NCBI GenBank assembly: GCA_040219255.1
Contig: JAVJSW010000054.1
Coordinates: 1 to 63,987, forward strand
From: Sumerlaeia bacterium
Lineage (GTDB): Bacteria; Sumerlaeota; Sumerlaeia; SLMS01; JAHLLQ01
Reading direction: 5' to 3'
Length of the DNA stretch: 63,987 bases
Below, piece after piece: positions 1 through 63,987 of the stretch. How positions within the stretch are numbered: the stretch's first letter is position 1; each line of letters begins with the position of its first letter. The position numbers were made by a program, and so were the translations under genes. The notes beneath the pieces are model-generated. The model ran no database searches, was not told where the DNA came from, and worked only from the letters and a program-made list of their open reading frames with translations.

Positions 1-115
1 GGGCTTCCTTCAGACCCCGCCTCGCGGCGACGCCCTTGCCTCCGGCTACTTGTTCCGGTCGTTACGGCCAAGAGAGGACTCTCACCTCCAAGAAGTCGCG
101 CCATGCGTGGCGCAC
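1..115 (-). mobile_element. 5' end (domain I) of a class IIC group II intron, truncated by window edge
   Basis: Minus strand begins GTGCGCCACGCATGGCGCG...GGTGAGAGTCC...GCAAGGGCGTCGCCGCGAGGCGGGGTCTGAAGGAAGC: GUGYG 5' splice site plus motifs matching domain I of IIC introns such as the O. iheyensis intron; lies immediately after a terminator, the known IIC target. Confidence 0.9.
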
Positions 116-150
116 AAAACTCCCCCGCCAGCGCAGAGGCCGACGGGGGA
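116..150 (-). terminator. Rho-independent terminator of kamA, intron insertion site
   Basis: Minus strand TCCCCCGTCGGC-CTCTGC-GCTGGCGGGGGA-GTTTT, followed directly by intron GTGCG. Confidence 0.85.
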
Positions 151-214
151 AATTGGCTGTCACTGACATTTTCCGCCTGCAGGCGGGACTACGAACAAAG
201 TTGCAAAAGGGCCG

Positions 215-1624
215 TCAGACCTTCGCGCCTGCCGCCCGCAGCGCTTCCTTCTTCATTTCCTCGCGCTTGGCGTCGTCGAACCAGGCGTCCTGGATGTCCT
301 TCGAGAGAACGTCGATGGGATCGTAGTAGAGGAAGAAGCGGTCCTTTTTCACGCTCGGGGCGGTATAGACGCTGATGCCGGTGACCGGGTCGTAGTGTTC
401 GTAGCTGTGGATCTGGCGTTTGCCGCCGCCGCCGGGGGCGTCCACGACGAAGTTCGGCGTGTTGAATCCCGCCGTCGAACCGCGGACCCACTTCTCGACG
501 TCGATGCCGTTTTGCAGCGTCGTGCGCAAGTCCTCCACGCCCTGCACCAAATCGTGCATATAGACGTAGTAGGGCTGGACGTTGATCCAGGACAGGCGCC
601 GCGTCAGCAGCAGCATCGCTTCGTTGGAGTTGTTCACGCCGCGCTGGAAGACCGCCTGGTTGCGGACCTTGATGCCGTCTTCCATCAGGCGGTTCATGGC
701 GCGCTGGCTGATTTCCGTGATTTCGTTCGGGTGGCTGAAGTGCGTGTGGACGCAGACTTCCTTGTGAAGTTTGCGGCCCTTCTCGACACAGCGGCGGACA
801 GCGCCGTACCAGTCATCGTCGGTCAGGAGCTTCTGCGGCATGATGGCCGGGCCCTTGGTGGCCAGACGGACGCGGCGCACGTGCGGGATGTCGAGCAGCG
901 TGTTGACGATCATTTCGAGGCGCTGGGCGCGCAGCATGTACACGTCGCCGCCGGAGAGGACGATGTCCTCGAGGCCGGGGGTGGCGCGGATGTAATCGAA
1001 GATGACCTGATAGCGCTTATCGTCCTGTGGCAGTTTGACCTTCTCGACGTTTTCTGTGTCAAAACCGACCGCATAGGACCGCGTGCAGTAGCGGCAGTAC
1101 ACGGGGCAGATGTCGAGCGCCAGGAAGAGGGCCTTGTCGTTATAGCGGTGCGTCAGGCCCGGCACCGGGCTGTCCACCTGCTCGCCGAGGGAGTCGAGGT
1201 GCAGCTCCGGGTGGTCGCGCATCAGGCGGCTCTTGAGCGGCAGGAACTGCCGGCGCAGCGGATCGTCGTAGGGCTCATCCCAATCGATGAGGGAGATAAC
1301 GTAGGGGCTGATGCGAACCGCCATGGGGGCGGTGGCAAAGCCTTCCTTCACGTCGTTGTAGAACTCCGCGCTGACGATGTCGGCAAGGGTATCGAGGAGC
1401 TTCTGGACGCTCGTGATCGAGTTCTTCAACTGCCACTTGTAGTCGTTGAACATCTCCTCGGGCACGTTGGCGTAGGCCGGAATGCGTTGCCAGAACTCGC
1501 CTCCCCGCAGGTCGCGGTGGCGAAGGTCCGGGACTTTGGGTTCGAATCCCTGTTTGAGTTCAAGCTCCTTGGCATCGGGCAGCTTGATTTTGCGCGTTTC
1601 GGCCATTGGATCGTGCAGCGTCAT
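215..1624 (-). CDS. kamA: KamA-family radical SAM protein (lysine 2,3-aminomutase-like)
   Basis: CPVYCRYC radical SAM motif, LTHRY, LSGGD, PLP-lysine motif VVDAPGGGGK. Confidence 0.88.
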   Translation of the reverse strand: MTLHDPMAETRKIKLPDAKELELKQGFEPKVPDLRHRDLRGGEFWQRIPAYANVPEEMFNDYKWQLKNSITSVQKLLDTLADIVSAEFYNDVKEGFATAPMAVRISPYVISLIDWDEPYDDPLRRQFLPLKSRLMRDHPELHLDSLGEQVDSPVPGLTHRYNDKALFLALDICPVYCRYCTRSYAVGFDTENVEKVKLPQDDKRYQVIFDYIRATPGLEDIVLSGGDVYMLRAQRLEMIVNTLLDIPHVRRVRLATKGPAIMPQKLLTDDDWYGAVRRCVEKGRKLHKEVCVHTHFSHPNEITEISQRAMNRLMEDGIKVRNQAVFQRGVNNSNEAMLLLTRRLSWINVQPYYVYMHDLVQGVEDLRTTLQNGIDVEKWVRGSTAGFNTPNFVVDAPGGGGKRQIHSYEHYDPVTGISVYTAPSVKKDRFFLYYDPIDVLSKDIQDAWFDDAKREEMKKEALRAAGAKV

Positions 1625-1851
1625 AGGCGTGGTGAAGCTCCTTCCCCGTTCTATAATTCGGATCGGCCCATCTTCTTGTGAAAGCGGGCTTTATGCAACC
1701 AGTTGCAAGGATCATGCAAGGGCAACTTGGTCCTGTCAATGCCAGCCTCGGGGGGGTCCCGCAACTCCGATTTTCGTGGCCCTGGAGGCCCGATTCTCGC
1801 ATACCCCTCTCAAGCCTTACTCAATCCCCTTTCGCAGGAAAGACCCCGTCT

Positions 1852-4293
1852 ATGCCCCCGTTCAGCAGGAACCGCTCTCGTCACAAGCTTTACCGGCCGC
1901 GCCGCGCCGTGCTCTCGCTGCTGACGGCGTCGCTCCTGACCGGCGGAGCCTTCGCCGTCACCTCGCCCACTCTCCAGCTCTCGGACCTCAACGGCTCCGA
2001 TGGGTTTCAGGTCACCGGCGAAACGGAAAACGGCTTCCTTGGAACCAGCGTCCACGGCCTCGGCGACATCAACGGCGATGGCATCGGCGATCTGGCCGTC
2101 GGCGCCGTGCAGAGCAGCGGGGACTTCCAGTACGATGGCGACGCACTGGTCATTTTCGGCCGCTCCACCCCCTTTCCATCAGAGATCAAGCGCGCCGACC
2201 TCGACGGATCGAACGGCTTTGTCCTCAAGGGCTTCGCGGGCAACAGCCGCTTCGGATACTCCCTGTCCGGTATCGGCGACTTCAACGGCGATGGCATCGA
2301 CGACTTCGCCGTGGGCGACGACTACGCCTACGGCACCACCGGCGGAGCGGCCATCGTCTTCGGCCGCGCCGAGGGATTCCCCTCGCAGGTCGACGTCGAA
2401 TCGCTGACCTCCGCTCAGGGCATCACCATCGACGCCCCGCCCCTCAGCACCGGTCTCGGTGTCGCCGTCTCCGGAGCCGGCGACGTCAATGGCGACGGCC
2501 TTGACGACCTCCTCCTGGGCGCCTTCCTCGCCACCCCCAGTACGCGACCCTTCGCCGGCGAAGCTTGGGTGGTCTTCGGAACACGCGGCAGCGTCCCGTC
2601 TCCCCTGGACCTGACGACCCTGGACGGGGGCGATGGCTTTCAGGTGCGAGGCATCGCGCCCTACGATTACACCGGTCTTCGCGTGTCCGGCGCGGGCGAC
2701 GTGAATGGCGACGGCTTCGACGATTTCCTGATCGGCGGCGACGGCGGCGACCCCAGCGGCCGCACCCAGGCCGGCGTCGCGTTCTTCCTCCTGGGACGTG
2801 AGAACTTCCCGCCGGTGGTGGATTTGCTTCCCCTCGATCCCGCCACCGAAGGCGTCCGCATCAACGGCCAGGCGGAGGCCGACCGCCTCGCCAGCGTCGG
2901 CGGCGTGGGCGACTTCAAAGGCGATGGCCTCAGCGACTTCGTCCTCGGCGCCTACCGAGCCGACTCGCGCAACCCCGACGCCGGAAAGGCCTACCTCTTC
3001 TTCGGTCAAACCCTGCCTCTACTCAGCAACAACGGCCCCACCTCGACCGGCCTCGAGTTGACCAGCCTCAACGGGACCAATGGCTTCTCGCTGAGTGGCG
3101 AAAACGCTTACGACACGGCCGGCCTGAGCGTCGCCGGCGCGGGCGACACCAACGGCGACGGCCTCCTGGACCTCCTCGTCGGAGCCGCCGGATACAACGG
3201 CCAAAGCCTCAACGACGGCGCCGCCTACCTGATCTTCGGCTCCACCGCCAGCGTCGGCGCCGAACTCAACCTCGGCGACACCCAGGGGCTCCAGGCCATC
3301 CGTTACGTCGGCTCCAACAGCGAGTACGCCGGTTCCTTCGTGGCAAGCGTGGGCGATGTGAACGGCGACGGCTACGACGACATCGGCATCGGCGCCCTGA
3401 ACAACAGCGAACTGGCGGTCGGCGGTGGCGCGGCCTATGTCGTCTTCGGCCGCGGCGGCGCCCCCAGCCCCGCCCTCACCATGGAAGTCGTGCCCCCGGA
3501 CGACACCCACCTGAACCCCATCGGCGACATCGGCGATGGCGCCCAGGCCAGCCCGTCCTCGCGCCTGTGGGTGGATTTCAATCTTTCCGACAAGGGAGCC
3601 CCAAGCCCCATCGGCCGCCTGGTCACCGTCGAAACCTATCGCGGCAAGGAACTCATCTCCAACTTGGGCACGGGGCCCGAGCAGGTCGCCCCCGTCATGT
3701 GGCGCGTCCGCGTGGACTCGGCCGATTTCGACGCCGCCCGCATCCAAGTCCGATACCTGGACTCGGAAATTCAGTTCCTCAACGAATCGCTGACCCGTCT
3801 CTATGGCGCGCCATCCCCCTCCGGCCCCTGGACTCTCCTTCAAAACCAGACCCGCGACGCCGCCAAGAACATCATGACCGGCCGCGCTGCTGGCGTCGGC
3901 ACCGACCTCGGCTATTTCGCCCTCAGCGGCCCCTTCCAGGAGCCAACTCCCACCCCCACGCCGAGCCCAACCCCCACCCTGACCCCCACTCCCACTCCTA
4001 CACCGACCAATACCCCGACGCCCACACCTACGCCGACCCCAACCCCAACGCCCACAGAGACGCCCACCCCCACACCGACGGCGACCGCCACCCCGACGGC
4101 GACACCGACCGTCACAGTCACTCCGACGCCTAGCCCCACGGCGACCCCTACCCCGACACCGACGGCGACGCCGGTGCCACAACTCGTGCTCGATCTTCTC
4201 CTGGCGCAGCCAGGGGCGCCCGACGACGCCTTGGAAGGCGACTACAACGGCGATGGCCAAGTGGACGTCGCCGACTTCCTGTTCGTCTGGTAG
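1852..4293 (+). CDS. Secreted FG-GAP/integrin-alpha-like repeat protein with Pro/Thr linker and C-terminal dockerin/EF-hand-like motif
   Basis: Seven GD(I/F/V/T)(N/K)GDG repeats, hydrophobic N-terminus, (TP)n linker, terminal [13 protein letters not shown]; ATG at 1852 preferred to the ORF-track start. Confidence 0.85.
3943..4180 (+). repeat. Low-complexity (Pro-Thr)n-coding tandem repeat
   Basis: ACN-CCN hexamer periodicity encoding PTPTPT... Confidence 0.9.
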
Positions 4294-4307
4294 AGAGCGC
4301 CCTCGGC

Positions 4308-5459
4308 TCAGCCCGCGAACGGCTCGACCGAATCGCCCAGCAAACACCCAACGACCCGCGCCGCCGCCTGGCCATCGCCGTAGGGGCTGCGGGCGCGGGC
4401 CATGGCTTCGCGGATGGCGCGATGATCGAGCAACTCGCCCAGTTCCCGCACGAGACGCGCGCGATCCGAACCGACGAGCCGCGCCCCCCCGGCGGCCACG
4501 GCCTCGGGCCGTTCGGTGCGCTCGCGCGTGACCAGCACCGGAACGCCGAGCGCCGGGGCTTCTTCCTGCACCCCGCCGCTGTCGGTGACGATCACGTCGG
4601 CCAGCGTCATGGCGCTTACGAAGGGCAGGTAATCCATCGGCGGCGCCAGCAAGATGCGAGGGTGGCCGCCGAGCAATTCGCCCACCGGACCCCGCACGTT
4701 CGGATTCAAATGCACCGGGTAAAGCAGTATCAGGTCCGGCCGGGCGTCGGCGACTTCGCGCAAGCCCCGGCAGACGTTCTCGAGGGGCGCGCCGAAGTTC
4801 TCGCGCCGATGGCCGGTGACCAGGACCAGCCGACCGCCTGCCGTCTTGTGCGTGCGGGCGCGATCGAGCGCCTCTCCCCGCGGCGGGTCGAGGCGCACCG
4901 TCTCGGCCGCGAACCGCAGAGCGTCGATGCCCGTGTTCCCCGTGACCAACACCCGCGCCAGCGGATCGCCCGGGGCGGGAAGGCCCTCGGCGGCGATGGC
5001 CTCGGCGGCGCTGGCGGTGGGCGGAAAGAGCCAGCGGGCGAATTGATCGATGGCGCGCCGGTTGAATTCTTCCGGAAAGGGATGGGCCAGATCGCCGGTG
5101 CGCAGGCCCGCCTCGACATGAGCCACCGGAATCCGCGCGTAAAACGCCGCCAGCGCCCCCGCGAAAGCCGTCGTCGTGTCGCCCTGCACCAGAACCGCGC
5201 CGGGAGCCTCGGCGGCCAGGACCTCACCCAGCGCCGTCAAGGCCCGAGCCGTCAGTGACCCGAGCGACTGATTCGGCTGCATCAGGTCCAGATCGTGGTC
5301 CGGCGGGCAGCCGAACAGCTCGAACAGCGGCCGGATCATCTCGCGGTGCTGACCCGTGGAAACGAGGACGATGGGCACGCCCCGGCGGCGGGCTTCGCGC
5401 ACCACTGGCAGGGTCTTGATGGCTTCCGGGCGGGTGCCGACGATGGCGAGAAGCTTCAT
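4308..5459 (-). CDS. wecB: UDP-N-acetylglucosamine 2-epimerase (non-hydrolysing)
   Basis: GTRPEAIK, VQGDTTT, HVEAGLRT, PEEFNR, TDSGGVQEEAP, PYGDG motifs. Confidence 0.95.
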   Translation of the reverse strand: MKLLAIVGTRPEAIKTLPVVREARRRGVPIVLVSTGQHREMIRPLFELFGCPPDHDLDLMQPNQSLGSLTARALTALGEVLAAEAPGAVLVQGDTTTAFAGALAAFYARIPVAHVEAGLRTGDLAHPFPEEFNRRAIDQFARWLFPPTASAAEAIAAEGLPAPGDPLARVLVTGNTGIDALRFAAETVRLDPPRGEALDRARTHKTAGGRLVLVTGHRRENFGAPLENVCRGLREVADARPDLILLYPVHLNPNVRGPVGELLGGHPRILLAPPMDYLPFVSAMTLADVIVTDSGGVQEEAPALGVPVLVTRERTERPEAVAAGGARLVGSDRARLVRELGELLDHRAIREAMARARSPYGDGQAAARVVGCLLGDSVEPFAG

Positions 5460-5827
5460 GGGCGGGCCAGGCTGTTGGGGTTTTCGCCGGCGCGCAGGCT
5501 GATGGCGGCGCCTTCTTCGCCCAATTCGAGGCACTCGAACAGATTCCGCACGCATTGACCGAGGCGGTCGTGGCCGGCGTTCGCTTCCTCGATCCGATCG
5601 ACGATGCGCCGGCCAATGGCGGCGGCCCTTACGCAGAGAGCCTCGGCCTCGGAGGGAGGCGGATTCTCTCCCGCCAAGTAGACGGGCGCCAGCAGCGCCG
5701 CCAGTTCACCGCAGGCGCTCATCAGCGGCGCGTTGTCCTCGGCGTGGGGAGGAATCTGCTCGATGATGCGCTGGGCCACGCGGCCCGCGTGCGGCAGATT
5801 CAAGGGAATGTCGAAAGATCGGCCCAT
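5456..5827 (-). CDS. Small hypothetical protein translationally coupled to wecB
   Basis: 123 aa, protein-like composition; stop overlaps the wecB start (ATGA). Confidence 0.7.
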   Translation of the reverse strand: MGRSFDIPLNLPHAGRVAQRIIEQIPPHAEDNAPLMSACGELAALLAPVYLAGENPPPSEAEALCVRAAAIGRRIVDRIEEANAGHDRLGQCVRNLFECLELGEEGAAISLRAGENPNSLARP

Positions 5828-5853
5828 ACGCTAGTCTCCTGTGCAGGGAAAAC

Positions 5854-5890
5854 GAAGAGGGGGCGGACCGTCTCCAGCCCGCCCCCCTTC
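5854..5890 (-). terminator. Putative terminator after S41 protease gene
   Basis: Minus GAAGGGGGGCGGGCTG-GAGA-CGGTCCGCCCCCTCTTC followed by GTTTT. Confidence 0.65.
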
Positions 5891-5932
5891 TATGCCTGTG
5901 TCTCAGCACCGCGCCCTGGCGCGCAACCCCAC

Positions 5933-7444
5933 TTAGCGCGCGACGACACTGTTCGCGTCGTCGCGGGCGGCGATGGTTTCGTACGGCGCCCGGTTCTGTT
6001 TGTCCTGCAAGATCATGTAGATCTTGAGTTGCTTGAGCGCTTCCTCGAGCATCACGTCCACGAAGGTGTCTTCCTTCTCTTCCGGCTTCTTCAGTTCGTA
6101 GAACGCCTTGGAGGGAGCTTCCTTCGATTCTTCCTTCAGTTCGTTCAGCATGGGGGCCGATTGCGGATCGTCGATCTCGGTGCTCTCCGGTGCCTCAACG
6201 CCCTCCTCGTCCTCGCCTTCCGGCCGGTCGATGCGCACATCGCCCAGCAGCCCGTGCGTCAGCAGCTCGCGCTCGTGGCCTTCCGGCAGCGGCACGCCGA
6301 TGTCCGGAGTCACGCCGATTTGATGGATCGTGCGGCCCGAAGGCGTGTAGTACTTCGCCGAGGTCAGGCGCACGGCGCTGGTGCGTGGATTGCCGTTCTC
6401 ATCGTCCTCCAGGGAATAGCCCAGGTTGATGATCTGCTGCACCGAACCCTTGCCGAAGGTGTTCTTGCCCGAGGGTCCGATGACCACGCCGAGGCGGTGG
6501 TCCTGGATCGCTCCCGCCACGATTTCGCTGGCGCTGGCGCTGCCTTCGTTCACCAGAACGAAAAGCGGCACCCGGGTCAGGGGATCGTTCATCGCGCGGT
6601 ATTCGCGGTTCTGGCTGCGCATCCGGCCCTTGGTGGACACGATCAGCGCGCCCTTCTCCGTGAACAGATCGGACACGTCGATGGCTTCGCGCAGAAGTCC
6701 GCCGGTGTTGAACCGCAGGTCGAGCACGAGGCCCTCCATGCCCTGGCTCTTCATGTCCAGGATGGCTTTGCGCAAATCGCGCGAAGTGTTCTCGCTGAAA
6801 CGCGCGATGCGCGCGTATCCCACCCCGTCCTGGAGCATCGTGTGGAACACGCTGTCGATGGCCACGCTGGCCCGCGTCACGGTAAAGTCCAAGGGCTCCG
6901 TCTCGCCGTCGCGGTACACCTTGAAGCTCACGCTCGTGCCCGAAGGCCCCGTCAGCTTGCGCACCGCGTCCGTCAGTTCCATGTCCTCCGTCGTTTCGCC
7001 TTCGATTTCGATAATGCGGTCATAGGGCTGGAGACCCAGCTTCGCCGCCGGCGATCCCGGAATTGGGGCGATCACCGTCAACACGCCCTGCTGCTTGGTG
7101 ATGTGAATGCCGATGCCGCTGAATTCGCCGCTCGTGTCCTTGTCGAGCGCGTCCAGCATATCCGGCGACATGTACTGGCTGTGCTCGTCGAGGGCGTCGA
7201 ACATACCCGCCAGACCGGCCTCGAGGACCTTGCCGGCTTCCACGTCATCGACGTACTTGGTCGAGATCTCGCTATAGATTTCCGCCGCCAGATCGACAAA
7301 GCGGTAGAACTCCTCCTCCTCCGCGCTGTCCGCCTGGATGCGCTGATCGCGCAACCCAACCAGCGTCAGCGACAAGGTCAACAACCCCACCGCCGCGAGA
7401 AAAAACAATCGGTCGGACTTCGGCGCCCGTTTCCAAAGCATCAT
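5933..7444 (-). CDS. ctpA: S41 family carboxyl-terminal processing protease (PDZ)
   Basis: GEFSGIGI PDZ loop, DLRFNTGG, catalytic SASASEIVAGAIQD, TFGKGSVQ; N-terminal TM anchor. Confidence 0.92.
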   Translation of the reverse strand: MMLWKRAPKSDRLFFLAAVGLLTLSLTLVGLRDQRIQADSAEEEEFYRFVDLAAEIYSEISTKYVDDVEAGKVLEAGLAGMFDALDEHSQYMSPDMLDALDKDTSGEFSGIGIHITKQQGVLTVIAPIPGSPAAKLGLQPYDRIIEIEGETTEDMELTDAVRKLTGPSGTSVSFKVYRDGETEPLDFTVTRASVAIDSVFHTMLQDGVGYARIARFSENTSRDLRKAILDMKSQGMEGLVLDLRFNTGGLLREAIDVSDLFTEKGALIVSTKGRMRSQNREYRAMNDPLTRVPLFVLVNEGSASASEIVAGAIQDHRLGVVIGPSGKNTFGKGSVQQIINLGYSLEDDENGNPRTSAVRLTSAKYYTPSGRTIHQIGVTPDIGVPLPEGHERELLTHGLLGDVRIDRPEGEDEEGVEAPESTEIDDPQSAPMLNELKEESKEAPSKAFYELKKPEEKEDTFVDVMLEEALKQLKIYMILQDKQNRAPYETIAARDDANSVVAR

Positions 7445-7670
7445 TGGCAAAAACTCTCCCTGCAAGCATACCGTCCTGGCCCATCGAGCCATCTGACTCG
7501 CCGCCCCTTCCGCGAAACGCCGAAAAGCGCGCAGCCTTCCACACGACCACGGAACGCGGTTGAGGGATAGTTAGGAGCCGATTGCTGGACTGTCAAGGCC
7601 ACAAGCACCCGAAACAAAGGGGTTTTTCCCACCCTCGTGAGAAGTTGCCCGGATGGACTGCTCCAAGCGG

Positions 7671-10600
7671 CTACGGCTGCTCGAAGGGATCGTGGACGCG
7701 CCACATCTCTATTTTTTCCAGATAGATCGCCAGCGACCCCTCGTCGCCCGCTCCCTCTGCATGGATCAGGTCGAGGGCGGGGCGGAAGTGCTTTCCGCCG
7801 CACGTCTGCCAGTCGTGAACAAACAGGTCGTAGGTCACCACCTTGTCGAAACGCGGCAGGGTCTCGCCGTCGCCAAGCGAGGTCACCGTGGTCATCACGG
7901 AAACTTGATTGTCCGTCGAGGTTGCCCGCAGGCGGAACGTAGGCAACTGGAGCGCCTGCTGGGCGTTAGCTGCATCGCTTCGGACGAAGAAGCGAAAGAT
8001 CACCAACTCGCCCGGGTCGTACAGCCGATCGCTGCGCGGACCCTGCCAGAATCCAAACTGCACCGGCGGTCCGGGCGTTTCGCGGGTCGTGCGTGCCCGG
8101 ATGGCGAGACCCCGGCTGGTGCTGGCGAACTGCTGGGGTGCCATCGCTTCGATCGGGCTGATGGCCTGCCAACCGGACGAACTGTCGGCACTGAAGGTGT
8201 ACTCCGCCAGCAAATCCGAATCGCGACGGTCTGGGAAGGGCAGCGCCTCCCAACGGAATTCATCGAGCGCCACCGTAGCCGGGCGGGCATCATCGGGCGA
8301 GAAGCGGAACACATCCATGGCGTGGACGCGGGCTTCCTGGGCCTCGAAATCCGCCAGATGGAACACATGCTGATAGAGCCGATCGGTCATCCCCGGCGAG
8401 GCCTCGCCCGAGCCGGCGCTCTCGACCACCAACATGTCGCTGCGTTGGAAGGTCGGCAGGAAGCTGCGGAATCGCACGCCGGGCGCCCGCGCCGGATCGG
8501 CCACGTCGGACCGAACGCGCCAACTGACGCGGCCCACGGCTCCTTCGTTCTCCCTAAGGCCATCGGCCCAAGCGGACGGCGCCAGTTCAAGGGCTGGGCT
8601 CTCCCACGTGCCATAGGTCGCGTCGCCTTTGTAGACCCCAAAATTCAAAGCACCGTCGCGGTGCGAATTCTCCGTCGCCGTCAGGCCCGCGGCCGAACTG
8701 GCGGACCAGCCCGATGTTTCCGTGTCGAAAGTGCGCCGCAGCGGACCGGGCGCGGCCCCACGCGAAAAGACCACCCCCGGCACCACGCCATCGCGCACGA
8801 TCGTGCCGGGCGAAGTGACCCTCAAGTCGAAGTTGTACGTGGTCGATGCATCGAGGAATTCCTGGCTCAGCGTAACCGGCACCCTGATCGAATTGCCGGG
8901 CTGCAAGCGCCCGGTGAGGCTGCCCGGCTGGGCTACGGCGTAGGAAACGAGGGCGTTGAGGAGGTTCGCGGCGAAGAGACTGTCCTGGTTTCCATCAAGA
9001 GTGTACAGGTCGATGCCCGCCACGATACTGCGCCCTTCATTCGAAGCGAAGACGGTTCCCCGGCCATCGGTTGGCCTCGCGATCGTTCCTCCCAGGGCGA
9101 TCCCATTGCCCGTGACGCTGGCCTCCAGGACCTCCGAACTGCGTCTGGTCAAATGAGTCAGCCCGTTGGGCGCGCCAAAGACACTGTATAGGTCGCTCCA
9201 GGGAAAAATCGAAGTGCTGTCCTTGACCCGGATGCCCTCGCGGAAACCGAGTGCGGGCCAAGAGCCTTCGACATTCGGCGACACGACCAGGACTCGGTGA
9301 CCCTGCTGGATCAGGCGGCTTGCAAGTTCCAGATCGTCCTTACTGCCCGATGTCATGACAACCAGAGACGACGGTTGCGTATCGGCAGCCTCCTGGAGCT
9401 GAGCACGCGAGGTGATATATCGCCAGCGAAGTCCGATTTCCTCAGCGGATTGCGCGAAGTTCTCACGAGGTCCCGAGCCGTAAATCAGCAACTTCGACTT
9501 CGGCAAAGCCTTCTCGCCCGCCACCACATTGGGGGACCCCTTACCCGCCACTTCGATCCGCCAATCGGCCGGACCCACGCCCACATTCGTGATGGTGATC
9601 GCGTCGGGGATGGTGACGCTTTGCGCGGAGTCCAGCGACCGGCGCAAGGCGTTGCGGTTCGCCGTGACCTTCAGCTCGTTGAATCCGATCTGCAGGCGTT
9701 AGGTTTCATCAAGACCCGGCAGAGTCGCCTCCTGGCCCTCGGTGTTCCGGGCGCGGAAGCGATAGCCATAAATGGTACTCACCGGCGCGGGAGGCAGGGA
9801 AGCGCACCAAGTGTCCGAATTGCCCTCGCGGAGGAGCGGCACGGACGCGAAGGCCTCGCCGTCGTTGTGGCGGTATTCCAGAATCGCGCTCGCGGGATCG
9901 AGGGGTGCCTGGCCATCGGGAGCTTGAATCGAGACGCACATGGGCCACGGGCCGTCCACATTGGTCAGGCCCGGCGGTTCGTGGCTCAACCGCAGGGCGC
10001 GGATCATATCGCCGCGGATGTCCACGCGGATCGGCAGGGAGTTCGCGCAGTCGATCGAGAGCGCATCGAACAGAAGGCCCGGCTCATCCACCCGCGCCAG
10101 CAGGTCGATGTCGAAAAAGGCCCCTGGCTCGATGATGCGGGGGGTCTGGACCGATTGCCCTTGGGCGTATTGGACCACGTAGTCCTCCGTAGCCTGGGTC
10201 AACCACCCCACGTCGTCGAATTCGACGAGCGCGTTGTCGAAGCCCACCAGCCCGGCAAAGCCGGAAGGCGGGGCACCCGAATGGAAAAACTCCTCGAGAA
10301 CGCCCCCGTTCAGATCGAAGGCGAAGTGATTGCCATCGGCTCGGAGCCGGAAGTCATTCCATTCACCGGTCGTGATCGAAATCCCGCGGGTCGAAACGTA
10401 CTTGATTCCCCCATCGCGGACAACGATAAGGCGGGCTTGGTTCCGGCCAATCATGACCAGGACCCCACTGCCCCGAGCCGATTCATCAAAGGGATCGAAC
10501 CAGAAATCGTCCGTCGCCCGCACCACGACGCCGAATGGCCCCGCGCCGTCGGCCGTGCGAAAGCGCAGCGTGTGCTCGGCCGCGGTGTAGCGGCGATGGG

Positions 10601-12656
10601 TGTAGAGCGCCGTGACCGATCCCTGGATCGGCCGGTCCGGTTCGAAGGCCCAGACATTGTCGCGGGCTTTCCAGAACTCGGGCGTCCGAACCAGCCACCC
10701 CGGCTGCGGCGCGAACAGGAACGGATCGCGGAAATCGCGGCTGGTCAGGTACATGTCGGCGATGTGCAGCGGCGTCGCCCCTTCATTGCGCAGCGTCACC
10801 CGCAAGGGGTGCTCGAACGGCACGCCCACGCGGCCGAAATCCACCACGCGGTCGCCGCTGTCGCCATGGCTATCGCTGACCAGAACCGGCGCATAGGCCC
10901 GTTCGATGCGCAGCGTGACGGGGACAACCATTTCCGGGTTCCCAGGGGAAAGCTCTGTAACCCGCACCCGGGCCACAAACTCCTCCATATCCTCCTCGCC
11001 AAGCCGCAGCGCCGCCGCCTGCTCGTTCAGGCAAAGCTGAGCGGTCACCGTTTGCCCCGGTCCCACGACCCCGTTGTCGGGCACCAGCGACAGCCAAGGC
11101 GTCTCGGTCGACAGCGCGAAGCCCGTATCGGTATCTCTCGGGTTGAAGAACGAGAGCGACGAGCATTCGGCCGGAGGCAGGATCGCCTCCTGCATTTCGA
11201 AGTCGAAGCGTAGCGGACTGGGGATCAGCGGACCCGGCCGGAAATTCACGATCGTGGCGAGCTGCTCCGCCGTCAGCCCCGTCAGCGAACGCCCGCCGAG
11301 GAACCGCAGCGTATTCAGATAATCGATGGTTTGGTCGCGGGACGCGGTTTCCTCCGTGGTGATGACAATGAATTGGAGGAAGGAGACGGTCTCGCCGGGG
11401 GGGATGGTGACATTGTAGGTATAATCCAGTTGGCCGTAATAATCATTCCAGGTAACCGAGCTGGGAAGTGGCGGGGCGCCATCACCGAAGACCCAGCCCA
11501 AACGCGGGAGCGGTGCGTTACCAGAAGGTTTCTCGGCCAGGACCCATGCGTCGCTACTGGTGGCTCGACTTTCTGCACGACTCGTGAAAAGCGGCCCCCA
11601 GTTGTAGTCGATCAGAAGATTGGAAATCGAGTGGCTGTGGGTCCTTTCTTCTTCTGTCAGATTTGTGATCGAGTCCAGGACCCGGAGGTACGGAATTGGG
11701 CCCGCCGACCCGTAGAGGCTGCGCTGACGAATGAAGGTTTCGTTGCCGGCGTAGGTTTCAAAAGCTTCCAAATCGAAATGGGAGTCGTCGAAGGGAGGGA
11801 GTTCGTGAACTATCCGGGTACCACGGTTAAAGCCGTACAGACCTTGTGACAGTACGTTGCCAGGACCGTTCCTGACCTGGCCTGTAGAATCCAGTTTCAG
11901 CCCTGGGATGATCGCATCCGGCAAGGCCGTATCGGCCAACGGCCTGCTTGCAGGCGTGCGGAAGGCGAATACCGGTTCCCCATCGAACAACAGCGTGGTT
12001 GAATTTCCGTCGGTATCCGTTGCGATGGCGGAAAACTCGAGTAGAGTATCGAGTGGGGAGTCCGCTGGAAGATAGACATTGATATAATTGAAAGCAGTGG
12101 AGTTCCCTGAAGATACGGTATTTCCGGAAGCGGGGTTCTGTATTCTCCAATCCAGATTCGAACGTTCACTGCACAGGACGTCGATCCTGCCCCGGACATT
12201 GTCGTAGGGAACGTAAGAAAAATCCACCACAACCGGCTCCTCGCAATCGACCGTCACCGAGGCCCGCACATGGTAGGGCTCTACCACGGAATGAAGCCGA
12301 TAGTGGACGAAGATGAAGGTCCGCTCGCCTTCGATGAGGAAGAGCGTGTCCTCGTCCTCCAGCTCCGCATCACGGGTCACGGTGAAGGTCCGGCGGAAAA
12401 CGCCGGCCTCCGCTTCTTCGTCCCGCGGGATCCGCAAGTCCCGGGGCACGAAGCGCTCGGCATCGCTGAGCAGTCGCACCGTCACGGTGGTCGCTTCCAG
12501 CAACTCGCGGTCATTGACAGTTACCGTCAACTCTTCGCTGCAATTCAGCGAGGTGGGGCTGATGCTGACGGAATTCACCGTGGTCTGAGCGAAGACCGCC
12601 CCCCTCATCAGCAAAACCAGAGAAACAAATAGAAAAACCCGCGCAAACGCCGTCAT
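7671..12656 (-). pseudogene. Large (~1660 codon) secreted multidomain surface protein interrupted by a single in-frame TAA at 9699-9701
   Basis: ORFs 9699..12974 and 7671..9647 are in the same frame: ...LPGLDET*RLQIGFNELKVTANRNALRRSLD...; signal peptide MTAFARVFL...AVFA; Ig-like (NxG) domains; duplicated C-terminal domain. Confidence 0.75.
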
Positions 12657-12783
12657 GAGCACAACTCCCGTGAGGTGGAAAAGCGGATTGAGCCAATCCA
12701 AAATCCACGAATAAACTAACTCACGAAAGCTCCTCCCGATCGCCCTGATCGTCAACTCATTCTCGTGGGCGGCGCCTCCGGCT

Positions 12784-13458
12784 TCACCGATTCCCCGGCG
12801 CCCCCCCCCGCCCGATTCCGCCCGCTGGCGGCGGAGGCAGCACGGCCGGTTTGGCGGGGGGCCAGGAGCCCGGGGCGGGGGCGGAGGGGGCGCCGCCGCC
12901 GTAGGCCGGGGTGCCGTAGGGCGTGCGGGGATTCTGCTCCCCGGGGCCTTTCGCCATATTGCCCCAGCGATCATCCGTCCGAGGGAAAATCATGGCTTTG
13001 AGCAGTTCGAAGAACACCAGCGACTCTTTCTGCTGAGTGCCGGTGACGTCGAAATAGAAGTCCTTCCAATAGAACCAATCGGGCAGGTAGCTGGAGTTGT
13101 CGAATTCGCCTTCGCCGATCCAGCGAAACAGATGGATGACATCCGCGTTCTGGAGCTTGAGCCCCACCGAATAGCTGTCGATCGCGTCGCCCGCGCCCCA
13201 GCCGGCCATGGGGCGCGCATCCTTGTAGGTGTACATGATTTCGTTGATGTCGTGGAATGGGACGACCCACTTATGGGGGATCAGCCAGAGGTCCTGATGG
13301 CGCACCGTGACGGTTCTGCTGTGAGGATCGGCCACCATGGATTTCCAGGCCAGTCCCCCCGTCATCATGGCAAAGGGCAACGAGGTACGGGCGCACAGGC
13401 AATGATTCTCCTTCCAGACTTTAGGTCCGACGGAGAACAAGGATAAGGCGAGGGCCAT
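12784..13458 (-). CDS. Hypothetical protein with Pro/Gly-rich C-terminus
   Basis: ATG preceded by AGGAAG; globular aromatic-rich core. Confidence 0.65.
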   Translation of the reverse strand: MALALSLFSVGPKVWKENHCLCARTSLPFAMMTGGLAWKSMVADPHSRTVTVRHQDLWLIPHKWVVPFHDINEIMYTYKDARPMAGWGAGDAIDSYSVGLKLQNADVIHLFRWIGEGEFDNSSYLPDWFYWKDFYFDVTGTQQKESLVFFELLKAMIFPRTDDRWGNMAKGPGEQNPRTPYGTPAYGGGAPSAPAPGSWPPAKPAVLPPPPAGGIGRGGAPGNR

Positions 13459-13677
13459 GGTCCACTTCCTTTTCTGGGGCTCATGCTTTCCTATCGTCCA
13501 AGGGGTGCAGGTATTCAACCAAAAGGCTCGCGCCCGGCAGTTCGACCCTCCGCTTTGGGTTGGCGAAGCCGGGGGCCGTGCGGTACAAGACGGGACTTCC
13601 CGCTGGCCGGGCGCGGTTTCCGCGAACCGGCGGCCCATTCTGCCGCGCACTGTCTTCCGCGCACCGTTTGCTCCTCC

Positions 13678-14328
13678 ATGTCCCCTTCACCGGCCGCCGC
13701 CGTTTTCATCACCGCTTCCATGGAGGACGTGCGCGTCACCGAGGACTGGCGCGCGAACCGGCTCCTCGAGGTCATCTTCCACGGCCTGCCGGAGAGCCGC
13801 GACAGCCATCGCATCGTTCACACTGGGGCCTTCCTGCCCGATGTTTTCTGCCCCGGAACGGCCAATCGCTGGATCGTCTCTCAAGCCGTCCAGGAAGCCC
13901 TCGCGCCGTTCCTGGACCCGGGCGCGTTCCAGCCCGCGGCCTTCGCCAAGCTCTTCGATCACCCCCTGCCCGAGCCCGACGGCTACGATGGCTATGACGA
14001 CCCCTACGGCTTGGTGGATGCCATGCCGGACGTGCCGCGCTTTCACGAGGAAATCGGAGCTTTCTGGCGCCTCGCGCTGCCCCGGGCGGACGATCTGGTG
14101 CCCGCCTTCGACGCCCTGCCGATGGCCGACAAGGCCCGCATCTACTACGACAGCGCGAGCTACCGGCGCTTCCTCGCGGAAAACCTGGACGCCACGCTCC
14201 TGGCCGATCACCCGGCCATCGAGGCCTACGGCAATCTCCTCGTGCGCGGCGATGTCTATGAAGCCCTGCTGCCCTTCCTCAACCCCCGCTTCTTCTCCAT
14301 CCACGAGGCCGGACCGGTGCGGCGCTGA
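13678..14328 (+). CDS. Hypothetical protein (weakly Imm11/DUF1629-like)
   Basis: GC3-rich codon usage; WIVSQAVQEAL and LLVRGDVYEAL segments; family call weak. Confidence 0.6.
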   Translation: MSPSPAAAVFITASMEDVRVTEDWRANRLLEVIFHGLPESRDSHRIVHTGAFLPDVFCPGTANRWIVSQAVQEALAPFLDPGAFQPAAFAKLFDHPLPEPDGYDGYDDPYGLVDAMPDVPRFHEEIGAFWRLALPRADDLVPAFDALPMADKARIYYDSASYRRFLAENLDATLLADHPAIEAYGNLLVRGDVYEALLPFLNPRFFSIHEAGPVRR

Positions 14329-14348
14329 GAGCGCCCCGCGGCTCAGCG

Positions 14349-14813
14349 TTACGAGCGGGGCTCCAGCTCCCGCTTCAGGTACTCGCTGCCGTATTCACAC
14401 ATGCGCCGGAAATTGTCACCGATCAGGGATTCGGGCGCCAGCCGGCCCAGCAACCCGCCCACCCGGCCGTACTCGATCGTGTCGATCACCTCGGTGGCGG
14501 CGCCCTCGTCCAGCGGGCGGAAATCGTGGCGGTGCACGAATTGGGTCAGGGGGCCCTTGATCTGCTCATCCACGAAGCAGCGCATCGGCTCCCAAGTGGT
14601 GATCTCGGCGTCCCATTTGATTTCAAAGGGCGCCCCGGCGGGATGCAGACCGAAGCGAATCCGCGCCCCCAACCGCAGGGGCGAGTCGGCCGTCACCACC
14701 CGCAGCCGGTAATTCGCTGGTGTCATCGCCACCAACGTCCGTAGATCGGTGTAGAAGGGCCAGACCTTCTCGACGGGCGCGCGGACGATGGTGCGATGGG
14801 TGTAAACAGGCAT
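14349..14813 (-). CDS. SRPBCC (START-like) family protein
   Basis: VRAPVEKVW, FVDEQIKGP, FVHRHDF, TEVIDTIEY. Confidence 0.85.
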   Translation of the reverse strand: MPVYTHRTIVRAPVEKVWPFYTDLRTLVAMTPANYRLRVVTADSPLRLGARIRFGLHPAGAPFEIKWDAEITTWEPMRCFVDEQIKGPLTQFVHRHDFRPLDEGAATEVIDTIEYGRVGGLLGRLAPESLIGDNFRRMCEYGSEYLKRELEPRS

Positions 14814-15332
14814 GAAGACGAAAAGGCGTGAGGTAGGAATTTCCGGCGCGCCAAGCAATGCGAGGCCGGGCGGTTGTGCTGCACGATTCGGAGCCTCCCG
14901 GGCAACGCCGTTTCTGACCCGAAGGCGAAAAGAGCGCTAAAGCCCCTCCGCGCGGCGCTGAACGCCAAACCACGCAGGCCGTGACGCGAACCGCTTGCCG
15001 TCCGATTTTTCCCCGCACAAAAGAAAAATGCTCCGGGCGCAACTTGGGTGTTGAAAAATCGGGGGTTCCGTTGGACAGTTTCAACCGGCGACAGCTTCCG
15101 GGTGCGGCCCCGGAATTGGCGACGACAACTGGCGCGGTCCACCTCCCTTCCTCCCCCTTCCCTCCTGTTCCCGGTCCCTCCTTTCCCGCAAACGCGGTCT
15201 GTGTTTTTTTTTCTTGCCAGTGTGTTTCCCGGCGCGGTTCCCATGGGGACTGAGTCGGCCCAGGAACCCTTTTCCCGAGGGCTCTGTCCAATCCGCCGCA
15301 CTCGATTTCGGCATGACTGGGGACAGAGACCG

Positions 15333-16832
15333 TTGCTTACCACACTCGCCCGCCGATCGCTCTTCTCTCTCGCCCTGGGACTCTTCCTGGCGGCGGCCGA
15401 TTTCGCGGCCGCTCTCACTCCCGAGGAATTCGCCCCGCCGCCGGAACGGACTTCCGCATCGGAGTCCCCGCCGGACCTCGATCCTTGGCGCGCCGCCGCC
15501 ACCCAGGCCCTCCGGTGGTCCCGCGCCCTCCGCCAGGACGCCGCCTCCACGGCCACCCTCGCCGCCATCACCGCCGCTTTCGACAACGAATCCTCCCCCG
15601 CGCTCGTCCTCGCCGCCGCCATCGCATCGCGGGAAACGGCCACCACACCCACATTGGGCTGGGAAATCCAGCGCCCCCGCGTCACCCGCGCCAGCGCCAG
15701 TCTCGAGGACCTCCTCCTCACCCATCGCTCCGGCGACTATGCCCCCGCCCTGCGCGCCCACGCCGTGTTCTGGGGCACCGGCCTCGACAGCAGAAGGGCC
15801 CAGAACCTCGCCCTGTTGCCTGCCCGCTTGCTCGAAACGCTCGAGCAAAACGACTCCCTCCACGACTCCGAACCACTCACCCTTCTTCGTGCAGGCCTCT
15901 CCGAAGATCCAGATCGCTTCCTGCCCCCGCTGCTTCAGCGCTTCGCCGAACTCGACCGCTCAGGTCTGGGAACGGAACCGCTCGGCCGAACCCTCGCCAC
16001 CGAAATCCTGTCCACTCTCAACAGCCGCCGCGACGCACCAGCCCTCGCCCGCCTCGCGCCCTCGGCCCAGGACGCCGCCTGCGACCTCGCCGGGCTCTTC
16101 GCCGCCCAGGGCCAGGCCTCCCCCGCCGAAATCCTCGCCCCCAGCGCCTGGGACTTCATGGCCCAGGCCGATCCCTTCCCTGTGCGAGCCGTTCGCCGCG
16201 TCGTCTTCGAAGCGCACACTTCGCCCCAGGACCGTCATCGCGCCGTCGTCCTCTGGCTCCTTCGCGACCCTTCCTCCCTAGCCCAACCCACCGGCAGCAA
16301 CGCGGTCGCCCACGCCGCCGCCGATTGCCATTGGCGCAACAATCTGGTGGGCCTGCTGATTTCCGGCCGCGACGATATCCATCCCACCACCCGCACTCTC
16401 GAACTTCTCGCCGGCCAGGCGGACAACGCCCGCGCCGTGCCCCTCGAACGCTATTCCGACCTGCGCGACGTCCTCGTCCAATCCGCTCGTGAACGCCTTC
16501 GCGCCTCCTACGCCTCGCGCGATCAGTGCGGCCTTGTCGAATTCCTCCTCTCCGCCGGCGACAGCAGCCTGCGCGAAGATCTGTCCACCTACGCCCGTGG
16601 CGCCGACGCGGAAGCCGAATACCCCCAATGGGTGCGCGACGCCCTCAAGGCCGACCCGCCACTCGCCCCCGCCTACGCCGCCTTCGATCTCGGTGTGCGC
16701 CTGTCCGACCGCCAGTTGGTCCACCGCAGCGCCACCCTCCTGAGCGAACGCGACCCCGCCTTCGACCTCGCCAACTATCCCGAAGCCGCCGCCTTTCTGA
16801 CCGACCTGCCGACCTCGCGTGCCATCGATTGA
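15333..16832 (+). CDS. Hypothetical exported alpha-helical protein (possible twin-arginine signal)
   Basis: TTG start then LARRSLFSLALGLFLAAADFAAA; 3' end overlaps the lycopene cyclase start; start uncertain (ATG 15243 alternative). Confidence 0.65.
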   Translation: MLTTLARRSLFSLALGLFLAAADFAAALTPEEFAPPPERTSASESPPDLDPWRAAATQALRWSRALRQDAASTATLAAITAAFDNESSPALVLAAAIASRETATTPTLGWEIQRPRVTRASASLEDLLLTHRSGDYAPALRAHAVFWGTGLDSRRAQNLALLPARLLETLEQNDSLHDSEPLTLLRAGLSEDPDRFLPPLLQRFAELDRSGLGTEPLGRTLATEILSTLNSRRDAPALARLAPSAQDAACDLAGLFAAQGQASPAEILAPSAWDFMAQADPFPVRAVRRVVFEAHTSPQDRHRAVVLWLLRDPSSLAQPTGSNAVAHAAADCHWRNNLVGLLISGRDDIHPTTRTLELLAGQADNARAVPLERYSDLRDVLVQSARERLRASYASRDQCGLVEFLLSAGDSSLREDLSTYARGADAEAEYPQWVRDALKADPPLAPAYAAFDLGVRLSDRQLVHRSATLLSERDPAFDLANYPEAAAFLTDLPTSRAID

Positions 16833-18024
16833 CGCCGACATCCTGATCGCCGGCGCCGGATGCGCGGGCCTCAGCCTCGCCTGTGCCCTGGTCCGCAGCG
16901 CCTCGCACCGCCGCCGCATGATCGTCGTGGACCCGCGCACCGATTTCCCGCGCGATCGCACCTGGTGCTTCTGGGACATCGAAAACCTGCCCGCCCTGAA
17001 TCTCGCAACCTACCGCTGGCCCCAATGGCGCGTCACCACCCCCCATGGCGAAACCACCCGCGGCGGCACCTACCGCTATTGCTTTCTCCCTTCGGATCGC
17101 TTCTACGATCAGGCCCTCGCCCTCCTCAAGAAGCACCCGGAAGTCCACCTCGCCCTCGGCCGCTCCGTTACCGAACTCCTCGACGAAAGCGATCACGCGG
17201 CGGCCGTGCTGGACAACGGCGAGATCATCCGCGCCCGCGCCGCCTTCGACAGCCGCCCCCGCCTGCCCGCCGCCCCGCCCGGGCCCGCCGATACGGACTG
17301 GCGCCAGCACTTCGCCGGCCTCACGATCTCCACCCGCGAAGCGGTCTTCGACCCACGCACCGCCCTTCTGATGGATTTCCGCACGCGCCAGGACCACGGC
17401 CTGCACTTCATCTACCTGCTGCCCTTCTCCGTCACCGAAGCCCTCGTCGAATCGACCGTTTTTTCTTCCGAAATCCTGCCCGATGAATTCTACGAGGACG
17501 CCGTCCGCACCTATTTGGCCGAGCATGTCGGCGTGCACGATTTCGCTGTCTCCCATCGCGAGCGCGGTGTGCTGCCGATGACGACGCTTCCATTCGATCC
17601 GGACCCATCCCCCCGGGTGCGGCGCATCGGCATCGCCGGCGGCGCGGCCAAACCATCGAGCGGCTACGCCTTTCTGGCGATCCAGCGCCAAGCCGCCGCC
17701 TGGGCCAAAGCCCTCGCCGAATGGGACGAAGCCGCGCCCCCGCCCGCCAGCCCCCCGGCCCGCCCCTTGCCGACCCGCTGGCAAGACCGCGTCTTTCTGG
17801 CCGAGATGGCCCGCGCGCCAGAGGCTGCCCCGGAACTCTTCCGGCGCCTCTTCGAGCGCGCCCCCGCCGACGCCCTTTGCCGGTTCCTCTCGGAAGCCCC
17901 CCACCCCCTCGATCACCTCCGCGTCATGCGGTCCGTACCCTTGGCGCGCTTTCTGTTACAGGGCGGAAAACAAGCAGGGGCCATGGCTCGTCCGCGGCCG
18001 GAATCGCCCGTCCCGGAACGGTAG
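16819..18024 (+). CDS. Lycopene cyclase family FAD-dependent protein
   Basis: DILIAGAGCAGLSLA Rossmann motif, DRTWCFW, LMDFR, FIYLLP, EALVE, GGAAKPSSGYAF. Confidence 0.85.
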   Translation: MPSIDADILIAGAGCAGLSLACALVRSASHRRRMIVVDPRTDFPRDRTWCFWDIENLPALNLATYRWPQWRVTTPHGETTRGGTYRYCFLPSDRFYDQALALLKKHPEVHLALGRSVTELLDESDHAAAVLDNGEIIRARAAFDSRPRLPAAPPGPADTDWRQHFAGLTISTREAVFDPRTALLMDFRTRQDHGLHFIYLLPFSVTEALVESTVFSSEILPDEFYEDAVRTYLAEHVGVHDFAVSHRERGVLPMTTLPFDPDPSPRVRRIGIAGGAAKPSSGYAFLAIQRQAAAWAKALAEWDEAAPPPASPPARPLPTRWQDRVFLAEMARAPEAAPELFRRLFERAPADALCRFLSEAPHPLDHLRVMRSVPLARFLLQGGKQAGAMARPRPESPVPER

Positions 18025-18095
18025 GAATTCCCACCCCACAACCAGCCAACCTCCACGCTCCATTGTTGAGGATATTGACGTTGAAGCCTTTCCTG

Positions 18096-19022
18096 ATGCA
18101 CCGCCCGGAGACCTCAACCCACTCTCTGGCGACCGCCCGGACCTTGTCCCCCCGGGAAATGTTGGCTCGGCGCGCCGCCGAAATTGATCGCGCACTGGAC
18201 AAAGCGCTCCCATCCGAAACCGCCGAACCCCGCCGCCTGCATCAGGCCATGCGCTACGCCGCCCTCTCGCCCGGCAAGCGCCTCCGCCCCGCCCTCGTCC
18301 TTGCCACCGCCGAAGCCCTCGGCGGAGATACATCCCGCGCCATGCCCTGTGCCGTCGCCGTCGAACTGGTTCACGCCTTCAGCCTGATCCAGGATGACTT
18401 GCCCTGCATGGATGACGACGATCTGCGACGCGGCCGCCCGGCCACCCACATCGCCTTCGGCGAAGCCACCGCCCTCCTTGCGGCGGACGGACTCTACACG
18501 CTGGCCTTCGAAGTCATCGCCACGGCCCCCGGCCTCGCCGGCCAAGTCCCCGTCATGATCGCCACCCTGACCCGCGGGGTCGGCACGGCGGGCGTTCTCG
18601 GCGGCCAGGCGCTCGACATGCAAGGCGAACACTCCCCGCCGAACCTGGACCTCGTCCGCGAGATCCACCAGCGCAAGACCGCCGCCCTGGTGCGCGCGTG
18701 CTGCCGGCTTGGCGCCCTCGCCGCCAGCGCCAGCGAATCCGACCGCGAAGCCCTCGACGCCTACGCCCTCAACCTCGGTCTCGCCTTTCAAATCGCTGAT
18801 GACCTGCTGGACGAAACCGCCTCGGCCGAGGAAGCGGGCAAACGCACCCACAAGGACCGCGCCCGCCACAAGCAAACCTATCCCGCCGCCATCGGGGTCG
18901 ACGCCTCGCGCGCGGCCTGCCGCCAAGCTATCGCCGACGCCATCGCCGCCATCCGCGATCTCGACCGCCACGGCGAACTGCGCGGCCTGGCCGAGATGAT
19001 CTGTGGCCACACCGACGCCTAA
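18096..19022 (+). CDS. ispA: Polyprenyl (farnesyl/geranylgeranyl) diphosphate synthase, IspA/CrtE family
   Basis: GKRLRP, FARM DDLPCMDDDDLRRG, GGQALD, KT, SARM FQIADDLLD. Confidence 0.92.
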   Translation: MHRPETSTHSLATARTLSPREMLARRAAEIDRALDKALPSETAEPRRLHQAMRYAALSPGKRLRPALVLATAEALGGDTSRAMPCAVAVELVHAFSLIQDDLPCMDDDDLRRGRPATHIAFGEATALLAADGLYTLAFEVIATAPGLAGQVPVMIATLTRGVGTAGVLGGQALDMQGEHSPPNLDLVREIHQRKTAALVRACCRLGALAASASESDREALDAYALNLGLAFQIADDLLDETASAEEAGKRTHKDRARHKQTYPAAIGVDASRAACRQAIADAIAAIRDLDRHGELRGLAEMICGHTDA

Positions 19023-19296
19023 AATGGAACAAAGGCCTTCCCGGGTCGGGAAAGCCTTCGTTCACAATTGCTACTTTGGGTTAGTGGGGGATAGGTAAGG
19101 CTTGAAAAAGGCCCGTTGCCGAAATGTGGCGTCCCGAAATGTTTGAACAGAAGTTGGTGGAATTCGTCTTTTTTGTTACCTGACGGCGCCACTGAATCGG
19201 CTCGTCCCCACCCGGTCAAGGCCTTCCGGAGGCATGACGAATAACTAACGGTCCAAGATTTTCCCGTGATTGCAACAAGTTGCCTGAACTGAGCGA

Positions 19297-20235
19297 TTAA
19301 AGTTCGTCAGCAAACCTTTTACTCAATCTTCGGAACATCCAGATGCCCAAACCCAGCGTTCCCGCCGTCACCAGCACCGTGACACCGAGGCCGAGAAGCA
19401 GCGTGGTGTCGCTCACCTCCGGCGCCCCCCGGAACAGGCGCCCGTACAAAATCCGCCGGTACGCCAGCGTGATCGGCGTCATCGGATTGCACAGGAAAAT
19501 GTAGTACACGAACTCGAGCCCGCGGGCCTGCAATTCCTCGCGCGCGTGATTCGCCGGATAAATCGCCGGCGTCAGGTAAAACCACGCCGTCAGAACGATC
19601 TCGGCCAGCGACGATACATCCCGATAGTACACGTTCAGCGACGACACGATCAGCGCCACCCCCAGCAACAGCGCCGTCTGCAGCGCCACCAGCAGCGGCA
19701 GGAACGCGATCTCCCACCCCGGCAGCACCATCACCCCTAGCTTCTCGCCCCCGATCGACCCAAACAGCGCATAGCCCCCGATGAACACGCTGAGCACCAC
19801 CATCGCCAGAATGAAGTGCACCAGATGCCCGATCACCGTCGAGGCCGGGAAAACCTCCGTCGGCAACCACACCTTCTTGATCACGTTCGAGTTCGCCAGA
19901 ATCGCGTACAACGCCTCGGACACCACCCCCGTCACGAACATCCACGGCAGCAACGCTGTCAGCAAATGCAGCGAATAGGGCAGCATCGGGTGGCTGCTGG
20001 GAATCCGCGCGATCGTCGCGAACACCGCCCAGATCACCAGCAACAGCAGCAACGGCCGCCCAAACGACCACAGAAACCCCAGCGCCGACGACTTGTAACG
20101 GATCTTCAAATCCCGCTTCACCAGCGTCAGCACCAACTCGCGGCTGTGCCACAGCCGCACCAGGAGCGACCGATCCCCCTTCGTCTCGGGAATCGGGAGG
20201 GCGGAGGTGTGGTCGGTATCGGGGAGAGAGGTCAT
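19297..20235 (-). CDS. wzm: ABC-2 type polysaccharide export permease (Wzm-like)
   Basis: RDLKIRYKSSALGFLWS, YYRDV, FYLTPAIYP, NPMT, terminal FADEL. Confidence 0.88.
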   Translation of the reverse strand: MTSLPDTDHTSALPIPETKGDRSLLVRLWHSRELVLTLVKRDLKIRYKSSALGFLWSFGRPLLLLLVIWAVFATIARIPSSHPMLPYSLHLLTALLPWMFVTGVVSEALYAILANSNVIKKVWLPTEVFPASTVIGHLVHFILAMVVLSVFIGGYALFGSIGGEKLGVMVLPGWEIAFLPLLVALQTALLLGVALIVSSLNVYYRDVSSLAEIVLTAWFYLTPAIYPANHAREELQARGLEFVYYIFLCNPMTPITLAYRRILYGRLFRGAPEVSDTTLLLGLGVTVLVTAGTLGLGIWMFRRLSKRFADEL

Positions 20236-20248
20236 GGACGGAACGGCT

Positions 20249-20489
20249 TAACCACAGAGGGCACAGAGGTTTGAGGTTTCACAGGGGGTTTTGGCCGCGG
20301 ATGAATGCGGATGAATAGGATTCTTGCAGTGCGTAGCTGAAAGCGCCAAAAAGTCGTATCGTGGTCGTAAGTACATCTCAGCCAAGAATTGGCCGTTTCC
20401 TATCAACAAGATCCCATTCATCTGCATCCATCCGCGGCTGATTCTTAGAACCTCTGTGTAGCCTCTGTTCTCTGAGTCCTCTGTGGTTA
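20249..20489. repeat. Nested double inverted-repeat element (outer CACAGAGG arms, inner GGATGAAT arms)
   Basis: 20249-20290 pairs with 20449-20489; 20294-20325 pairs with 20408-20438. Confidence 0.85.
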
Positions 20490-21911
20490 TCCCACATCCC
20501 GTACGCAACGCGCCACGCATTCAATATGGTACGTCTGCGGGAACATGTCCACCGGACAGAGCCGTTCGATGCGATAGCCTTCTTCGATGAGCTGCTCGAA
20601 ATCGCGGGCCATGGTCGTCGGATTGCAGGACACATACACCAGCACCGGCGCGTGCAGCCGCGCCAGTTGCGCCAGGGCTTTCTTCGCCATGCCGGCCCGC
20701 GGCGGATCGACCACCACCCGGTCCAGCGGCCCCGGCACGCTGCCCAGCAGTTTTGGCAACGTCATCGCCATGTCGCCCGCCATAAACGTGCAGTTTGACA
20801 AGCCATTGCGCCGCGCGTTTTCCCGCGCGTCCCAGATCGCTTCCTTGATAAGTTCAATGCCATAGATGTGATCGCACTGATCCGCGCAGAACTGCCCGAT
20901 CGTCCCCGTGCCGCAGTACGCGTCCAGCAACCGCTCGCGCCCCGTCAGAGCCAGATACTTCTTCGCCACCGTGTACAACTCGACCGCGCCGCGGGTGTTG
21001 GTCTGGAAGAAGGAGGCCAGGGAAATCTGGAACTTCAGGTCTCCCAGCCGCTCCTCAAGCAAGTCCTCGCCCCACGACCCCATCACCTCTTCCGCCCGCG
21101 CCACGTCGCTCTTGCCCGAGTTCAGCCCCCACACAAAACCCTTCACCGCCGGGCAGGCGTCCGTCAGCGCCGTGCGGAACGCATCGAAATCCACGCCCTT
21201 CGGCTCGGCCGTCAGCAGCGCCACCAGCACCCGCTGCTCGTGATCGCTCCATCGCAGCACCAACTGGCGCAGATTGCCCTCGTGGCGCGACGGGTTCCAG
21301 GCGGTCAATCCCTGCCGCTCGCCCTCGGCCCGCGCGGCGTCCAGCAGCGGATTCAGCACATCGGGCATCAACCAACAGCGCTCGATATTGAGGACCGACC
21401 GCCAATTGCCCGGCGTATGGAAGCCCAGCTTCAACGGCCCCTGACCGAATTCGCGGCCAAAGGTGAACTCCATCTTGTTGCGATAGTGGAACGTGCTTGG
21501 GCTCGGCACCAGCGGATCGGCGATCACCGTCTCCGGGTCCAGCCCCTTCACGCCGCGCAGCGCATCGCGCACGATCTGCTCTTTCCAGCGGCGCTGCTCC
21601 TCGATCGGCAGATGCTGCCAACTGCACCCGCCGCAGGTTCCGAAATGCGAGCAGGGCGGCTCGGCTCGTCCCGGAGCGGGGGTCAACACTTCCTCCAGCT
21701 CGGCCTCCGCAAAGGACGACTTCGCCTTCGTCACCCGCGCCCGCACCCGGTCGCCCGGCGCCGTGTAGGGCACGAAGACCACGAAATTATCCACCCGTCC
21801 CACACCCCGGCCACCATAGGCGAGGCCGTGGATATCCACGTCGATCAGTTCCTGCTTCTGCAGGCGGCGTTTTTTCTTCGGGGACTGGGGGGGCGAGGCG
21901 TCGGGGGAAAT
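20487..21911 (-). CDS. rlmD: 23S rRNA (uracil-1939-C5)-methyltransferase
   Basis: TRAM domain, CSHFGTCGGC Fe-S motif, YRNKMEF, FFQTN, DAYCGTG, DPPRAG, YVSCNP, DMFPQTYHIE; start uncertain (ATT at 21911 proposed, GTG at 21839 in track). Confidence 0.92.
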   Translation of the reverse strand: MSPDASPPQSPKKKRRLQKQELIDVDIHGLAYGGRGVGRVDNFVVFVPYTAPGDRVRARVTKAKSSFAEAELEEVLTPAPGRAEPPCSHFGTCGGCSWQHLPIEEQRRWKEQIVRDALRGVKGLDPETVIADPLVPSPSTFHYRNKMEFTFGREFGQGPLKLGFHTPGNWRSVLNIERCWLMPDVLNPLLDAARAEGERQGLTAWNPSRHEGNLRQLVLRWSDHEQRVLVALLTAEPKGVDFDAFRTALTDACPAVKGFVWGLNSGKSDVARAEEVMGSWGEDLLEERLGDLKFQISLASFFQTNTRGAVELYTVAKKYLALTGRERLLDAYCGTGTIGQFCADQCDHIYGIELIKEAIWDARENARRNGLSNCTFMAGDMAMTLPKLLGSVPGPLDRVVVDPPRAGMAKKALAQLARLHAPVLVYVSCNPTTMARDFEQLIEEGYRIERLCPVDMFPQTYHIECVARCVRDVG

Positions 21912-21942
21912 GGGCGGGGGCTCCGGGGTGGGGGTGGCGGGA

Positions 21943-22474
21943 TTTTACCACAGAGGGCACAGAGGACAGCGGTTAGACAGAGGGTGTGGCAGGGGAAGTG
22001 AACGCGGCATCGGGAAGGCCGTCAAGGGGCGAGGGCGGCGAGCCACGCAGCAAGAACAGACTTTTGCGGCGTCTTTCGGCAGGAGTAGCATTCCCCCACC
22101 ACCTCGCCATCGGACTCGAACCAGTACTCGCCCCACCCATGAATGGCATCGGGAAAGGGTGTTTCGCAGTAACTGATCTCGTCCGAATCGAAGATGTGAA
22201 CAAACTCCTTCGAGCCTGGCGGAGGCTGCAATTCGCCAGCCAGCAGGTCGGCCAACTGCCCCAAAGCCCGATGCCCTCCTGGCGACCACTTCGCCCAGAG
22301 AAGCACGATGCGGCACCCTTGATGCGTCTTCAGTTCCTCGGCACGAGAAAGCCAAATCCAATCCGGCTCCGGAAAGAACCGCACATCTTCGTAACCGATC
22401 ACACTAGCCTCAAACCAGCCATCACGGCTATCCACGCACAGAACATCTCCGTGCCTCTCTGTCTCTGTGGTGAA
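21943..22474. repeat. Inverted repeat pair enclosing a small ORF
   Basis: Left TTTTACCACAGAGGGCACAGAGG (21943-21965); right CTCCGTGCCTCTCTGTCTCTGTGGTGAA (22447-22474). Confidence 0.8.
22022..22435 (-). CDS. Hypothetical 137-aa protein, thioredoxin-like without CxxC
   Basis: RIVLLWAKWSPGG resembles the thioredoxin b2-a2 motif; lower GC than neighbours. Confidence 0.55.
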   Translation of the reverse strand: MDSRDGWFEASVIGYEDVRFFPEPDWIWLSRAEELKTHQGCRIVLLWAKWSPGGHRALGQLADLLAGELQPPPGSKEFVHIFDSDEISYCETPFPDAIHGWGEYWFESDGEVVGECYSCRKTPQKSVLAAWLAALAP

Positions 22475-24268
22475 TTACTTCTTCTTTTTCTTCTTATCCA
22501 TCGCCTGCTTCAGCAGATCCCCGAAGGCCCCGCCCGCGGCGGCCGATTCCTGCTCCGCCTGCTTCATGTAGGCTTTGATGTTTTCCTGCTCCATCTGGCG
22601 GATCGCCTGGCGGCGCGAGAGACTGATCCGGCCGCGGTCCGCATCCACCGAGAGCACCTTCACCGGGATTTCGTCATCCACGCGCACCACTCGCTCCGGC
22701 GAATCGACCCGCTCTTCGTCGAGTTCGCTCACGTGAACGAGACCGTCGAGGTTTTCCGCCACCTGGACAAACGCCCCGAAGGGCGCCAGCCGCGTGACCT
22801 TGGCGGTGAAGACCGAACCGACCGGGTGGGCCTCCATGAAGGCGTCCAGCGGCGACTGCTGCAACTGCTTCAGACCCAGGCTGATGCGGCGGCGGTCGCG
22901 GTCCAGTTCCAGCACCCGGACCTCGATCTCTTGCCCTTCATCCAGGTACTCGCTCGGATGGTTCGGGCGCTTGCCCCAGGCCAGATCTCCGATGTGCAGC
23001 AGCCCTTCGGTGTACCCGTCGAACTTCACGAACGCGCCAAAGTCGGTGATGCGGCTCACGATGCCCTTCTGGCGCGACCCGGCCGGGTAGCGCGCTTCCA
23101 CATCGGTCCAGGGGTCGCGGCTCAGGTGCTTGAGCGACAGCGACAGGCGCCGGTTCTGCTGGTCGATTTCCAGCACTTGGCAGGTCACCTGATCGCCCTC
23201 GCGGAACTTCTCTTTCGTCGAAACCTGCTCCGTCTCCCAGGAAAAATCCCGCGCGTGCAGCAGCCCCGTCAGCCCTTCCTCAAGATTCACGAACGCACCG
23301 TAGTCCTCGACCCGAGCCACCGTGCCGGACACGTTCGCCCCCACCGGGTAGTTCTCTTCCACATGGAGCCACGGATCGACGTTGAGGCGTTTGCGCGACA
23401 GCGTCACCTTGCCCGTGTCCGCGTTCACGTCCAGGATTTTCGCTTCGATTTCCTGACCCGGCTGGATCTGGTCAGCGGGCGACACACCCCGCTCGTAAGA
23501 CCACTCGCTGCGCGGTAGAAGCGCCTCGACCGGCCCGATATTCACGAAGACACCGAAATCCAGAACGTCGCGCACCGTGCCCTTGACTTTCTGGCCCGGC
23601 TTCAACTCCGTCAGGAATCCAGCCCGCTGGCTCTCGCGCCGTTCCTGCAGAAGCTGGCGCCGCGACACCAGCGCCCGGCCCCGCGATTCGTCGTACTCCA
23701 GAACGTACGCTTCGATTTCCTGACCCACCAGGCTGTCCAGATTCTCCACCCGCATCGTGTCCACCTGGCTGGCGGGCATAAAGCAATCCATGCCGCAATC
23801 GACGATCACGCCGCCCTTCACCACCCGGGTAATGCGGCCGCGCACCGGCAGCCGGCGCTCGGCCGCTTCCGAGAGCGCGCCCTTCGCTTCCTCAATGCGG
23901 GCCTTGCGATGACTCAGGATCGCGTTCCCCTCATCATCGTAACCCAGCAGCATCACCCGCACCTGGTCGCCCGCCTTCACCGTCGGCACGCCCTTGGGCC
24001 CGGCGAATTCGTTCATCGACAGCGTGCTTTCCGCCTTGCCGCCGAAATCCACCAGCACCGCGTCGTCGAGCAGGCCGACCACCACCGCGTCGAAGAGTTC
24101 GCCACTCGATTGCTTGCCACCGCCCGAAGGCAGGTGCGCGTTCAGCAGCGCCTCGAAATCTTCGTCGTCATCGTCCGCGGGAGCGGCGCCCGGCCGCGCC
24201 TTGGCGGTCATCGCCTTCTCCTTGGGATCATCGATGTAATCGGGGGCGTTGCGCAGATCGTCAGCCAT
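22475..24268 (-). CDS. rpsA: 30S ribosomal protein S1
   Basis: Six S1 repeats (FMPASQVD, DFGVFV, YGAFV, GLLH, ISLGLKQ). Confidence 0.95.
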   Translation of the reverse strand: MADDLRNAPDYIDDPKEKAMTAKARPGAAPADDDDEDFEALLNAHLPSGGGKQSSGELFDAVVVGLLDDAVLVDFGGKAESTLSMNEFAGPKGVPTVKAGDQVRVMLLGYDDEGNAILSHRKARIEEAKGALSEAAERRLPVRGRITRVVKGGVIVDCGMDCFMPASQVDTMRVENLDSLVGQEIEAYVLEYDESRGRALVSRRQLLQERRESQRAGFLTELKPGQKVKGTVRDVLDFGVFVNIGPVEALLPRSEWSYERGVSPADQIQPGQEIEAKILDVNADTGKVTLSRKRLNVDPWLHVEENYPVGANVSGTVARVEDYGAFVNLEEGLTGLLHARDFSWETEQVSTKEKFREGDQVTCQVLEIDQQNRRLSLSLKHLSRDPWTDVEARYPAGSRQKGIVSRITDFGAFVKFDGYTEGLLHIGDLAWGKRPNHPSEYLDEGQEIEVRVLELDRDRRRISLGLKQLQQSPLDAFMEAHPVGSVFTAKVTRLAPFGAFVQVAENLDGLVHVSELDEERVDSPERVVRVDDEIPVKVLSVDADRGRISLSRRQAIRQMEQENIKAYMKQAEQESAAAGGAFGDLLKQAMDKKKKKK

Positions 24269-24433
24269 GGAAGTGGGGTCTCTGTGGTTGGAGGTTGGAG
24301 GAATCAGAAAAGCCTGACCGAACGCCCCATCGGAATGGAGCGTAAAGGGCCGCCACGGTGCCCCTTCGCCGCGCGCTCGTCAAGCGGGTCCTTTGTGTGG
24401 GTGAGAAAGTTCGACGCACCACGCCACGCACGG

Positions 24434-24467
24434 AAAAGGCCCCGCCGGAACTCCCGCGGGGCCTCTT
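24434..24467 (-). terminator. Terminator of fasciclin gene
   Basis: Minus AAGAGGCCCCGCGGGAGTTCCGGCGGGGCCTTTT. Confidence 0.75.
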
Positions 24468-24555
24468 CGTTTCCGAACTCGATTCTCAATGACCAATCAA
24501 TCAATCGTGCTGGTCAATCAACGCATCTGAACGCAATGAATGCTTGCCGCGTGGA

Positions 24556-25560
24556 TCAGTAGGCCGACGGCTTCGAGGCTGGCTTGGAAGCCGCCACCTC
24601 GTCCTTCGCGCTCGGCAGCAACACCCCATCGATGACGTGAATGACGCCGTTGGCCGCTTCGATGTCCGTCTGCACGATCTTAGCGCCATTGACCATCGCC
24701 ACGCCGTCCTTCACCACGATCTTCAGGTCGCCGCCTTCGAGCGTCGTGGCCGACCCCGCCTTCAGCGCCTGATCGGAGTAGATCCGGCCCGGCACCACGT
24801 GGTACTTCAGAATGCCCGCCAGTTGATCCTTGGCGCCCGGCTCGAGCAAACCTTCCACCGTGCCATCCGGCAGCGCCGCGAAGGCCGCGTCCGTCGGTGC
24901 GAAAATCGTAAAGGGACCCTCGCCGCGAAGCGCTTCGGCAAGACCCGCGGCGCCGACCGCCGCGCCAAGCGTGTTGAAATCCTCATGCGCCATCGCCAAG
25001 TCCACCAGGTCCTTCGACTCCGGCAGAATCACCGCGTCGATCACATGGATGATACCGTTGCTGGCTTTGATGTCGGTGGCCACGACGTTCGCGCCATCCA
25101 CTTTCACTCCCGCATCGGTCACTTCGATGTCGACGCGCTGACCGTTCAGCGTCTCCGCGTGGTCCAATTCGACCACGTTCTTCGCCTTCACCTTGCCGGA
25201 AACGACGTGATAGGTGAGAATGGAAACCAGCAACTCCTTATTCTCCGGCTTGAGAAGCGTCTCTACCGTGCCTTCCGGCAGCGCCGCGAAGGCCTCGTCC
25301 GTCGGAGCGAACACCGTGAAAGGGCCCTCGCCCTTCAACGCATCCACCAGCCCGGCGGCCTGCACCGCCGCCACCAGCGTGTTGAAGCCATCGGCGGCGA
25401 CCGCCGTTTCTACGATATCGGCTTTTGGCTTCTCCGCGTCTTTTGTCCCGTGATGGTCGGCGAAGGCCCCCGAGGGGGCCGCCATCGGAAGGGTCAAGGC
25501 CAGCGCCGTCGCGCAAAGCCCCGGAAACCATTTCGTGAGGTTCGTTTGCAATCCGTTCAT
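24556..25560 (-). CDS. Secreted fasciclin (two FAS1 domains) protein
   Basis: Two GPFT(V/I)FAPTD-AF and NG(I/V)IHVID motifs, signal peptide. Confidence 0.93.
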
Positions 25561-25748
25561 CGGTTACCTGCCAATCGTCTTGAAGAATGTGAGTGCGAGA
25601 CCCGCTGCCCGATTCTGCGCGGGAATCGAGCGGGAGCCTCGGATGGACGAGATGACCAGACTTCTAGGTACAATCCCCGGGGAAAACCTAGTCAATCCGT
25701 CCAGGACACATTCAACTGCAACGACGGTGCCAATGACGAAAAGATTCG

Positions 25749-25976
25749 TCAGAACAGGGCGTAGAGGAACGGACTGACGGCCGGGTTCGAGGCCGTGAAA
25801 ATCACCAGCCCCATGAGAATAAGCAGGAAAATCAGTGGCGCCATGGCCCACGCCCGCCGCGCCACCACATAGTGCACGACCCACCCCAGAATGCGCAGGT
25901 GCCATGCGACAAAATAACCCACGCGGCGCCAACTGGGCAACCCTGTCGCGCGATCCAAAGACCCTCTCTCATTCAT
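25749..25976 (-). CDS. Small membrane protein, DUF5989-like
   Basis: C-terminus RRAWAMAPLIFLLILMGLVIFTASNPAVSPFLYALF fits the xPFxYxLF family signature. Confidence 0.7.
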   Translation of the reverse strand: MNERGSLDRATGLPSWRRVGYFVAWHLRILGWVVHYVVARRAWAMAPLIFLLILMGLVIFTASNPAVSPFLYALF

Positions 25977-26038
25977 CGACGGCAAAAGCTCCTACTCTCG
26001 CAAAAATCTAGACAAAACGCGGGCATTTCGTCCAGTTA

Positions 26039-28648
26039 TCAGACCCCCTCCGGCGGCTCCGGCGGCGGGCCCTTCTTGCCCCCTCGAATCCAAGCCTGCC
26101 GCTCCTGCATGTACTGCCGCTTCAGCTCCAGCGCGCTCACGCCGCCGATGCCTCCACCGCCCCCTCCGGGGCCACCCTCGTTGTCCGGTTCCTCGTCCGT
26201 CACCAGACCGCCCTCCACCTGCGCGGTCTTCAGCGCCAGCCGCAGCCGGTGCTTCACATCCGCGCTGTCGGTCGATTTCACGAATTCCACCAGTTTGGAT
26301 TTCACCTCGGGCCGCGCCGGACCGATGGCTTTCAGCAGCTTCGGAGCCGCACCCCGCATCGCCGCGCTCTTGTGCTCGAACAGCAGCAGCGCCTTCTCCA
26401 CCACCTCGTCGCGCTTATAGCCTGGCTGTTTCGGGTCCGTGTACTCCTGCAAGGTCCCGATCGCCGCGTTGACCACCATTTGGTCCTTGTCGCCCAGATT
26501 CTCGAACACCGCGTCGATCGATTCGAGCGGCGTATGCACCCCGGCCCGGCGCAGCGCGTCGATCTTGGCCAGCCGCCGCTTGCTCGCCCCCTTCAGCAGA
26601 TAGGACGCGCTCAAAGCCTTGTTCAGTTTGCGCACTTCGGCCATCGGCAATTCGCCGTCGGGGGCTTGCTCCGCTTCCGCCGCCGCGCCCGCGCCCTTCT
26701 CCTTCGCCTTCTCCGGCTTCAGGTGCTTGGCCAGCGTCTTTTGCGTTTCCGGCCCGGGCGAGCGCATCCGCCCGCTGGCGATCTGGCTCTGGATACGCCC
26801 CAGCAGATCCTCCGCCTGCGAACCGCCCACCGCCGCCGCCGCCTCGATCAGAGGCGCCACCACCACGTCCCGCGTCAGCGGCTTCCGCGTCTGGCTCGTC
26901 GCGTCCCAGTAAGTCTCCTGCTTGTACGCGTTTCCCTGATCCTCGTGCATCAAAGCCGTCAGGATCATCTTATCGATCAGCCCCAGCGCCTTCTCCGACT
27001 CCAGATTTTCCAGCACCTCCGCCACCGCCAGGAACGCCCCGCTGTATCGCGCCGACTTCTTCTCCAGCGCCTCCAGCGTGTAATCCACGTCTTCCTTGCC
27101 CAGGCGCACCAGAGACTTCGCCATCGGTGCCCGCGTCCCCAGAATATTGGCCTGCCGCTCGCCTCCTTTGTGCATCTCCGTGCTCTGGTCCTGGATCCAC
27201 AACGCCTCCACCAGCGCGTCGATCGCCCAGCGCCGCTGCTTCGCGTCCAGAGCGTCCGCCTTCGCCGAAACCACCTCCGTCACCGCCGCCGCCACCAGCG
27301 GCTGCACGTTCTCCGGCGTCAGCGAAATGACCTCCTGGATCACCTGAACGCGCTGCTTCTCCTCCGTCCGCGGACTGCGCACGATGCGCCCCAGCCCCGC
27401 CAGGATCCGCGTCGCGTCCGCCAGAGTCTTTGGATCGAGCACGTTCTCCGTCATCCGGAAGTTGTTGATGTCCAGCCGCTTCTTGCCGACCTTGCCGATG
27501 ATCGCCCGTAATTCCTCCAGCAGCGTGTCCGCCGCCTCCGCGCTCGCCAGATTGCCCAGCGCCGTCGCCGCCTCGCTGCGCAATTCCTTGTTGCGCGAAA
27601 GCGCCATGAAAAAGTCGGAGTACTCGTCGCACCGCAGCGCACCCATGAACTCCACGATCGCGGAAGCGTGCGGCCCCGCGAGTTGATCCTGGGCCCATTG
27701 GCGATACAGCCGCGTGAAAAACGCATTCTGGCCGATTTCCATGAAGACCATCGCCGTGGCCTTCTTCGCCGTGTAGCCCATCTCGGCGTAGGAGCGTCCC
27801 TCGATCCCCGCCGCTTTCGCCGTCGATGCCGTTTCCTTCGGGATGAAATCCGTCAGGATCAGTGTCGCGTCCGTCAGCAGGTCCGGTTCCTGGAGCCAGA
27901 TCGGCACCCGCAGCACGGTGCGGAACAGATCGCCCACGGTACGCAGATCCGCTTCCTCCGGCTCGCCCATCTTGTTCTTCCCCGGCATCGCTTGCAGAAC
28001 GGTCACCTGGGCGTCCTTCAACTGCTGAGTCCACTGGTTTTCCAGGTTCTCGATGTTGGCGCCCATCATCTTGCTGTGGCGGTCGTCCTTGGCGATCTTC
28101 ATCTGATCCGCCAGCTCCGCCGTCAGCCCATAAGTCTCCGGGTCCTTGCGCACCAGCCGCAGCAGGTAATCCGCCTCCTTGGGCTGGTTCAGGAGCGTGC
28201 CGAGCACATTGCCGGTATAGAGCGCCCGCTGCCGCACCTCCTCCACGTCGCCCGCCTCCGCGGCGGGCCGGCAAAGCTCACGCACATGCTCCACCGCCGT
28301 GTGCCAGTCCTTGGCCCGCACCGCGTTGCGCAGCTCGCGCGCCAGCCGCTCCTCGTACACCGACCGCAGTTTCGGCTCCCATTCCTCCGTCATCGTGATC
28401 AGGCGCCCCACCGCCTTCTGCACCAGCGGCCCGATTTCGCTGCCGAGCGCATCGGCGCCCTGCACGAACTCGTGCACCGGATCCGCGATCAGGTCGCGAT
28501 AGACCGTGCCGACGGTTTTGGCGATGGCGATTCCGGCTTCCCGGCCATCGCTCTTGTGGGCCTTGGCATAGGCCTTCGCCGCGGTCAACGCGGCGGGCAC
28601 GTTTCCATGGCGGAGGGATTGATCCAGCGGTTCGAGCAAATCGGACAT
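26039..28648 (-). CDS. 869-aa alpha-helical (HEAT-like) hypothetical protein
   Basis: Long ORF with Ala/Leu/Glu-rich helices and HEAT-like units (EAATALGNL, NAAIGTL, GAAPKLLKAIG). Confidence 0.8.
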   Translation of the reverse strand: MSDLLEPLDQSLRHGNVPAALTAAKAYAKAHKSDGREAGIAIAKTVGTVYRDLIADPVHEFVQGADALGSEIGPLVQKAVGRLITMTEEWEPKLRSVYEERLARELRNAVRAKDWHTAVEHVRELCRPAAEAGDVEEVRQRALYTGNVLGTLLNQPKEADYLLRLVRKDPETYGLTAELADQMKIAKDDRHSKMMGANIENLENQWTQQLKDAQVTVLQAMPGKNKMGEPEEADLRTVGDLFRTVLRVPIWLQEPDLLTDATLILTDFIPKETASTAKAAGIEGRSYAEMGYTAKKATAMVFMEIGQNAFFTRLYRQWAQDQLAGPHASAIVEFMGALRCDEYSDFFMALSRNKELRSEAATALGNLASAEAADTLLEELRAIIGKVGKKRLDINNFRMTENVLDPKTLADATRILAGLGRIVRSPRTEEKQRVQVIQEVISLTPENVQPLVAAAVTEVVSAKADALDAKQRRWAIDALVEALWIQDQSTEMHKGGERQANILGTRAPMAKSLVRLGKEDVDYTLEALEKKSARYSGAFLAVAEVLENLESEKALGLIDKMILTALMHEDQGNAYKQETYWDATSQTRKPLTRDVVVAPLIEAAAAVGGSQAEDLLGRIQSQIASGRMRSPGPETQKTLAKHLKPEKAKEKGAGAAAEAEQAPDGELPMAEVRKLNKALSASYLLKGASKRRLAKIDALRRAGVHTPLESIDAVFENLGDKDQMVVNAAIGTLQEYTDPKQPGYKRDEVVEKALLLFEHKSAAMRGAAPKLLKAIGPARPEVKSKLVEFVKSTDSADVKHRLRLALKTAQVEGGLVTDEEPDNEGGPGGGGGGIGGVSALELKRQYMQERQAWIRGGKKGPPPEPPEGV

Positions 28649-28851
28649 GTTTGGCCTAAGTCATGAATATGTAGAGATTTGGAGTTTGTTCGCATTGGGA
28701 GACGCGGAGGCCATTATCCCCAAACGTTGCAGCCATGCAACGCGAAAGAAAAAAATAACCCGCTTGGACTCCGCTGCGGGAAGTCTAAAGACCGCGCCGC
28801 CGCACCGCGCTTTAATAAATAAACGAATTTTCCAAGAAGGACGTCAACCGC

Positions 28852-29367
28852 TCAGGTGAAATCCCGGTACATCATGCTCGCGATCACCTCGCGCGAGCCC
28901 TGGTACTTACCCACGTACGACTCGATCTCGCCCTGCACCGTGTGATAGTAAATCTGGCAGATCGACGTCCCCGCATAAACCCGGATCGGATGGATGCAGT
29001 GCATCTCAAGCGTCCAGTTCCCGGCGAAGCCGACGTCGCCAAAGCCCGCCGTGACGTGAATGAACAACCCCAGCCGCCCAATGGACGACCGCCCCTCGAG
29101 CATCGGCACCAGCCCCTCGGTCCGGGTCCACTCCATCGTCTTCGCCAGATACAGGCGCCCCGGCTGCATTTCGAAGCCCTCGTCGGGAATCGTAATCTTG
29201 CGGGTCGTCGGCGCCTTCTTCATGTCCAGCACCTCGTCGTCGTACACCACCAGTTCATCGGCGAGCCGCAGATTGTACGAGTTCGGGTTCACGAAACGTT
29301 CCTCGAACGGCTCGATGAAAATCTGTGTGCCGAGCAACCGGCGAATCTCAGCCCCGGTCAGAATCAT
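28852..29367 (-). CDS. dcd: dCTP deaminase
   Basis: NPNSYNLRL, GRSSIGRLG, TAGFGDVGFAGNWTLE, ICQI, GKYQG. Confidence 0.95.
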   Translation of the reverse strand: MILTGAEIRRLLGTQIFIEPFEERFVNPNSYNLRLADELVVYDDEVLDMKKAPTTRKITIPDEGFEMQPGRLYLAKTMEWTRTEGLVPMLEGRSSIGRLGLFIHVTAGFGDVGFAGNWTLEMHCIHPIRVYAGTSICQIYYHTVQGEIESYVGKYQGSREVIASMMYRDFT

Positions 29368-29487
29368 GGCCGCGCCTCGTTTTCTTGAACAGAATGCCGC
29401 GCCCCAACGGCGCCAGCAGCAAGCAACCGCCACAGGCCCGGGGGAACAAGGCCAAAGGCGGAGAGTGGTGGTAGATCGATTTTGTGG

Positions 29488-29636
29488 CCGCAGATGAATG
29501 CGGATGAATACGGATCTCTTGCATGTGAGTTTTCTTCCCGAAGAATAAGCCTTTGGCAACGGCATGAGATTGAGTTTCCAGCACCCGCCGCTGACGGCGG
29601 AACTCACTCATCCTATTTATCTGTATTCATCTGCGG
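29488..29636. repeat. Inverted repeat element (CCGCAGATGAAT arms)
   Basis: CCGCAGATGAATGCGGATGAATACGGAT (29488-29515) pairs with ATCCTATTTATCTGTATTCATCTGCGG (29610-29636). Confidence 0.85.
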
Positions 29637-29640
29637 TCAA

Positions 29641-30321
29641 TTAAAAGCCCTCCCACGCCCCCACATCCTCCACCCGCCCAAAAGCCTCCAGCAGCCCATG
29701 GTCGTGGGTGACCATGACGAGCGTTGCCCCCGCTTCCTCCGCCTGGGCGCAGAGCAGTTCGAGAATCCGCCGTTTGCCCGCCGGGTCCAGGTTCCCCGTC
29801 GGCTCGTCGCACAGCAGCAGCCGCGGCCGCGCCAGAAGCGCGCGGCAAATCGCCACCCGCTGCTTCTCCCCATGGGAGAGTTTGAGCACGTTGCGGCGCA
29901 GCTTCCCCCCCAGCCCCATGCCCTCCGCCAGTTCGGCCGCCCTGGCCTTGGCCGCCGCATCGCGCCGAACCCCGGCCCCCATGGCGCAGGGCAACAGGAT
30001 GTTCTCGCGCACAGTCAAATATTCCACCAGTTCGAAACTCTGAAACACGAAACCGACCTGCCTCGCGCGAAACGCTCGCCGCCCCGCCTCGGTCAGCGCC
30101 CCCACATCCGTCCCCCCGACCATCACACGGCCGCGTTCGGGCGCCGCGATGCCGCTCATCAAGTGCAGCAGCGTCGTCTTGCCCGACCCGCTCGGCCCGA
30201 CGAAGGCCACGCGCTCGCCCGCCGCGATGCGCAGCGCCGGCACCCGCAGCCGAAAGTCCGACCCGCGATACGCGAACTCGACGCCCTCCAGCGCGATCTC
30301 GGCCCCGCCCCGTTCCGTCAC
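29641..30321 (-). CDS. ABC transporter ATP-binding protein (LolD/MacB-type)
   Basis: GPSGSGKT, FVFQSF, LSHGEKQR, LCDEPTGNLD, VTHD; GTG start overlaps the upstream stop. Confidence 0.92.
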   Translation of the reverse strand: MTERGGAEIALEGVEFAYRGSDFRLRVPALRIAAGERVAFVGPSGSGKTTLLHLMSGIAAPERGRVMVGGTDVGALTEAGRRAFRARQVGFVFQSFELVEYLTVRENILLPCAMGAGVRRDAAAKARAAELAEGMGLGGKLRRNVLKLSHGEKQRVAICRALLARPRLLLCDEPTGNLDPAGKRRILELLCAQAEEAGATLVMVTHDHGLLEAFGRVEDVGAWEGF

Positions 30322-31538
30322 TGCGCCGCCTCCACGCTCAAGGTCCGCAGCCGCGACAGCTTCCACGCACCGTCGCTCACGGTGACCCGCAGGAGCGCCT
30401 CGGATATCGTTCCCCGCGGGTGTTTGTGGCCCCAGTGCGAGACCGTCCCCTCCGTCAGCCAACTGGCGCGGTAGGAAAACTCCGGCGCGTCGCCTCGTCC
30501 GCGCGCCTCGACCACCGCGCCGTAGAGCAATCGCACGCCCTCGATCCGCACCACGGCGCCGCTCTCCTGCTGGCCCAGCAGCGACTCGCGCATGCTCAGG
30601 TAAATCTGCGCCAGCAGCTCCCCCTCGATGCTCTTCGCGAGGGCGTCGTAAATCTCTTCTTCCGTGCGGAATTCGAAGGCGGCGTAGATGTTCTGGATCA
30701 GTCGCTCCACAATCGCGCGGGCTGCTTCGGATTCGGCAGCGACGGTGCCCTTGAAGAGGCGTTGCTCGGCGGCCGTGGCGGCGACCGGCTCGATCGCTGG
30801 CGGGTCCTTCACGACACCGGGATTGTCCCAGGCCATCACTGGATTGCCGGGCAGCAGCAGCCGCAGCGCAGGCTCCGTGTCGTAGGCCATCAGGATGCCC
30901 TGCACGCTCTCGACGCCAAACGCGTCGAATCGATCGAAAGTGAGGGCCGCCTCGGCGGGGGCGCGAACTCCCGCTTCATACGTGCTGATGATCCCCACCA
31001 GGGTGCGATCCGCCGGGATGGGTTCGGGCAGCGCGGCCCAGACATCGGCCCTGTCGAAATAGGTCACATAGATGTCGCTGGGCGCTTTCTCGAAGCCCTC
31101 GATCTCGACCGGGTTGGCGTCGAGAAAAGCCGCCGCGATGGCATCCGCGGCGGCGTAGCGCTCAGCCCGATCGAGGCTCTCTGTCGCCGCCCGGTCGACC
31201 GCTACGACGCGCTCCAGAATCGCCAGCGGCACCATCATCTCGTGGCGCACACGATGGCCGTCCAGATCCTCTTCCAGGTACAGAAACGAAACCACACCGC
31301 CCGTGCGCGCGGCTTGCTGGAGCACCGCATCCATCTCAAGTCCGCCGCCGGACTGAGGTTTGGGAGCGTCCTGAGCCCGCACCGAAACCGCCCAAAGGCA
31401 CCAGCCGAGCAAGAAAGGTAACACGGCCGTCCCGGCCGTGACCCGCCACGCTTTCCCGCCAAGAGACGATCGGACGGGGCGGATCGGGACGGGGCACAGG
31501 CCACCCGAAAGTTTTCTGGTTTTCGACAAAAGCGTCAT
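30318..31538 (-). CDS. Exported hypothetical protein coupled to ABC ATPase
   Basis: Signal-like segment ending VRAQ; C-terminal NIYAAFEFRTEEEIYDAL...GTVSHWGHKHPR; start uncertain. Confidence 0.7.
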   Translation of the reverse strand: MTLLSKTRKLSGGLCPVPIRPVRSSLGGKAWRVTAGTAVLPFLLGWCLWAVSVRAQDAPKPQSGGGLEMDAVLQQAARTGGVVSFLYLEEDLDGHRVRHEMMVPLAILERVVAVDRAATESLDRAERYAAADAIAAAFLDANPVEIEGFEKAPSDIYVTYFDRADVWAALPEPIPADRTLVGIISTYEAGVRAPAEAALTFDRFDAFGVESVQGILMAYDTEPALRLLLPGNPVMAWDNPGVVKDPPAIEPVAATAAEQRLFKGTVAAESEAARAIVERLIQNIYAAFEFRTEEEIYDALAKSIEGELLAQIYLSMRESLLGQQESGAVVRIEGVRLLYGAVVEARGRGDAPEFSYRASWLTEGTVSHWGHKHPRGTISEALLRVTVSDGAWKLSRLRTLSVEAAQ

Positions 31539-31610
31539 CCCAACCCTCGCCTCGCACAGGTGATGACACAACTCAAGCAACGGGATTTGCGAGAGGCAAC
31601 GGCCTTTCTC

Positions 31611-32012
31611 TCAACCCCCCGCGGCGGGGGCGGCGCCTCCGCCGCTGGCGAGTTCGTCCACCTTGGGCTTCTCGACCTCGTCCTGCGTCGTCGTCTCCGG
31701 GATGTCCTCCTCGGCGTGCAGGTGTGCCGGCCGCAGACGGCGCTTCACCGCCGCGTGGGCGATGACGTGAGCGCTGATCGGCGCGGTGATGAACTGGAAT
31801 GCCACCGCCACGCAGGCCTTCACCAGAGTGCTCGGATCCTCACTCAGTATCCCCGCCGCCAGCACGATCGAGCAGAATCCAAAGGTCAGCGACTTCGACG
31901 CGCACTGTAGCCGCAGGTACACGTCCTCGTACCGCACCACGCCCACGTTCCCTACGGTGAAGAACAGCAACCCGATCACCAGCAGGAAGAATCCGATCCA
32001 TTCAATCATCAT
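31611..32012 (-). CDS. mrpG: Mrp Na+/H+ antiporter subunit G
   Basis: GVVRYEDVYLRLQCASKSLT, FITAPISAH; operon position. Confidence 0.9.
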   Translation of the reverse strand: MMIEWIGFFLLVIGLLFFTVGNVGVVRYEDVYLRLQCASKSLTFGFCSIVLAAGILSEDPSTLVKACVAVAFQFITAPISAHVIAHAAVKRRLRPAHLHAEEDIPETTTQDEVEKPKVDELASGGGAAPAAGG

Positions 32013-32301
32013 CGAAGATGTCTCCGTTCTCGACGAACCGGGCCGCCGCCACGGTGGAGAGGAATCCCACGATGGAGAACAGCAGGATCACGTCCATGAA
32101 GAGCGTTGTGCCGACGACGAGTCCGTAGAACGCCGTGAGGCTCAGCACGCCGAGCACGAAACTCTCGAAAATCACCAACCGGTCCAGCGCCGTGCGCCCC
32201 TGGAAGAAGCGCAGCATGAGGCCCGCCAGACACAGCACGAAGACCAGGAAAAAGATCAACTGGACGATCGGCGCGAGGAAGGATGGAACGGGTGTCGCCA
32301 T
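32002..32301 (-). CDS. mrpF: Mrp antiporter subunit F
   Basis: GRTALDRLV, GFLSTVAAARF. Confidence 0.9.
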   Translation of the reverse strand: MATPVPSFLAPIVQLIFFLVFVLCLAGLMLRFFQGRTALDRLVIFESFVLGVLSLTAFYGLVVGTTLFMDVILLFSIVGFLSTVAAARFVENGDIFDDD

Positions 32302-32324
32302 GGTGGAAAACTCCTGTGAGAGGC

Positions 32325-32807
32325 TCAGGCCTGACCTTTGAGGATGTCGATGGGACGCCGCAGGGCGGCCGCCGCGTCACTCTTGTCCGGATACATCGCA
32401 TGCACCAGCAAAACGCCCCGGTCTTCGTCGACGCCGCAGGTCAGCGTGCCCGGCGTCAGGGTGATGCGGTGGCTCAAGAGGGCGATCTCGCCGGGCGTCA
32501 GGTCGCTCACGGGAATCCGCACTAGCCGGATGTAGTGATAATTCTTTGGTGTCAGCACGTCCCAAGCCAGCCGCAGGTTTGAAAGCGTCAGGTCCCAAAT
32601 AAAATCCCACAGGAACCAAAGCAGATTCTTCGTGTTCTTGAGCAGGCGCAAGTCATGCGGGAAAACCGACCAGAACAGCACCAGAGCCCCGCCGACCAGC
32701 AGACCCGTGTAAAGCAAGGCCACCGACATGCCCGAGCCCGGCTCGATCAGGCTCGGCGAAATCAGGAACAACAGCCCGCAGGCGATTACGAACAAGACGC
32801 TCTTCAT
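32325..32807 (-). CDS. mrpE: Mrp antiporter subunit E
   Basis: SNLRLAWDVL, ITLTPGTLT, LLVHAM. Confidence 0.9.
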   Translation of the reverse strand: MKSVLFVIACGLLFLISPSLIEPGSGMSVALLYTGLLVGGALVLFWSVFPHDLRLLKNTKNLLWFLWDFIWDLTLSNLRLAWDVLTPKNYHYIRLVRIPVSDLTPGEIALLSHRITLTPGTLTCGVDEDRGVLLVHAMYPDKSDAAAALRRPIDILKGQA

Positions 32808-32811
32808 CTGA

Positions 32812-34371
32812 TTACTCCTCCGCCTCCAGAAGAGCCGCCGCGGTCATCCGCCCGGCGCTCGCTTCCTCGAAAGCGAGCACACCCCGCTCGCCCAGCACCG
32901 CCTCGATGTAGACCCGCTGATCGAAAATCTGCTTCGAGGCTTCCGTGGAAACGATCATGATCTGCCGGCTGAACACCGCCACCAGCACCGTCATCAGCAC
33001 CAACCCCCACGTCGCCACGATTACGCCGTGGTTCTTGTGCTTCAACGGCTCCGGACCCGCGATGCGCTCTCCCCAGAACGCGTACTTCCAGATCTTGATC
33101 ATGCAGTACGTCGTGCACAGCGACGTCACCAGCGAGATCGCCACATAGAAGACGAACCCCTGATTCAGACCCTCCACCACCAGCGCGTACTTGCCATAGA
33201 AACCCGACAGCGGTGGAATGCCCCCAAGGGAAAAAGCCGCGAACAGGAACGCGATAGCCAGCCACGGGTAAGCCTCGACCAAGCCTGTCACGCGCTTCAG
33301 ATTGTCCGACCCCTCGTTCACCCGCACCGCACCGCCGATCATGAACAAGGCCGACTTCACGAGAATCTGGTGGAAAATGTAAAAAATCCCCGCCGCGATT
33401 CCCAATTCCGTGAACAACGCCAGGCCGAACACCATATAGCCGATCTGGCTGATGATGTGGAACGACAGGATCGAGCGAAACGTCCACTGGCACAGGGCCC
33501 CCAGCACCCCGATAATCATCGTGCTGCCCGCGATCGCCAGCAGCACCGGCTGGAACCAGTCATCGATCTCGATGCGGAACATCAACGTGAACGTCCGGTA
33601 AAGACAGTACACGCCCACCTTCGTCAGAACCCCCGCGAAATACGGCAGCACGCCTCCCGGAATACGTGGATAGGTATCCGGCAGCCAGAAGAAAATCGGA
33701 AACAATGCCGCTTTGAAACCGAAGACCAGCAAAAAAACCGACCCCAGCGCCACCACCACGCCGGTGTTCTCGTAGCTCTGGATTTTGATCGCCAGATCCG
33801 CCATGTTCAGCGTTCCGAAAACCCCATAGGTGAATCCCGCGCCGATCAGAAACAACGTCCCCGCCACCACGTTCAGAACCAGGTACTTGAAGCCCTCGCG
33901 CAATTGAGCCGTTCCGCCACCGTGCGTGACCAGAACGTAGCTGCTGATCAGCATCAGTTCGAAACTGACGAACAGGTTAAACAAATCGCCCGTGATGAAC
34001 GCCCAATTCACCCCCGCCGTCATCAACAGGAACAGCGGGTGAAAGAGCGCCCGTTCCCGATCGGCCTTTGCCGCCCCGGTCACGATGTACCAGAAAACCG
34101 CCACCTGGGTCAGGGCCGACGCCACCATCAGCAGGCAACTCATCAGATCGCCAACCAGCACAATGCCGTAGGTCAGGGGCCACTCCCCCACCCGCAGCAC
34201 GAGCAGCCCGTCCGCCCGCACCGAGAAGAGCAGGTGAATCGTCACCAGGAGCAACCCGTGCGCCGCCGCGCCGGCGAAGACGCGCTGCCAAAGCAAACTG
34301 TTGCGAAACGCCAGACACAAACCCGCCGCGATGAACGGAATCAGGATCGGCAGAATGAGAACGTTATCCAC
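32812..34371 (-). CDS. mrpD: Mrp antiporter subunit D
   Basis: TGDLFNLFVSFE, KAALFP, WLPDTY, LTKVGVY, GIPPLSGFYGK; GTG start with GGAGG. Confidence 0.93.
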   Translation of the reverse strand: MDNVLILPILIPFIAAGLCLAFRNSLLWQRVFAGAAAHGLLLVTIHLLFSVRADGLLVLRVGEWPLTYGIVLVGDLMSCLLMVASALTQVAVFWYIVTGAAKADRERALFHPLFLLMTAGVNWAFITGDLFNLFVSFELMLISSYVLVTHGGGTAQLREGFKYLVLNVVAGTLFLIGAGFTYGVFGTLNMADLAIKIQSYENTGVVVALGSVFLLVFGFKAALFPIFFWLPDTYPRIPGGVLPYFAGVLTKVGVYCLYRTFTLMFRIEIDDWFQPVLLAIAGSTMIIGVLGALCQWTFRSILSFHIISQIGYMVFGLALFTELGIAAGIFYIFHQILVKSALFMIGGAVRVNEGSDNLKRVTGLVEAYPWLAIAFLFAAFSLGGIPPLSGFYGKYALVVEGLNQGFVFYVAISLVTSLCTTYCMIKIWKYAFWGERIAGPEPLKHKNHGVIVATWGLVLMTVLVAVFSRQIMIVSTEASKQIFDQRVYIEAVLGERGVLAFEEASAGRMTAAALLEAEE

Positions 34372-34978
34372 GAGGTTCCTCCCCACCGTCTGAACGCGCC
34401 TCGCCTTCGGCGTCGCGGGCCGCCGGAGGACATGCCTCCGCCCGCTTCAATTCCCGGGCCCCTTCACGCCCCAGATCCTCCTCGCTGTCGTCCGGGCATT
34501 CTTCCTCTGGCAGCACCACCATCGGCGAACTTTCCTCCATCGTCACCCGCGGAGGCGTCTTGACCATCGCCTCCAACTCGCCCACTTCCAGCGTCGCGTT
34601 CTCCTCGTATCCCCGCGCAGCCAGCACAATGGCAAAACTCGTCACGCCGAAGCTGATCACGATGGCCGTAAGAATCAGGGCCTGAGGCAGCGGATCGACA
34701 TAGTATTCCGGCGGGGCGAATTCCTTGTGTTCGCCTTTCGAATCCCCGTCGTCGAAGGCTTCCTCGATGGCCCCTGCGGCTTCTTGCTGCCGCACCGTCT
34801 CCACCAGAATCGGAGGGTGCGTTTGCACCTCCCATCCGCTGATGGTCACTAGTGCCAGAAACGAGGCGTTCCCCAGCATCGAAAGGCCAAGGACCACTTC
34901 GAAGACACTGCGCCTCATAATCAAATAAAGCGCCACGCTGGCGAGAAAGCCGGCTAGCAGGGAAATCAGTAAATCCAT
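34364..34978 (-). CDS. mrpC: Mrp antiporter subunit C (with acidic insert and tail)
   Basis: DPLPQALILTAIVISFG signature. Confidence 0.92.
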   Translation of the reverse strand: MDLLISLLAGFLASVALYLIMRRSVFEVVLGLSMLGNASFLALVTISGWEVQTHPPILVETVRQQEAAGAIEEAFDDGDSKGEHKEFAPPEYYVDPLPQALILTAIVISFGVTSFAIVLAARGYEENATLEVGELEAMVKTPPRVTMEESSPMVVLPEEECPDDSEEDLGREGARELKRAEACPPAARDAEGEARSDGGEEPRG

Positions 34979-34990
34979 CGTTCGGTCCCT

Positions 34991-37948
34991 TTACTCCTTG
35001 CCGCGCCCAAAGCTCTTCAAAATCACCAGCACCGTCCCCACCACGATCAGGTAGATGCCCAGATCGAACAGGGCGGCGGAGGCGAACTCGGTTTCGCCGA
35101 TCAGCGGCAGATCCACATAGACATAGCCGCTTCGGAAAAACCCGTGGCCCAAAAACATCGGCGCCATCGGCGTTCCCACCGCGAACAGAATCCCCAGCGG
35201 AAGAAGAGGAAACGCGTTCCTCGGACGCAAGCGCTCCGTATCGCCGCGAGGCACCACCAGGTAGAACGGAATCATCGCCGCCGCCGTCAACAGGCCCGCG
35301 ATGAACCCGCCGCCGGGCTTGTTGTGACCCGAAAAGAACAGCACCACCGCCAGCCCCAGAAGGAAGAACGCCACCGTCGGCGCCATCGTCCGCATGATAA
35401 ATGGCGAGCGCTCGCGCAAACGGAAACCCTTGAGGAACGGATCGTCCGCCGCCGCCAGTCCCGGCACCGGCTTGTGCGGCGAGAGTTTGGGCAGCACCTT
35501 CCCCTTGCGCACCGCGCGCGGCACCCGGTCGCGCCCGATCGTCAGCAGAGCCAGCACTCCCAGCCCCGCGATCGCCAGCACCGCTGCCTCGCCCATCGTA
35601 TCCAGACCGCGGAAATCCACCAGGATCACGTTCACCACGTTCGTCCCGCCGCCGCCATGATTGCCGAACAGTTCTTTGGTTTCCGGGTACTTCGAGTTCA
35701 GTAGGTAGAACTCCCGGTGCGTCGGATTGCCCGCCAGCACCGGATCGTTCTTCGCCGTGCTGGTCGCGCCCGCGTAAGTCAACGCCGCCACCAGCAAGCC
35801 TCCCCCCACGGCCACCGCCGCTGTCGTCGCGATTCCCAACGGCCGCCTCGGTTCATCGAACGCGTTCGGCAGCCGCTTGAGCAGCAGCAGGAACATCACC
35901 AGAATCGCCAACTCCACCAGCACCTGCGTCAGCGCCAGGTCCGGCGCTTTGTACAGCACGAACACCAGCGCCACCGACAACCCGGCCACGCTGGCCCCCA
36001 GCAGACGTGGCAGGAACGAACGCGCCTTGATCACCAGCCCCGCCCCGAACACAATCAGCAGAATCGCCCCATAGGCGAATGCCGGCACCTCCGCCAAAGC
36101 CCCCCAGTCCGGCCGCTCCAGACTCCGCCAGATCAGCAACGGCGCGCCCGCCAACGCCACAACCACCATCAGCGTGATGGTCGCATTGCGCTGCAGCGAC
36201 GGCCGCTGCACCACCCGCGCCGTGAACGCCGAAATCGCCGGCAACGCTTCATCATAGATCAATTCATAGCCCCGCGTGAACGGCGTCGGCGACTTCAATC
36301 CCTGATACGCCTTGTCGATCGCCCCGCTCGCCACGAACACCAGCGGCCCGCCCACGAACAGAACGAACAGGCTCAGCCACGTCTTGATGTCCACATCGTT
36401 CAATTGATAGAACGCGATCGTGTAGCCCGTCTTCGTCGAGTAATACGCCTCGTTCACCATGGCCCCGATGGGCCCCGACAACAGCGGCACGAACAACCCG
36501 CCCGCAACCGACAGGCCGATCAGAATCGCCGGCGCCAGAAGAATCCCAAAGGAGCCCTCGTGCGGGTGGATCGATTTGTCCCGGGGCTCGCCAAAAAAGG
36601 GCGACACGATCATCCGCAGGCAATACGCCACGGTAAACAGACTCACCACCGCCGCCAGAATCAAGAATCCCGGAACCCCGAAAATCTCGAAATGCTCCGC
36701 GTGCGCGTAGTATGCCCCCTTCTCCCAAAGCTTCTTATGCACAAAGCCCAGCGTCAGCGGCCCCCCCGCCATACTGTAGCACCCCGCGATCGTCAGCGCC
36801 GCCGTCCATGGCATCGTCCTCCGCAAACCGCCCATGCGCGTCCAATCGCGCGTGTGCAACCCGTGATCCAGGATGCCCACCATCATGAACAGCCCGCCCT
36901 TGAACAGCGCGTGACTCGCGATCAGCAGCAAATCCATCGGCAGCGGATGCTCGCTGCCCACGGCGTGATAACCGAAACCGTAATAGCTCGTCAGCAGGCC
37001 CAACTGGCTCACCGTCGAGTACGCCAGCAATTGCTTCAAATCCTTCGCGACAACCGCCATGAAGCCCCCCACCAGCATCGTCGCCAGCCCCACCGGCGCC
37101 ACGATCCAAAGCCAAAGCTCCCAGCCCTCGAACACCGGATACATACGGCCCAGGAGATAGATGCCCGCCTTCACCATCGTTGCCGCGTGCAGATAAGCCG
37201 AAACCGGCGTCGGAGCCTCCATCGCCCCCGGCAACCAGAAGTGGAACGGGAACTGCGCGCTCTTCGTGAACGCGCCCAAAAGCATCAGTATCAGCACCGC
37301 CTTCGCCGCCGGATGCGCCAGGATGACATCCTTGTTCGCCCAAAAACCGTCCCACTCCAGCGCCGCCGCCCCTAAACCCAAGTCCCTGCCGATCCACACC
37401 AGCGCCCCGATCCCCGTCAGCAGACACAGCCCCCCCGTCACCGTCACCAGCAACGCCCGCACCGCCCCCTTGATCGCCTCTTTCTTGAAGCTCCAGTGGC
37501 CAATCAACAGGAACGACGTCAACGACGTCATCTCCCAGAACAGCAGCATCAGCACGATATTGCGGCTGATCACCACCCCCAGCATCGCCCCCATGAACAG
37601 CAGCATGTTGCCATAGAACCGCCAGGGCGCGTCCTCCGGGTCCATGTAGTGACCCGCGTAGAAGAACACCAGGAACCCAATCCCCAGCACCAGCCACGCG
37701 AAAAACAACGCCGGCCCATCCAGCCAAAGGCTGAAGTTCAACCCCAACTCCGGCATCCACTCCGCGAACACCGACACCGGCGAACCCGACTCCGCCCCGA
37801 TCACAGTCAGCACCGCCAGCATCGCCAACGACCCGCCCGTGGCGAACAAAGCGATCAACCGGGGCAACGGCGAAGGCGTCCGCCGATCCATCACCAGGAA
37901 CGACGCCGCCGCGAGAAACGGTAAAAGGAGTGTGAGAAGCAACAACAC
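34991..37948 (-). CDS. mrpA: Mrp antiporter fused subunit A/B
   Basis: TKSAQFPFHFWLPGAMEAPTPVSAYLHAATMVKAG, NVILVDFRGLDTMGE, MrpB motif GHNKPGGGFIAG, LFDLGIY. Confidence 0.95.
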   Translation of the reverse strand: MLLLLTLLLPFLAAASFLVMDRRTPSPLPRLIALFATGGSLAMLAVLTVIGAESGSPVSVFAEWMPELGLNFSLWLDGPALFFAWLVLGIGFLVFFYAGHYMDPEDAPWRFYGNMLLFMGAMLGVVISRNIVLMLLFWEMTSLTSFLLIGHWSFKKEAIKGAVRALLVTVTGGLCLLTGIGALVWIGRDLGLGAAALEWDGFWANKDVILAHPAAKAVLILMLLGAFTKSAQFPFHFWLPGAMEAPTPVSAYLHAATMVKAGIYLLGRMYPVFEGWELWLWIVAPVGLATMLVGGFMAVVAKDLKQLLAYSTVSQLGLLTSYYGFGYHAVGSEHPLPMDLLLIASHALFKGGLFMMVGILDHGLHTRDWTRMGGLRRTMPWTAALTIAGCYSMAGGPLTLGFVHKKLWEKGAYYAHAEHFEIFGVPGFLILAAVVSLFTVAYCLRMIVSPFFGEPRDKSIHPHEGSFGILLAPAILIGLSVAGGLFVPLLSGPIGAMVNEAYYSTKTGYTIAFYQLNDVDIKTWLSLFVLFVGGPLVFVASGAIDKAYQGLKSPTPFTRGYELIYDEALPAISAFTARVVQRPSLQRNATITLMVVVALAGAPLLIWRSLERPDWGALAEVPAFAYGAILLIVFGAGLVIKARSFLPRLLGASVAGLSVALVFVLYKAPDLALTQVLVELAILVMFLLLLKRLPNAFDEPRRPLGIATTAAVAVGGGLLVAALTYAGATSTAKNDPVLAGNPTHREFYLLNSKYPETKELFGNHGGGGTNVVNVILVDFRGLDTMGEAAVLAIAGLGVLALLTIGRDRVPRAVRKGKVLPKLSPHKPVPGLAAADDPFLKGFRLRERSPFIMRTMAPTVAFFLLGLAVVLFFSGHNKPGGGFIAGLLTAAAMIPFYLVVPRGDTERLRPRNAFPLLPLGILFAVGTPMAPMFLGHGFFRSGYVYVDLPLIGETEFASAALFDLGIYLIVVGTVLVILKSFGRGKE

Positions 37949-38091
37949 CGGAGAATCAGCCTCGACCGGTCGGATTTCAGGGGGCGCCAAGCAGCAATTC
38001 CCATGCACAAAGCCACCCCAAGGAGCGTCCCCACCCCCGGCGCGTCAAGACATAGCGGGACGATATGGCAGACTTCGGCCGGCGGATCAAG

Positions 38092-38438
38092 TCACCGCCG
38101 CGACCCCAGGACCCCGAAGTTCCTCCGAACTTCCGGCGCGAAAGCCACTCCGTCGCACCGCCTGCGGTCGAAGAGTCTTTTTTCCATAAACCACAAATGA
38201 TGACCAGATTTCTGATGGTCTTTCAAGCCGTCTGGAGTTCCTGAACGAAAATGCGCCCTGGTCTTGCAGTCACCCCGAACACGGCAAGGCTTCCCCGATC
38301 TCCATACTAACTTCTTTGAATACAGCAATCTCTGTGTTCTCCGTGACTCTGTTGTTATTTCTGAAGACTCAGGGCGCCGACACAGATCCCATACCTCCCC
38401 GCTAAAATCCTCAGCCTCCTCCGCGCCCCTGCCGTGAA
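38092..38438. repeat. Degenerate (probably nested) inverted-repeat element between mrpA and metY
   Basis: Right arms CTCTGTGTTCTCCGTGACTCTGTTGTT (38330-38356) and CCTCAGCCTCCTCCGCGCCCCTGCCGTGAA (38409-38438); weaker left arms near 38092 and 38189; AT-rich core. Confidence 0.5.
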
Positions 38439-38440
38439 TT

Positions 38441-38480
38441 AAAACAAAAGTCCCCCGCCCGCAAACCGCCAGCGGAGGAC
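38441..38480 (-). terminator. Terminator of metY
   Basis: Minus GTCCTCCGCT...GGCGGGGGAC-TTTTGTTTT. Confidence 0.7.
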
Positions 38481-38509
38481 CCACCCGTCCTCGATTTGCC
38501 CCACTCCCC

Positions 38510-39844
38510 TTACGCGATCACCACCGGGTTCGTCTTCGCCGCGTGCAGCGCCTGATCCAGGTCCTCCAGCAGATCGTCCGGGTGCTCCAGACCCACCGAC
38601 AGACGCACCAGCTCGGGCTTGATGCCGCCCGCCAGTTGCTGCGCCTCGTTCAGTTGGCTGTGCGTCGTCGTCGCCGGGTGGATGGCCAGGCTCTTCGCGT
38701 CGCCCACGTTCGCCAGGTGACTGAACAGGTCGAGCTTCTCGATGAATGTCCGCCCCGCGGGCACGCCGCCCTTGATGCCAAACGTCACCATGCCGCCGTA
38801 GCAGCCCTCGCGGTAGTACTTCTTGGCGTTGTCGTGGCCGTGGTGGTCTTCGAAACCGGGCCACCACACCCACTCGACCAGCGGGTGCTGCTTCAGGTGC
38901 TTCGCCACGATGGCCGCGTTGGCACAGTGCTTCTCCATCCGCATCGGCAGCGTCTCGATGCCCTGCAGGAACATCCAGGCGTTATCCGGCGAGATGCACG
39001 CCCCCAGGTTCCGCAGCGGCACCAGCCGCATGCGCAGAATGAACGCCAGCGGCGCCAGCGGCGCCGGCAAATCCAGCGCGTAACGCAGCCCATGGTAGGA
39101 CGGATCGGGTTCCGTCATCAGCGGGAACTTCCCGCTCGACCAATCGAAATTGCCCGCGTCGATGGCCACGCCGCCGATGCCCGTGCCATGGCCGCCCAGC
39201 CACTTCGTCAACGAATTGCAGACCACATTGGCCCCGTGCTCGATCGGGCGGCACAGGTACGCCGTCGGGAACGTGTTGTCCACGATCAACGGCAGCCCAT
39301 GGGCCTTGGCGATGTCCGCGATGGCCGCGAAATCCGGCACGAACAGCGCCGGATTGCCGCACGACTCCAGGTAAATCAGCTTCGTCTTCGGCGTGATCGC
39401 CTTCGCGATGTTCTCCGGATCCCGCGGATCGACAAAGTGCGTCTTGATCCCCAGGTGCGGATGGATCGCGTCGTACATCGTGTACGTGCCGCCGTACAGA
39501 TCGTTCGCCGACACGATCTCGTCGCCCGCCTGACAGATGTTGATGATGGCATAGTGGATCGCCGCCGTGCCCGACGCCAAGCCGAGCGCCGCCGCGCCGC
39601 CTTCGATCGCCGCGCAACGCTGCTCCAGCACGTCCGTCGTCGGGTTCATCAGCCGCGTGTAGATATTGCCCAGCTCTTTCAGGGCGAACAGATTCGCCGC
39701 GTGCTCCGTATCGCGGAACACATAGGACGACGTCCGGTACACCGGCACGCCCCGCGAATTCGTCGTCGAATCCGGGGTGTGGCCCGCGTGAAGGGCCAAA
39801 GTTTCGAGGCGGTAATTCTTCGCCGCCTTACCATTGCTGCTCAT
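38510..39844 (-). CDS. metY: O-acetylhomoserine sulfhydrylase / aminocarboxypropyltransferase
   Basis: NIYTRLMNPT, LYGGT, VDNTF, SLTKWLGGHG PLP lysine, LANVGDAKSLAIHPATTTH. Confidence 0.93.
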   Translation of the reverse strand: MSSNGKAAKNYRLETLALHAGHTPDSTTNSRGVPVYRTSSYVFRDTEHAANLFALKELGNIYTRLMNPTTDVLEQRCAAIEGGAAALGLASGTAAIHYAIINICQAGDEIVSANDLYGGTYTMYDAIHPHLGIKTHFVDPRDPENIAKAITPKTKLIYLESCGNPALFVPDFAAIADIAKAHGLPLIVDNTFPTAYLCRPIEHGANVVCNSLTKWLGGHGTGIGGVAIDAGNFDWSSGKFPLMTEPDPSYHGLRYALDLPAPLAPLAFILRMRLVPLRNLGACISPDNAWMFLQGIETLPMRMEKHCANAAIVAKHLKQHPLVEWVWWPGFEDHHGHDNAKKYYREGCYGGMVTFGIKGGVPAGRTFIEKLDLFSHLANVGDAKSLAIHPATTTHSQLNEAQQLAGGIKPELVRLSVGLEHPDDLLEDLDQALHAAKTNPVVIA

Positions 39845-40053
39845 AGGGTACAGACTCCCTCGGGGGAAAGGTCGGCGCCACCGCGCGATGGCCGCCGCTC
39901 AGATCGATAGGTCGGAATACGCCCTCCCTCGAACGAACCGGGCCATAGGAAAAGCGGCCTCATCTCCTCGAGCGGCGAGCGGGCCAAAATCCTTTCGTCA
40001 TAAGAGCCGCGCTGTCAAGCCGCGCCGAACGAACCCCTCGCTCCTCCCCTTTA

Positions 40054-40410
40054 TCAGCGAGGAGCGAAATAAAGATACGCCAGGTTATCGAAACCGAAGG
40101 CCAGCGCGATGATGATGAACAGGGCCGTCGCGACACGCACCGATCGTCTGCCCAGGAAGAACCCGATCCCCGCGACGATCAATCCCAAGATCAACGGCTG
40201 CATGATCGCCCGGCCGACCCATTCCAGAGGAGCTCCCGTCAGGAAGATCGAAGCCAAAGCCAAGAACACAATGACCGCGTAAACGGCCCAGGCGGACCAG
40301 TGCAGCGTAAACTTTTGTTTCGCGGGTTTCTCCTGGGAAGTACTCGCCGCAGCTTGGGCGCCTTCCGGTTCGCGGGCCGGTTCAGGAGCTTGCTCTCGAT
40401 TGATTTCCAT
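40054..40410 (-). CDS. Small membrane protein
   Basis: 118 aa with about three hydrophobic helices. Confidence 0.6.
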   Translation of the reverse strand: MEINREQAPEPAREPEGAQAAASTSQEKPAKQKFTLHWSAWAVYAVIVFLALASIFLTGAPLEWVGRAIMQPLILGLIVAGIGFFLGRRSVRVATALFIIIALAFGFDNLAYLYFAPR

Positions 40411-40554
40411 AGAGGACGTTCCGCCTTCTCATATTCCCCATTATTGGAGTCGGTATAAAGAAAAACTCGGCTCGAATGCCGTCAATTGAAAACGGAGGCT
40501 CAATGCTTGCAGCGACCCGGCCGTACCACCCCCCCCACCCGAAAGGCCCTCCGC

Positions 40555-41112
40555 ATGCTCTTCACCGCCTGGCAAGACCTCGCTCGCACCGCCATCGTCG
40601 GCACCCTCGCCTACCTCGCCCTCGTCTTTCTCCTGCGCATCAGCGGCAAGCGCACCCTCTCCAAAATGAACGCCTTCGACCTCGTCGTCACCGTCGCCCT
40701 CGGCTCCACCCTCGCCGCCACCATGCTCAATAAGAGCATCACTCTCGCCGAAGGCGCCACCGGCTTCTTCGTCCTCGTCGCCGTCCAGTACATCCTCACC
40801 TGGCTCAGCGTCCGCTCGCGCTTCGTCCGCCGCCTCGTCAAGAGCGAACCCACCCTCCTCGCCTTCCGCGGCCAGATGCTCGAGCGAGCCATGAAAGAGC
40901 AACGCGTCACGCAAGACGAACTCGCCTCCGCCCTGCGCCACTCCGGCGCCGCCGGCCTCGAAGACATCGAAGCCGTCGTCCTCGAAACTAACGCCGATCT
41001 CACCATCGTCAAGAAATCCGGCCAGGGCCCCGCCGCCCAAAGCGTCCTCAACGTCCGCGGCTATCCCGACCCCACCGGCGCCCACCCCCAAAGCCCCCGG
41101 CACGACCCGTAG
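40555..41112 (+). CDS. DUF421/YetF family membrane protein
   Basis: GKRTLSKMNAFDLVVTVALGS, EPTLL, VVLETNADL. Confidence 0.9.
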   Translation: MLFTAWQDLARTAIVGTLAYLALVFLLRISGKRTLSKMNAFDLVVTVALGSTLAATMLNKSITLAEGATGFFVLVAVQYILTWLSVRSRFVRRLVKSEPTLLAFRGQMLERAMKEQRVTQDELASALRHSGAAGLEDIEAVVLETNADLTIVKKSGQGPAAQSVLNVRGYPDPTGAHPQSPRHDP

Positions 41113-41143
41113 AAGCACCAGCACGGGTCTCCCCCCCAAGAAC

Positions 41144-41172
41144 AAAGGGCGCCGTCCATCACGGCGCCCTTT
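41144..41172. terminator. Bidirectional terminator between yetF-like gene and nuoM
   Basis: Perfect stem AAAGGGCGCCGT-CCATC-ACGGCGCCCTTT between convergent genes. Confidence 0.8.
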
Positions 41173-41394
41173 CGCGCATGTCGCATAAGTCTGTCTTGTG
41201 AATCGTGTCTCACAAGTCTGATAAGTGAATCTTGTCTATCTTGTTCCCGAAGCTCCACATGAGGGGACAAACCAAAACTCTTGTGCAACCCTTTCGCCAT
41301 TCCAGCCCAACACGCCGGTCACCCCGGCCCGGAGTTTACCATGGCGAACCATCCCACGCACACTCAGACGCTCGCTCCCCCGCGAGCCACCCCC

Positions 41395-41429
41395 CTTTGC
41401 CCCTTTGATCCTTCGCGTCTTTGCGTTAA
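41395..41429. repeat. Periodic repeat arm 10 nt after nuoM stop
   Basis: Minus TTAACGCAAAGACGCGAAGGATCAAAGGGGCAAAG. Confidence 0.6.
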
Positions 41430-41439
41430 GAACCCCGGA

Positions 41440-43092
41440 TCAGTGCCCGTGCCCGTGGTCGTCGGCGGCCGCTTCGGCCACCATCACGTCACGCTCCGGC
41501 GGTGTCTCGTAGCCCTCCAGATGCTTCGCGATCATCGCCAGCGCCGGCTCCGAATAGCTCCGCACCGGCTTGAAGATCAGGTTCGGGAACAGACCCAGGA
41601 TCAGAGCCGCCGCCGACAACGCCACCAGCATCCCCATCTCGCGGAAGTTCACGTCCGCCATCTTCTGATTCTTGGGATTCGTCAGCTTGCCGAAGAACGT
41701 CTTCTGATACATCAGCAGCAGATAGACCGCGCCCCAGATCACGCCCGTCGCCGCGATCAGCGCGATCAGCCACGTATAATGCCGCATCCCGAACAGCGCG
41801 TACAGCGAACCGGGCTCGTTGCTGAACGACAGGATCGGCGTGTTCTGCATCGAACCCATCAGGATCGGGAACTCGCCCACGAAACCGTTCAGACCCGGCA
41901 GGCCCACGCTGCTCAGCACCATCACCATGGCCAGCGCCGCCATCACCGGCACCCGCGCCGCCAGACCGCCGAACTCGCTCAAGAGACGCGTATGCCGCCG
42001 CTCGTAAATCATACCCACCACGAGGAACAACCCGCCGGTGGAAATACCGTGGTTCACCATCTGGATGATCGCGCCGTCCATGCCCGGACCGTTGAAGGAG
42101 AAAATCCCCAGCGTGATGAAACCCATGTGGCTCACCGAGGAGTAGGCCACCAGGCGCTTCATGTCCTTCTGCACCATGGCCGCCATGGCGCCGTACACGA
42201 TGGCGATGGCGCTCAGCCACGTCAGCGACGGCGCGAACGCCACCGCCACATCGGGGAACAGCGGGATGTTGAACCGCAGGATACCGTACACGCCGGTCTT
42301 CAGCAGCACCGCCGCCAGGATCACCGACCCCGCCGTCGGGGCCTCGGTGTGCGCGTCGGGCAACCAGGTATGGAACGGGAACAGCGGAATCTTGATCAGG
42401 AACGCGATCAGAATCCCCAGGAACGGCCACACGGCGCCGCGGAAAATCTCCGCCGTCTGCGCCTGCTGCAGGAGCAGCTCGTAACTGAAGGTCTGGATCG
42501 GGGCATTGAAGTACACCCAGATGAACGCCAGCAGCATCATCAGCGAACCCACCAGCGTATAGACCACGAACTTCATCGTGGCGTACACCCGGTTGCCCGA
42601 GCCCCAGATACCGATCATGAAGTACAACGGAATCAGCATCAGCTCGAACCCGACGTAGAACACGAACATGTCCAGCGCGCTGAAGGTCAGCATGATACCC
42701 GTCTGCAAAATCAGCAGGAACAGGTAGAATTCTTTCTCGCGGTGCTTGATCGCCGAGAACGAACACAGCACCCCGAACACGCCGATAAACGCCGCCAGCA
42801 GGATCAGGATCATCGACAGCGAATCGACCCCCACCGTATAGCGGACGCCCTCGAAAATCGGCCAAGCCACCGAAGCCCGCAGTTGGAAGGCGGTCTCCAC
42901 CGCTTCGCCCTGAATGATCACCGTCTGGGGATCGATACCGCCCCAGTTGAAAAACAGCGCCGCCGCCAACGCCGCGACCAGGTCCAGCAGGACAATGCCC
43001 AGTGCCCAGATCTTCATCTGCTTGGCCGGAGCGAACGCCGCCGCCACCAGACCGAGCACCAGGGGGATGAAAATGACGAGTGTCAGCAACAT
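41440..43092 (-). CDS. nuoM: NADH-quinone oxidoreductase subunit M
   Basis: FELMLIP, KIPLFPFHTWLPDAHTEAPTAGS, AYSSVSHMG, GLPGLNGFVGEF. Confidence 0.96.
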   Translation of the reverse strand: MLLTLVIFIPLVLGLVAAAFAPAKQMKIWALGIVLLDLVAALAAALFFNWGGIDPQTVIIQGEAVETAFQLRASVAWPIFEGVRYTVGVDSLSMILILLAAFIGVFGVLCSFSAIKHREKEFYLFLLILQTGIMLTFSALDMFVFYVGFELMLIPLYFMIGIWGSGNRVYATMKFVVYTLVGSLMMLLAFIWVYFNAPIQTFSYELLLQQAQTAEIFRGAVWPFLGILIAFLIKIPLFPFHTWLPDAHTEAPTAGSVILAAVLLKTGVYGILRFNIPLFPDVAVAFAPSLTWLSAIAIVYGAMAAMVQKDMKRLVAYSSVSHMGFITLGIFSFNGPGMDGAIIQMVNHGISTGGLFLVVGMIYERRHTRLLSEFGGLAARVPVMAALAMVMVLSSVGLPGLNGFVGEFPILMGSMQNTPILSFSNEPGSLYALFGMRHYTWLIALIAATGVIWGAVYLLLMYQKTFFGKLTNPKNQKMADVNFREMGMLVALSAAALILGLFPNLIFKPVRSYSEPALAMIAKHLEGYETPPERDVMVAEAAADDHGHGH

Positions 43093-43143
43093 AGGGTCTT
43101 TTTCTCCGTCGTCGCGAACCGCGGCAGGAAAGGAATTCTCAAA

Positions 43144-45432
43144 TTACTCGGCGAGGGCCAGGCCCTCGGGGGACTCGGCGGCGGGCTGCGCCGGCGCGGG
43201 CTGGATCGCCCGCGACTGCGAACGCTCCGCCGGAATGACCGAAGGCACCCGGTCGTCGAACAGCCCCAGGCCCACGATCAGCCACGCCAGGAAAATGACC
43301 AGCCCGAACACCATCACGATGCCATAACGCTGCACCTGGCCGTCCTGGACGCTGCGCACCGAATGGCCCGCGTCCCGGGCGAAACGACCCGTGTTGACCA
43401 CCGCCCCATCGATAATCTTCGCGTCGAAATCCGCCACCATCCTGGCCTTCCACATCGCGCCGTCCCGGAAGAACTTATTGTAGAACCCATCGATCCCCCA
43501 CGCGTTGTAGGACAACTTCCAGAAGGGCTTGAGAAGGCCTTTGGCGAGGTTCTTCGGCAACCGGCTGCCGTACAGAGCCCAAGACAGCAGAAGGCCGAGC
43601 GCCGCGATAATCAACGAAATCAGAGCCAGGGTCGCTTCCAACTGAACGTTCTCTTCCGTGTCCTCCGCACCCGCCAGCACCAGTGGGCCGATCACTCCGT
43701 GGCCATGGCCTTCCGCGTGGGCGGCGCCGTGCTCGGCACCATGAGCGCCATGCGCGCCGCTGATAAACCCTTCGGCCGAAACGTATTCCGCGCCCCGGTC
43801 CACCACGGGAGCCAGGAAGTGGTGGAACGCCGCCGTCTTCGAACCCAGGGCATCGTAGAGGCCAACGGCCTTAACCAGCCCTGGAGGCATATTCAGGAAA
43901 CCGACCACGATGCTCATGCCAGCCAGAACCAGCACGGGAATCGTCATCTTGGGGGAAACTTCGTGGACGTGCTTCTTGGCTTCCGGCGTCAGCCGTTCCT
44001 TGCCCCGGAAGGTCAGGAAATAGGTCCGGCCCATATAGAACGCGGTCAGGAAGGCGGTCGTCGTCCCAAGCAGCCAAAGGAGCAACATCATGCCCTCGCC
44101 GTTGGCCCGCGAGTACGTCATCCACAGGATTTCATCCTTCGAGAAGAACCCGGCGAACGGGAAGATACCGGCAATGGCCAGCGTCGCGATAAAATACGCC
44201 GCATGGGTCTGCGGCATGTACTTGCGCAACCCACCCATCTTGAACATGTCTTCTTCGTGGTGCAGGGCGTGGATCACGCTGCCGGCGCAGAGGAACAGGC
44301 ACCCCTTGAAGAACGCGTGCGTGAATACGTGGAACACGCCCGCGGCCATGCTGCCCACGCCCAGCGCCAGGAACATGAAACCGAGTTGCGAAACCGTCGA
44401 GTAAGCCAGCGCCTTCTTGATCCCGCGCTGCGTACAGCCCGCCACCGCGGCCACAAAGGCCGTCAGCGCGCCCACCACGGCGATAGTGTTCATCGTGATC
44501 GGCGCCATGAAGAACAGCGTGTTCAGCCGGGCGATCATATAGATACCGGCTGTCACCATGGTGGCCGCGTGGATCAGTGCCGAAACCGGCGTCGGGCCCG
44601 CCATGGCGTCCGGCAGCCAAGTGAACAGCGGAATCTGGGCGCTCTTGCCCGTCGCGCCGAGCAGCAGCGCCAGCGTCGCGCCGGTCACCGCCATGCCTCC
44701 GAAGAGGAAGCCGGCCGGAATGGCCTGTCCGTCGGGGCGGGTGCCGCTCGTGATCGCGTTGGCGATCTCGGCGAAATCCATTGTGCCCAGGCCCCAGAAA
44801 ATCAGCCCCATGCCCACGATCAGCCCCGCATCACCGATGCGGTTCATCACGAACGCCTTACGGCCAGCATCGGCGCAGGACAGGGTTTCCGAGAAGGGTT
44901 TCTTGAAATAGTAACCGATCAGCAGGTACGAGGACAGACCCACGCCTTCCCAGCCGATGAACATCACCGCCAGGTTCGCGCCCAGGACCAGCATGTACAT
45001 CGACGCCGCGAAGAGAGCCAGGTACGCGAAGAAGCGCACGTAGCCCGGATCCAGCTCCAGTTTGCCGTGGTGGTGCTCCTTCATGTAATCGATGGCGTAG
45101 AGGAACACCAGCGAGCCGATGAAGGAGATGAAGGTCACGAAAACGGCGGTCAACTGATCCGCGCGGAACGCCATGTCGATGGAGAAGTTGTCGCCCAGCG
45201 TCATCCAGTTCCAGACCTTCAGGTCCATGCCGGGCCAATTCGCCCCGCCCGCCAGCGCCGGGATCAAGATGCCCGCCACCGCCAGAAGGAACGTCGAAGC
45301 CATGGCGAGCGTCGTCACCCAGCCGGCGAATTCCTTGGGGAATTTCTTGGGCAGGATGAACTGCATCACGACGCCGTTGAAGAAGGCGGCGCCGAACATG
45401 ATGAGGGGAATCGCGAAGAGAACAAAATCCAT
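43144..45432 (-). CDS. nuoL: NADH-quinone oxidoreductase subunit L
   Basis: GWEGVG, NRIGD, KSAQIPLFTWLPDAMAGPTPVSALIHAATMV, THAFFK, GFFSKDEIL. Confidence 0.96.
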   Translation of the reverse strand: MDFVLFAIPLIMFGAAFFNGVVMQFILPKKFPKEFAGWVTTLAMASTFLLAVAGILIPALAGGANWPGMDLKVWNWMTLGDNFSIDMAFRADQLTAVFVTFISFIGSLVFLYAIDYMKEHHHGKLELDPGYVRFFAYLALFAASMYMLVLGANLAVMFIGWEGVGLSSYLLIGYYFKKPFSETLSCADAGRKAFVMNRIGDAGLIVGMGLIFWGLGTMDFAEIANAITSGTRPDGQAIPAGFLFGGMAVTGATLALLLGATGKSAQIPLFTWLPDAMAGPTPVSALIHAATMVTAGIYMIARLNTLFFMAPITMNTIAVVGALTAFVAAVAGCTQRGIKKALAYSTVSQLGFMFLALGVGSMAAGVFHVFTHAFFKGCLFLCAGSVIHALHHEEDMFKMGGLRKYMPQTHAAYFIATLAIAGIFPFAGFFSKDEILWMTYSRANGEGMMLLLWLLGTTTAFLTAFYMGRTYFLTFRGKERLTPEAKKHVHEVSPKMTIPVLVLAGMSIVVGFLNMPPGLVKAVGLYDALGSKTAAFHHFLAPVVDRGAEYVSAEGFISGAHGAHGAEHGAAHAEGHGHGVIGPLVLAGAEDTEENVQLEATLALISLIIAALGLLLSWALYGSRLPKNLAKGLLKPFWKLSYNAWGIDGFYNKFFRDGAMWKARMVADFDAKIIDGAVVNTGRFARDAGHSVRSVQDGQVQRYGIVMVFGLVIFLAWLIVGLGLFDDRVPSVIPAERSQSRAIQPAPAQPAAESPEGLALAE

Positions 45433-45438
45433 GGGTCT

Positions 45439-45798
45439 TTAGCCGTTGGCCTCCGGGGCATCTGGGGAAGCGCCCGTTTCGGGGCGCTCCACGGTCAGGC
45501 TGATGACATTCGTCCAGGGCACGAACGTGTGACGCCGCGCCTGATTGGGGTCGTCCGCCAGCGGTTCGCTGTCCGGATCGATAATCAATCCCGCCGCCGA
45601 CACATCCATCACGCGCATGGCGTTGATGTCTTTTCCGGACTCAAGCCAGGAATCGCGGGTGCGGGCGCGGGACACGAGAAAGTAGGGCACTTCGCGAAAC
45701 TCGATTTCCGCCCGGGCAATGCCCTCCCCACCGCGAAGCTGAGTCAGCTCCGACAGCTTGCGCTGCGCATCGGGGGTGCAAAGGACCTTGGCGATCAT
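45439..45798 (-). CDS. 119-aa hypothetical protein inside nuo operon
   Basis: Tightly packed between nuoN and nuoL, GGAG RBS, soluble composition. Confidence 0.8.
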   Translation of the reverse strand: MIAKVLCTPDAQRKLSELTQLRGGEGIARAEIEFREVPYFLVSRARTRDSWLESGKDINAMRVMDVSAAGLIIDPDSEPLADDPNQARRHTFVPWTNVISLTVERPETGASPDAPEANG

Positions 45799-45819
45799 CG
45801 GTTTCTCCGGGGGCTCCCG

Positions 45820-47478
45820 TCAGGCGAAGGCCAGAATGAGTTGGGGGAATATGCCGAAGAGGAAGATGGCGCCGACGCTCAGCCCCAGCACCACCGGCAC
45901 CGCGTAGGTGCGCGCCAGCGTGCCCGAGCCCGCGATCACCGCGCCGCTCTCTTCGTCCTGCATGTACATCGCCACGATCACGCGCAGGTAATAGTACGCC
46001 GACACCGCGCTCATCAGAACCGCGATCACCGTCAGCATCATCAAACCGGCCTGCACCGCTTCCTTGAAAATATAGAACTTACCGACAAAGCCGATGGTGG
46101 GCGGGATGCCCGTCAGGCTGACCATGGTGATGGCCATGACCGCCGCCAGCAGGGGTTTGCGCTTCGACAGGCCGCGATAGTTGGCGATGTCGCCCTCGCC
46201 TTCCTTGCCCAGGTAAGCCGCGACGCCGAAGGCCGCGATGTTCATGATCGTGTAGGACAGCAGGTAAATCAGGATCGCCTTGACGATGTCGTCTTCGGCA
46301 GAGGACCCGCCCGCCAGCACCGTGATGCCGATAGCGATGTAGCCGCCGTGGGCGATGGAGGAGTAGGCCAGCATGCGCTTGATGTTCGTCTGGATCAGCG
46401 CCCCGAAGTTACCCCAGACCATCGAGAGCAGCGCCACGAGGCTGAGGAGGAAAACGCTGGCTTCGGCGAACGGCGGCCAGACGCTCATGGAGAGCATGAG
46501 CTGAACCAGGAACGCGAAAGCCGCGACCTTCGACCCGGTGGCGATGAACATGCCGGTGATGGCCGGAGCACCCTCGTAAACGTCCGGCGCCCACATATGG
46601 AACGGCGCCAGCGAAAGTTTGAAGCACAGGCCCACCAGCAGCAGCGCGAAGCCGATATAGACCCAGCGCGGATTGACCGGCTGAGTGGACTTCTCGTAGG
46701 CGCCCGCGGGAGTCGTAGTGCCTTCCACGGGCTCGATGGCTTCGAGGGTCACGAGGCGCTCGCCGGCGGCCAGGACCTCGTTGATGCTCATGTCGTAGTT
46801 GGCCTTCTCCACGTCCAGCGTGGCGGTCTTGCTATAGACCTTCTGGCTGAAGAGCTGAGTCGTGCCAGTGGCGCCGAAGAGGAACCCGATGCCGAGCACC
46901 AGGAACGCCGAGGCGAAAGCGCCGAGGAGGAAGTACTTGAGGGCCGCCTCGCCGCCCTTCGGGCTGCGTCGGTCGATGCCCGACAGCACGTAGAGGCCGA
47001 GGGACTGAATCTCGATGCAGATAAAGGCGAGGACGAGTTCGTTGCTCATCGCCAGCATCACCATGCCCAGGGTGGCGAAGAGAACGAGAGAGAAGAATTC
47101 GCCGGCGCCGACCTTGGCGCGCTTCAGGAAATCGGGCGCGAGGACGGTGTAGGCGATGGAGGCGAAAAGGATGATGATGGCGCCGATGCCACCGATCAGG
47201 TTCGTGCGAAGCGCCCCCGCGAAAAAGACCTCGAAGCCTTCGGTCCAGTCGGCCACGGAGATGGGGCCGAAGAGGGAGATGACGGTGGCGAGGAGGAAGC
47301 CGAGGGTTGTGTTGGCGATGATCTTGTCCCGGCGGGCCGGGGTCATGCCCTTGACGAGAAGGTCAAGCAGGGCGTCCAGGCCGAGCACAACGAGCCCGCC
47401 GACGGCGAGCAGGATGAACGGCAGGTTCTGGACGAAGTCGATCTGGGGAACGACGGGTGCTAGTGTGGCTTCGATCAT
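45820..47478 (-). CDS. nuoN: NADH-quinone oxidoreductase subunit N
   Basis: EAALKYFLLG, FKLSLAPFHMWAPDVYEGAP, KRMLAYSSIAH, GIPPTIGFVGK, YYYLRV. Confidence 0.96.
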   Translation of the reverse strand: MIEATLAPVVPQIDFVQNLPFILLAVGGLVVLGLDALLDLLVKGMTPARRDKIIANTTLGFLLATVISLFGPISVADWTEGFEVFFAGALRTNLIGGIGAIIILFASIAYTVLAPDFLKRAKVGAGEFFSLVLFATLGMVMLAMSNELVLAFICIEIQSLGLYVLSGIDRRSPKGGEAALKYFLLGAFASAFLVLGIGFLFGATGTTQLFSQKVYSKTATLDVEKANYDMSINEVLAAGERLVTLEAIEPVEGTTTPAGAYEKSTQPVNPRWVYIGFALLLVGLCFKLSLAPFHMWAPDVYEGAPAITGMFIATGSKVAAFAFLVQLMLSMSVWPPFAEASVFLLSLVALLSMVWGNFGALIQTNIKRMLAYSSIAHGGYIAIGITVLAGGSSAEDDIVKAILIYLLSYTIMNIAAFGVAAYLGKEGEGDIANYRGLSKRKPLLAAVMAITMVSLTGIPPTIGFVGKFYIFKEAVQAGLMMLTVIAVLMSAVSAYYYLRVIVAMYMQDEESGAVIAGSGTLARTYAVPVVLGLSVGAIFLFGIFPQLILAFA

Positions 47479-47683
47479 CGGGATCGGGCTTTCCTCTGAG
47501 AGTGACCGCGCCGGGCCGGGGTTGTCTTCTCAGAGAGAAGCCGCCGGGCGGGGAGAGGTGGCGAAATCGCGCGCAAGTGAGCGCATGGCCCCGGTGTCGT
47601 CAAGCCCTCTCCCGGCCGCGGAACCTGTCCGCCGCGCGAGGAGGGCGCGCCATCGGCCGCCAGCGCTCGAAATCTTCGGACCG

Positions 47684-47989
47684 TCAGCCCTTCAGCAAGT
47701 CCAGCTCATCGACGCGGATGTGCTGGCGCGAACGGAAGATGGCGATGAAGATCGCCAGGCCCACGGCGGCTTCCGCCGCCGCGACGGTCATAATGAAAAC
47801 CACCAGCGCGCCCGCCTGCAAGAGCCCGTAGTGGGTGGCGAAGGCCACCATGCCCAGGTTCGCCGCGTTGAGCATCAGCTCAACATTCATGAAGAGCGAG
47901 ATGGCGTTGCGCTTGATGATCATCCCGACCACGCCGATGCTGAAGATCGTGACCGAGAGGACCAGGGTGTAAATCAAGAAGGGGGACAT
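47684..47989 (-). CDS. nuoK: NADH-quinone oxidoreductase subunit K
   Basis: VELMLNAANL, VAAAEAAVGLA. Confidence 0.96.
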   Translation of the reverse strand: MSPFLIYTLVLSVTIFSIGVVGMIIKRNAISLFMNVELMLNAANLGMVAFATHYGLLQAGALVVFIMTVAAAEAAVGLAIFIAIFRSRQHIRVDELDLLKG

Positions 47990-47995
47990 AGGAGC

Positions 47996-48556
47996 TTACG
48001 CGGCCTCCGCGGGATCGGGCACGTACTCTTCGCCCGTCTCCGGGTCGTAGCGGCGGCCCATGACAACCGCTCCGATGACAGCCACCAACAGCAGGATCGA
48101 CGTCATCAGGAACGGCAGCGAGTATTTCGTGATCATCAGGGTGAGGAGGTCGATGATGGGCGGCTTCGCGCCGGGGGCCACATCGGCCGCTTCGGCCAGC
48201 GGAACCGGCGTCATGAACGCCACCATGCCCGTGCCCAGCAGCAGGAACAGAACGCCCACCAGCGCGGCGCCGGTGTAGTGCAGGCTGCGCATGTACCAGG
48301 GAGCGACTTCGCGTTCGCGCACGTTGAGGATCATGACGACGAAGAGGAAGACGACCATGATGGCGCCGGCGTAGATGATGATCTGCAGCGCGGCGATCAG
48401 TTCCTGGCCCATGAAGACGAAATGGGCCGCCAGGGACACCATGACCAGGACGAGGGCCATGGCGGATTTCACCGTGTCCTTGGAGGCCACGACCATGACG
48501 GCTCCGGTCACGGTGAGGATGAAGAGGATTGCAAAGACGATTAGTTCAGCGCCCAC
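47996..48556 (-). CDS. nuoJ: NADH-quinone oxidoreductase subunit J
   Basis: [18 protein letters not shown]. Confidence 0.94.
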
Positions 48557-49077
48557 GGGTCGGCTTTCGCCTCCTTGTCGGATTCCGGCGTCACATGGGA
48601 CACGTAAGGATCGTACTCGTGGTAATCGCCGAAGCCCTTTTCCGGGGCGTCGACCATATCGGCCTTGGTGGCGATGAAGTCCGTGCGGCGGTCGGCGGCG
48701 AGTTCGTAGGTCGGCCCCATGACGATCGCGTTTTCCGGACAGGCTTCCTCGCAGAAGCCGCAGAAGATGCAGCGCAGCAGGTGGATCTGGTAGATTTCGG
48801 CGTAACGCTCGCCCGGAGAGACACGGCTCTTCGGATCGTTTTCCTTGGCTTCCAGATAAATCGCCTCGCTCGGGCAGACGGCGGCGCAGAGGGCGCAGCC
48901 GACGCAGCGTTCGAGTCCGTCGGAGTAGCGCTGCAAACGATGGCGGCCGCGAAAGAAGGGAGGCTGTTCGCGGCGTACTTCCGGGTATTCGACGGTGTCG
49001 CTGAGCTTACGCCCCGTACCGTACGACACGATGTGCCGTGTGGCGTTCGCGAAACCTTTGAGCAATTCAACCAACAT
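48541..49077 (-). CDS. nuoI: NADH-quinone oxidoreductase subunit I
   Basis: [29 protein letters not shown]. Confidence 0.96.
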
Positions 49078-49192
49078 AATGAGTATCCATCCTTCCCGAA
49101 ATACGCGGCCTTTGGGCCGAATCGGCCGAAAGCGGCCTGGAATTCAAACCCATGCAAGGCTTGTGCAGGGCGCGCACTTCACGTCCTCCCGA

Positions 49193-50617
49193 TTAGGCTG
49201 CCGAGGCCGCGCGCCGGCGGCGCGTCGGTCTGGATTTAGTGTACTTGATGTTCTGATAATCCGCGCGCAGGGTGGCGTTGCGTTTCTTGGTGGCGACGAT
49301 TTCGAGGACCACGAGGCCCGCGAAGGTGACGGCGCCGATGACGATCTTCCAATCGTTGATGACGTCTTCGAAGCGGGGGCCGGCGATCCAGCCGATGACC
49401 GCGATGCCGATGGCCGTCACGACCAGGTTCGCGAGGCCGATGGGCAGCATGATCTTCCAGCCGAGGTTCATGACTTGATCGTAGCGGAAGCGGGGATAGA
49501 CCGCACGCGCCATGATGAAGACGAAGAGGAAGAAGCCGATCTTGAGGGCCAGACCGAGAGGCGCCATGAAGGACGCCAACACCACCGCCATGGTCAGCGG
49601 AATGGTCAGGCCGGCCTCGACGTTGATCCAGGTGAGGACGCTTTCGAGGATGCCGACGGCGACGAATTCGGGGATGAGCAGATAACCGCCGAGGAACAGC
49701 GTCGCGCAAACGGCGCTGACCGTGATCATATTCGCATATTCGCCCAGGAAGAAGAGAGCGAACTTCATCGAGCTGTATTCCGTGTGGAACCCACCCGTCA
49801 GCTCCGCTTCTCCTTCCGCGAGGTCGAAGGGCAGGCGGTTGGTCTCGGCGAACATCGCGATCACGAAGAGGAGGAACGCGACGGGTTGGGCGAAGACGTT
49901 CCAGCGCAGGAACGTCAGCCACCAAGTGCCCATGAACGGACCGTCCTGGGCGGCGATGATGTCGTAGAGGTTCAGGCTTCCGACGATGAGCAGCACACCC
50001 ACGATGGAAAGCGACAAACTGATTTCGTAAGAGATCATCTGGGCCGAGGCGCGAATACCACCGAGGAGCGACCACTTGTTCTCGGAGGCCCAACCGGCCA
50101 GCGTGATGCCGTAGACGCCGACGCTGGTGATGGCGAAGACGTAGAGGACGCCGATATTCGGGTTGGTGATCGCCAGGGGCATGTTGGCGGTGCTGGACCA
50201 ATAGTTCTGCATGCCGACGAAGGTCATGAGGTCAAGGAGAGCCTGGCCCTCGATGACCGGTCCCCAGGGGATGATGCACATCGCCAGAAAGGCCGGAATG
50301 ACCACCAACGGCGGACCCATGAGGTAGAGCATACGGTCGGCGCCGGCGGGGATAAAATCTTCTTTGAGGAAGAGCTTGCCGCCATCGACGATGCCCTGGA
50401 GGAGGCCGAAGGGACCGACGCGATTGGGGCCCGGGCGATCCTGGACCCAGCCGATAATCTTGCGTTCGGCCCAGATAATGAGAGGAATGATTCCGAGGAC
50501 ATGACCGAGCACGAGGCCGATCTTGATGAGGGCCCCCACGATAATCAGGGCGTTCTCCGGCCCTCCGAGAAAGCGGCCGAGAAATTCGAAAACAGGACTC
50601 AGGTCAATGAGCGTCAT
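49193..50617 (-). CDS. nuoH: NADH-quinone oxidoreductase subunit H
   Basis: ERK...RPGPNRVGP, AQMISYE, AETNRLPFDLAEGEAELTGGFHTEYS, PRFRYDQ. Confidence 0.97.
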   Translation of the reverse strand: MTLIDLSPVFEFLGRFLGGPENALIIVGALIKIGLVLGHVLGIIPLIIWAERKIIGWVQDRPGPNRVGPFGLLQGIVDGGKLFLKEDFIPAGADRMLYLMGPPLVVIPAFLAMCIIPWGPVIEGQALLDLMTFVGMQNYWSSTANMPLAITNPNIGVLYVFAITSVGVYGITLAGWASENKWSLLGGIRASAQMISYEISLSLSIVGVLLIVGSLNLYDIIAAQDGPFMGTWWLTFLRWNVFAQPVAFLLFVIAMFAETNRLPFDLAEGEAELTGGFHTEYSSMKFALFFLGEYANMITVSAVCATLFLGGYLLIPEFVAVGILESVLTWINVEAGLTIPLTMAVVLASFMAPLGLALKIGFFLFVFIMARAVYPRFRYDQVMNLGWKIMLPIGLANLVVTAIGIAVIGWIAGPRFEDVINDWKIVIGAVTFAGLVVLEIVATKKRNATLRADYQNIKYTKSRPTRRRRAASAA

Positions 50618-50655
50618 TACGGTGCAGTCCCTGTGGAGGGGCGGGGGATTGTGGC

Positions 50656-50681
50656 GACTTTGTGAAAAACGTCACAAAGTC
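50656..50681. promoter_or_regulatory. Palindromic operator (Rex- or CRP-like) upstream of nuoH
   Basis: GACTTTGTGA-AAAACG-TCACAAAGTC with perfect 10-bp arms; one mismatch from the Rex consensus TTGTGAA-N4-TTCACAA. Confidence 0.7.
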
Positions 50682-50685
50682 CACC

Positions 50686-50716
50686 AAAGAAAAAGGCCAG
50701 ACAGACTCCGGCCTTT
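50686..50716 (-). terminator. Terminator between nuoG and nuoH
   Basis: Minus AAAGGCCGGA-GTCTG-TCTGGCCTTT-TTCTTT. Confidence 0.7.
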
Positions 50717-50782
50717 CCCTGAAAACCGGAGGCGGAGAATCCTCAACCGCCTCCCGGCGTGTCAACGCCAGTGTTTTGCCGA

Positions 50783-53509
50783 TCAGCGCTCCGTCGGGTC
50801 GGACCCGATGGCGGCCTTCTCGTCTTCGTCGGTGATGGCTTTGCCCTGGTCCGGAACGGCCTCCGCCAAGCCCTCGATCTTGACGCGCACGGGACCCGGG
50901 AAGGCGGCGGCGTCGAAGGGGCCGGCGGTGCCAGCGGAGAGGTAAACGGTTCCCGGAGCGGGGCCATCGTTGATTTTCACGCCGACTTTGGCGCGCTTGT
51001 CCTCAATCGAAACAATGGCGAAATGATCGACTGCGACGCCGAGTCTGGCGGCGTCGGTGCGGTTGACTTCGAGCCAGGGCTTCGGGGCCAGGATGTCGGC
51101 GATGGCGGCGCGGTTGGCGATGTAGCCCTTGCCGGAGACGTGGGGACCCCAGACGAGAATGGGGCCGTCGCCAGCGGGAACGGCTGGGGCCTGATAGTCC
51201 ATGGGCTGATCGGCGTCGGCGCCGTCGAGTCGGCGAAGCTGAAGGCCATCGTCGCGGAAGTTGCCGGGATTGAAGCGTTTGGCGCGCGTGCGGGCGCCGC
51301 CGCGGGTTCCCACGGTGTGGTAGGAGGCGTCGTTGCTGGAGCCTTCGATTTCGAGGTGGCGGAGGGTGATGGAACTGTCGGGCGCGATCACGGCGCGGAC
51401 GGCGGCCCAGGCTTCCTCGGCGTCCATGTGGCCAAAGGTCTCGGCGCCGAGGAGGCGGCCGAGGGTGGTGAGGATCTGGCGGGCCGGGCGGGCGTCGCCC
51501 TGCGGTTCCTCGGCTTGCTTGAGGAGGGCGAGGTTGCCCTGAATGTCGGCGTAAACGCCGTCGTTCTCGATCTGTGCGGTCTGGGCCAGATAGACGTCGG
51601 CGCGGTCGTTGATGTCGCTGCGGAAGAGGTCGATGGTCACGAAAGCGTCGAGCTTGTCGATGGCGGCGGCCAATCCCTTTTGATCGCGGAGATTCAGGAG
51701 CGCATCGGTGCCGACGGTGAGGAGGCCCTTGACCTTGCCCTCGGCGATCGCGGCCAGGACGCCGGTGGCGGCGAGGCCCTCGGCGTCGGGCTCGACCCCG
51801 GCGGCGTGGAGGCCGACCGCATTGCGGCCGCCGACAACGGGGAGGTAACCCCAGTCGCGGGCGAGGGCGCGGCGCAGGCCGACAGCGGCGGGGACTTCGA
51901 GGGGGGCGTAGGCTCCGGCGTAGTCTTCCAGGCCATGGACCAGAAGTCCGTTGGCGGTGTTCTTGAGCAAATCCACCAGGGAGTCGACGGAGGCGTCGCC
52001 CACCGGAGCGAGCAAGCCACCCAGTCCGTCGGCGGAACCGCCCTCGGCGATGGCTCCCGCCAAGGCCCGCAGCGCGTCGCCGGTCTTGCCGAGTTCGCAG
52101 TGGAACGCCATCGTGGCGTGGGCCCCGATGTAGGCGTCGTGGTGATGGCCGATCATGACGGTCGGGATGTCGAAGCGGCGGGCCAGTTCCTGGAGCTGAA
52201 GCGCCAGCACGGGCGATTGCGCGACCGGATTGCCGTTCACGACGACGAGGGCGCCGGGGTGGGCCTGCAAGTCGCCGTCGGCGGCGGCGAGGGCGCGGCT
52301 GACGGCGTTGGCGGCGGCGGTGTTGGCAAAGGAGGAACGCCAATCGACGTTGGGGGTGCCGATGACTTCCTTGGCGAGATTGCGCGCCAGGAAGCCTTCC
52401 TCGAGGGTGGCCATGGGGCTGACGAGGACGGCGACGCTTTGGGCTCCGTGCTTGGCGATGACGTCCTTGAGAGCCTCCGCGGCGGTCTTGGTGGCTTCCT
52501 CGTAGGTCGTCGGCGAGAGGGAGCCGCCGCGTTTGACCATGTGTTCGTCGGCGCGGCCTTCGTGTTGGCTGTAATCGCTGCCGAAGCGGCCTTCGTTACA
52601 GATGAACTCGACGGTGTCTTCGTTGATCGTGAAGTGGTCGTGGCGGTGCCGGCTCGGCGGCGTGGTGCGGTAGAGGCGGCCGTTGCGGGTCCAGTAGGTC
52701 ACTTTGCAGCCGGACGAACACATCGAGCAGGTGCTCTGGGTCTGGCGCAGTTCCCACGGGCGGGCCTTGAAACGGTAGGGCTTGCTGGTGAGACAGCCGA
52801 CCGGGCAGAGGTCGATGACGTTGCCCGAGAAGATGTTGCTGACGGGGCCCTGGCCAAAGGTGCCGATGTAGGTGCCATTGCCGCGGTCGAAGGCGCCCAT
52901 GACGTGCTCGCCGCCGACTTCGTCGCAGAAGCGCACACAACGGGTGCACATGATGCAGCGGTTGCGCTCGATGTCGATCAGGGGGTCGGCCTGGGGCTTG
53001 ATGAACTTGCGCTTCTTGTCGGCCATGCGGGTCGTGTCGAGGCCGTACTCCATCGAATACCGCTGGAGCTGGCACTCGCCGCCGCGGTCGCAAATCGGAC
53101 AATCGAGCGGGTGATTGACCAGCAGGAACTCCATCATGCCTTCCTGGCAGGACTTGGCGAGTTCGCTGTCGGTCTTGACCACCATGTCGGGCATGATGTG
53201 GGTCTGGCAGGAGATGACGGGCTTGGGAACCTTTTCGACCTCGACAAGGCACAGGCGGCAGTTGCCGGCGACGGAGAGAGCCGGGTGCCAGCAGTAGTGG
53301 GGCACGTAGGTGCCTTCGCGCTCGCAGACTTCGAGGATGGATTCACCGCGCCGGCCGAAGACTTCTTTGCCGTTGAGCGTGAACTTCACCGCGTCGGGAG
53401 CTTGCGGGTCCACCTTGTCGTACACGACATTGTGATCCGACGGATAGCCGACCGTGGCGCCGATTCCGGGCGCGGGCTGCTTCGGGGGAGCTTTTGTTTC
53501 ACCGGACAT
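50783..53509 (-). CDS. nuoG: NADH-quinone oxidoreductase subunit G
   Basis: CWHPALSVAGNCRLC, HPLDCPICDRGGEC, CIMCTRC, N7-type CSMCSSGC...C. Confidence 0.95.
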   Translation of the reverse strand: MSGETKAPPKQPAPGIGATVGYPSDHNVVYDKVDPQAPDAVKFTLNGKEVFGRRGESILEVCEREGTYVPHYCWHPALSVAGNCRLCLVEVEKVPKPVISCQTHIMPDMVVKTDSELAKSCQEGMMEFLLVNHPLDCPICDRGGECQLQRYSMEYGLDTTRMADKKRKFIKPQADPLIDIERNRCIMCTRCVRFCDEVGGEHVMGAFDRGNGTYIGTFGQGPVSNIFSGNVIDLCPVGCLTSKPYRFKARPWELRQTQSTCSMCSSGCKVTYWTRNGRLYRTTPPSRHRHDHFTINEDTVEFICNEGRFGSDYSQHEGRADEHMVKRGGSLSPTTYEEATKTAAEALKDVIAKHGAQSVAVLVSPMATLEEGFLARNLAKEVIGTPNVDWRSSFANTAAANAVSRALAAADGDLQAHPGALVVVNGNPVAQSPVLALQLQELARRFDIPTVMIGHHHDAYIGAHATMAFHCELGKTGDALRALAGAIAEGGSADGLGGLLAPVGDASVDSLVDLLKNTANGLLVHGLEDYAGAYAPLEVPAAVGLRRALARDWGYLPVVGGRNAVGLHAAGVEPDAEGLAATGVLAAIAEGKVKGLLTVGTDALLNLRDQKGLAAAIDKLDAFVTIDLFRSDINDRADVYLAQTAQIENDGVYADIQGNLALLKQAEEPQGDARPARQILTTLGRLLGAETFGHMDAEEAWAAVRAVIAPDSSITLRHLEIEGSSNDASYHTVGTRGGARTRAKRFNPGNFRDDGLQLRRLDGADADQPMDYQAPAVPAGDGPILVWGPHVSGKGYIANRAAIADILAPKPWLEVNRTDAARLGVAVDHFAIVSIEDKRAKVGVKINDGPAPGTVYLSAGTAGPFDAAAFPGPVRVKIEGLAEAVPDQGKAITDEDEKAAIGSDPTER

Positions 53510-53682
53510 AAGTGCGTCTTTCGCCTGCCTCTCAAACTTCGTGGCCTAGGTTGAAAACCTCCGGCCCCTGTGCGCGCAAGGGTTTCCTTGTGCCCCATTT
53601 GAGCCAATGGGGCGGGGTCAGCCTGCGGGCTGGGTTTGTATTGCAAGGATGATGCGCTTGAGCGTTGAAGTACCGCTAAAGT

Positions 53683-53710
53683 TTCACCACGGAGACGCGG
53701 AGGCACGGAG
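53683..53710. repeat. Periodic repeat arm
   Basis: TTCACCACGGAGACGCGGAGGCACGGAG, very similar to the reverse complement of 22447-22474. Confidence 0.75.
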
Positions 53711-53781
53711 TTTGGGAAGCGAGAGTGGGTAGGCGAGAGCGAAAGGAGTAGAATCGCTGGATAGCGAGTAAGGACGAGAAC

Positions 53782-54009
53782 CTACTGCTCCGAATCGATC
53801 CCGTCGCGCTTGTCCAGGTAACGGCCGGCAATGACGCCGGCGATGAGGCCGAAGGCTGGGCCGAGGCCAATCAGGACTCCCCTGGGTCCGGCATCGAGGG
53901 CGACATCGAGGACGACGCCCAACGCTGTGCCGAAGCAAAGGCCGAGTCCGATGCAGAGCGGGAGCCAGCTTTTGCGTTTGGTCTGGGCGTTGGTGTGTTG
54001 GTCTGACAT
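53782..54009 (-). CDS. Small glycine-rich two-helix membrane protein
   Basis: GLGLCFGTALG...GLGPAFGLIAG; AAGGA RBS. Confidence 0.65.
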   Translation of the reverse strand: MSDQHTNAQTKRKSWLPLCIGLGLCFGTALGVVLDVALDAGPRGVLIGLGPAFGLIAGVIAGRYLDKRDGIDSEQ

Positions 54010-54075
54010 GGTGGGTCCTTTTTCGGTGGGGGTCGAGGGTTTGGGTGGATGGGTGGAAAGAGCCCGGGAGTGGGC

Positions 54076-54273
54076 CTAGACCTGAGCGGCAGCGCGACGG
54101 TCCATGCGGTAGCCCACCAGCGCCCCGGCGAGCACCCCCAGCAGCAATCCCATGGGCAGGTTTCCGAAGACCAGTCCGGCGAGCATGCCAAAGGTGAGGC
54201 CCAATGCAACGCAGTCGTCGATCTTGCGCGATGCGCAGTCGCAGTTGCGGATCTTGTTCCAAAGGGACTTCAT
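54076..54273 (-). CDS. Small glycine-zipper membrane protein
   Basis: ALGLTFGMLAGLVFGNLPMGLLLGVLAGALVG; GAGGAGG RBS. Confidence 0.7.
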   Translation of the reverse strand: MKSLWNKIRNCDCASRKIDDCVALGLTFGMLAGLVFGNLPMGLLLGVLAGALVGYRMDRRAAAQV

Positions 54274-54375
54274 GGGGCGGCCTCCTCTAGGGGCGGTTCG
54301 GGGTAGGTTGTTCGGGTGACTTGCGGACTCTACCGGCCTGGCGGCGGTTTATTCAAACCAGCGCGGAAAAAATGG

Positions 54376-54579
54376 TCAGGCGTCCTGGGCCGAGGCGAAA
54401 AGGCGGTCGGCAATGGCGCCGATGGCGGTGGCCCCGGCGATGCACAGCACAAGCGACGCGATCATGTGCCCAGAGCCGATGCCCGCCACGACGCCGACGA
54501 CACCGCCCCAGAAAACGCCGCCGGAGAGGCCGGGATTGGCGTCTTCGAAGCGGCGGATGGCGTTGCTGATGTCTTTCAT
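54376..54579 (-). CDS. Small glycine-rich membrane protein
   Basis: GGVFWGGVVGVVAGIG...AGATAIGAIAD; GAGG RBS. Confidence 0.6.
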   Translation of the reverse strand: MKDISNAIRRFEDANPGLSGGVFWGGVVGVVAGIGSGHMIASLVLCIAGATAIGAIADRLFASAQDA

Positions 54580-54844
54580 GGCTGGGTGCCTCACGGTGAT
54601 GTTCGGAGGCTGTACGGGGGACGGGGCGGGGGTATTCAAAGGAAAAGCAACATGGGCGTCCCCCCCATGGCCGAGCAGCCCCGGCCCACGCCCAAGACGC
54701 ATCGCCAAGAGTGAAGCTTCCGACCACGGGTTGGAGTGGGCGCTTCGGAAACGGGGTCTCTTCCGCAGAGGGTAAAGAGCTGTGCCAACTCGCCTTACCC
54801 ACTGGGACGGGGCGTGCGCGGGGCGGGCTTGGCGTAGAGCGCAA

Positions 54845-54866
54845 AAAGTTTGGATAGCCAAACCTT
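54845..54866. promoter_or_regulatory. Putative DtxR/IdeR/MntR-family operator upstream of hmuTUV
   Basis: AAAGTTTGG-ATAG-CCAAACCTT near-palindrome next to TTGACG (54870). Confidence 0.5.
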
Positions 54867-54954
54867 TGGTTGACGGACACACGCCTCGTTTGGGTGAGTT
54901 GCCGCGCCTCGACGCGATTGGGGCTTTCTACACCTCCGAACGAATCCCGGCCCC

Positions 54955-55923
54955 ATGACCTCGAAACCCGCCCGACGCCTCTCAAACGACTTCTTGGCCC
55001 GTGCCGCTTTGGCTTGCTGTCTGGCAGGTTCCCTTTGGCTTGCCGGCTGCGAGAAGGCGGAGAGCGCTTCGGCTTCGTCCACGGCTCCCTCCGCCGAGGC
55101 CCAGGCCTCGCAAGCGGCCGAAAGCGCAGGGCTGCTGGTGACCCTCGGCGGCGACGTCACGGAAATCGTTTTCGCTCTCGGCGAAGGCCCCCGCGTGGCC
55201 GGTTCGGACCGCGGCAGTCTTTATCCGCCCCAGGTGCACGCCCTGCCGCGCCTGGATTACCACCGCCAGATGTCGGCCGAAGGCATTCTTTCCCTGGAAC
55301 CCGAGATGGTGCTCCTGACCGCTGAGGCCGGACCGCCCACCGCCATCGAGCAACTGCGCTCGGCGGGCGTTAAAGTCGTCACCGTTCCGGCGGAAGCCTC
55401 TGTGGAAGGCGCCGAAGCGAAAATCCGCGCTGTGGCCGAAGCGCTGGACGCGACAGAAAAGGGCGACGCGCTGATCGCCGCGATGCGGGCCGACCTCGCC
55501 GCCGCGCGCGACCGCGTGGCCCAGACCGAAGAGCGCCCAGCGGTGCTCTTCGTTTACGCCCGCGCGGGCCAGGGCGCGGCCATGGTGGCGGGCGAGAACA
55601 GCCCCGCGGAAACGATGATCGAACTTTCCGGCGGCCGCAACGCCGCCTCCGGCTTCGAAGGCTTCAAACCCCTGACGCCCGAGGCCATGCTGGAATTCAA
55701 CCCCGATGTGGTCCTGATGCTCGACAAGGGCTTCGAAGCCATCGGCGGCGAAGAAGGCCTGATGGGACTGCCGGGGATGGCGGAAACCACGGCAGCCCGC
55801 AAAGGGCGTTTCGTGACACTGCCCGACAACCTGCTATTGAGCTTCGGCCCGCGCCTCGCCGAAGCCGTCGCCCGCCTCAGCGACGCCCTCCATCCCGCCG
55901 CCGGAGCCACCACCGGGGGATGA
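54955..55923 (+). CDS. hmuT: Heme ABC transporter substrate-binding lipoprotein
   Basis: Lipobox LAGC, VTEIVFALG, heme-Tyr motif DYHRQMSAEGILSL, GPRL. Confidence 0.88.
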   Translation: MTSKPARRLSNDFLARAALACCLAGSLWLAGCEKAESASASSTAPSAEAQASQAAESAGLLVTLGGDVTEIVFALGEGPRVAGSDRGSLYPPQVHALPRLDYHRQMSAEGILSLEPEMVLLTAEAGPPTAIEQLRSAGVKVVTVPAEASVEGAEAKIRAVAEALDATEKGDALIAAMRADLAAARDRVAQTEERPAVLFVYARAGQGAAMVAGENSPAETMIELSGGRNAASGFEGFKPLTPEAMLEFNPDVVLMLDKGFEAIGGEEGLMGLPGMAETTAARKGRFVTLPDNLLLSFGPRLAEAVARLSDALHPAAGATTGG

Positions 55924-57053
55924 GCGTCACCACGCTGCCAAGACCCGCCGAGGCCACGGCCGGAACCGCCGCGCCCGAGCGCCTCTGCGCTTGGGCCGCC
56001 CGCGAACGCCGCAAGCGCGCCGCCGTCCTCGGTGGCTTGACGCTGCTGCTCGCCGCCCTGGCGATGATTTCCGTGGCGACGGGCGCGGTGTCCGTTTCGC
56101 CAGCGGAACTGGGCGCGATCTTTCTTGGCAAACTGGGCCTCACCACCTCCGTCGAAGCGTCCCGCGTTCAGGAAGCGGTCATCTGGTCCATTCGTCTGCC
56201 GCGCGTGGTGCTGGGCATCCTGGCGGGGGCGACGCTGGCCATCGGCGGCGCCGCGATCCAGGGCCTCTTCCGCAATCCGTTGGCCGAGCCAGGGCTGATC
56301 GGCACATCCAGCGGCGCCGCCATGGCGGCCGTCATCGCCATTGTCGCCGTGACGCACTTGCCTTTCACGCTGCCCGCCGCAGCCATGTCCTGGATCGTCT
56401 CGCTGGCGGCCTTCGCGGGGGCGCTGGCGGCGACGTTTCTGGTTTATCGGCTGTCGCTCGTGGGCGGGCGGACCATGGTCGCGACGATGCTGCTGACCGG
56501 CATTGCGGTCAACGCACTGGCGTTTTCCGTGGTGGGTTTGATGATGTTTCTGGCGGATGACGCCCAGTTGCGCACCATCGCGTTCTGGAACCTGGGCAGC
56601 CTGACCCCCGCCAATTGGTCGTCGTTGGCCGTGGTGGCTCCTCTCATGGTGATCGCATGCGTGGCGCTGCCGATGATGGGCCGGGCCATGGACGCGCTGG
56701 CGCTTGGCGAGGCGGAAGCCCATCACCTCGGCGTCGCCGTCCAGCGCGTCCGCTTCCTCACCGTCCTGCTCGTCGCCCTCTCCGTCGGAGCCGCCGTCTC
56801 CGTCACTGGCGTCATCAGCTTCGTTGGCCTCGTCGTGCCCCATTTGCTGCGGCTCGCCGTGGGGCCGAACCACCGGTTGCTTCTCCCAGCCAGCGCTCTC
56901 CTGGGCGCGGCGCTGCTGGTCGGCGCCGATTTGCTGGCGCGTACGATCGCCGCCCCGGCCGAGCTGCCCCTCGGCGTTGTCACGGCGCTTCTGGGCGCAC
57001 CCTATTTCCTTTGGCTTCTGATCCGTGAACGGGAAAGGGGAACCCTGCTATGA
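55920..57053 (+). CDS. hmuU: Heme ABC transporter permease (FecCD family)
   Basis: IRLPR, QGLFRNPLAEP, LGEAEAHHLG, FVGLVVPH. Confidence 0.92.
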   Translation: MSVTTLPRPAEATAGTAAPERLCAWAARERRKRAAVLGGLTLLLAALAMISVATGAVSVSPAELGAIFLGKLGLTTSVEASRVQEAVIWSIRLPRVVLGILAGATLAIGGAAIQGLFRNPLAEPGLIGTSSGAAMAAVIAIVAVTHLPFTLPAAAMSWIVSLAAFAGALAATFLVYRLSLVGGRTMVATMLLTGIAVNALAFSVVGLMMFLADDAQLRTIAFWNLGSLTPANWSSLAVVAPLMVIACVALPMMGRAMDALALGEAEAHHLGVAVQRVRFLTVLLVALSVGAAVSVTGVISFVGLVVPHLLRLAVGPNHRLLLPASALLGAALLVGADLLARTIAAPAELPLGVVTALLGAPYFLWLLIRERERGTLL

Positions 57054-57898
57054 GCCTTTCCGCCTGCGGCGTGTCCTTCGCCGTCCGAAGCGCCCAGCTC
57101 CTCCACGACGTCACCCTGAAAGTCGAGCCGGGCCAGCTTCTCGCCGTCCTCGGTCCCAACGGCGCGGGCAAGAGCACGCTGCTGCGGCTGCTCTCGGGCG
57201 AGGCCTCGCCCACCGGCGGCGCGGTGCGCCTCGGCGAAGCGGACCTGCATGCCTGGGAGCCCCAGGACCGCGCCCGGCGCCTGGGCGTCCTGCCTCAATC
57301 CAGCGCCCTGAACTTTCCCTATCCGGTCTTCGAGGTCGTCCTGATGGGGCGCTTGCCCCACGCGCGCCACAGCGACCCGGTCCGCGACCAGCGCGTCGCT
57401 TGGGAATGCCTGGAACGGGTCGATGCCACCCATCTGGCCGAGCGCCGCTACTCGACGCTCTCCGGTGGCGAACGCCAACGCATCCATCTCGCCCGCGTCC
57501 TGGCGCAGCTCGATGGCGGAGCCGGCGCGGCGGACGAACCCCGCTTTCTGCTCCTCGACGAACCGACCTCGGCCCTCGATCTGGCGCACCAGCACCTCGT
57601 CCTGCGCCTCGCCAAGGAGCTGACCGGCGAGGACTTCGGAGTCCTGGCGGTGCTGCACGACATCAACCTGGCGGCGCTCTACGCCGACCGCATCGCGGTG
57701 CTCTGCAAAGGGCGCCTGATGCGGTGCGGGACGCCTGAGGAAGTCCTGACAAAGCACTGCATCCAAAGCGTTTATGGCGTCGACAGCACGATCATCTGTC
57801 ACCCCACCACCGGATGCCCCTTCCTGATCCCGCACCCGAACGTGGCGCCAGAGATCGAATTGGCAAATCCGAAGTTGGCCGCGGATCACAGCGAATAA
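57050..57898 (+). CDS. hmuV: Heme ABC transporter ATP-binding protein
   Basis: GPNGAGKS, LSGGERQRIHLARVLAQL, LLDEPTSALD, VLHDINLA. Confidence 0.93.
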   Translation: MSLSACGVSFAVRSAQLLHDVTLKVEPGQLLAVLGPNGAGKSTLLRLLSGEASPTGGAVRLGEADLHAWEPQDRARRLGVLPQSSALNFPYPVFEVVLMGRLPHARHSDPVRDQRVAWECLERVDATHLAERRYSTLSGGERQRIHLARVLAQLDGGAGAADEPRFLLLDEPTSALDLAHQHLVLRLAKELTGEDFGVLAVLHDINLAALYADRIAVLCKGRLMRCGTPEEVLTKHCIQSVYGVDSTIICHPTTGCPFLIPHPNVAPEIELANPKLAADHSE

Positions 57899-58087
57899 GT
57901 GGAAGGCGGCCCGCCAGTCCCACCTCGACACTGACGCCCAGGCGCGGGCATCAGGCACTGGGCAACGGCGAGGCCAGCAAGACTGGCCACCCTCTGTTGG
58001 TCCTTCCGTGTTCGTGGCTCATTGTAAATCCAAGAAACCAAGGACGCCCACAGGGGGCTTCTGTTTTTTTGGGGTCGAGGTGAAGGA

Positions 58088-58510
58088 TCAGGAAGCGGGC
58101 CGAACGCCCACCGGAGGCCCTGTTCCCGCTCCCCCCGTTCCTGTGGAAATGTCCTCACCGTGTTGCGGGTTGTCTTGGGTTCTCTCGCCGCGTTTCGACG
58201 GGAGAGGCCTCACAAGCAGCTTCTCGCCGAGGTAGCTGAGAGCCGCGGCAATCACGAGGATCGGTCCGGCGGCGACGGCGGCGAAATAGGCGATGGCGTA
58301 GAAAAGCCCCAGGCTGGCGGCCAGGAACCAGTCGCCCTCGGCCAGGGGCACCGTGCCGGAGAGAACGGCGGTGTGGGCGCGCCAGCCCGCCAGTTCCCCG
58401 ATCAGCCACAGCAGCGCGAACAGCCCGGCGAGCTTGAGGAACAGCCGGTGCGGCAAGTAGCTCCGGGTGGACTCGGGGATGAAGAGGGCTTTCCAGCGGG
58501 GGCGGGTCAT
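58088..58510 (-). CDS. Small membrane protein coupled to LinD-like gene
   Basis: Two to three TM helices; ATGA overlap with the upstream gene. Confidence 0.7.
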   Translation of the reverse strand: MTRPRWKALFIPESTRSYLPHRLFLKLAGLFALLWLIGELAGWRAHTAVLSGTVPLAEGDWFLAASLGLFYAIAYFAAVAAGPILVIAAALSYLGEKLLVRPLPSKRGERTQDNPQHGEDISTGTGGAGTGPPVGVRPAS

Positions 58511-59718
58511 GGGCGGGTTTCCCTTTGCGATTCGAGAATGCGGGCCCAGAGGGGCCCTTCGACCAGGGCGTAGAGCACCACCGCGTCGCCCACCTGGTTG
58601 GCGGCGGCGAAGCGCTGGCGGCCGTCCTCTGTGACGGGAAAGGCCGCGAACTCGAGGGACGCCACGAGGCGGCCGAGATAGGCGTCGTCATCGAAGGACG
58701 CGGCGCCCAGCAGGGCGAGACCACTGGCTCCGGCGCTGGCGCCGATGACGGGCACCACGGGCCCCGAGTCGACGTCCATCGGCCCCTGCCAACTGGCGGG
58801 CCATTCGCGGGCGAGGCCAAAGCCCAGGATGTGGAAGCCCAGCTGCTCGCGGGCGAGGGCGTACTGCTCCATGGCGAACTGGGCGTCGATCAGGCGCAAG
58901 CAGTGGGCGGTCATGAAAATGCTCGACCCTTCCGGCCCGTCGATGGCCGAGCCCTCCCAGGTGAAGCTGGAAACCAGCATGGCGGAGTCGCGGTGGATCA
59001 GGTTCTCGCGCGCCGAAGCGAGCCAATCGTCGAAGAAAGCGCGGTGATCGGTGCCGTCCAGCGCGTCGCTCAGGGCCATCGCCGCCAGTGCCACGGCGTT
59101 GCAGAACATCCAGCACTCGTTGGGGTAGCTTTCGCCACAGTGCACCGGCCCGGCCTCCATCTGCCGGCGCAGATGGGCGATGCGTTCGGCGAAACCGTCG
59201 GCATAGGCCGGTTCTTCCCGCACCAGGCGGCGGGCGCCGATCATCAGGGCGATCTCGCCATCCACGAAGACGCTGCGCTGCGACTCCTCCACAAACGGCG
59301 AAGCGCGCGCGTAATCCATCAGGAAGTGCAGATGGCCCTCCTGCGCTTCGATGGCTTCGGTCTCGGCGATCACGCGATCCATCACGGCCAGGTAACGATC
59401 AGCTTGACCGGGATCGCGCAGGCTGAGGTTGGCGAGCGAGAGCACGAAAAACGTGCGGGCCATAAAGTCCCACTCCGCGTTCGTGCGGCGCATGCGGGCG
59501 ATTTCTTCGGCCCGGGCGGCGGGGTCTTCCCACAGCGAAAGCTGGTGTTCCGCCAGCCGCTGGGCCAGGGCCGGGACGGCATTGGGCGGCGCCAGGTACT
59601 CGGCCCTGGCGGGGCGGAAGAGCAGGCTGAGAACCGGCAGCCAGAGGGCCGCTCCGATGGCGAGCGCACCCCCGGCGATCAGAAGGCGCTGGCCGAAGCG
59701 TTTGAGCGTTGGGGGCAT
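58507..59718 (-). CDS. Membrane-anchored linalool dehydratase/isomerase-like protein
   Basis: N-terminal TM helix, GESYPNECWMFCN, AREWP, DVDSGP motifs; family call from recall, not searched. Confidence 0.6.
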   Translation of the reverse strand: MPPTLKRFGQRLLIAGGALAIGAALWLPVLSLLFRPARAEYLAPPNAVPALAQRLAEHQLSLWEDPAARAEEIARMRRTNAEWDFMARTFFVLSLANLSLRDPGQADRYLAVMDRVIAETEAIEAQEGHLHFLMDYARASPFVEESQRSVFVDGEIALMIGARRLVREEPAYADGFAERIAHLRRQMEAGPVHCGESYPNECWMFCNAVALAAMALSDALDGTDHRAFFDDWLASARENLIHRDSAMLVSSFTWEGSAIDGPEGSSIFMTAHCLRLIDAQFAMEQYALAREQLGFHILGFGLAREWPASWQGPMDVDSGPVVPVIGASAGASGLALLGAASFDDDAYLGRLVASLEFAAFPVTEDGRQRFAAANQVGDAVVLYALVEGPLWARILESQRETRP

Positions 59719-59934
59719 GGGAGGTCCTCCCGCAGGGGCGTTTGTTGGAGTCTTACGCGCGAGCGGAGAAATGGTTACAGGATCCGATGCCTTGAGAATT
59801 CACCACCGAGCCACCAAGGGCACTGGGAATTTTGGGATTATTGGAGTTGGGGCAGGGAAATCTTGAGGAGCGAACGCTTGTGCGGGTGACTCCCGGCGCC
59901 ACCTTTGGCCCAGAGACTGTGACCTGACGAGGTG

Positions 59935-59989
59935 AAAGTGTGACCCATGTCCTGGCCCGAATGTGTTACCTATGTCTCCGGTTCGTACA
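59935..59989. mobile_element. Orphan IS481-family terminal repeat
   Basis: AAAGTGTGACCCATGTC...GTGTTACCTATGTCTCCGGTTCGTACA: two sub-terminal direct repeats and a terminal ACA; no transposase nearby. Confidence 0.6.
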
Positions 59990-60071
59990 GCGGGAGCCCC
60001 TCGCCATGACCCTCTTCACCGCCACCCCTCAAGACCACAGGGCCGGATTGCCGGCCCCAAACCTGGGCATC

Positions 60072-61451
60072 TCAGCCCTCGGTGCCGCCGGAGGACTCGG
60101 GCGGGGCACCCTCGCCCGCGCCGCCATCCTTTTTCTTGCGCCGACCGCGCCGCCCCTTGCGGGCGTCGGAGGGTTTGTCTTTCTTCCCGGCCCCGTCGCC
60201 AGGGGCCGCTTTGGCGCCGGGTGCCGGTTTGGCGTCCGCCTTCGGCGTGGCGTCGCTCGACGCCTGATCGCCGCGTTTGGCTTTGATGCGTTCGCGGCGC
60301 CGTTTGCGGCCTTCCTTGCGGCGGGCTTTGTCGGCCGGGGTGGATTTCTCCTGGCCGCCTTTGTCCATCGATGGCGCGGCTTCCGCCTGCGCTTTGGGCG
60401 TGTCGTCGGTGGATCCGCCGGCTTTTTCGCCGCCCCGTTTGCCGCGGCGGCCACGACGGCTGCGGTCCGATTTCGGGGGTTTTTCCTTCGCGGCGGGCGC
60501 GGGTCTGGCTTCGGGCGGAGCCGGAGCCGGAGCCTCCGCGGCGAGAGCTTGCGCGGGCCGGTCCTCCTCTTGCCAGGCGGGGACGGGCGGGGCGGTCTCT
60601 TTTGTCGAAAAAGCCCGCGCCATCTTCTTCATCTGATCGGGCACCTGCACATCGGTGGCCATGTCGGCGGTGATGGTGGTGATCGATCCCGATTCGAGCG
60701 ACACCACGTACCGCCCCAGCAGTACGTTGCGGTCGATCACCACGCCTTTGACGCCGTCGACGGTCACCGTGGCACCTTTGCTCAGAAGCCCTTTGGACAT
60801 CTCGCGGTATTGATCGACTTCGTAGGAGAGGCAGCAGAGCAGCCGGCCGCATTGGCCCGAGAGTTTGCCCGGCGGCAGGAAAATGTCCTGCTCCTTGGCC
60901 ATGCGGATGCTGATGGGTCGGAAATCGGGGAGCCATTGCGAGCAGCAGGTGCGCAGGCCGCAAACGCCGTAGCCATCGACGTTGCGGGCTTCGTCGCGGA
61001 CGCCGATCTGCCAGAGTTCGACGCGGGTCCTCAGCTCGCCGGTCAGTTCGCGCACCAGTTGGCGGAAATCGACGCGCTGATCGCTGGTGAACTGAAAAAT
61101 GACGCGCCCGTCCGCCGGATTGATGCGCGCCGTGCTGACCTTCATCGGCAACTTCAGGTCGACCGCCTTGCGCTTGCAGAGTTCGAGGGCTTTGCGCTCG
61201 GCCGCTTTGCGGACGAAGAAGGCTTCCTTTTCCTCGTCCGTGGCGGCGCGCAGAAGGCGCTTGAAAGGTTCGCGGCGGCGGGTGATCTGCTCTTCGCAGA
61301 CGTACTCGTAGCCCGCCACGAAGCCGATGTCCTGGGAATCCTCGCGCTCGGCCAGCACGAAGGCATCACGGCCGATGTCGTCGAGGCCGTTGGCGTCGTA
61401 ACGCTTGGGGAAATCTTGTTCGGAGAACTGAACGCAGATCAGCTTCGGCAT
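60072..61451 (-). CDS. ricT: PSP1/RicT (YaaT) family Fe-S regulatory protein with basic disordered tail
   Basis: RVDFRQLV, QIGVRDEA, CGLRTCC, KLSGQCGRLLCCLSYE. Confidence 0.88.
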   Translation of the reverse strand: MPKLICVQFSEQDFPKRYDANGLDDIGRDAFVLAEREDSQDIGFVAGYEYVCEEQITRRREPFKRLLRAATDEEKEAFFVRKAAERKALELCKRKAVDLKLPMKVSTARINPADGRVIFQFTSDQRVDFRQLVRELTGELRTRVELWQIGVRDEARNVDGYGVCGLRTCCSQWLPDFRPISIRMAKEQDIFLPPGKLSGQCGRLLCCLSYEVDQYREMSKGLLSKGATVTVDGVKGVVIDRNVLLGRYVVSLESGSITTITADMATDVQVPDQMKKMARAFSTKETAPPVPAWQEEDRPAQALAAEAPAPAPPEARPAPAAKEKPPKSDRSRRGRRGKRGGEKAGGSTDDTPKAQAEAAPSMDKGGQEKSTPADKARRKEGRKRRRERIKAKRGDQASSDATPKADAKPAPGAKAAPGDGAGKKDKPSDARKGRRGRRKKKDGGAGEGAPPESSGGTEG

Positions 61452-61644
61452 GGGGTGGGCCCAGGAGCAACTTCGGAGAAATCAAAGGTCAAGCCAGAGG
61501 CGGGAAAAAAAATCCCCACCAGCCTGAATCGCGCACCTTGCGGCAAGGGGGCGCCCGATGCAAGCCTTCGTCGCTTGCCCCGGGGCCGATTGTCCGATTT
61601 TCTTGGACCGCCTCATTTTCCGGACAAAGGACCAGACGCATCCC

Positions 61645-61953
61645 ATGACCGATCCCGATCAGGAAGCCGCGAACAACCGATTGGCCATGAAAATGCTCCG
61701 CCGCGACATCAGCCGCGTGCTGTTCAACTGGGACCCGCTGTGCATGCGGGGGCTCAAGAACGGCGAACTGGAATACGCCCCCTACGTCGGCCCCATCGCC
61801 ATCATGGTCAAGAAAGGCGCCCAGGCCCCGGAAATCGCCCGCCACCTCGACGACTTGCTCCGCGACGAATGGAAATTGCCCCGCAACAACCAGGCGTGCA
61901 TGGAAGCGGCGGAGAAAATCTTCAACGCCGGCGCGATCTTCCGGGGGGAGTAG
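61645..61953 (+). CDS. Small hypothetical protein (DUF1871-like WDP...EY motif)
   Basis: LFNWDPL...EYAPYV. Confidence 0.65.
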   Translation: MTDPDQEAANNRLAMKMLRRDISRVLFNWDPLCMRGLKNGELEYAPYVGPIAIMVKKGAQAPEIARHLDDLLRDEWKLPRNNQACMEAAEKIFNAGAIFRGE

Positions 61954-61989
61954 GGCGCGGCCGGGAGGCCATTCCGCGTGAACGGGGAA

Positions 61990-62778
61990 CTACGAACGGT
62001 GGACTGGCAGCACCGCCCGGTTGTGGGCGATGGCGCGCTCGTAGAGTTCCACCATGCACGCCGCCGGGCCCGAGTCGAGGACCCAGTCGCAGCGGGCGAT
62101 GACGCCTTCGCGGGCGTTGTTGGGGCAGGCGCTGAAGCCGCATTTCTCCATGAACTCGAGGTCGCCCAGGTTGTCGCCGATGCCGGCCATGCGCTCGGGC
62201 GCGATGCCGGTGACGTCGGCGAGCCAGTCGAGACCCGAACCCTTATGGAGCCCGCGGGGCAGCAGGTTCAGCACGGCCGGGGTCAGTTCGGCGGCGAAGT
62301 GTTCCTCCCACCGGGCGAGAAAATCGCGGGCGGCTTCGGCCACGTCGCGGCTCCTGTGGGGGTCTTTCGCCAGGAGGGTCAATTGGCTGAACTTGCCGGC
62401 TTCGAAATGCACGATGGAGTCCGCGCCGGCCATGAATTCCTCCTCGGCGTCGGCCATCAGATCGCGGAAGAGGCCGCGGCGGCGCTCGTCGTAGTCGGGG
62501 TGCAGGGCGGAGCGGCGCTCCTCCGGAATCCACATCACCAGCCCGCATTCCGCCAGGGAAGGCAGCCGCACGTCGAAAGTCTGGACCAGGGCCAGCACGT
62601 AGGCCAGGGGCCGCCCGGTGTTGAAGACAAGGCGCGGGATCGCAGGGTCGCCTTCGGCGGCCTGGAGCTGCCACTGGCGCAGGCGCCGCGCCATATCCAG
62701 GTCCACCAGACTGCGCCCGCCGCCGGTCAGACAGCCGTCGATGTCGGCGACGATAAGTTCAATGGGTTGGCCGGTCAA
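61990..62778 (-). CDS. HAD-superfamily IIB hydrolase
   Basis: DIDGCLT, NTGRP, KGSGL, GDNLGD motifs; TTG start with GGAGG. Confidence 0.88.
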   Translation of the reverse strand: MTGQPIELIVADIDGCLTGGGRSLVDLDMARRLRQWQLQAAEGDPAIPRLVFNTGRPLAYVLALVQTFDVRLPSLAECGLVMWIPEERRSALHPDYDERRRGLFRDLMADAEEEFMAGADSIVHFEAGKFSQLTLLAKDPHRSRDVAEAARDFLARWEEHFAAELTPAVLNLLPRGLHKGSGLDWLADVTGIAPERMAGIGDNLGDLEFMEKCGFSACPNNAREGVIARCDWVLDSGPAACMVELYERAIAHNRAVLPVHRS

Positions 62779-63018
62779 TACGGACACCTCCAGGAGAGAT
62801 CGCTCCGAACCCGGAACGCAAGAGCGCGGCCTAATGCAAGCAATCGCGGAAAAGGGGGTAGAGTCACGGGATTCGGAGCCGCCGGTGGGAATGATCGCAA
62901 GGGCAAGGAAAGCCTGGCGGCCTTTCCTTTCGCTCTTGCTTTTCACGACGCGAGGGGTTCTCGTTTCTCAAAGAAAAAAATCGGGCGCCGGATTGTCTGG
63001 CCCTTAAGGAGTCGAGTC

Positions 63019-63951
63019 TTGCGAACATTTTCGATCGTCGTGCCGGCTTGCCGCGCTTTCTTCGGAACCCTGCTGCTACCGATGGTCTGTGTGCTGTCCG
63101 TCGGCACCGGTTGGGCGTCCGAGGATTTCGACGCAATGCTGCCTGTGATCCGGGCAAGGGACGCGCAGCTCGACAACGCGGTTCTCCGCTACACCACGCG
63201 AGGGATCGTGCGACCGGAAGGGGACTGGAAAACCGGAGCCCCTGCGTCCGATCCCATCCCGGTGGCGTTTCACGAGCGGATGATCGTCCGGGGCGACGAC
63301 ACGACGTTCATTCGCGAACTGGAGCCATCCCTTTTTCCCGACCCGGAGAAGATGGCCGAAACCCCCTTGTATGTGCTGCCTTATCAGAAGTGGAGCAACA
63401 CGGAAGGAAAGATGCGGGAAATCATCAACCCGTTTCCGCTCGCTTCGGGAAAAACCGACCAGATGCTGCTGCGGATCGATCCCCGCAGGCCGCAGAATGC
63501 GCCGGACGTTCAGCGATGGGAAACCGAACTGGCCCTTGGTATTGGATTCGCCAAACGAATCACGGCCATCGATTCCATCACAAGCTCCGGTGATGGCTGG
63601 ATCGTTAAGGGTGTGTGTGAACTGTGGAAAGGCATCGAGACAGCCTTTCGAGCCGAGCTGGATGAGGACTTCCTGGTCCGCGACGCACTTCTGACAACAC
63701 GAGCGGAGCCTCTGGTGACTTTCATCGAGGTCTCCACCGCCGGAACGGTGACGAAGGGACAAATGGTCTTCGCGGAGTCAGGGACATTTGTCCACGAGAC
63801 GGTGACCTTGAACGAGGAAGGCGAGGAAATCGGCGATAGAAAAGCCCTAACCCAACTTCGACAGCAATCACCATTTTCCGAGGTTTGGACCGGACGCTTC
63901 GGTTTGATTCTCCCTGTTTGCAGGGTTTTTCAGTTTCAAAACCCCTTGTAG
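63019..63951 (+). CDS. Exported hypothetical protein, probably truncated by IS at ~63851
   Basis: AAGGAG RBS and TTG start, signal peptide; last ~33 codons read into the putative IS end. Confidence 0.6.
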   Translation: MRTFSIVVPACRAFFGTLLLPMVCVLSVGTGWASEDFDAMLPVIRARDAQLDNAVLRYTTRGIVRPEGDWKTGAPASDPIPVAFHERMIVRGDDTTFIRELEPSLFPDPEKMAETPLYVLPYQKWSNTEGKMREIINPFPLASGKTDQMLLRIDPRRPQNAPDVQRWETELALGIGFAKRITAIDSITSSGDGWIVKGVCELWKGIETAFRAELDEDFLVRDALLTTRAEPLVTFIEVSTAGTVTKGQMVFAESGTFVHETVTLNEEGEEIGDRKALTQLRQQSPFSEVWTGRFGLILPVCRVFQFQNPL

Positions 63952-63987
63952 TGGCGACCACCCCCTTGCGGATGGGTGGGGTTGTGT
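63851..63987. mobile_element. Probable insertion sequence terminus (IS1634-like)
   Basis: Starts CCCAACTTCGACAG after CTAA, AT-rich subterminal region with GTAGTGGCGAC, at the window edge; family call from recall. Confidence 0.4.

What the first reader, a model, noticed from the sequence alone, without database searches (positions are those of the whole stretch)
20249..59936. Dispersed family of 9-10-nt-periodic inverted-repeat arms at gene ends: candidate cassette-like mobile system
Seen: at least seven sites (20249-20489, 21943-22474, 29488-29636, 38092-38438, 41395-41429, 53683-53710, 59799-59827). They share a terminus like WW(C/A)ACCACRGAG, TTAACGCAAAG or CCGCAGATG followed by 2-4 degenerate periodic units, with the purine-rich strand facing inward where pairs are seen. 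Several begin on or within 10 nt of a stop codon (rlmD, rpsA, ABC ATPase, nuoM). They enclose lower-GC filler or small ORFs, and no transposase or integrase is nearby. From recall, similar arms flank GxxExxY and four-helix-bundle genes in PVC genomes; I know of no established mechanism. Inference: recognition sites for a trans-acting nuclease or recombinase that inserts cargo behind genes without disrupting them.
Basis: partly seen in the sequence, partly recalled or inferred. Interest (0 to 1): 0.8.

Follow-up and report, generated by a model that had tools for sequence, protein, structure and literature searches.

The report
Repeat-armed mini-cassettes inserted behind genes
The window holds several copies of a genome-wide family of small DNA inserts bounded by mirror-image arms of short tandem repeats; they sit right after the stop codons of ordinary genes, are missing at the same places in related bacteria, and their rare gene-carrying members encode a small nuclease-like protein, so they look like a mobile element of a kind I found no description of.

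Summary
The window has 14 chains of at least two arm units, against 3.8 expected. The genome has 176 arms of at least three units, against 4 for a reversed-motif control. Almost all are intergenic, and many abut a stop codon.

About 60 arms pair up as inverted doublets of 100-470 bp. The two arms of a doublet always belong to the same unit family. The cores are unrelated to each other and AT-rich.

Four of the five GxxExxY (PD-(D/E)XK) genes in this genome sit exactly between such arms, each with a different arm family. The same holds for 42 of 78 GxxExxY loci from other phyla. In relatives, 21 of 24 four-helix-bundle genes have arms of the same architecture but different 6-8-nt units.

Three insertion sites could be compared with relatives, and all are empty there. 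Two congeneric genomes differ by whole cassettes bounded by arm modules.

Most likely this is a non-autonomous DNA cassette family moved in trans. GxxExxY is the leading candidate enzyme, but this is unproven. No integron integrase was found, and no RAYT lies next to arms. No wobble bias supports an RNA stem. One 335-bp subfamily has 7-9-bp target duplications. I found no paper describing the arms.

The parts
20249..20287 (+). Site 1, outer left arm (CACAGAG-type units, purine-rich strand reading inward). It starts 13 nt upstream of the start codon of the ABC-2 gene, which is on the minus strand.
   Evidence: (I3)
20294..20321 (+). Site 1, inner left arm (GCGGATGAAT units, period 10).
   Evidence: (I6, 89% complementary)
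20322..20410 (.). Site 1, unique AT-rich core (GC 0.47).
20411..20438 (-). Site 1, inner right arm.
   Evidence: I6
20451..20489 (-). Site 1, outer right arm. Its terminal TTA (20487-20489) is the stop codon of rlmD (minus strand).
21943..21985 (+). Site 2, left arm (CACAGAG type).
22022..22435 (-). Site 2, candidate cargo ORF of 137 aa. It has no Pfam match and no relative anywhere, so its coding status is uncertain.
22445..22474 (-). Site 2, right arm (CACRGAG type). It abuts the rpsA stop codon (22475-22477).
29486..29515 (+). Site 3, left arm (GCRGATGAAT units).
   Evidence: (I2)
29516..29609 (.). Site 3, unique core.
29610..29639 (-). Site 3, right arm, 2 nt from the ABC-ATPase stop codon (29641-29643).
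38330..38356 (-). Site 4, arm of two clear units (CACGGAG / CACAGAG).
38409..38441 (-). Site 4, degenerate arm of the CGCNGAG family. It resembles the right arm of the GxxExxY cassette on contig C59.
   Evidence: by eye
41394..41429 (-). Site 5, solo arm of the CGCAAAG family, 10 nt downstream of the nuoM stop codon.
53682..53710 (+). Site 6, solo arm of three CACGGAG-type units.
59797..59852 (+). Site 7, degenerate solo arm with the conserved inner extension of the 'TCACCACAGAG' subfamily.
   Evidence: by eye

Best explanation
The arms are the two ends of a family of small DNA cassettes that are inserted into the chromosome and lost from it at the DNA level.

Anatomy of a cassette:
- A 5' arm of 2-4 tandem units of 8-10 nt. 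The general unit is C-R-C-R-G-A-K plus a 1-3-nt spacer, with the purine-rich strand reading inward.
- A core.
- An inverse copy of the same arm.

Full-size members (about 430 bp) carry one gene for a 124-aa PD-(D/E)XK protein of the GxxExxY family. Its start codon sits at the inner edge of the 5' arm and its stop codon sits just before the 3' arm. Most copies in this genome are gene-less doublets of 100-300 bp, or solo arms, and cannot move by themselves.

I infer that they are moved in trans. The GxxExxY nuclease is the leading candidate to recognise arms of its own type. The relation would be that of non-coding REPIN doublets to their single RAYT gene, but with a different enzyme and different ends.

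Insertion lands at the boundary just 3' of a host stop codon, often inside an operon junction. The arm sometimes supplies a new stop codon, so both neighbouring genes stay whole.

Shown: enrichment, pairing, same-family arms, gene-arm linkage across phyla, empty sites in relatives, cassette gain or loss between congeners, intact catalytic residues.

Inferred: DNA-level transposition or recombination at the arms, trans-action, and the identity of the enzyme.
For: Enrichment and position:
- 176 arms against 4 for the control.
- 3 of 176 arms lie in coding DNA. 54 of 176 lie within 30 nt after a stop codon, against 121 of 5000 random intergenic positions.

Pairing:
- 38 strict inverted pairs, plus 23 added by eye. 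The two arms of a pair are always of one family.

Link to GxxExxY:
- 4 of 5 GxxExxY genes are flanked by arms, each with a different arm family that also has gene-less doublets.
- Of 80 GxxExxY loci from other phyla, 78 could be scored. 42 have flanking periodic inverted repeats, against 0 of 78 in the control.
- Arm type clusters on the protein tree: 19 changes against at least 21 in all 500 shuffles.
- E28, D68, E78 and K80 are conserved. The model is confident, pLDDT 96, with a restriction-endonuclease-like fold. Its neighbours are Cas4, Hjc and restriction-enzyme domains at Z 6.5-7.9.

Empty sites in relatives:
- The rlmD/ABC-2 junction is empty in 5 of 6 relatives read. The sixth holds a different inverted-repeat insert.
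- The GxxExxY cassette on C35 is absent in 6 of 6 syntenic relatives.
- The doublet on C35 is absent in 3 of 3.
- G043 has about 1.6 kb of extra cassettes between arm modules that G025 lacks.

Co-occurrence across 44 genomes:
- Arms are present in 33 of 36 genomes with the gene.
- Arms are present in 2 of 8 genomes without it.

Foreign-looking cores: GC 0.474 against 0.599 for other intergenic DNA.
Against: - The cores of 60 doublets are unrelated to each other. The doublets therefore did not spread as copies of one unit, as REPINs or MITEs do.
- 0 of 361 arm-adjacent segments keep detectable GxxExxY similarity. Decay from gene-bearing cassettes is thus not demonstrated.
- No consistent target-site duplication is visible at simple doublets or gene cassettes.
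- Four-helix-bundle genes, which are not nucleases, have arms of the same architecture. This suggests the enclosed gene may be cargo and the enzyme may lie elsewhere.
- Co-occurrence is partly built in, because each gene brings its own two arms. The genomes are also related to one another.
- Three genomes have the gene but no match to the strict pattern, and two have arms without the gene.
- No binding, cleavage, excision product or circular junction has been seen.
Confidence: 0.5

Rival explanations
1. These are ordinary MITEs. The arms are subterminal binding sites of a DDE transposase encoded elsewhere, or lost from or unassembled in this draft genome. The elements transpose by cut-and-paste with target duplication. 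GxxExxY and the other small genes are passenger cargo.
For: A subfamily of about 335 bp has 8 near-full-length copies at 81-92% identity plus 3 diverged or partial ones. It has an outer terminal inverted repeat outside the arms. Direct repeats of 7-9 bp flank 6 of the 11 aligned copies, read by eye. 28 arms carry the same outer motif.
Against: The other 60 doublets share no internal sequence. They show no consistent target duplication. Only 1 pair with the outer motif at both ends was found. No transposase family has been linked to the arms, although DDE families were not searched. Arm sequence varies freely between cassettes while the architecture is kept, which is unusual for transposase binding sites.
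Confidence: 0.2
2. This is an integron-like system. The arms act like attC sites, with conserved structure and free sequence. A tyrosine recombinase inserts and excises promoterless cassettes, singly behind genes or in arrays.
For: In G025 and G043, arrays of small cassettes are separated by repeated arm modules, and cassette content differs between the two species. The cargo there is small and resembles toxin-antitoxin genes. Paired arms fold as long hairpins. A multi-copy tyrosine recombinase exists in the genome.
Against: No integron integrase reaches its cut-off: best 66 bits against 265. The multi-copy recombinase has no arms next to it. In this genome the elements are dispersed, not arrayed. 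Most arm termini lack AAC...GTT-type cores, read by eye.
Confidence: 0.1
3. The arms work at the RNA level. Co-transcribed with the upstream gene, the two arms pair into a long stem that is cut by RNase III or that stabilises or insulates the transcript. This would resemble the stems of ORF-bearing intervening sequences in 23S rRNA. Spread of the elements would be secondary.
For: The elements lie inside operons directly after stop codons: 37 of 58 lie between co-directional genes. Predicted stems are strong. From recall, the four-helix-bundle family is the one found in rRNA intervening sequences; its Pfam name is 23S_rRNA_IVP. Arm units contain GGAG/GAGG just upstream of the cargo start codon.
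Against: Arm mismatches show no G-U bias on the sense strand: 78 G-U against 96 A-C and 175 other, over 74 cassettes. Rfam has no match. A stem does not explain the tandem periodicity, the solo arms or the presence/absence polymorphism.
Confidence: 0.12
4. The arms are chance simple-sequence repeats or assembly artefacts.
For: Some contig ends in this draft carry perfect hairpin inverted repeats that look like artefacts.
Against: 176 arms against 4 for the control. The same architecture appears in 42 of 78 loci from named genomes of other phyla. The arms lie inside contigs, next to conserved genes.
Confidence: 0.01

Closest known systems
REPIN doublets and their RAYT gene (abstracts of PMC3116915 and PMC3337134, seen in the listing)
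   Same: Non-coding inverted doublets lie dispersed in intergenic DNA. A low-copy gene is itself flanked by the same repeats in inverted orientation. There are several repeat families per genome, each tied to its own gene copy. Repeats and gene co-occur across genomes.
   Different: The enclosed gene is a PD-(D/E)XK protein, not a Y1/HUH transposase. The arms are tandem 8-10-nt units, not single palindromes. The doublet cores are unrelated to each other. The two Y1_Tnp genes of this genome are not next to arms.
Integron gene cassettes with attC sites (from established knowledge)
   Same: Small, mostly promoterless cargo is bounded by imperfect inverted repeats whose structure is conserved but whose sequence is not. 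Arrays with variable cassette content occur in relatives.
   Different: No IntI was found. In this genome the elements are dispersed singly behind housekeeping genes. The arms are tandem repeats on both sides of the cargo, rather than one attC per cassette.
MITEs (from established knowledge)
   Same: They are short and non-coding, bounded by terminal inverted repeats, intergenic and high in copy number. One 335-bp subfamily has target duplications.
   Different: There is no shared internal sequence among 60 doublets. Most show no target duplication. The gene-bearing relatives carry a 124-aa nuclease-fold protein, not a known transposase.
ORF-bearing intervening sequences of 23S rRNA (recalled; no paper read here)
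   Same: A small gene of the same family (PF05635) is enclosed by complementary flanks that can form a stem.
   Different: Here the elements lie in intergenic DNA behind protein-coding genes, not in rRNA. No PF05635 gene was found in this genome.
Short tandemly repeated repetitive (STRR) heptamers of cyanobacteria (recalled; one search found only passing mentions)
   Same: Dispersed intergenic tandem repeats of 7 nt. The arms of the four-helix-bundle cassettes in relatives are of this kind.
   Different: From recall, STRR were described as tandem arrays, not as matched inverted arms around a cassette. The link was not tested.

Membership tests
REP/REPIN-RAYT system | A Y1 (HUH) transposase gene flanked by the repeats | tested here: not met
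   The two Y1_Tnp matches (C68:109316, C56:126591) have no arm within 2 kb. The C56 gene is flanked by a different palindrome.
REP/REPIN-RAYT system | Inverted doublets whose copies share arms and spacer (the doublet is the replicating unit) | tested here: not met
   The arms are shared, but the cores of 60 doublets are unrelated.
REP/REPIN-RAYT system | Repeat family and associated gene co-occur across genomes | tested here: met
   Tested for GxxExxY in place of RAYT. Arms are present in 33 of 36 genomes with the gene and in 2 of 8 without it. The genomes are related to one another.
Integron | An IntI-type integrase | tested here: not met
   The best TIGR02249 match scores 66 bits against a cut-off of 265. 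All 14 matches are below the cut-off. The genome is 92% complete.
Integron | Cassette array next to attI and the integrase | tested here: inconclusive
   Arrays were seen in G025 and G043, but their neighbourhood was not searched for an integrase. No array was seen in this genome.
MITE | Terminal inverted repeats plus target-site duplication | tested here: inconclusive
   Met for the 335-bp subfamily: direct repeats of 7-9 bp at 6 of 11 aligned copies. Not seen at the other doublets or at the three junctions aligned with empty sites.
MITE | Copies of a family share internal sequence | tested here: not met
   Only the two GxxExxY genes and one nested self-match link any of the 60 interiors. The 335-bp subfamily is the exception.
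GxxExxY / PDDEXK_3 protein family (cargo of full-size cassettes) | Match to PF13366 over its cut-off, with the G-x-x-E-x-x-Y motif and the D...E-x-K residues | tested here: met
   Five matches of 68-149 bits against a cut-off of 22. G25, E28, Y31, D68, E78 and K80 are conserved in 32 sequences.
Known RNA families (Rfam) | A covariance-model match at the gathering score | tested here: not met
   0 matches in the window.

The most novel reading that the evidence does not exclude
This is a class of mobile element found across phyla that I could not find described. Its ends are defined by architecture (matched inverted arrays of short tandem units), not by sequence. Its mobilising enzyme is a minimal 124-aa PD-(D/E)XK nuclease (GxxExxY). 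The nuclease would act on the hairpin or cruciform formed by the arms. It would target the boundary just after stop codons. Four-helix-bundle cassettes would be a sister lineage using the same end architecture.
Probability: 0.3. Interest if true: 0.9.

Novelty: new variant of a known kind. Interest (0 to 1): 0.72.

Why it matters
GxxExxY and four-helix-bundle proteins are two of the commonest small 'function unknown' families in environmental bacteria. Linking them to a defined, countable DNA architecture gives a concrete hypothesis for both.

If the small nuclease moves the elements, it would be a new route to DNA mobility. It would also be a very compact system that inserts DNA next to stop codons without harming genes.

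Even if the enzyme lies elsewhere, three things follow:
- The arms explain hundreds of spurious small ORFs in draft genomes.
- They mark sites of gene-cassette turnover.
- They change the C-termini and the translational coupling of housekeeping genes such as rlmD.

Tried and rejected
- k-mer enrichment was swamped by codon bias.
- A general inverted-repeat scan was mostly noise. It did show that no other tandem-repeat arm type exists in this genome.
- Sequencing runs gave only low-depth Logan contigs from one study. One joint, 21982 to 22442 in X1 with a 34-nt side, probably comes from another arm-bearing locus. Nothing can be said on excision or circles.
- A metagenome scan with the ABC-2 protein found no relative.
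- Synteny around sites 3, 4 and 5 is not kept in 11 relatives, so no empty-site test was possible there.
- Rfam gave no match.
- A PDB sequence search with GxxExxY gave only chance-level rows.
- Residual GxxExxY coding signal in arm-adjacent DNA: 0 of 361 segments.
- A search for the outer terminal repeat of the 335-bp subfamility at other doublets found 28 arms but only 1 pair.
- The cargo ORF at 22022-22435 has no Pfam family, no relative in 60 genomes of the class, and none among 5.8 billion proteins except its own truncated call.
- The multi-copy tyrosine recombinase has no arms beside it.
- Papers:
  - Searches for GxxExxY, PDDEXK_3/PF13366, TIGR02436/TIGR04256, MITE plus PVC phyla, STRR, and literal arm sequences found no description of the arms.
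  - Only passages were read: one in bioRxiv 10.1101/2021.01.26.428298 and one table row in PMC3424549. That row lists PDDEXK_3 as 'unknown' with multiple transfers.
  - The supplements of PMC3424549 were not available and may say more about the family.
  - Subscription journals were not searched, so 'not in print' holds only for these searches.
- Plasmid search: 8 records carry a GxxExxY gene. Their flanks were not examined.

Full report
**What is in the window**

All seven listed sites hold arms built of 2-4 tandem units of 8-10 nt.

- Site 1 (20249-20489) is nested. Outer CACAGAG-type arms enclose inner GCGGATGAAT-type arms, which enclose an 89-nt core. The two arm pairs are among the longest inverted repeats of the window. 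The whole site folds as one DNA hairpin of -55.6 kcal/mol, z = -7.5.
- Site 2 (21943-22474) encloses a 137-aa ORF.
- Site 3 (29486-29639) encloses a 94-nt core. Folded as RNA its z-score is -3.3.
- Sites 5, 6 and 7 are solo arms, and site 7 is degenerate.
- Site 4 has two arms on one strand, but its proposed left partner at 38092 is doubtful.

The neighbouring genes were named with Pfam:

| Gene | Coordinates | Strand |
|---|---|---|
| ABC-2 permease | 19297-20235 | - |
| rlmD-like | 20487-21839 | - |
| ABC ATPase | 29641-30462 | - |
| nuoM | 41440-43092 | - |
| nuoG | 50783-53509 | - |

rpsA (22475-24268, minus strand) was named from its translation. The stop codons of rlmD, rpsA, the ABC ATPase and nuoM lie in the arm terminus or 0-10 nt from it.

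**Is it more than chance**

- The window has 14 chains of at least two units, against 3.8 on average (maximum 11) in 200 Markov simulations.
- The 5.35-Mb draft genome (83 contigs, GC 63.6%) has 176 chains of at least three units, against 4 for the reversed motif. It has 627 chains of at least two units, against 166.
- A strict three-unit IUPAC pattern matches 94 times, against 2 for its control.
- By unit, the 176 arms split into 89 CACRGAG, 48 CGCNGAG, 36 CRCRGAT and 3 CRCRAAG.
- With a rough home-made gene caller, only 3 of the 176 lie in confident coding DNA.
- 54 of the 176 start within 30 nt after the stop codon of a gene reading into them, against 121 of 5000 random intergenic positions.

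**Anatomy**

Pairing a plus-oriented arm with the next minus-oriented arm gave 121 candidates. Of these, 38 have arm identity of at least 0.6. I added 23 asymmetric pairs by eye.

Sizes run from 101 to 521 bp, plus one of 1452 bp. The two arms of a pair always belong to one family. All termini fit T-N-R-C-C-R-C-R-G-A-K.

Composite ends recur, with a CACRGAG arm followed by a GCCRCRGATGA arm. Site 1 and several other loci show this.

The interiors of 60 doublets share nothing with each other. The only links are between the two GxxExxY genes and one nested self-match. The cores are AT-rich: median GC is 0.474 in 54 cores, against 0.599 in 1831 other intergenic stretches.

Of 58 doublets with two neighbours, 37 lie between co-directional genes, 12 between convergent genes and 9 between divergent genes. 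The background gaps are 684, 187 and 345. Where a gene's 3' end faces a doublet, the stop codon is within 31 nt in 34 of 61 cases.

**Cargo**

The genome has five PF13366 (GxxExxY) genes and no PF05635 gene. Four of the five sit exactly between arms. Each of the four has a different arm family: CACGGAG, GCAGATGAAT, CGCAGAG and CGCAAAG. In each, the start codon is at the inner edge of the 5' arm and the stop codon is just before the 3' arm.

I fetched 80 GxxExxY loci from named genomes of at least nine phyla. Of these, 78 could be scored:
- 42 have a flanking inverted repeat with score of at least 14, against 0 of 78 in a reversed control.
- The arms are again periodic, with lineage-specific units such as CACGGAG, CACAGAG, CGCAAAG, CACGAAG and CAGYGAG.
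- Some Acidobacteria instead carry an arm-loop-arm hairpin just downstream of the gene.

On a tree of 40 such proteins the arm type clusters: 19 changes, against at least 21 in all 500 shuffles. It still changes often, and close relatives differ by one base carried through all units of both arms. This points to concerted change of the two arms.

In relatives of this genome, 21 of 24 PF05635 (four-helix-bundle) genes examined also lie between matched inverted tandem-repeat arms. Their units are quite different, with periods of 6-8 nt. So the architecture is conserved and the sequence is not.

The purine-rich strand reads inward in 55 of 74 scored cassettes and outward in 13.

The window's own cargo ORF has no relative anywhere, so it may not be a gene.

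**Mobility**

The closest genomes held are other genera of the same family, at about 70% nucleotide identity. Three sites keep synteny.

*Site 1, the rlmD/ABC-2 junction:*
- In 5 of 6 relatives read, the rlmD stop overlaps or nearly touches the ABC-2 start, and nothing lies between them.
- Here the 241-bp element sits exactly there.
- rlmD ends in four different residues, with its stop codon inside the arm.
- The ABC-2 gene has a new start 13 nt beyond the other arm.
- The sixth relative (G006) has a different inverted-repeat insert of about 200 bp at the same junction, flanked by a 14-nt direct repeat.

*The GxxExxY cassette at C35:23790-24225:*
- By spacing, it is absent in 6 of 6 syntenic relatives.
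- In the four aligned, the upstream gene here reads 5 extra codons into the arm and stops there.
- The downstream start codon follows the other arm by 10 nt.

*The 166-bp doublet at C35:15974-16139:*
- It starts 5 nt after a stop codon.
- It is absent in 3 of 3 syntenic relatives.

*Cassette arrays in two congeners:*
- G025 and G043 carry arrays of small cassettes separated by repeated modules of several arm types.
- G043 has about 1.6 kb of extra cassettes that G025 lacks, between flanks 77-87% identical.
- The cargo there includes an AbiEii-like fragment and small ORFs with no family.

Arm counts among 31 relatives range from 0 to 94 and are patchy even within genera.

**Which enzyme**

*GxxExxY:*
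- It keeps the PD-(D/E)XK residues E28, D68, E78 and K80.
- Its model is confident, pLDDT 96.2.
- Its fold neighbours are generic for that superfamily: an uncharacterised restriction-endonuclease-like protein, Cas4, the BpuSI nuclease domain and Hjc, at Z 6.8-7.9. Foldseek E-values are 0.008 or weaker.

*Co-occurrence:*
- The held phylum has 44 genomes at least 90% complete, all in one class.
- The strict arm pattern is present in 33 of 36 genomes with the gene and in 2 of 8 without it.
- Fisher p = 0.0003 and Spearman rho = 0.67.
- The genomes are related to one another, and each gene brings its own two arms.
- 22 of the 36 have more than four arms per gene.

*Other candidates:*
- No integron integrase reaches its cut-off.
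- The two Y1 transposase genes are not near arms.
- A multi-copy tyrosine recombinase element has no arms beside it.
- A subfamily of about 335 bp is a true MITE. It has 8 copies at 81-92% identity, an outer terminal repeat outside the arms, and direct repeats of 7-9 bp at 6 of 11 aligned copies.

**RNA or DNA**

Mismatches between the two arms show no excess of G-U pairs on the sense strand: 78 G-U, 96 A-C and 175 other, over 74 cassettes. Rfam has no match. This does not exclude an RNA role, but it gives no support for selection on an RNA stem.

**Reading**

The arms are ends of DNA cassettes that are gained and lost at gene boundaries. The gene-less majority must depend on something supplied in trans.

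The parallel with REPINs and RAYT is close in logic:
- The gene is flanked by its own repeats.
- There is one repeat family per gene copy.
- Repeats and gene co-occur across genomes.

The system fails the defining tests for membership, because the enzyme is not a Y1 transposase and the doublets share no spacer.

The unrelated cores and the armed four-helix-bundle genes are the main arguments that the enclosed genes are cargo and the enzyme is still unknown.

I put the DNA-cassette model with GxxExxY as lead candidate at 0.5. Mobility itself I rate much higher than the enzyme assignment.

**Known or new**

Searches of the held paper library found no description of these arms. PDDEXK_3 is listed there as of unknown function with multiple transfers (passage in PMC3424549).

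The general kind, a small non-autonomous mobile insert, is known. The end architecture, the cargo link and the stop-codon-adjacent placement are not described in what I could search.

Noticed in passing
window 41195-41346: A second dispersed repeat, unrelated to the arms. It has 57 BLAST matches in this genome at 76-95% identity, with a conserved core of about 60 nt. It lies beside the solo arm of site 5. Rfam gives no match. It could be a promoter or leader, or a small RNA.
   Followed up: partly
G000 contigs C27, C60, C68 (e.g. C27:27261-27286): A GTAG-tagged REP-like palindrome family. One variant, read by eye at C60:331674-331699, has 14 exact copies of a 19-nt core. One Y1_Tnp gene (C56:126591-126803) is flanked by a different palindrome, as RAYT genes are.
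   Followed up: partly
G000 C47:3053-4363 (minus strand), C68:309655-310392, and the ends of C68, C10 and C40: A multi-copy element encoding a 437-aa tyrosine recombinase, with copies at 89-94% identity. Several copies sit at contig ends, so it is probably an unresolved mobile element. No arms lie beside it.
   Followed up: partly
G000 C68:305926-306260 and at least 7 other loci: A MITE of about 335 bp. It carries an arm at each end inside an outer terminal inverted repeat, and it has direct repeats of 7-9 bp at its flanks.
   Followed up: yes
L009 (G006:C2), about 2810-3010: A different inverted-repeat insert of about 200 bp lies at the same rlmD/ABC-2 junction as site 1. It is flanked by a 14-nt direct repeat of the junction sequence, so this boundary has been hit independently in another genus.
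   Followed up: partly
G000 contig ends: C1:1-293, C12:2-350, C14:1-242, C74:1-206, C65:121789-122058: Perfect or near-perfect hairpin inverted repeats of 94-139 nt with tiny loops sit at contig ends. They are most likely assembly artefacts.
   Followed up: no
L123 (G043:C154) and L124 (G025:C65): Arrays of small cassettes separated by repeated modules of about 250 bp. Each module is made of several arm types plus a GTAG palindrome. Cassette content differs between the two species.
   Followed up: partly
window 41145-41172: A G+C-rich hairpin followed by T residues lies downstream of the plus-strand gene 40486-41112 and looks like an intrinsic terminator.
   Followed up: no
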